NCBI RefSeq assembly: GCF_004010195.1
Contig: NC_057719.1
Span: 46,671,533 to 46,703,938, forward strand
Length of the DNA stretch: 32,406 bases
Source of the DNA: Chiloscyllium plagiosum
Lineage: Eukaryota
Reading direction: 5' to 3'
In this document: one piece after another, positions 1 to 32,406 of the stretch
Numbering within the stretch: the stretch's first letter is position 1
How the letters are laid out: each line of letters opens with the position of its first letter
Program-made: the position numbers and the translations under genes
Notes under the pieces: model-generated
What the model saw: the letters and a program-made list of their open reading frames with translations, nothing else
Databases searched by the model: none
What the model was told of the DNA's origin: nothing

Positions 1-996
1 TATCCAAATTAAACTCCATCTGCCACACTTCAGCCCAATGACCAATTGATCAAGATCTCTTTGTAATCTTAGGTAACCTTCTTCGTTGTCTACTATACAA
101 CAAATTTTGGTGTCATCTGCAAACCTACTAGCCATGTGTTCTAAATTCTCATCTAAATCGTTTATATAAATTACAAACAAAAGAAAGCCCAGTCTTGATC
201 CCTGTGGAACACTACTGGTCACAGGTCTCTGAAAAATAACCCTCCACCATTACTCACTGTCTCTTGTTGTTAAGCCAATTTTATATTCAATTGGCAAGTT
301 CACCCTGAATCTCATGTGATTTAACTTTACTAATTAACGTACTATGTGGAACCTTGTCAAAGGTTTTACTGAAGTCCAAGTAAACAACAGGAAAAATTGA
401 CGTTTCGGGCAAAAGCCCTTCAACAGGAAATGGGCAGCCCTTACTGATGAAGGGCTTTTGCCCAAGACATTGATTTTTCCTGCTCCTCGGATGCTGTCTG
501 GCCTGCTTTGCTTCTCCAGCACCACTCTAATCTTGACTCTGATCCCTAGCATCTGCAGTACCCACCTCCGTCTCGTCCAAGTAAACAACGTCTACTGGCT
601 CTGCCCTCATCAGTCTTCTTCATTACTTCCTGAAAAATATCAATCAAGTTTGTGAGACACGATTTCCCTCCACAAAACCATGCTGACTATCCCTAATCAA
701 TCCCTAATCAATCCTTGCACATAAATCCTATCTTTTAGAATCACCTCCAACAATTTATCTACCATCAAAGTCAGGTCGAGAGCTCCCAGGCTTCTCCTTA
801 CATCCTTCCTTCAGCAAGCTTACAACATTAGCCACACTCTAGTCCTCCGGTACCTCAACCATAGTTATAGATGATACAAATATTTCTAAAAGGGATGCTG
901 CAATTTCCTCCCTAACTTCCCACAACCTCCTGGGATGCACTAGATCAGATCTGGAGATTTATCCACCTTTGCATTTGCTAGGACCTCCAAGACTTC
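1..996 (-). mobile_element. CR1 LINE ORF2 (RT region) fragment, decayed; interrupted by a PLE insertion at 389-574
   Basis: The reverse complement reads gtttgcagatgacaccaaaatt (FADDTK) near 103-124, VPQGS near 196-210, DFSKTFDKVPH near 346-378 and QHGF near 676-687. It has stops and frameshifts and continues at 1850-1978 after a plus-strand CR1 insertion. Confidence 0.9.
389..574. mobile_element. Penelope-like element 3'-end fold-back insertion with two opposed, degenerate hammerhead cores
   Basis: A 15 bp TSD, GTCCAAGTAAACAAC, lies at 374-388 and 575-589. There is an internal imperfect inverted repeat (389-426 vs 444-481). The tail gatgctgtctggcctgctttgcttctccagcaccactctaatc...agcatctgcag matches the PLE ends at 11399-11462 and 31987-32115. 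Confidence 0.85.
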
Positions 997-1843
997 AAGG
1001 ACTGATTTGGGATAGTCAACATGGCTTTGTGCATGGGAAATCATGTCGTACAAACTTGATTGAGTATTTTGAAGAAGAAACAAAGAAGATTGATGAGGGC
1101 AGAGCAGTAGATGTGATCTATATGTATTTCAGTAAGGCATTCAACAAGGTTCCCCATGGGAGACTGATTAGCAAGGTTAGATCTCAGGGAATACAGGGAG
1201 AACTAGCCATTTGGATACAGAACTGGCTCAAAGGTAGAAGACAGAGGGTGGTGGTGGATGGTTGTTTTTCAGACTGGAGGCCTGTGACCAGTGGAGTGCC
1301 ACAAGGATCGGTGCTGGGCCCTCTACTTTTTGTCATTTACATGAATGANNNNNNNNNNNNNNNNNNNNNNNNNNNNNNNNNNNNNNNNNNNNNNNNNNNN
1401 NNNNNNNNNNNNNNNNNNNNNGTTCAGAAAAGATTTACAAGGATGTTGCCAGGGTTGGAGGATCTGAGCTACAGGGAGAGGCTGAACAGGCTGGGACTGT
1501 TTTCCCTGGAGCGTCAGAGGCTGAGGGGTGACCTTATAGAGGTTTACAAAATTGTGAGTGGCATGGATAGGATAAATAGACAAAGTCTTTCCCTGGGGCA
1601 ACTTTTTCACGCAGAGGGTGGTACGTGTATGGGATGAGCTACCAGAGGATGTGGTGGAGGCTGGTACAATTGCAACATTTAAGAGGCATTTGGATGGGTA
1701 TATGAATAGGAAGGATTTGGAGGAATATGGGCCGGGTGCTGGCAGGTGGGACTAGATTGGGTTGGGATATCTGGTTGGCATGGACGGATTGGATCGAAGG
1801 GTCTGTTTCCGTGCTGTACATCTCTATGATTCTATGACTCTAT
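997..1843 (+). mobile_element. 5'-truncated CR1 LINE (RT C-terminus plus 3' UTR), relatively young; contains the assembly gap
   Basis: ORF 969-1637 shows [35 protein letters not shown] and RLRGDLIEVYKI. The 3' tail is (tctatga[t/c])n. A candidate TSD, GACTTC, lies at 991-996 and 1844-1849. There is a short internal deletion near 1598 relative to the copy at 3711-3790. Confidence 0.93.
1349..1421. other. Assembly gap (73 N)
   Basis: Run of Ns inside the CR1 copy. Confidence 0.99.
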
Positions 1844-1849
1844 GACTTC

Positions 1850-1978
1850 CTCTTCCATAATGTGAACTGTTTCCAAAACATCAATATTTATTTCTCTGTG
1901 CTTTCTAGCCTCCATTTCTTTTTCCAAGGAGAAACAAATGCTTTAAAATATTCATTTAGTATCTCTCCCATCTTCTGA
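1850..1978 (-). mobile_element. Continuation of the minus-strand CR1 from 1-996 (EN-RT linker)
   Basis: The reverse complement contains gatgggagagatactaaatgaatatttt (MGEILNEYF), equivalent to the linker at 27514-27540. Confidence 0.75.
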
Positions 1979-3553
1979 GATTCCTCTATTTAGATCCGTA
2001 TGCATACTTAAAATAAATAGAGGATTCTTCTTTATGAATTCAATACAATTATTGTAATGATAATCTGAGTGAGATGAAGGTAAAGAGACAACACTATGGG
2101 AATTGTACACTGCAGCAATTCCTCTGATATATTTTCTAGACAAGAAGAGCTGCGTAATGCTGGAATTAACATGGAATCTGTAATCAGTTCAAAGGAAGTC
2201 ACATGGAACTAGAGTACAAAATTATTGTAGAAGAGACATGATTCATGTGGTTTAATGAGTTTGAACAAGTTTGCATCATCGAGCTCCAATGTGGATATTT
2301 GCGGGGCGAGTTCAATTTGCATCCTCCTGGCAAAGCTCAGAATCTTACCCTGGGCTGGTACTGGCATGATAGAGACTGTGCCATCCCCAGAATTGCTTCA
2401 CCATCCCAAATCTAATGCGGATCCATTCCCACATTGAGTCACATTGGTTCCTGCCATGCCTCAGGCTACAGTGATATGTCTAATTTGCAATTAAATGAAG
2501 CCCAAAGAAGAAATTAATTCAAGCCACAGGCTGCCAAGACCTAACCCATGGAGCAGTTAATCTGCTGAGTTCATAGAATCACCAACTGATATGGTACAGA
2601 AGAAAGCTATTTGGCCCATCATGTAGCGACTGGATCTTCAAATGAGCATTATGATTTCGTGACATCTTCCTGCCCTTTCCCCATAACCCTGCACATTATT
2701 TCTATTTATATAATCATCTGATGCCCTCTTGAATGCTTTGATTTAACTATGCATCCAGTCAGTGCCTTCCAGACCTACACCACACACTGTCTGATAAGGT
2801 TTCTTCTCATATCACATTTCCTTCTTTTGCAAATCACTTTCAATCTGTGTCTGCTCATTCTTGATTCACTAACATGGAGAAACGTTTCTGCTTATCTACT
2901 CTGTCCAACATCATGCACTTTTCAAAACTGGAGTCAAATCTCTCAGCTATCTCCCCTCCAAGGAAAGCAGACCCACCTTCAGCAATCTCTCTTCATAGCT
3001 GAAGTTCTTCATTCCTGGAAGCATTTTCACAAACTACCTCTGTACTCTCTCCAATAAAGTCATGTCGTTCCTAATGTGTAGTGCACGGAACTGTATACAA
3101 AACACCAGCTGAGGTCTAAGTAGTGTTTTATAAAGATTGAGCATAACTTCCTTGACATTCAATGACATTATTAATAAAACCAAGAGCATTGTGTGCTTTA
3201 TGAACTGTGCTCTCTACATGAACTGCAATATTTAATGCCTTATATCTACACCAATATCTCTCTGCTCCTGCACACACATTAGAGAAATACACTTTAGGTT
3301 AGACAGTCTCTCCACAGTCTTTTTACCGAAATATATCACCTCACATTTCTTTGATTTGAACTTCATCTACTACTTATTCGTTCATCCCACTAATTTCTTA
3401 ATGTCTTTTTGAAGTTTTACCACTGTCCTCACATTTTACAAAGCTTTGAAATTTTGTGTCATCCATAAATTTGGAAATTGTCCCTTGAACTCCAAAATTT
3501 AGATAATTCATATTAATCAATAAAAGCAAGGGTCTCAACACTATGCTTACAAT

Positions 3554-4033
3554 GATTTACAAGGATGTTGCCAGGGTTGGAGGATGTGAGCTATAGGGAG
3601 AGGCTGAATAGGCTGGGGCTGTTTTCCCTGGAATGTCGGAGGCTGAGGGGTGACTTTATAGAGGTTTATAAAATCATGAGGGGCATGGATATGATAAATA
3701 GACAAGGTCTTTTCCCTGGGGTGGGGAATCCAAAACTAGAGGGCATAGGTTTTGGGGAAAGTTTTAAAAGGGAACTAAGGTGCAACGTTTTAACACAGAT
3801 GGTGATACATGTATGGAATGAACTGCCAGAGGAAGTGATGGAAGCTAGTATAATTACACCATTTAAAAGTCATCTGGTTGGATCCATGAAAAGGAAGGGT
3901 TTAAAGGGATATGGGCCAATTGCTGGCAAATGGGACTAGATTAGGTTAGGATATATGGTCAGGATATATGGTCGGCATGGATGAGTTGGACCGAAAGGCT
4001 CTGTTTCTGTGCTGTACTTCTCTATGACTCTAT
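3554..4033 (+). mobile_element. 5'-truncated CR1 LINE 3' fragment
   Basis: ORF 3565-3939 reads MLPGLEDVSYRERLNRLGLFSLECRRLRGDFIEVYKIM. The 3' UTR and ctatgact tail closely resemble 1422-1843. A 13 bp micro-duplication lies at 3948-3973. Confidence 0.92.
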
Positions 4034-4167
4034 AATCCCAGGGGAACTTCTCTACAAACTTTCCTCCAGTCTGAGAGTTATCCATTCATAATCACTGTCT
4101 GTTTTCTATCCCTCAGCCAATTTTGTATCCGTGTTGTTATTAATCCTTTACCTCTGAGTTGGAACAT

Positions 4168-4324
4168 TTCTCTGCACCTTCACTGTGGCTGTAACACTAT
4201 ATTCTGCCCTCTGTTCTGCTACCCTGATGCACTTTGTATGGTACGATCTGCCCAAATAGAATGTAAAACAACATTTTTCACTGTATCTCTGTACATGTGA
4301 CAACAAAAAAATCTAACAAACAAA
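4168..4324 (+). mobile_element. Short retroposon 3' tail, Rex/Babar-like
   Basis: Ends in ttttcactgtatctctgtacatgtgacaacaaa...caaacaaa. The same terminal motif occurs at 8732-8783 (+) and 26943-27000 (-). The clade assignment is from recalled Rex1-type 3' ends. Confidence 0.5.
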
Positions 4325-4719
4325 TGCTATGTCAAATGACTTCTGGAAGTCCACACGCTATATCAACAGCGTTAACCTCATCAACACTCTCTCTCAGCAT
4401 TTTAAAGAACTCTTGTATGTTAGTCAAGCAGGACTTTCCCTTGAATATATGTTTAATACCTCAGCTTTCTGTCAACTTCCATATATAGATTTTGTTTGGC
4501 CCTAATCAGCTCTATGCTTTCTTTTGTCACATGTAGCTCTTGGATTGATTGTAACTGGTTCCCATCTGTATGGCCTCTTTGATCTTGCTCCCTGCATTCT
4601 CAGTGGTCAATAGCTCCTGGCCATTATTTAATTTAGTTTGGTCAATTATCTCTCAGGGTCAATTTCTCCAGCTGTTGGTCTTCTTAGAATGGCCAATTTT
4701 GGGCCCATGGTCACTTGAC

Positions 4720-5280
4720 CACATACACTCAACCACAGAAGCTGTTCCTCAGCTGCAGATGGCTAATTGGAAACAGGTGAATGCACCACTGCACAGGAGA
4801 CACATCAAACATCAGACCAGACCCAGAGGTTCAAGCAATACTACATCAGAACTATTCAAAGAATAGGTATAACAACACATAGATGAACAGCCAACAACAT
4901 CATGCATCTTTCTCATTAAGAGACCAGCGTGATTTAAGGATTATGTGTGCAATTCATGTGCATAGATTACAGGAATAATGAGCTACTAATGCATCACAAT
5001 AGTCATGTATGTATTTGTTAACTTGGGAAACTCAAAATGTATAAGATAATGTATGTAAGTGTTTTTCTCTTTATTGGTGTTAAAAGGGGAATGTTTGGAT
5101 TGAAATACAATCATGTACAAATGTCCCTAATTTGCAATAGTCTTGGAAACCGTACCATGGTGTAGGTGTGCACACCTTAAGCCCACTTGAGTAAATCCCT
5201 CATGTTGACCACATTGTTGTGTTATACACATGAGTTAATGTGTGTTTTCTTAACCAGTAGCACACAAAATAACCATTGCT
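4720..5280 (+). mobile_element. Gypsy-like LTR retrotransposon remnant (pol C-terminal tail, PPT, probable 3' LTR)
   Basis: 4912-4947 translates LIKRPA*FKDYV, which resembles the RPxRxKDYV terminus of Gypsy pol. A polypurine tract, AAAAGGGGAA (5082-5091), is followed directly by TG at 5092. The boundaries are approximate. Confidence 0.55.
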
Positions 5281-6365
5281 CATCCATCTAGTCAAGGCAC
5301 ACAAACTAATGGACACTGGTCTAAGACACCAGAAATATCAGTTCTTAAGTGGGCATTTCACAGTGAATCAGCTGTCAGTAGGAGGAGGACGTGAAAGTGG
5401 AGTGAAAGGAGAAAAAAAATTTGGTGGAAGTCAAAATTAATTTCATCAGTAAGTACCTAATTATGAAACATTCTATACTACTATTAGATTTATGCACATT
5501 TGTTTTTAAAGATTAAATATTTTAGAAGATGCAAATTAGACTGCCAGAAAAGCGAAGATTGCCAGTACAGAGACAGTTAAAATGATTACTGTGGCCAAAA
5601 ATGTTACCAGCTAAGCTGTTACTAGACATGGCATAAATAGCAGCATCATAAAACGTGGTGTAACACAGTTTGTTATCATCAGTTTTCACAGATTAATAAA
5701 CACGCTGGACAGTACAAAGCATTTCTCTCATGTCAAATAATTAACATGGAAAATATTTCAGATCTAAAATCTAGTTCTAAAGGAATTAGACTTCTTGAGA
5801 AGTTTCATGGCAATATCATAGTCAATTTTACTTCATGCACTATTCTTGAATTTGTAAGAACAATAGGTTTCTAATAGCTTCAGAGTACATTATATTTTGC
5901 TTGCCATGAGAATCACTGTTCATAATAACCTTTTTTATGGTAATCAGTTTTAATATTGCCTTTCCCAGGAGATTTAGCTTCGTTCTCTGTGCTATCAATT
6001 CAAAAGAACAGATCTAACTTACAAATTAAATTCACCTCATTCTTCAAATTAGTTGAGAATGTTCGCCATTTTGTGCACAAAGATTTTTAATGTTAGCGAT
6101 GTCACAACTGTGTATACAATACAATGGGGGGAGTTTGCTCTTCCCTGGTATTGTATGAGAAATAGCAAGAAAGTTAGGAAAATACAGAAAGAATAGAGAT
6201 ATTAAAATCTCAACATCAAGGTAACATTTTGCCATTTTCCACTTAAGCCCAAAACGATGACTCCAAAATCCCTCCATTGAACTGTGAATATCTTATTTCC
6301 ATGTGTTTGCATCTCATTAAATCCCCACCTTACTTTATGTACACTTCTGAATCTCCTCTCCTTCT

Positions 6366-6392
6366 CTGATCCTGATCCCGATCCTGATCCTG
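6366..6392. repeat. Short (CTGATC)n hexamer repeat
   Basis: ctgatcctgatcccgatcctgatcctg. Confidence 0.8.
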
Positions 6393-6632
6393 TACCAACA
6401 GTTGGTTGCTTGTTGGACTTGAGTAATGTTTGGCAATTGCAAACTTCTCCATCCTTGGAATGGCTATAGAATGCTCATTTCTCATGCCATGTACTCTGCT
6501 ACTAAAGCATTTGACAAGGTCCTTCATGGTAAGCTGGTGTAGAAGATTAAGTCCCATGGGATTCACTGTGAGTTGGACACAAAACTGGCTTAGTCATAGA
6601 AGACAGAGGGCAGTTAGTTTAGAGTGGCATCA

Positions 6633-6831
6633 GTTGAAACTTTATTGCTGGAACAGCACAGCAGGTCAGGCAGCATCCAGGGAACAGGAGATTCGACGTT
6701 TCGGGAACAGGCCCTTCTTCAGGAAAGAAGCGTCGAATCTCCTGTTCCCTGGATGCTGCCTGACCTGCTGTGCTGTTCCAGCAATAAAGTTTCAACTTTG
6801 ATCTCCAGCATCTGCAGACCTCACTTTCTCC
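6633..6831. mobile_element. Young PLE 3'-end fold-back insertion with a perfect 67 bp inverted repeat
   Basis: Arms 6632-6698 and 6731-6797 are exact reverse complements with a 32 bp spacer. A 14 bp TSD, TTAGAGTGGCATCA, lies at 6619-6632 and 6832-6845. Confidence 0.92.
6695..6722 (-). ncRNA. Minimal type I hammerhead ribozyme-like core (family A)
   Basis: Minus strand reads CTGAAGA-A-GGG-CCTGTT-CCC-GAAA-CGTC. The helix I base ttc/gaa can pair. Confidence 0.7.
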
Positions 6832-7669
6832 TTAGAGTGGCATCATACTCAGCATGGACACGGTGGGCCAAAAGGCCTGTTCCTGTGCTGTGGTGTTCTA
6901 TGTTCCTATATTGTCTCTCATGAGTGTGACTTCACCAGGACTGACAGCAACAAAGACACTAGAGCAGAGGTTTGAAGAGTGCAAGTGAAGGTTTCTTTAC
7001 TAAAGTGCAGTGTATTCACAATGATTACCACAGGCGCCAGCAATGTAGCCTCAATAAAGTTTTCTCCTCCTTTGCCACCCACTGTGTTTAAAGGCAGTCC
7101 TGACGTCAGATGGAGGGAGCCTGCTCTGCAGTTGGCTTTGTTGGCCTCTAAGACTTGGTGGGTCATCGTTGGGTGCCTTTGGACTCAAAGCATCCACACC
7201 TACCTAGAGTCTCCTGTCCAGCTGGAGGCTCATTCTGTTCCTGAGAGGAAGCTTTTTACTCTTCCTGACCCTTCCTCCTCCCTGTGGGTACCACACCACC
7301 TTCCTTTGTGCACTCTCCCTGTGACCTCCATGCTGAGCACCTTTGGCTACAGTGCTGGAATGTGGGTCTGTGGAGAGACTGGGTCTCCATGGTGAGCATC
7401 AAGCTCTACATGAAGACAGCCAGGAAAATCCATACACAGGAGCCAGCACAGTCCTGGTAACATTGAAGTGTTTCCTTCAATTCAGTTTACTGTGTGCTTC
7501 TGACAAACCTGCCTGTTGTTCCTTTACCTGTCCGGGCATTTCGATAAAGTCATTAGGGCTGAGACCATGGGATCATCTTCTGCTTGTGGCTGAGAAATTG
7601 CCTGGTCTCTGGCAGTCATCTGTGAGCCCGGGACTTGGGGCATTCACCTCAATTGGCTAAGGAGAGGTG

Positions 7670-7757
7670 AAAATGTGTAGCTGGAAAAGCGCAGCAGGTC
7701 AGGCAGCATCCAAGGAGCAGGAGAATCGACGTTTCGGGCATGAGCCCTTCTTCAGGA
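7670..7757 (-). mobile_element. PLE 3'-end fragment (family A)
   Basis: The reverse complement reads cctgaagaagggctcatgcccgaaacgtcgattctcctgctccttggatgctgcctgacctgctgcgcttttccagc. Confidence 0.85.
7728..7755 (-). ncRNA. Minimal hammerhead ribozyme-like core (family A), all core nucleotides intact
   Basis: CTGAAGA-A-GGGC-TCAT-GCCC-GAAA-CGTC, with a GUC cleavage triplet and a self-complementary ACGT helix III. Confidence 0.72.
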
Positions 7758-7803
7758 GTGTCAGTGATGTGCTCTTTACATTGTGCTCCCAAGTTTAATT
7801 GAG

Positions 7804-7805
<2 letters not shown>

Positions 7806-7836
<31 letters not shown>
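7806..7836. repeat. (AG)15 microsatellite
   Basis: Uninterrupted AG run. Confidence 0.98.
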
Positions 7837-7838
<2 letters not shown>

Positions 7839-8090
7839 ACAACGGTGAAAGTCTCCAAGTCAGTGCAGACAGCAGGTGAACCTGTTGCTGTGCATCCTCT
7901 GAGGATTCAGTGGCTTCATCCTCAAAGTTGGACGTGGAGCTAAGGGTTTCTGGCCCTGGCCACTTCCAGGCAGAGTGCTATAAGTACCTGCCAAGAGGAA
8001 GAGGGGAATGAATTGTCTAAAGAGGAGTAGAAGCTTGTGTGAATTAAGAATGAGTTCAAACTGGGATTAATGGCAGACCAACATATGAAG

Positions 8091-8570
8091 CTTACAGGTT
8101 GACTAGCCATTGAGATCTCCCCATCCACACATGAGCTGTCAGCTCTTTTTGGCTAATTTGAGAATCTTTTCATTGTGTGGGGTATGAACCTGATGGCCCC
8201 GCCCCAATCTCAGCCCACTAATGGAACAATGTTTTTCCAGCAATGACACAAATGAAGTGGTTGGAAAGAGCAGTTACTGGTGATGCAGAAGTAGGAGAGG
8301 TGGTGAGGTATTGCCACGGAGTGAGGAGGCGGCGCAGAGGACAAGAAGAGTTAATAGTTTGGGAGGAAGACGATGAGTGCTGTTGAATAAATGTGATATA
8401 TGCAATAGAGAGGGTCATTGTCATGAACCTTGGTGAGAGGCATGAGCTGTGGCAGTGTTAGAGTCAGTGCTGGCCCTGTGAGTGTGAGCAAGCAGAGAGA
8501 CAATGATAGCATTTATCCTTGTGCAGCAAAAACGATCATTGAGCTTTTCCTTGCACTGCTGGGTGGTACC
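8091..8570 (-). pseudogene. Decayed Harbinger-type Myb/SANT DNA-binding gene remnant
   Basis: 8570-8517 translates GTTQQCKEKLNDRFCCTR, resembling the Myb/SANT C-terminal QCxKKxNDL helix. 8125-8096 translates DGEISMASQP and is followed by a GTAAG donor. The layout parallels the better-preserved copy at 20373-24000. Confidence 0.45.
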
Positions 8571-8699
8571 CCTTCCTACCCTCATTACAATCCATAGTGG
8601 ACTGGGCACTAGGTACTCTGTACTGAAGGTGGCACCATGTGTTGGTGACATTGTTACAATGTAACAAATCTGCAACTGAAAAGGCTGTACCAAGGTCCC

Positions 8700-8783
8700 T
8701 TAGTACCCAAGATGGCATTGTAGGTAGCGACTTCACTGTACTCATTTGAGTACATGTGACAATAAAGCTAATTCATTCATTCA
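8700..8783 (+). mobile_element. 3' end of a non-autonomous retroposon with a Rex/Babar-like tail
   Basis: aagatggc...ttcactgtactcatttgagtacatgtgacaataaagctaattcattcattca. It has a stem-loop TGTACTC-ATTT-GAGTACA (8737-8754), AATAAA and an (ATTC)n tail. Confidence 0.55.
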
Positions 8784-8896
8784 CCGTGAATTTCACTCAC
8801 CAAAACACTTTAAATTGAAGAATTCCATTATTACTATTCCATAAAAAGACTAAATCTGACCATTTACAATGGACACATATTAACTGACAAGATGGC

Positions 8897-9961
8897 TTCC
8901 AAGAGACGTATGATTTGTTGACTGACTTGAGCCAGTCAGGCAGATCAATGGGTCTTTCAACATGTGAGAATTGAAACTTTTGAGGAAGAAAACAGAGACT
9001 GAAAGGATCTCTACAAGCAATTCCTTGATATTTACTTTATTTGTGCGACAATGATTTATCAAAAGTTAGCAGTAGCAACGTGTGAGAATTGAAACTTTTG
9101 AGGAAGAAAACAGAGACTGAAAGGATCTCCACAAGCAATTCCTTGATTATTTACTTTATTTGTGCGACAATGATTTATCAAAAGTTAGCAGTAGCATCCC
9201 AGGAATATCCTCCTTAAATACAGCCATAATATTATCCCTAATTGAAAATACCACTCTCCCTCCTCTCTTGCCCCCTTTCTGTCCTTATACCATCCACAAG
9301 GGAACCTTGATTATCCAAATATAAATTATCTGAAAATTGGATTATCCGAAGGAGATCTCGAAGTCCCAATGGAAACATTAGATCAAAGACACGTTTCCAA
9401 CACTGATTGTGTCTTTTGGTTAACAGTGATTAAACATGCACCATCTCCAAATGACTGACTGCCTGGCTTCTCTCTCCCAATACTTTCCCTGGTGTTTACA
9501 GAGTGGAGTACCCTAAACCCACCTCCCCTTCCCCAGATAATCTCTCCAGCATTGACCTGTACAGGGCAAAGGTGGAGCCTATCAAAAAGTTGCAGTCAAA
9601 CATTGTGTGCGTGTGCGCGCACGCACTATTTGGAAACTTACCCCACAAAGGCAGCAGCAGCAGTCTTGTTGGTGTTCAGTCCAGCTGTACCCGGAGAGAA
9701 AGGGGGCAAGAGAGGAGGGAGAGTGGTATTTTCAATTAGGGATAATATTATGGCTGTATTTAAGGAGGATATTCCTGGGATGCTACTGCTAACTTTTGAT
9801 AAATCATTGTCGCACAAATAAAGTAAATAATCAAGGAATTGCTTGTGGAGATCCTTTCAGTCTCTGTTTTCTTCCTCAAAATTTCAATTCTCACACGTTT
9901 AAAGACCCATTGATCTGCCTGACTGGCTCAAGTCAGTCAACAAATCATACGTCTCTTGGAA
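8897..9961. repeat. Large near-perfect inverted duplication with an internal 118/119 bp tandem duplication
   Basis: The left arm, 8897-9280, contains tandem copies at 8959-9076 and 9077-9195. The right arm, 9697-9961, is the reverse complement of the left arm with one tandem unit. By eye, 9077-9280 differs from the right arm by a single 1 nt indel. Confidence 0.95.
9295..9692 (+). mobile_element. Tigger/pogo-like (Tc1-mariner) DNA transposon 5' fragment
   Basis: Begins caagggaaccttgattatccaa, followed by repeated attatc(c/t)gaa motifs (9311-9350), resembling Tigger-type TIR and subterminal repeats. It starts exactly where the CR1 endonuclease sequence of 9196-9294 breaks off. Confidence 0.55.
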
Positions 9962-10975
9962 CATTAAGCTGCCAGTCCAGTCCATCCCTGAGCCACATCT
10001 CTATAATTGCTATGATATCCCAGTCCCATGTTCCCAACCATGCCCTGAGTTCATCTGCCTTCCCTGTTAGGCCTCTTGCATTGGAATAAATGCAGTTTAA
10101 TTTATCAGTCTTGCCTTGTTCTCTGCTTTGTTTCTGACTGTTTGACTTGCTCCTTTTCCCAACCGTACCAGTCTCAGATTGATCTCTTTCCTCAATGTCT
10201 ACCTGGGACCCACCGGGACCCACCCCCCCTTACCAGTTTAAATCCTCCCGAGCAGCTCTAGCAAATCTTCCTGCCAGCATATTAGTCCCCTTCCAATTCA
10301 GGTGCAATTCATCCTTCTTATACAGGTCACTTCTACCCCAGAAGAGACTTTAATGATCCAAAAACCTGCACCAACTCTTCAGCCACATATTAATCTGCTC
10401 TATCCTCCTATTCCTATCCTCACTAACTCATAGCACTGGGAGTAATCCAGATATTACTACCTTCGAGGACCTCCTTTTTTAAATTCCTACCTCACTTCCT
10501 ATATTCTCTCCTCAAAATCTCATCCTTTTCTCTTCCGATGTCATTACTTTCAATGGGAACATCGACCTCCTGCTGCTCCCTTTCCCCTTTGAGAATGTTC
10601 TGCACTCTCTCCAAGGGATCCTTGATCCTGGCACCAGAGAGGCAACACATCATTCTGATGTCTCACTGTCAGCCGCAGAAACATCTTTCTGTGCCTCTGA
10701 CTACAGAGTCCCCTATCACAATCAATCACTTGGAAACTGATATACCCCTCGTTACATTAGAGCCAGTCTCGGTACCAGAAACCTGGCTGTCAGTGCTACA
10801 TTCCCCTGAAAGTCCATCACCCTTACATTTTCCAAAACAGCATTATTGTTTCAGATGAGGATAGCCACAGGAGACAACTCCATGACCTGCCTCACTCTCC
10901 TACCTTTCCTGGAGGTAAACCATCTCTCTGACTGTATTTTCGGTTTATCTCCCTTCCTGTAACTCTTAGCTCCTA
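9958..10975 (-). mobile_element. CR1 5' part: ORF1 SGNH-esterase remnant and ORF2 APE endonuclease N-terminus
   Basis: ORF 9945-10223(-) contains LNCIYSNARGLTGKADEL...DIIAIIEMWL (APE motifs). 10719-10698 translates VIGDSVV, followed by CLSGARIKD, typical of the CR1 ORF1 esterase. The next endonuclease segment lies at 9196-9294. Confidence 0.88.
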
Positions 10976-10988
10976 TAAATAGCTGTCA

Positions 10989-11463
10989 AGATTAGAGTGC
11001 TGGAAAATACAGCAGGTCAGGCAGCGTCTGAGGAGCAGGAAAATCAACGTTTCAGGCAAAAGCCCTTCATTTCGGGTACAAGCTCCCAGCGTCATTCCTG
11101 AAAGAACGCCTCATCTTCTGCCTCGGAACCCTTCAAACCCATGGCATCAATGTTGACTTCACCAGTTTCCTCATTTCCATTCCCCCCACCTTACCCCAGT
11201 TCCAACCTTCCAGCTCAGCACTGTCTTAATGACCCATCCCACCTGTCCATCTTCCTTCCCCCCACTTCGCTCCACCTCCTCTCTGACCTATCACCTTTAC
11301 CCCCACCTCCATCCAACTATTGCACTCTCAGCTACCTTCCCCCCAGCCCCATTCCCCTCCCATTTATCTCTTCACCCCCGAGGCTCCCAGCTTTATTCCT
11401 AATGAAGGGCTTTTGCCTGAAACGTTAATTTCCCTGCTCCTCGATGCTGCCTGACCGGCTGTG
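10989..11463 (+). mobile_element. 5'-truncated Penelope-like element: inverted pLTR piece, GIY-YIG C-terminus and 3' pLTR
   Basis: 11104-11178 translates ERLIFCLGTLQTHGINVDFTSFLIS, matching the LxTLxPxGxN tail of PLE GIY-YIG endonucleases. 11010-11070 is an inverted copy of 11402-11462. The hammerhead cores are degenerate (11046-11070 truncated; 11399-11426 reads CTAATGA). Confidence 0.85.
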
Positions 11464-11494
11464 CCATTCAGGGAGACAACAGCTAATCTGAGCA

Positions 11495-11756
11495 TCCTCA
11501 ACTCCACTTTCGTGCCTTTTCCCAATAATGTTTGGTTGCCTTCATGATTAAAAACTGTCTTCCTAATTCAGCCTTGAATGTACATAATGACCTCCAGAGC
11601 CCTGTCCAGCAAAGAATTCCACAGATTGACTGACCTCTGAGAGGAGGAATTCCTCCTCGTTTCTGTCTTCAATGAAAGACCAATGTTCAGAGATTCATCC
11701 TCAGCTCTCCCACAAGGGGAAACAACCTTTCTGTATCTACCCTGACAAATCCCCTT
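11495..11756 (-). mobile_element. Old CR1 3' fragment
   Basis: The reverse complement encodes GFVRVDTERLFPLVGE and ctctcagagg...tctgtggaattct (FSQR..NLWNSL-like). Confidence 0.75.
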
Positions 11757-11849
11757 GTGCTTTTTTTTTCAAAGGATACCCACTTTGATGTTGTATCACT
11801 GTTTGGATACTGGCAGTATCTCTGCCTTGCCTTGTTTTTTTTGCACACA

Positions 11850-12430
11850 TACACACATCCATCCACACATGCACTCTCGCCCTCTCTCACTCTCACACTC
11901 TCTCTCACACACACACACACATAAGTCTACGGGGTGAATTTGCATTTGCTGACTTGTATTTGCAGGTACATTCTATTTTACTCAAACAGCATACAATCTG
12001 TAGACAGTCAGTCAATGTGGCATTTTATAAATTCCGACTTTGGAAATAAAACCGTCTGGCTCCAGGTTGAGATACAAACAGACTCGAAACATAGCCTCAC
12101 TCTTAAAACCCATTGTCTGACCTGATGTGTCACCCTTATTCTGATAAAACCTGAAGTTATCTTGGGGGTGGGGGGTGGTGGCAGGGATTTACATATTAAT
12201 CTTCTGAAACCTGCACCTCCATTCTAACTGATTAATGACTTAAATAGCCATTTAGGTTTGTTCAATACATTCGCATAAATTGTATGACCCTTTGATCTTT
12301 TACTATAAATTCTGTATCCGATGTATTCTCACTCACTAGCTGCCTGAGGAAGGAGCGGGGGCTCTGAAAGGTTGCGGTTTCAAATAAACCTGTTGGACGA
12401 TAACCCGCCATTATGTGATTTTTGACTACA
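11850..12430 (+). mobile_element. PLE 3' portion, family B, with CT/CA simple repeats and a terminal hammerhead-like core (12344-12372)
   Basis: The terminal block ctgaggaaggagcgggggctctgaaag...aaataaacctgttggac...tgtgattttt is shared with 14101-14180 and 18095-18340. The PLE assignment is inferred from the ribozyme-bearing end; no ORF is seen. Confidence 0.65.
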
Positions 12431-13875
12431 TTTTTAAATTGAGGGACGGATCTCAATCGAACATCTAACCTAAAAAGAACCCACTCTACTCTCTTTCTCA
12501 GTAACCACACCTAGGCTTTACCAATAGCACGCAGAACAACAAAAACTCAACAGATTTAGTCAAACACTGACAATTAAACAAGCAAACCATTATGAATGAT
12601 GAAGGAATGGAATTTGAAAATAGAAGGATGGCAATTGGATTATTAAATTGAACAGTCCTACAGCTGGAATTGCCAAGACAAAGAAAGTGTTCAATTTTTC
12701 ACGGGGTAACTCCTAATCTCTCCCAATAAATGCAGCAGAAATTGCAATGAAACATTGTAAAATCCATTAACACCACTTCTGCACAGTTTCTGAAGCTAAA
12801 GCAGCAGACCCGCAGTGAAATTCCAGCCAACATTTTTTATAAAGTAATACGTTCTCACAACAATTGACTGGTATAATGGATGTGTCAAGAGTAAGAGACT
12901 TAACTTTTTTTTGGTGTTTATTATAATCAGTTGTGGAAATGTTAAGTTCCTTTTAAACTCATCATTCAAACAAATGATTGTTGGTGGTGTTTTGGGAAGG
13001 AAGCATAAAATTGCTCCTGTGGAAGAAGGAAGATAAAATCTCCTTGGGTTATTTTTATTCACTAATGTGATTGAGATTTGTATTAGCTAGATTTTTTCTC
13101 CATTACTACAATTAGTTTGATTGAGCTCACCATGATGTGAATAACGTTTAATAGATTTGGAAGATAAAATAATTTGTTATTAACACTAGCAGTATCCAGC
13201 TTTTTCTCCCTACAGCACAAACTCCTATTTCAAGGCAAAAAAAGGACAATGCAGGTGCCCTAAAGCATCACATTTGGCGATAAAAATATAGGTTTAAATT
13301 TGTCAGCTGCTTCTGCCATTATCCACTGTAGCACCTTGGCAGATTCAAACACAAAAAACAAACTGACACGAAAAGTATATGAGGTTTAATTTGAGCAAAG
13401 AACAGGATAGCATGAGTGAATATTGCATTTTGTTTATATTCAATTTTTGTTTTGAAATATCTCACACTTCAATGGTAAGGCATTGATTTGGTGGAACAGA
13501 TTAAACTTCATCCTTAAGTACTATAAATAAAATTTTAAAATGGAAGAGCAGTTAGTGGTGATCAAGATTGCCTTTACTGAAATTCTCAATTCTCTACTTG
13601 TTCAAACTAGGGTGTACAAATTCTTCCATTAGGAATTTTTAAAAATTAGTCAGTATTGAAATGGAAACACTCACAGTAACAAAAGGCTTGCCAAGGCAAA
13701 AGTTAAATGATACCATTGTCCTCAATGAAATGCAATACTGGACTATGTGTGCATTATTGCTCAATACTCCTTCAGTATGCTTGTTTAAAAAAGAACGATA
13801 TAGGGATGAGCTATCGTGAGGAATACTGTTGCAAGTAACTCACCCCCTGACTCCCCAAAGACTGTCCATCATCTA

Positions 13876-14181
13876 AAGACTGTCCAACATGACACCAATT
13901 GTTAAAGTGCACTCGAGAATGTAACTTTTGAGAAAGGGTTTTGCGATTTACATGTGAAAGAACTGATACCAACATGGTCATTCTAAAAGGTGAGCGACTT
14001 AACAAACAATTCAGGTCTTTATCAACATATAATTTCAGTTACATCACAATGGAACCTTTTGCTATAAATTCTGTCTTACAGTCTTATTCTCCACAACCAC
14101 CTGATGAAGGAGCAGCACTCTGAAAGCTAGTGCTTCGAAATGAACCTGTTGGACTATAACCTGATGTTGTGTGATTTTTAT
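13876..14181 (+). mobile_element. PLE family B 3' fragment
   Basis: A 9 bp TSD, CATCATCTA, lies at 13867-13875 and 14182-14190. A 12 bp copy of the flank (aaagactgtcca) sits at the 5' junction. The family B terminal block is present. Confidence 0.75.
14101..14129 (+). ncRNA. Minimal hammerhead ribozyme-like core (family B)
   Basis: CTGATGA-A-GGAG-CAGCA-CTCT-GAAA-GCTA, with a self-complementary AGCT helix III and helix I cac/gtg. Confidence 0.7.
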
Positions 14182-14968
14182 CATCATCTACAAGGCACTA
14201 ATCAAGAGTGTAAGGGAATACATCCCATTTGTCAGGTTAACTGTAGCTCCATCAACACTCAAGAAGCTTGACACCATCCAGGGTAAAGCATCCCACTTGA
14301 ATGGCACCACACCTACAAGCATCCACTCCCTCCACCACCCACGCTTAGTGGCAGCAACGTGTACTTATCTACAAGATGCACTGCAGAACTTCACCAAAGA
14401 TCCTCAGGCAGCACCTTCTAAACCTTCTAGCACTTCCATCTAGAAGGACAAGGGCAGCAGATACATGGAAACACCGCCACCTTCAAGTTCCCCTCCAAGC
14501 CACTCACCATCCTGACTTGGAAATACGTTGCTGTTCCTTCCAATTGCTGGGTCAACATCCTGGAATTCCCTCCAAGTGTCATATGGAGGTACTTACAGCA
14601 TGTGGACTTCAGTGGTTGAAGAACCACTACCATCTTCTCAAGTGCAACTAGTGACAGGCAATATTATTGACGCAATGCAGCGACGTCCACATCCCATGAG
14701 GACCCCTAAGTTCATTGTGCCATGTAATTACCCATCACTCTGTGAAGGGCTTTGTTTCATCACTCATAAATTTGCTTTTTGTAGCTCAAACCCGGGTGTT
14801 TTTATTCAAAATATTAGTCTGAAGTAATATTCCATCTGTACATTTTCCATACAGCTACCCATCTTCCACATTTCTATACAACCACATCTCTTTGACTTGG
14901 TGTGAAGTGTATAATGGATAATGGAGAATTAGCAGCCTAAATAGTGTCTATTTGGATTATCATTGTAT

Positions 14969-15983
14969 GGCTGATCCCCCAACTCAATACATTGTTCATA
15001 CTTTTTCACCACACCCTTTGTTCCTTTTAGCCCTAAGAACTATATCTAGCTCCTTCTTGAAAACATTTAGATTTTGGCTTCAATTGCTTTCAATAGCAGA
15101 GAATTCCACCACTCACCACTTTCTGAGTGAAGCAATTTCTCTGAATCTCAATTCTCAACTCCACATTCTTAGGCCATGCCACTTGGCTCTGTACTCCACA
15201 GTCATCAGGAACATCCTTCTTGTGCTTACCCTGTCTTGTCCTGTTAGAATTTTATAGATTTCTATGAGATCCTACTCTCCTCCCACCTCATTCTTCTAAG
15301 GTCTAGTGGATACAATCCTGACTGATCCAGTGTTCCTTCATACATCAGTCCTGCCATCCAAGGAATCAGTCTAGTAAAGCTTTATTGCACTGTCTCCATA
15401 GCCAGGACATTCTTCATCACGTAATCAGACCAAATTGCTCATAATACTCAGGGTGTGGTCTCACCAAAGGCCAATATTATTGCACCAAGACATCCTGTAC
15501 TCCTCTCACTAAGAATATCATTTGACTTCTTTCCTGCTTGCCCAACCTCCCTTTCTCAATCTATCACCATTCAGATAATAATCTACCTTCCTGTTATTTC
15601 TACCAAAGTGGATAACATTTATTCTGGTTCACTAATCTAAATCATTAATATAGATTATTAATAGCTGGGGTCCAAGCAGTGATCCCTGTGTTACTCTACT
15701 CATCATTGCCTGCCACTCAGAAAATGACCAAAGTATTCCAACTCCTGTAAGCTAATCAGTCTTCAATCTTTTTCAGTACATGACCTCAAATCCCATGCAC
15801 TTTAATTTTATACACAAATCACATTATACACAAATGTGGGATCTTACCCAAAGTCTTCTAAAAGTACAAGTAAACCAAATCCACTGGCTGCTCCTTATCA
15901 ACTATATTAGTTACATCCTTGAAGCATCCCAGTGGATTGGTCAGGCATAGTTTCCCTTCTGTAAATTCATGGTGACTCTTCCC
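14969..15983 (-). mobile_element. Old, internally deleted CR1 fragment
   Basis: The reverse complement has ttcactcagaaagtg...gtggaattct, gtaacacagggatcactgcttggacccca (QGSxLGP) and gggaaactatgcctgaccaat (GKxCLTN). Confidence 0.8.
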
Positions 15984-16054
15984 AGTCTGCTTCACTGCGA
16001 TGCTGACTGCAGGATACACTGCCCAGTCTGTTTCATTGCAATGCTGACTGCAGG
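15981..16054. repeat. Imperfect 33 bp direct duplication (period 41)
   Basis: cccagtctgcttcactgcgatgctgactgcagg (15981-16013) vs cccagtctgtttcattgcaatgctgactgcagg (16022-16054). Confidence 0.85.
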
Positions 16055-17365
16055 CTGCCAGAGTGAAGTCACTGCTGATAACAGCTTCTGGATAAAGTCA
16101 ATGTGTAGAACAGATTGGTGGCTTATCTGTACAGGGTCATGATTTGGAGATGCCAGGGTGGCTACTAATTATTTGTAATGTTCTGATCACCTGTGGCAAA
16201 TATTTAGAACATTTGACCATTTCAGGCTGCATTTTGAAGATTATTAGCTGCTGATACATAGCCTCTCAGTGCCGTTACAACTCTTTACTTTGGGTCAATT
16301 CTCCCGAGGAGATTGATGCTGTTTTCACTGGCTTCAGACAGCAGCCAGTGTTGGGACTGAGGGAGAAAACCGACCAGACGAGGATGCTCCACCAGACTGA
16401 ACAGTTCACAGCGGCTTCCCCGCTGTCAATCCTCACCAGGTTTAACTCAAGATTTCAGCACTGAATAGTACATGCTGTCGCCATGTGACTGATAAATGTT
16501 ATGCGTAACCAGCCAAGCCAACCGGGAAAGTCTCAGCTTTGATTTTTTTTGTCTCTGCTGGGTTAGCCAATTTCAGCAAGGCCAGGTGGGGGAGAAGCAA
16601 TGTTGGATTTTGCTCTCGCTATCTTTTTGGAGCCCTTGCTAAATGTATGTGTGAAGTGTGGATCAAGCTTAAAATTGCCTGAAGTCAAATAGTTTCCCAG
16701 ACTCTCTGACAGGGTTCACAAATGAATAATTGCTACTTTGACTGGAAGACAATCAGCACCACAACAAGGAGTCAATGCTGAGAGAGGTAAACTCAGCAAA
16801 GAAAAAATGTCTGACTGAGAATTCCTTAACCACATAATGACATTGGCTCAAAATTCCCAGACGTGTAAAGTATGATTAGATGAAGTCAGATTGCATATGT
16901 GAAAATGTACGAACAACATTGTCTAATATGTGCTATTTAACACCACGACGTCATGCAATTTAATTTAGCTTTTAGGTATAGATTTGAAACAGTTCATTTA
17001 CAAATAATTAATTTGTTCTAAAATTCCCATAGTTGCCTACAAAAGAGTTAGGAACTTGGACTGGAGAAACATTGACATTAGTGACTGCAGCATTGATGTG
17101 TTCAACATGCAGAGAGACAATCAAAGATGGATGAATGTAATTCACACTATAGAGATGCATTAAGTGTAACATTACATTGTACTTCAAATGATTAATATCT
17201 ACCTACCTAAAGTGGATGAGTGAAATGAGTTTCTTCTGAAAAATACAATTCTTAGTCCAAGACAAAAATTTCTGAAGTACTTCAATTTTGTGAAATAAGT
17301 GAAATAATTAAACTCCAATTAATTCTAGTTTTTACTTCCACAGCCAGCACATCCTCCCTCTCATT

Positions 17366-17674
17366 GGGGTGGCATGGTGGCTCAATGGTTAGCACTACTG
17401 CCTCACAGCACCAGTGTCCCAGGTTTGATTCCAGCCTTGGGCGACTATCTGTGTGGAGCTTGCACATTGTCTGCGTGGGTTTCCTCCGGGTGCTCTGTTT
17501 TTCTCTCACAGTCCAAAGATGTCCAGGTCAGATGAATTGGCCAGGCTAAATTGCTCATAGTATCAGGTGCATTAGTGGGAGGGAAATGGGTCTGAGTGGG
17601 TTACTCTTCGGAAGGTCAGTGTGGACATGTTGGGCCAAAGGACCTGTTTCCACACTGTAGGGAATCTAATCTAA
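17366..17674 (+). mobile_element. HE1-type tRNA-derived V-SINE
   Basis: A box TGGCTCAATGG (17378-17388) and B box GGTTTGATTCC (17422-17432). V-domain gtgggtttcctccgggtgctc...cacagtccaaagatg. CR1-like tail gggccaaaggacctgtttccacactgta and (atcta)n. Confidence 0.93.
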
Positions 17675-18093
17675 ATTCCGACACCCCACAACTTTCATGC
17701 AACCTTTCTCTGCCTGTTTTCCCACCCCCACTCCCAACACTGTTATAATAAAATGTTTGTGCTTCTCTTGCAAGATAATTTAACAGGGATGTCTGCTGAT
17801 AATTCATTTTGGTCTAAAGTACATTCTGGATTACCTTATCACTTACTTAAATAACTGTCTATAACTCATAGTTGGAAATGTGCAGAGTACAAGAATGTGA
17901 CGGAGTCCCATTTTCAAAATTAAGACCACGTGAATATATCATAACTAAAATATTTAAGGGCTCATTGTTGTCTGTTTTCAGGAAACAACAGTAACCCAGG
18001 AGAAATGATGTGACATGGTAGAAATACTGCAGTAACTAGGTTGTAAAGTGTTTCTGCCTCTGAACAGGATGAAACTAACTTAGACAATAGTTA

Positions 18094-18340
18094 CCTGATG
18101 AAGGAGCAGTGCTCTGAAAGCTAGTACTTCCAAATAAATCTTTTGGACTATACATAAGTGAGTACTGCGGATGCTGGAGATTAGAGTCAAGAGTGTGGTG
18201 CTGGAAAAGCACAGCAGATCAGGCAGCATCCAAGGAGCAGGAAAATTGATGTTTCAGGCAAAACCCTTCATCAAGAATGAGGCTGGGAGCCTAGGGGGTG
18301 GAGAGATAAATTATCTAGCCTGGCGTTGTGTGATTTTCAA
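18094..18340 (+). mobile_element. Short family B PLE end, split by a minus-strand family A PLE end at about 18153-18315
   Basis: The family B block ends ...ttggactata at 18152 and resumes as cctggcgttgtgtgattttc at 18319. The intervening sequence is the reverse complement of the family A tail, with a degenerate core at 18248-18274. Confidence 0.8.
18095..18123 (+). ncRNA. Minimal hammerhead ribozyme-like core (family B), intact
   Basis: CTGATGA-A-GGAGC-AGT-GCTCT-GAAA-GCTA, with helix I tac/gta. Confidence 0.7.
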
Positions 18341-19178
18341 ATTAGTGAATAAACTTCAAGAATAATTTGACCTCAGGCAACCGTTGTATCATGCAAGCTG
18401 TGTTCACATATGCCAGATATCTTGTATCGAAGTTGAATTCCACATTATACAGTTAATAACATTTCTCAAACTAGTTAATTAGTGCAGTTCAACTGAAGGA
18501 ACAACAGACTCACTAAAACTCCTATCTTAATTTCATCTCTACTTAAACGTCCCAGATAAGAGTGGGGCAAGGTGTTAAAATGGGTGGAGCGTACTTACTC
18601 TCGGTTTGTTGCTGCTTGATAGATGACAGTTTAGTGCCTGCTTTTCAGGACATATGGGCGGCCTTCACCATGGTTTTGCTCAGACCGCAATGCAAATTTA
18701 ATTTTGGCCAGATGACTGTTACTGAGTTTGGAACAAACATGTGAAGGTTGGCAGAAAATTCAGCCAGAGCCAGAAGAGATCCAGCAAGTCACTTTTAAAA
18801 TGATAGCTTTGTTTGTTAGCTTTATGGTTAGGAGGAGCAGCGCTGCTTTCCCAAGATCCAGAATTGACCTTTTGGTTCTCTTCAGTGGTTTCCCCATGCT
18901 TTACCACCATCACAATGTCCCACCATCTTACCCTAGAGTTAGGAAGTCTTACACCTGATCCCTCTAATGATGGATTCCAACTTTACAAACTGCTGCTCCT
19001 GCCTTCCAACCTCATTACAGCATTGTCCCTGAGTTTAGGCAGGCAATAGCATTTTCTATTTTAATGAGACTTGCAAATTAAAATTACTCAGGCTTCAGGC
19101 CATAGCAAACCATCATAATCTTCACTCGTAGGGAGAGCTCCAGGTAAAACTGATACTCTGAGAATATTCTCTATGTAC

Positions 19179-19493
19179 TAGATTAGAATCCCTACAGTGT
19201 GGAAACAGGCCATTTGGCCCAACAAGTCCACACCAACCGTCTGAAGAGTAACCCTCCCAGACCCATTTACCTCCGACTAATGCACTTAACACTATAGGCA
19301 ATTTAGCATAACCAATTCACCTAAGCTACACATCTTTAGATTGTGGGAGGAAACCAGAGCACCATGAGGAAACCCACACAGACACAGGGGGAATGTGCAA
19401 ACTCCAAGCAGACAGTCGCCCGAGGCTAGAATTGAACCCAGGTCCCTGCTGCTGTGAGGCAACAGTGCTAGCCACTAAGCCACTGTGCTGCCC
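19179..19493 (-). mobile_element. HE1-type V-SINE, near full length
   Basis: The reverse complement starts gggcagcacagtggcttagtggctagcactg, has B box gggttcaattc and the V-domain, and ends ccacactgtagggattctaatcta. Confidence 0.94.
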
Positions 19494-20372
19494 TACTTAT
19501 TCAGCACTTACACATCTTACGATTGTGAACAAAAGCACAATTTTAGCCATTGTTTTCTGTATTCACCATTGACAGTTGTATTTTCTTCTTAACCTGTCAA
19601 GTGTGATCTTCACAGATGACCACACTTGATTTCTATGTGATGCTTACCACTTCCGCCAGCATATAGTACTAGATAAGGGTTGTTTGAGATAGTTTGCTCC
19701 TACTAATTCTCCTTTGTCTTGGGCTATCTAATGGTTAATGATAGAAGGTACATTTACATGAGGCACTGTTCTTAGATAACAGAGGTCTCCTGCATGACAG
19801 CAATAAGTACAATGACATTTGGTCAGGTTTAATTGCTAGGGTCTTAAGAAGCTGGTACAAATATATCTGTTACCTCAAAAAGTTACAACAGACCTCCATA
19901 TCTTCATTTACAGACTGGGTATGACATCAGACAATTGGGTGGAGCCAAAGGAGTGTGACAGTAACCCATTCAGAACCATTATATAATGTAACATGAAACA
20001 TAAAAAGCATGGATCATAAAGCATCTTCCTAGGATCATTGTGACATTGTAACAGCTCAGATATTTAGCATTGCATTTAACAACACTTCATTATTATAGGC
20101 TAAATTTTCATAAAAATTAGCAAAGAGTCAATGTTTGGGAGTTTAAGGAAGATTTCTCTCTGTTAGTTCAAGGAAGTTCTCTCATGCAATATTAAGCCTT
20201 TATGGCACCATGCTGTTCTCACACTATCTTGCAATGAACACCAGCCGAAGGACTCAACACTTCCAGGAGCTTCTGAGATTCCCACTGCCGGCGCCATGTT
20301 TAAACTCCAGCTGAGTGGCTGTCAGACAGTAGATGTCCTTCACAATGCTATGGCACAAGAATTGTTCAAGTG

Positions 20373-20594
20373 ATGGCCAGCAGAGGCAAGTTGGCATATT
20401 AATTGGATGGTGAGGACCTGGAGGTCCTGGTGGATGGGCTGGTAGAGAAGAGAACAGCCCTCATTTCTCAGGATCACCAGAGGAGACCATGGCACCAGAC
20501 TCTGCCAGGCTGGTCTAAATTTGCCACCAGAGTCAGTGCAGCATCCACAATCCTGAGCACTGAACTATAATGTTGGAAGATGGTTAATGACCTG
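20373..20594 (+). pseudogene. Harbinger-type Myb/SANT-like DNA-binding domain, exon 1 remnant (two in-frame stops)
   Basis: One frame reads MASRGKLAY*LDGEDLEVLVDGLVEKRTALISQDHQRRPWHQTLPGWSKFATRVSAASTILSTEL*CWKMVNDL. This fits the pattern ELEVLV...W..(I/F)A..VSA....RT..QC.K..NDL of NAIF1/MSANTD-type Harbinger ORF2 proteins. Confidence 0.75.
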
Positions 20595-20848
20595 TGCATT
20601 GCAAGACTCTCTACTACTCACACACACTCTAATTCTGCTAATGCATCCACCTCCCAACAAAGCTTACAGTCTACCACTCTCACATTTCATGCAACATCTT
20701 TCCTCACTTACATTTATGCACCCTAGCTCACACAACTATAGTACTAGGTTTGCATGCCCTCTGATTACAAATTTACCCACTTAGGACACATCACCACATT
20801 TCCCCCATCTTCACCAGCACATTACCTGTGCGGGACACCAATATTCTC

Positions 20849-23789
20849 AGTTCTTCTGACCACTGCCTCCTGCTGGCCAAATGCCACCTACAGGACGAGA
20901 AGCAAGCTGGCAAGGGAACATGGAAACTGAATGCAAAGTTATTGACCCCAGAAAACATTGAGGAACTCAAAAGGGACTACACAGGTTGGAGAACTGTGAA
21001 GCCCCTCTTTGAGTCTCCAGCAGACTGATGGGAACCAGTAAAGGGAACATCAAGAGGTTCTTTATCTCCAAAGGTGTGCAGAAGGTGGGAGAGAGGCAGG
21101 CAAAACTATCCAAACTTCAGAACAGTATGCAGAACCTACTCCTGCTTCAGATGATGGGGTGGGGGTCAATGTCATGGAGGACCTCCAGGAGGTGAAGGGT
21201 CAGCATACCTAACTGTTTGTCTCAGAGGCCTCCAAGATAACCTTCTGGTCCAGAGACCATTCCATGGAGCAGGATGAGGCGTACTCACCTTTCTTTTTCC
21301 AGAAGGTGCACAAGGAAGGCTCCATGCTCAGCAGCCTGAAGGAAAAAGATAGCTCAGTAACATCATCTCAGTCTGACATCAAGAGGATCAGCAAATCCTT
21401 CTATGCCAGTCTGTATGACAGAAAGCCCACTGACAGCGCGGCCTCCCAGTCGCTCCCCCCTCTATCACGGAGATCTTAGACGACAGCACAAGGGAGAGGC
21501 TGGACCAGCCGCTATCTCTGGATGAGCTGACCAAGGCCCTCGAGTCCTTCGAAAAGAATAAAACCCTGGGAAGGGATAGCTGAGTGGTGGAGTTCTATTC
21601 TGCTCTATGGGACTTGATCAGCCAGGACCTGCTGGAGGTGTATGTCAGTATGATTCTAATAAGTACCATTAACAAAACCATGAGGAAAGGTACCATCACC
21701 CTAATCTACAAACAGAAGGGGGAGAGGGAGGAAATAATAAATTGGCAACCTATCTCACTGTTAAATGTGGATTACAAAATCTTGTCAAAGGTCATTGCCA
21801 ACTGGGTCAGGTCTGCTCTGGGGTCGGTGATTCACCCTGACCAAACCTGTGCTGTACCGGGCAGGAAGATCGCTGAGAGTCTCACACCCCTCAGGGATAT
21901 GATTGTCTACGTGCAGGACAGAAGGTTGGACACCTGCCTCATCAGCCTGGACCAGGAGAAAGCTTTGACAGGATTTCGTACATGTACATGAGAAATGATC
22001 TCTCCAAAATGGGGCTTTGGGGAGGGAATCTGCAATTGGATCCAACTGCTCTACACCAACATTGTTACTGCAGTCTCAATCAATGGGTGGGAATCAGAAA
22101 GCTATCCAATCAAATCTGGAGTCAGGCAGGGCTACCCTCTCTCCTGCTTTGTTTGTGTGCTGTACAGAGTGATTCGCTGAGTCCATCAGAAAGGATGTGA
22201 GCCTGACAGGGGTGACTATTCCTGGCAGCGGGGGCTTACTAGTTAAGGCCTCCCTGTACATGGATAATGTCGCTGTTTTGTGCTCGGATCCACTGTCAGT
22301 GCACAGACTCATGTCCATCTGCAACCAGTTCGAATAGGCCTCGGGGCCAAGGTAAATCGAGGCAAGAGTGAGGTCATGCTCTTTGGAAACTGAGCCGATC
22401 AATCCATTATCCCCCTCACCATCAGAACAGACAACCTGAAGGTGCTGGGTGTTTGGTTCAAGGGGCTGGGGCGTGCGCCAAGTCTTGGGAAGAGCGTGCC
22501 ACTAAAGTGAGGCAGAAACTGGATAGATGGGAATAAAAACCTGGTCATTGGGTGTGAGGTACTCTCAGTGTTGTTATACATGGCACAGGTCTGACTTATT
22601 CACTGAACCTGTGCTGCTACAGTCACCCAGGCCATCTTTCACTTTATGTGGAGATCAAAGATGGACTGTGTCCAAAGATCTGGATAAAAGGGGACCATGT
22701 ACAAAGATCTGGATAAAAGGGGAAAAACCACAGCAAACGTTACCCTCAACCTGATGGCCACCTTTGTGTGTGGCTGTATCAAGCTGTGTGTGGATCCCCC
22801 ATACGCAAACACCAAGTGTCTCTACGTACTGAGGTTCTACCTGTCCTCGGTGTGGCGAAAGATGGGCCTAGCCTCACTGCCGCGGAACGCTCCAACTAGT
22901 CGGACCATTCTGTATCACCTGTCACTCATGGAGAAATTTGTGAAAGAAAACACCTTTGACCACAAGTCCATCAGGAAGTGGTCAGCATCCTCAAGACTCT
23001 TAGGGAAAAGGAGAGGGTAGATCCTGTTGAGCGATTCCCTGGGCAGACTGTCTGAACGCCTCATTTAGCTGAATTCCACATTGCCAGAGCTTTCAAACAA
23101 GCACCAGGACATCGCTTGGCTGGTGGTGAGAAGGGCTCTGCCTGTGAGATCCTTTATGCACGCTCAGACTCTCTGTGCCACCGCACGCTGCCCTTGAAGC
23201 GGCTGCGGGGGGGAAGAGACTGTCACACACCTCTTTCTGGAATGTGCCTATGCAAAGGAAGGAATGCAGTGTTGTTTGTCGAGGTTTGTCCCGAGCAGCT
23301 CCGTGACGCGGGACGCTGTGCTCTACAGTCTGTTTCCTAGGATGCACACCAAGACAAACATCAACTGTGCCTAGTGGACCATCACCTTGGTGAAAGACCC
23401 TCGTTGGTCTGTCTGAAACTTGCTAGTCTTCCAGTCGAAAGAGTTAACCCCGACTGAGTGTTATAGACTGGCACATTCCAAGGTTCAGGACTATGTGCTG
23501 AGGGACACGCTAAATCTTGGGGCAGCTGCTGCCAAGGCGTGGTGGGGAAAGACCACCGTGTAAGGCCCTTCTGTCGAAGAACAAGGTGGGGGTTCATTCA
23601 GTAACTGGGCCCTGTTGACGCTTCAGCTAAATGCCAAGAGGTTGATTGTAAACATAGAGAATGATGAAAGTCAAAGAATTAATTTGTTCTCTGTAAGTTA
23701 AGAGAGCATAGATGTAAATGACTCCATTAACTGTACGGGTACCAAAGATTTCTGACTCTGAATAAAGTATATTTATGCAACAAAAAAAA
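20849..23789 (+). mobile_element. Tx1-type (L1-clade) LINE, 5'-truncated and decayed
   Basis: APE end SDH and GKGTWKLN. RT motifs NWQPISLLNVDYKILSK, SLDQEKA, SGVRQGYPLS and YMDN (22257-22268). Cys/His knuckle CP*SGCGGEETVTHLFLEC (23189-23245). Stop at 23561-23563, AATAAA at 23761 and an A-rich tail to 23789. Confidence 0.93.
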
Positions 23790-23844
23790 GCAGCTGTGTC
23801 ATGGACCTTCATCACACTCACTCCTTCTGTTTGCTTCATTCTGG

Positions 23845-24480
23845 GATGAAACATCTCACAGTTGGGGGCGTGCGAGAGCCAAGACTGGTGAGGTGCCCAT
23901 TCATCTCCTCATTCCCCACAGTAGGGGAATCCGTGCTGTAGAGGGTGAAGAGTGCAACTGCTCTAACGATGATGCTGCGGTCTCCATGTCCCGGTAAATC
24001 CGGTACGATTCACTGGGGAGTGTTGTAGTGCCCTCCTATTGCCACCACTGTGAATGTATTCTTAGTATGCCGATACTTTCAATTTCATAATGCACTCTTT
24101 CTTCTCCTGGAGACACCAGAGATGTCTGCAGAGGCCATGCCCTGAAGAGACCAGCCTGTCAGAACCCCATCTCCTCCTCCACTCTTGAGGAAGAAGCTAC
24201 AGATCCTTCAGAGGAAGCAATGGCAAGTCTCTCTCCTGCAACACCCACCAGCTCAGATACTGGCCCTTCAGTGGGTATTTTAGCAAGATTGTTGGAGGAA
24301 GAAAAACCCGAGGTCACTAGCACTTGGAGGACTGCCCGAGAGCAGGCAGCTACTCAGCACTAGGCAGGAGAGAACCTCAACTTGATAACTTCATACAAAT
24401 GTCCAAGCAGACAGGTTTATCAGAGGCACTTGCAAAATTGACTTGAAGATTGGAGGAATCTCCCAGTGCTACCTGAACTG
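23845..24480 (+). pseudogene. Probable downstream exons of the Harbinger Myb/SANT gene
   Basis: After a pyrimidine tract (23811-23842) the frame reads DETSHSWGRARAKTGEVPIHLLIPH, resembling the RxKTGGG motif that follows this domain. An acidic, Ser/Pro-rich segment (EEEATDPSEEAMASLSPATPTSSDTG) lies at about 24187-24264. Confidence 0.5.
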
Positions 24481-24918
24481 TGCTGCTCCTGACAAGTGAA
24501 TGTCAGGCTACCTCTAGAGCTATGTTCAGTACGCTCGGTGTCTGCTAGCTATGTGCACAACGCAACTTCTATGTTGCTGCTCTGATTCAGACATATGCTG
24601 CTCAAGCCTTTTGGTGCACATATACAATAGAGGATTGTGATTGTCAGTTCATCCCAACCCCCCTGATAACAGCTACATTACCCAAGAAAGGCATCATTGC
24701 ATATGGGACATTGGTGTGAACATCCTATAATACAAGGTGTGAATTAGGCAGCTTGTGCGGGCTATGGAAAACTGAAGGCGATAATGAATTGTGAAAGCAA
24801 GGTGAATCTTTGCAGCCTGTATGACATTACTGTGCTTCACAGCCACTGTTATGATTAATTTGTGATGTGAATGATGTGGTCAAAATTGCTCATGAACAGG
24901 ATTTTTGGTCATCACAAT

Positions 24919-25193
24919 GGGGGTGGCTCCGTGATTAGCACCAGAGACCCAAGTTCAATTCTAGTCTTGAGTGACTGTCTATGTATAGTTTGCACATTCT
25001 CCCCATGCCTGTATGGGTTTCCTCCCACAGTCGAAAAATGTTCAGGTTAGGTGGATCGGCGATGCTAAATTGCCCATAGTATCCAGGGATTTGCAGAGTA
25101 GGTGGGTTAGCCATGGGAAATGCAGGGTTACAGGGATAGGCTGGGGGCTGGATCTGGGTGGGTTGCTCTTTGTGGGGTCAGTGCAGACTCAAT
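24919..25193 (+). mobile_element. HE1-type SINE, diverged subfamily with deletions
   Basis: B box-like agttcaattc, then tttgcacattctccccatg...tttcctcccacagtc...aggttaggtggat...gctaaattgcccatagt. Confidence 0.85.
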
Positions 25194-26058
25194 GCTATTG
25201 ACATTTGAAAGACCTCACTACACAAAAGTGATACCCAGTCCCTCAGATAAAAGTAAAACACTTACTCTGTGCAGTTTAGATGTGGAGACAGTGATTTTCC
25301 ATTTCCTTTGTGCCCTTATGGTTTGGATGAGGAGGCAGACAACACAGGTAGAGCTTCTCAGAGTGAGCCATGGGCTCAACCTCTCTACTTGGTGACCCTC
25401 CCCCCAAACACTTATATTCTTTCCTGCCTTGCCCTCCCCATCTACCTCATCACCTTCGATCTTCCCCACATTCCCATTCAACCTGTTTATTTAACAGCTC
25501 ACCTTCCCTTACCTGAGCCCCAGCATACAGTTTAGTCAAAGTAGATATAATTGTGCACTGTCCCCAATCACAGCCAGGGTGCTGGTGATGATCAAAGGTG
25601 TACTTGTTCAACAGTACACCTTACCCTGCTGTACTTTGTGACTTCCTACCCTCTACTGTTGAGTTACTCTGCTCACAATTATTATTGCCTCTTGCATCAC
25701 AGCATGCTGCCTTCAATTCCCACAATTGCCTTTCTCAATTTAGTGACCACAGAAGATAATACCTCCTGACTTTCAATGAACAGACACTCAGGACAGAATG
25801 TGGCCCACTCCCTGGCTGAGTTGGAAAGACAATCTCAACTGAGGAGAGACTAAATCTCTTACTGATCTCTGCAGCTCCTCGTTGCCTTGATCATCATGAC
25901 TGTGTGCAATGATGAGAATGAAGGACTATGGGGTTGGAAGTTCTGAATGAGGCAGCAAAGGGCAAAAAGGTAAGGCAAAGCCTGGCAGAGGTCTGATCTT
26001 CCAAGTAGGTGGAAAGTGAGTGAACACATTAACTTTAAATGGCTAACATTTCAATTTC

Positions 26059-26198
26059 AGTATCTGAGGAAGTGACATATCAGACTCGAAACATTAACTT
26101 GGTTCCTCTTTGCATGAATGGTGCCAGACCTGCTGAGTTTCTCCAGCACTTTCTGTTTTTATTTTAAACTTCCATCTCCTCAGTATTTTGCTTTTTAC
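26059..26198 (+). mobile_element. Old PLE 3' end (family C) with a degenerate hammerhead core at 26064-26095
   Basis: CTGAGGA-A-GTGAC-ATATCA-GACTC-GAAA-CATT (stem II has two mismatches), followed by gccagacctgctgagtttctccagcactttctg, which is related to the family A tail. Confidence 0.65.
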
Positions 26199-27154
26199 AG
26201 ATTAATAGGATATGTTCCTGTGCTGGCTGCAACACTACTATGCAAAATGAATTTTGGGCAATCTTAATTTTCTGATGGACACAGGCTTCATGCACATTCC
26301 ATTTTGAAATTAATTGTCAAGATCACTGAGACAAACCTGATGTGACAGATAGAAAATATGTCTCTAAAATCTATATCTGATTGTGCTACACATCACAGTG
26401 ATCAATAGGGATAATGGATGCCTGAAACAGAAAACATTCTGATCTCCAGCATCAACATTATACAGTCTAATGATCACAGTAAATGAATTAAAATAAAAAT
26501 TTCCAGAAAATGAAGCACATGCCTGATTGTTACGGAAACTGAGACTGTAACCACTTAAGACAATGTCTTTGTTCTTGGGTGGGCTGAGAGAAACAAAACA
26601 ATACAACTTTAAAAAAAAACATGTTATTGATTAAAATATCAGCAAGAGGAAACAATGAGGAAAGTATCACACAGCTGCAACACCATGGGTTTCCAAATTT
26701 ACAGGGAGTGGGCAAGGAGACAGGGAAATATGGCAAGGTGAGGGCTCTAAAATTCTGAAAATTGGAATGCTCAAGAAGCTTCAACACACATATAGATATG
26801 GCATTAACCATATGTAGAATAACGGAGCACTGTCCTTCTTCCTCAGTAACGTTAACTATTCAGATTATAGATCCTGTAGGATTCTGAACTTTTCAATCTC
26901 TCGTCTTTTCACTCTCTTTTCTTTACAGCATGAAAAAAATTAGGATTAGGTTTAATGTCATGTAAATTCAAGTACAGAGATACAGGAGTACAGTGAAAAG
27001 TGTATCGAAGTTGCCAGTCCTGGCACCATCTTAGGTACAAAATGTTAGATACAAATAGAAAAATAAAGAAAAATGTTAAAAGTTCAACATTATACTCCTT
27101 CTATAGCTGTGGGTCTGCAGTCACTCCATGCTGGCCTCTCCCCACGAGGCCTCA

Positions 27155-29801
27155 CAACTGAAATGTGGAGCTTATTCGAGGAACAGCTATTGGGTGTCCT
27201 TGATAAGTCTGTACCTGTCAGGCAGGGAGGTAATGGTCAAGCGAGGAAGCCTTGGTTTACTACAGAAGTTGAATCTCTTCACAAGAAGAAGAGAAAGGCT
27301 TATGTTAGGATGAGAAGTGAAGGCTCAGTTAGCCAGGAAAGACCTAAAGAGAGAGCCAAGGAGAGCCAGGAGGGGACATGAGAAGTCGATAGCAGATAGG
27401 ATCCAGGAAAACCCTAAAGCTTTCTATAGATATATTAATAATAAAAGAATGACTAGAGAAAGATTAGGGCCAATCAAGGATAGTAGTAGGAAGTTGTGAG
27501 TGGAGTCCGAGGAGATGGGGAAGCACTAAATGAATATTTTTGTCAGTATTCATACTGGAAAAAGATAATGTGGTCGAAGAGAATAGTGAGATGTAGGCTA
27601 CTAGACTCGATGAGATCCATGTTCATAAGGAGGAGGTGTTAGCAATTCTGGAAAGTGTGAAAATAGATAAGTCCCCTGGGCTGATGGGATTTATCCTAGG
27701 ATTCTCTGGGAAGCCAGGGACGGGATTACAGAGCCTTTGGCTTTGATCTCTATGTCGTCATTGTCTACGGGAATAGTGCCAGAAGAATGGAAGATACCAA
27801 ATGTTGTCCCCTTGTTCAAGAAGAGGAGTAGACCAGCGAGCCTTACTTTGGTTGTGAGTAAAGTGTTGGAAAAGGTTACAAGAATTTGGATTTATAAATC
27901 ATCTAGTGAGTAATAAGTTCATTAGAAATAGTCAGCACTATTTTGTGAACACTAGGCCGTGCCTCACAAATCTGATTGAGTTCTTGGAGAAGGTGACCAA
28001 AGAGGTGAATGTGGGTAAAGCGGTTGATGTGGTGTATATGGATTTCAGTAAGGCATTTTGATAATGTTCCCCACAGTAGGCTATGGCCCAAAATATGGAA
28101 GCATGGGATTGTGGGCGATTATTCCGTTTGGATCAGAAATTGGCTTGCTGAAAGAAGCCAGAAGGTGGTGATTGATGGGAAGCGTTCATCCTGGAGTACA
28201 GTTACTAGTGGTGTACTGCAAGGATCTGTTTTGGGGCCACTGCTGTTTGTCATTTTTATAAATGACCCAGATAGGTGTAGAAGGATGGGTTAGCAAGTTT
28301 GCGGATGACACTAAAGTTGGTGGAGTTTTGGATACTTCTGAAGGATGTTGCAGTTTACAGAGGGACATAGATAAGGTACAGAGCTAGGATGAGAGGTGGC
28401 AAATGGAGTTTAATGTGGAAAAGGGTGAGGTGATTCACTTTGGAAGGAGCAACAGGAATACAGAGTACTGGGCTAATGGTAAGATTCTTGATGGAGTAGA
28501 TGAACAGAGAGATCTCGATGTCCACGTACTGTCACAAAAGTGGTCCTTTTTCTAAAAGCTGTTCCTTTTCTCAAGGGTACTGTGTCCTTGATTGTTTTCA
28601 GAGGGATCATAAAACCCTCCGAGCTCCAAAACGCCTAGTTTGGTACAGAGATGAAAAAGGATTTTGAGAAGACTTCTGTTTATATGTAAACAGATGAGAC
28701 TTCAGCTCAAAGTGGTCATGTTTTAGAAGTAACCTATATAATGAAAGGGGAGTGGTCAGTTCTGAAAGCTGAGCAATTCAGTCCACAACTCGTTAGGCAG
28801 TTCAGCTGTGTGGAAAGATCTGCTACACTCTCTTTCTGTCTGCCCTTCTAACTTCAACCTGTAAGCCTTTGTTTCATTTTTGCTGTGTGTGCAGGGGTTT
28901 GTTTATTGGGACTGGTATGTATATTTGGAACTGCGTAATTAGTTTAGTTTGGATAGATTGAGTTCAGTAGGGGTTCTTTATTCTGATTTTTTGTTACACT
29001 TTGAAATTTTGTGACTAAATATTTAGAATCTGGTAGTTAACCTAGCTAACTTATTCTTGATAATTTTCACTGTACACTGACTGAAACAAATTGCAAAATT
29101 ATGGCCTGGGCTACCTGCTTAAGAATGTTTTGAGTTGTCTGGCCTAATTTATAACAGCACATAGATCCCTGAAAGTTGCCACCCAGGTTGGCAGAGTTAA
29201 GAAGGCATATGGTGTATTAGCTTTTATTGGTAGAGAGATTGAGTTTCAGAGCCATGAGGTTATGCTGTAGCTGCCATCACACTTGGAGTATTGCACATAG
29301 TTCTGATCCCCGCATTATAGGAAGGATGTGGAAGCTTTGGAAAGGGTTCAGAGGAGATTTACTAGGATGTTGCCTGGTATGGAGGGAAGATCTTATGAGG
29401 AAAGGCTGAGGGACTTGAGGCTGTTTTTGTTAGAGGTGACTTAATTAAAACATATAAAGATAATCAAAGGGTTAGATAGGGTGAACAGTAAGAACCTTTT
29501 TCCTCAGATCATGATGGCCAGCACAAGGGGACATAGCTTTAAATTAAGGGTTGATAGATATAGGACAGGTGTCAGAGGTAGTTTCTTTACTCAGAGAGTA
29601 GTAATGGCATGGAATGCGTTGCCTGCAACAGTAGTAGACTCGCCAACTTGAAGGACATTTACACAGTCACCAGATAAACATACGGATCAAAATGGAATAG
29701 TGTAGAATAGATGGGCTTCAGATTGGTGCCACAGGTCAGCACAACATTGAGGGCCAAAGGGCCTGTACTGCACTGTAATGTTTTATGTCTATGTTCTATG
29801 T
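27155..29801 (+). mobile_element. 5'-truncated CR1 LINE (about 2.0 kb of ORF2 plus 3' UTR) interrupted by a solo LTR
   Basis: [42 protein letters not shown] (28298-28315) and VQRRFTRMLPG. The tail is (ttctatg)n at about 29781-29801. It has multiple stops and frameshifts. Confidence 0.95.
28530..29156 (+). mobile_element. Solo LTR (627 bp), Gypsy- or ERV-type
   Basis: Termini are TGTCACAA...TTATAACA. A 4 bp TSD reads GTAC (28526-28529) and GCAC (29157-29160). Removing the insert restores the CR1 sequence gtccacgtac-atagatccctgaaag. Strand is inferred weakly from a TATA-like ctatataa near 28734. Confidence 0.85.
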
Positions 29802-30605
29802 CAGTGTCTCCATTCCCCCCTCAAAGGCATACTCTCCCCTGCACTGGGCTGAGACCCTCACCACTGACCACCGATCACCATCCAGGATCACCAATCACTC
29901 CTCTGCCAACTGTCTGTCCAGCCGGCTCAGTCACTGCCACACTCCGGACTCCAGACTCCCAATGCCGTCTCCACCAGTACCTCCATGGCTGAGGTCTCTC
30001 CAGAAGGTAGGCAGAAAAAATTTTTTTAAAAACGACAAAATAAATGGACATGAAGAGAAGAAGCCAAATTATCCCACTGATTCTCAAAAAAGTTGGAGTC
30101 AAAGGGGGAGTAATTAAGGGGGCAATGAAACTTCCCCTCATAGTGCAGCATTGCCTTTGATTTCCTTCACATTTTAAAATTCCATCATACACTCAGACAG
30201 AGTATAGGGTTAAGAGAGATTCAGATGCAATCCAGTTTAATTTTAATGAGGTCTGACATACAGAACAAAAGTCATGCAAATTTTTTTTTGCTAGAAACCA
30301 CTGCTCACAGATGTTGCTTCCGTTCGTCCTCAATTGCCTCCTCTTCCTCCTGGAGATGACAGCTCATGGTTAAGTGGTTTCACAGATCTTAACAACATTC
30401 CACTATCTCCTAAAAATGGCCATTCCTCATGTCTGATCCTCAGCAGCAACTGTCACCAGGATGCTAAACATCATAACTAGACAATTTTTGCCCTGACCTC
30501 AAATGACAACCAAAGCAGATTTTTCAGAGAGATTATCGACTAACAATGGTGTCTAGGAAATGGATGGGATATTCTCCTCCAGTCAGTTCAAGAACGTAGA
30601 CATTA

Positions 30606-31986
30606 ATTGTAATACCTTTCTATCAAGTCTCCCCTCAGCCTCTGCTGCTCAAGTTTAAAAAAAAGAGTTTTTCTATACTCTCCTTATACCTCATACCCTT
30701 TTAATCCAGGCAGCATCCTGGTAAACCTCTTCTGCACTCTTTCCAAAGTCTCCACATCCTTCCTGTAATGTGGTGACCAGAATTGAACAGTAATACTCTA
30801 AGTGTGGCCTAACCAAAGTCTTATAAAGCTGCAACATGACATCCTGACTCTTGTATTCAACTTCCTGACCAATTAAGGCAGCATACCATATGCCTTCTTT
30901 ACCATCCTTTCCTTGCAAGGCCACATTCAGGGACCTATGGACTTGAAGCAAAAGATCCCTCTGCCCATCAGTGCTGTTCAGGGTCCTGCCATTAACTGTC
31001 TACTTTTCCTTCACATTCCTCCCAAAGTGCAGCACCCCCCACGTACTTGGATTAAACTCCATCTGCCATTTCTCCACCCATATCTGCAGCTGATCTATAT
31101 CCCACTGTATCCTTTGGCAACCTTCTACACTATCCACAGCTCCACAAACCTTTGCATCGTCTGCAAACTAACTAACACACCCATTTACATTTTCTAAGTC
31201 TTGTAGACATCACAAACAGCAGAGATCCCAAAATGGATCCCTGTTCAACACCACTAGTCACAGCCCTCCAGCCTGAAAAACACTCTTCCACCACTACCCT
31301 CTGTCTTCTATGGGCAAGCCAATTCTGAATCCACGGAGTGAATTCATGAGCCTACCATGATAGACTTGTCAAAAACCTTACTAAAATCCTTATAAACAAC
31401 ATCCACTGCTCTATGCTGATTGATGTTTTTGAGGAGGTGACAAAGGTGATCAATCAAATTATTAAGACATGACCTGTCCTGCACAAAGCCATGTTGACCG
31501 TCCCTAATCAGGTCATGCTTTTCCAAATGTGTGTAAATCCTATCCCTAAGAATTTTCTCCAATAGCTTCCCGATCATCAACATGAGACTCATGGGTCTAT
31601 AGTTTCCTAGATTATCCTTATTTCCCTTGAACAGAGGAACAATATTAGCTACTCACCAGTTCTCCAGGACTTCTCCAGTGGCTAGTGAGGATACAAAGAT
31701 CTTAGTCAAGGGCCCAGCAATCTCCTTTCTTGCCTTTCACAGTAACCTGGGGTATATACCATCGTGCTCTGGGGACTGATCCACCTTAAGGCACTTCAAG
31801 AGACCGAACATCATTTCTTTCTTGACCTCAAATGTAGCATATTAGCATGCTCCACACAAATCTCAGTATCCTCCGTATCCTTCTCCTGAGTGAATATCAA
31901 CACAAAGTACTCATTTAGGATCACACCCACATTCTCTGCCTCTAAGCATAAGATCCCTCCTTTATCTTTGAATGGTCCTACATTCT
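30606..31986 (-). mobile_element. CR1 LINE ORF2 RT fragment, decayed
   Basis: ORF 30691-30951(-) reads LQLYKTLVRPHLEY, and FADDAK lies near 31150-31167. ORF 31344-31592(-) reads GKLLEKILRDRIY...QHGFV...DFSKVFD. Confidence 0.93.
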
Positions 31987-32406
31987 AGGTAAAAAGGAGG
32001 ACTGCAGATGCTGGAAACCAGACTCTAGATTAGAGTGGTGCTGGAAAAGCACAGCAGTTCAGGCAGCATCTGAGGAGCAGGAAGATCGATGTTTCGAGCA
32101 AAAGCCCTTCATCAGGAATAGAGGCAGAGTGGAGAGATAAAGGAGAGGAGGGGGGGGGGTGGGGAGAAAGTAGCATAGAGTACAATAGGTGAATGGGGGT
32201 GGGGATGGAGGTGATAGGTCAGAGAGGAGGTGGAGTGGATAGATGGAAAGGAAGATAGGCAGGTAGAACAGGTCATGGGGATGGTCCTGAGCTGGAAGGT
32301 TGGAGCTAGGGTGAGGTGGAGGTAAGGGAAAATGAGGAAACTGGTGAAATCCACATTGATGCCATGGGGTTGAAGTGTTCTGAGGCGGAAGATGAGGTGT
32401 TCTTCC
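31987..32406 (-). mobile_element. Penelope-like element 3' end (GIY-YIG C-terminus, pyrimidine-rich spacer, pLTR); runs off the window
   Basis: The minus strand from 32405 translates EEHLIFRLRTLQPHGINVDFTSFLI. It is homologous to 11104-11463 and carries the complete family A tail. Confidence 0.88.
32088..32115 (-). ncRNA. Minimal hammerhead ribozyme-like core (family A), slightly decayed
   Basis: CTGATGA-A-GGGC-TTTT-GCTC-GAAA-CATC. The ACGT palindrome has changed to ACAT, consistent with CpG decay. Confidence 0.62.

What the first reader, a model, noticed from the sequence alone, without database searches (positions are those of the whole stretch)
399..32115. Twelve minimal hammerhead-ribozyme cores in three Penelope-end families within 32 kb
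Seen: the motif CTGAnGA-A-[stem II hairpin]-GAAA-NN-TH recurs throughout the window. Family A (GGGC/GCCC stem, GAAACGTC) is at 399-426(-), 444-471(+), 6695-6722(-), 7728-7755(-), 11046-11070(-), 11399-11426(+), 18248-18274(-) and 32088-32115(-). Family B (GGAGC/GCTC[C/T] stem, GAAAGCTA) is at 12344-12372, 14101-14129 and 18095-18123. Family C is at 26064-26095. Stem II sequences differ completely between families while the core and pairing are kept. Helix III is reduced to a loopless palindrome (ACGT or AGCT), which can only form between two copies. Established: Penelope-like elements carry minimal type I hammerheads in their pLTRs, thought to act as dimers. Here two family A ends sit directly downstream of a GIY-YIG C-terminus. 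Inference: most copies are ORF-less and SINE-sized, so this genome may hold a very high-copy population of ribozyme-tipped retroposons, and intact cores (6695, 7728, 14101, 18095) might cleave read-through host transcripts. The general phenomenon is known; whether these specific families are described I cannot tell.
Basis: partly seen in the sequence, partly recalled or inferred. Interest (0 to 1): 0.75.

Follow-up and report, generated by a model that had tools for sequence, protein, structure and literature searches.

The report
Penelope retroelement ends carrying minimal hammerheads
The motifs are real but ordinary, mostly decayed end-pieces of Penelope-type jumping genes whose tiny self-cutting RNA motif is already described; their ends suggest the motif sits in a short stretch likely repeated at both the capped start and the polyadenylated end of the element's RNA, a clue to how these elements copy themselves rather than evidence that they cut host transcripts.

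Summary
All 12 motifs are where stated, but only 4 are fault-free and one of these (6695) lies inside a 71-bp hairpin. They are pseudo-LTR (pLTR) ends of endonuclease-bearing Penelope-like elements (A and B: GIY-YIG plus CX4CxxC linker, Neptune/Nematis type; C shares A's tail). Minimal hammerheads in pLTRs are published (PMC4209133). The window is average: 324 pLTR pieces/Mb in 1.34 Mb sampled, about 1.15 million genome-wide, about 200,000 with strict cores. Helices covary between lineages, but within a subfamily cores decay like flanks. 0 of 76 strict cores had a same-strand partner within 1 kb, and RNA reads show no sense-strand loss at the cut site, so host-transcript cleavage is unsupported. 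Short copies are not a SINE family: their 5' ends pile up 1-10 nt before the core, about 30 nt after a TATA-like box, with an extra G (79/100 in B), likely cDNAs that ran off the capped start. The scan reported this before on other DNA; I re-tested it. Not found in the scan or papers searched: family B RNAs are polyadenylated 26-29 nt after the cut site, upstream of where genomic copies end, which suggests an LTR-like terminal redundancy with strand transfer.

The parts
374..589 (.). Family A fold-back insertion: arm 388-429 (-), core 399-426 with A6>U; arm 441-565 (+), core 444-471 degenerate; 15-bp target-site duplication 374-388 / 575-589
6619..6845 (.). Family A fold-back insertion: arm 6632-6725 (-) with core 6695-6722; arm 6727-6832 (+) lacking the 5' core; 71-nt inverted repeat; 14-bp target-site duplication 6619-6632 / 6832-6845
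7663..7760 (-). Solo short family A pLTR copy, fault-free core 7728-7755, starting about 4-5 nt before C3
10985..11070 (-). Inverted family A pLTR arm, core truncated (lacks C3-G5), at the 5' side of the 11102-11464 copy
11101..11469 (+). 5'-truncated family A element: GIY-YIG C-terminus 11101-11205, 3'UTR, core 11399-11426 with G5>A, tail
11884..12430 (+). Older family B 3'UTR and pLTR (about 70% to sampled copies), core 12344-12373 with broken palindrome
13884..14184 (+). Family B 3'UTR and pLTR, fault-free core 14101-14129, predicted cut after 14129; 9-bp duplication 13867-13875 / 14182-14190
14063..14068 (+). TATAAA box 30 nt before the inferred RNA start (14093), conserved in family B
   Evidence: sequence
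14139..14159 (+). Poly(A) signal position (AATAAA in the family, AATGAA in this copy, 14139-14144) and family poly(A) addition site 14156-14159
18088..18340 (+). Short family B pLTR, fault-free core 18095-18123, split by a family A insertion; its tail resumes at about 18312
18156..18311 (-). Family A pLTR with part of the 3'UTR, inserted in the family B tail; core 18248-18274 with C3>U
26057..26194 (+). Old family C solo pLTR (tail homologous to A), core 26064-26095 with stem II and palindrome damaged
31986..32406 (-). 3' end of a long family A element (GIY-YIG C-terminus 32325-32405, 3'UTR, core 32088-32115, tail); continues about 2.2 kb beyond the window across an N gap into N-terminal ORF sequence

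Best explanation
These are 5'-truncated and fold-back end pieces (pLTRs) of endonuclease-bearing Penelope-like retrotransposons, and the minimal hammerhead is likely maintained in the master elements, where it likely forms the first 30-40 nt of the capped element RNA, while the dispersed copies decay neutrally and likely do not cut host RNA. Shown: Penelope origin of A and B, shared 3' ends, a 5'-end hotspot 1-10 nt before C3 with an extra G, a TATA-like box about 30 nt upstream, neutral decay, and family B poly(A) addition 26-29 nt past the cut site in a related organism's reads. Inferred: transcription starts at the 5' strand of helix I. The element's reverse transcriptase starts internally in the tail, about 80-120 nt past C3. 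It often runs off the cap (adding C opposite it) or folds back, which yields the 100-200 bp copies. Longer copies arise by a jump to the 3' copy of the same stretch or from tandem read-through RNA. Cleavage would need a second hammerhead (the 3' pLTR, a tandem unit, another molecule) and probably the element's protein, so it would occur mainly in full-length or tandem RNAs.
For: RT motifs and GIY-YIG upstream of family A copies (GIY-YIG E 2.8e-4, RVT_1 E 4.8e-4, both below Pfam's cut-offs). Family B upstream ORF matches it (31%, E 3e-15) with the same CX4CxxC linker. Fixed 3' ends with variable 5' ends; B has two 3' ends about 38 nt apart, the known tail. The tail continues into an ATG about 40 nt later in A. 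5' ends at -10..-1: 76 of 163 A and 33 of 74 B copies ending in -49..+60, versus 14.8 and 6.7 expected. Base before the start is G in 79 of 100 listed B copies (39 of 60 without fold-back-like triplets) and 63 of 100 A2 copies (27 of 52), versus 26% expected; control offset 43 of 100 raw, 10 of 50 after the same exclusion. TATAAA at -37..-40 (B), TTTATC at -35 (A), CATAAA at -35 (C). Helix I, II and 15.2-16.2 pair within each family with different letters. Non-CpG mismatch core versus flanks: 8/190 versus 165/4572 (p 0.69) in A1 and 3/240 versus 176/5569 (p 0.12) in B. Poly(A) loose ends at 14156 and 14159 in 951 of 2709 laid reads; no A8 tract there in 110 genomic B copies. PMC11167929 (parts 1-2 of 4 read): internal RT initiation, protein-assisted hammerhead, cleavage not needed for insertion in vitro.
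Against: No capped 5' ends were seen directly; both read sets listed no place where many molecules begin, though these poly(A) libraries are unsuited to that. In D. virilis Penelope the start lies 46 nt before an intron whose end abuts helix I (PMC2377424 passages; PMC4209133), so a start at helix I is not universal. In the random-locus alignment the base before hotspot breakpoints was not G-rich (A solo 6 of 29, B solo 4 of 10), though chance extension blurs that measure. The ORF start after the B tail was not found. The RNA run is from an organism only linked by label, and the poly(A) reads may come from few loci and from host transcripts. Family C was tied to an endonuclease in only 1 of 114 copies.
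Confidence: 0.72

Rival explanations
1. The short copies are a self-propagating non-autonomous SINE- or retrozyme-like family that uses its hammerheads to cut and circularise its own RNA.
For: Most copies are short and ORF-less. Head-to-tail arrays of 3-4 hammerhead units 250-320 bp apart exist (L259, L262, L270), the layout of non-LTR retrozymes (bioRxiv 2026.07.22.740005, parts 1-3 of 5 read).
Against: Short and long copies share the same subfamily letters and 3' ends. Copies keep the whole core upstream of the cut, which a cleaved monomer would lack. Only 14 of 247 core-bearing copies had a same-type same-strand neighbour within 300 nt. No such array lies in this window.
Confidence: 0.1
2. 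Intact dispersed cores cut read-through host transcripts and so shape host RNA levels; in family B a cut would remove the poly(A) tail that the pLTR itself supplies.
For: About 200,000 strict cores. Copies are in poly(A) RNA. The B cut site lies between the upstream RNA and the poly(A) site. A 3'UTR hammerhead lowers expression in Clec2 (PMC6765202, passage).
Against: Single minimal motifs did not cleave in vitro and dimers were slow (PMC4209133); 8 of 9 Xenopus dimers did not cleave (bioRxiv 2026.07.22.740005). Depth across the cut falls alike on both strands (A: 871/1300 versus 630/976; B: 1386/1487 versus 246/294). Neutral decay. No close partner. Predicted folds do not give the hammerhead for 6695, 14101 or 18095.
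Confidence: 0.07
3. The 5'-end hotspot is not a transcript start but a DNA-level or structural stop: the element's endonuclease nicks its own pLTR, or the cDNA self-primes there through the helix I mirror.
For: The anole protein cleaves ATT motifs in its own pLTR junction (PMC11167929) and family A's hotspot is at ATT. About half of copies are fold-backs (103 of 216 A, 53 of 89 B), some joined through the helix I GAAT match (7 of 100 rows). Self-priming palindromes are described (PMC3846280, passage).
Against: The B hotspot has no ATT. The extra G and the 30-nt spacing from a TATA-like box in three families are not explained. Solo copies show the hotspot too (29 of 62 A, 10 of 23 B).
Confidence: 0.11

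Closest known systems
[quoted passage not shown]
   Same: Type I core, extra nucleotide after A9, G10.1-C11.1, short helix I, palindromic 15.2-16.2 with no loop III, mostly single dispersed copies, opposite-strand pairs, several consensus families per genome.
   Different: About 200,000 strict cores here versus about 4,000 (coelacanth) and 9,000 (Xenopus) there, with different descriptors. No shark or skate name in the one supplement file searched (file 1 could not be searched). No mapping of copy ends there.
Neptune/Nematis-type EN+ Penelope-like elements (Craig et al. 2021, PMC8557442; passages)
   Same: RT, CX2-5CxxC linker and C-terminal GIY-YIG with two Cys inside the core; 5' truncation, inverted 5' pLTR, optional 30-40 bp tail, partial tandems.
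   Different: No RT tree was built, so Neptune versus Nematis is untested. Family A has a long low-complexity N-terminal region.
Anole Poseidon PAc (Frangieh et al. 2024, PMC11167929; parts 1-2 of 4)
   Same: Copy 3' ends at two sites that bound a tail downstream of the hammerhead; no RNA ends seen at the cut site.
   Different: In PAc the ORF starts at stem II; in family A the ATG is about 165 nt after C3. That paper proposes multi-copy tandem RNA and, in the parts read, no cap run-off or poly(A) site inside the pLTR.
Non-LTR retrozymes (bioRxiv 2026.07.22.740005; parts 1-3 of 5)
   Same: pLTR-derived ORF-less units with type I hammerheads; found in the one cartilaginous fish sampled; tandem arrays exist in this genome.
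   Different: The window copies are solo or inverted, not tandem, so they fail that paper's definition.

Membership tests
PLE minimal type I hammerhead | Core CUGANGA...GAA(A)..UH | tested here: met
   Family majority lines; 4 of 12 window copies fault-free
PLE minimal type I hammerhead | Helix II of 4 or more bp with G10.1-C11.1 and an extra nucleotide after A9 | tested here: met
   Helix II paired 0.91-0.98 per position in 45 A copies and 0.89-1.0 in 9 B copies; extra A in 58 of 58
PLE minimal type I hammerhead | Short helix I and loopless palindromic helix III that covary between lineages | tested here: met
   ATTC/GAAT or GATT, AGTT/AACT, (T)CAC/GTG(A); ACGT versus AGCT; cross-family helix I pairing 0.0-0.65 in five of six swaps, 0.91 in one
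PLE minimal type I hammerhead | Self-cleavage as a dimer or with protein help | not testable with these tools
   Genomic footprint mixed; simple cofolding did not give the dimer fold
EN+ Penelope-like element | RT plus C-terminal GIY-YIG upstream of the pLTR | tested here: met
   A: both domains, weak Pfam hits. B: endonuclease by similarity to A's, no Pfam hit, RT core not retrieved. C: 1 of 114 copies
EN+ Penelope-like element | pLTR at both ends, inverted 5' copy, optional tail | tested here: met
Neptune/Nematis clades | CX2-5CxxC linker between RT and EN | tested here: met
   CX4CxxC in A and B translations
Neptune clade | RT phylogeny | not tested
   No reference RT set was held
Non-LTR retrozyme | Two or more head-to-tail units, each with a hammerhead | tested here: not met
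   None in the window; 0 of 76 strict cores with a same-strand partner within 1 kb; met only at L259, L262, L270
SINE | Own RNA-derived head and independent lineage | tested here: not met
   Copies begin inside the PLE pLTR and share subfamily letters with long copies; no tree built

The most novel reading that the evidence does not exclude
Family B RNA is terminally redundant like an LTR-element genome: a roughly 65-nt stretch holding the hammerhead runs from the cap (8 nt before C3) to a poly(A) site 55-58 nt after C3 and is present at both ends. Reverse transcription starts beyond the poly(A) site in the 5' copy, makes a strong-stop cDNA, and either inserts it (the short copies) or jumps to the 3' copy. 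The two terminal hammerheads of one RNA are the dimer partners, so cleavage would decap and deadenylate or circularise the RNA, and the same pLTR pieces supply poly(A) sites to many transcripts.
Probability: 0.3. Interest if true: 0.72.

Novelty: new member of a known kind. Interest (0 to 1): 0.4.

Why it matters
The motif and its link to Penelope elements are known, and this window is typical of its genome. The value lies in scale and in the ends. About a million copies record where reverse transcription starts and stops, and they place the hammerhead at the very front of the element's RNA and, in family B, just before a used poly(A) site. The role of these ribozymes and the way pLTRs are regenerated are stated as open in PMC8557442, PMC2377424 and PMC7761336; these coordinates make both testable with cap, poly(A) and cyclic-phosphate mapping.

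Tried and rejected
Rfam scan: no hammerhead family at E<=5. Pfam: nothing for the two window endonuclease stubs or the two B frames. PDB sequence search: 0 hits. Run search: no RNA holder listed on record; X22 laid 0 reads. A genomic footprint of cleavage (copies starting at the cut site) was tested and came out mixed. Random loci: 15 of 37 A starts in +26..+33 (p 2.5e-4, window chosen after viewing), 6 of 21 B (p 0.10). First 100 rows of genome-wide patterns, counted by eye: subfamily A1b has its mode at +28 (about 12 events, next 7 at +34) after dropping 46 rows of a 17-nt duplication that begins at +28, 2 rows of another duplication and about 6 indel or unassigned rows. A2/A3 has 15 rows at +28, of which 7 are fold-back joints, against 14 at +33. 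B shows no peak. Not established. Cofolding of short cores did not return the hammerhead dimer; energy models cannot test this. The MAFFT alignment across families was off-register for B and D, so pairs were counted by script instead. In one search coarse clusters suggested a more conserved core (59/1350 versus 506/5352), but copies were selected for having the core and one cluster was a fold-back artefact; avoids this. A spliced-intron origin of the hotspot was considered: solo copies share no upstream exon. About 6 of 39 'solo' A starts look by eye like longer copies of unsampled subfamilies (the script flagged 1). Paper searches with no relevant hit: shark + Penelope + hammerhead, Penelope-like + cartilaginous fish, Penelope + hammerhead + TATA + capped, extra G + cap, pLTR + polyadenylation. 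Lunse et al. 2017 was not held and is cited only through PMC6765202 and PMC7761336. Repbase and Dfam could not be searched, so whether these families are already catalogued is open.
Full report
Observation. Only four have fault-free core nucleotides: 6695, 7728, 14101 and 18095. The 6695 copy has a stem II mismatch and is folded into a 71-nt perfect hairpin. Rfam finds no hammerhead, as expected for motifs without helix III. That the host is a shark-like fish is my recall of its repeats and the label of earlier notes, not a result of my calls.

What the families are. Nineteen other family A loci share a fixed 3' end about 120 nt past C3 and have variable 5' ends. The longest carry RT motifs, a CX4CxxC linker and a GIY-YIG domain (Pfam hits are below cut-off). 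Family B loci carry a related endonuclease with the same linker and end at two sites about 38 nt apart, the tail known for Penelope elements (PMC8557442 passages; PMC11167929). The linker points to Neptune or Nematis (PMC8557442); no tree was built. Family C shares A's tail and is older. In family A the tail runs on into an ATG about 40 nt later, so the hammerhead lies in the 5' leader of a full-length RNA. The copy at 32088 continues about 2.2 kb beyond the window. Two fold-backs and one B copy have 15-, 14- and 9-bp target-site duplications.

Abundance. In 140 ten-kb stretches taken at round coordinates on the 34 largest contigs (1,341,177 non-N bases) HMMs found 224 A, 122 C and 89 B pieces, or 324/Mb. 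The window's 13 is near the 10.5 expected. Extrapolated, this is about 1.15 million pieces. Strict cores number 76, or about 200,000 genome-wide. Endonuclease sequence lies upstream of 21 of 200 A, 2 of 80 B and 1 of 114 C copies.

Selection. With pairing not required for inclusion, helices I and II and the 15.2-16.2 pair form within each family using different letters. Within a subfamily, cores mutate like flanks: 8/190 versus 165/4572 non-CpG sites in A1, and 3/240 versus 176/5569 in B (p 0.12, a trend only). The fold is therefore kept in the master lineages, with no sign that inserted copies are under selection.

Host cleavage. Published single minimal motifs did not cleave and dimers were slow (PMC4209133, parts 1-3 of 4). 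The anole ribozyme needed its protein and was dispensable for insertion in vitro (PMC11167929, parts 1-2 of 4). Eight of nine Xenopus dimers were inactive (bioRxiv 2026.07.22.740005, parts 1-3 of 5). Here 0 of 76 strict cores have a same-strand strict partner within 1 kb and 33 of 76 are in fold-backs. In one single-cell poly(A) run (X21, about 2% read, an organism linked by label only), depth across the cut site changes alike on both strands for A (871/1300 versus 630/976) and B (1386/1487 versus 246/294), and no pile of molecule ends was listed. This shows abundant uncut RNA; it cannot measure a cut fraction. Arrays suited to dimers exist elsewhere (L259, L262, L270).

Where short copies begin. 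Of copies ending between -49 and +60 of C3, 76 of 163 (A) and 33 of 74 (B) begin at -10..-1, against 14.8 and 6.7 expected; solo copies alone give 29 of 62 and 10 of 23. They keep the whole core, the opposite of what a cleaved template would leave. I had noted this and an initiator-like motif before earlier scan notes added two leads, a TATA-like box and an extra G. Both held. TATAAA lies at -37..-40 in 8 of 13 long B copies, TTTATC at -35..-37 in 22 of 40 long A copies, and CATAAA/CATATA at -35 in 3 of 7 C copies. The base before the start is G in 79 of the first 100 of 320 B matches and 63 of the first 100 of 3,477 A2 matches, versus 26% expected. Without fold-back-like triplets the counts are 39 of 60 and 27 of 52. 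A control offset gives 43 of 100 raw and 10 of 50 after the same exclusion. That reverse transcriptases add C opposite a cap is recalled; my search found no paper. Against: D. virilis Penelope starts further upstream, before an intron (PMC2377424 passages), and no capped end was observed.

Cleavage footprint. Starts at cut+1 are enriched in random A copies and in subfamily A1b but not clearly in A2/A3 or B (exclusions listed under Tried and rejected). Fold-back joints through helix I and RT stalling are alternative causes. I leave this unresolved.

Poly(A) site. Of 2,709 X21 reads laid on the 14101 copy, 951 carry A-runs attached at 14156 or 14159, 12-15 nt after the family AATAAA and 26-29 nt after the predicted cut, with about five times more reads on the sense strand. 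A(A/T)TAAA is present in 67 of 85 random and 20 of 25 searched B copies, and none has an A8 tract there. Genomic B copies end at about +80 or +118, beyond this site. An RNA ending at +56 cannot template those ends from its 3' copy, so reverse transcription likely starts in the 5' copy or on read-through RNA. Only 18 of 195 A copies have such a signal, so this is shown for B alone. The number of loci behind these reads and their host or element origin are unknown. Searches of papers and of scan notes found nothing on this.

Verdict. A known kind of element and ribozyme, in a typical window. The SINE and host-cleavage readings are weak. The best mechanism is cap run-off and fold-back by an internally primed Penelope RT (confidence 0.72); the scan has reported that before on other DNA. 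The added lead is an LTR-like terminal redundancy in family B (probability 0.3). Supplements of the bioRxiv paper and one supplement file of PMC4209133 were not seen and may list such families.

Noticed in passing
L259, L262, L270 (G000:C22, C17, C6): Head-to-tail arrays of 3-4 young family A hammerhead units 250-320 bp apart, each running past the tail into the ORF start; retrozyme-like and the best substrates for a dimer assay.
   Followed up: partly
L031:9735, L135:6950, L201:7225, L210 (-): A fourth minimal hammerhead family with a 6-7 bp helix II and U after A9; no endonuclease match nearby in these four loci.
   Followed up: partly
G000, rows: 46 of 100 listed subfamily A1b matches carry a 17-nt tandem duplication that begins at the predicted cut site; one lineage or recurrent template jumps, untested.
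   Followed up: no
window 8897-9961: Large near-perfect inverted repeat (192-nt arms at 99%, plus 84-nt arms at 96%) around about 400 nt; resembles a non-autonomous DNA transposon.
   Followed up: no
window 20880-23560 (+): Broken LINE reverse-transcriptase sequence; Tx1-like by recall.
   Followed up: no
window 17367-17673 (+), 19179-19493 (-), 24920-25200 (+): Three copies of a dispersed repeat, likely a tRNA-derived SINE by recall.
   Followed up: no
window 60-390, 598-1850, 3550-4030, 27100-29800, 30650-31980: Many CR1/L2-type LINE fragments (label recalled); several Penelope pieces are inserted into them.
   Followed up: no
window 18088-18340: A family A copy is inserted into the tail of a family B copy; similar nested joints appear elsewhere (L245).
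   Followed up: partly
family A, -19..-7 before C3: A short hairpin just upstream of the inferred start seems to covary between subfamilies by eye; not tested.
   Followed up: no
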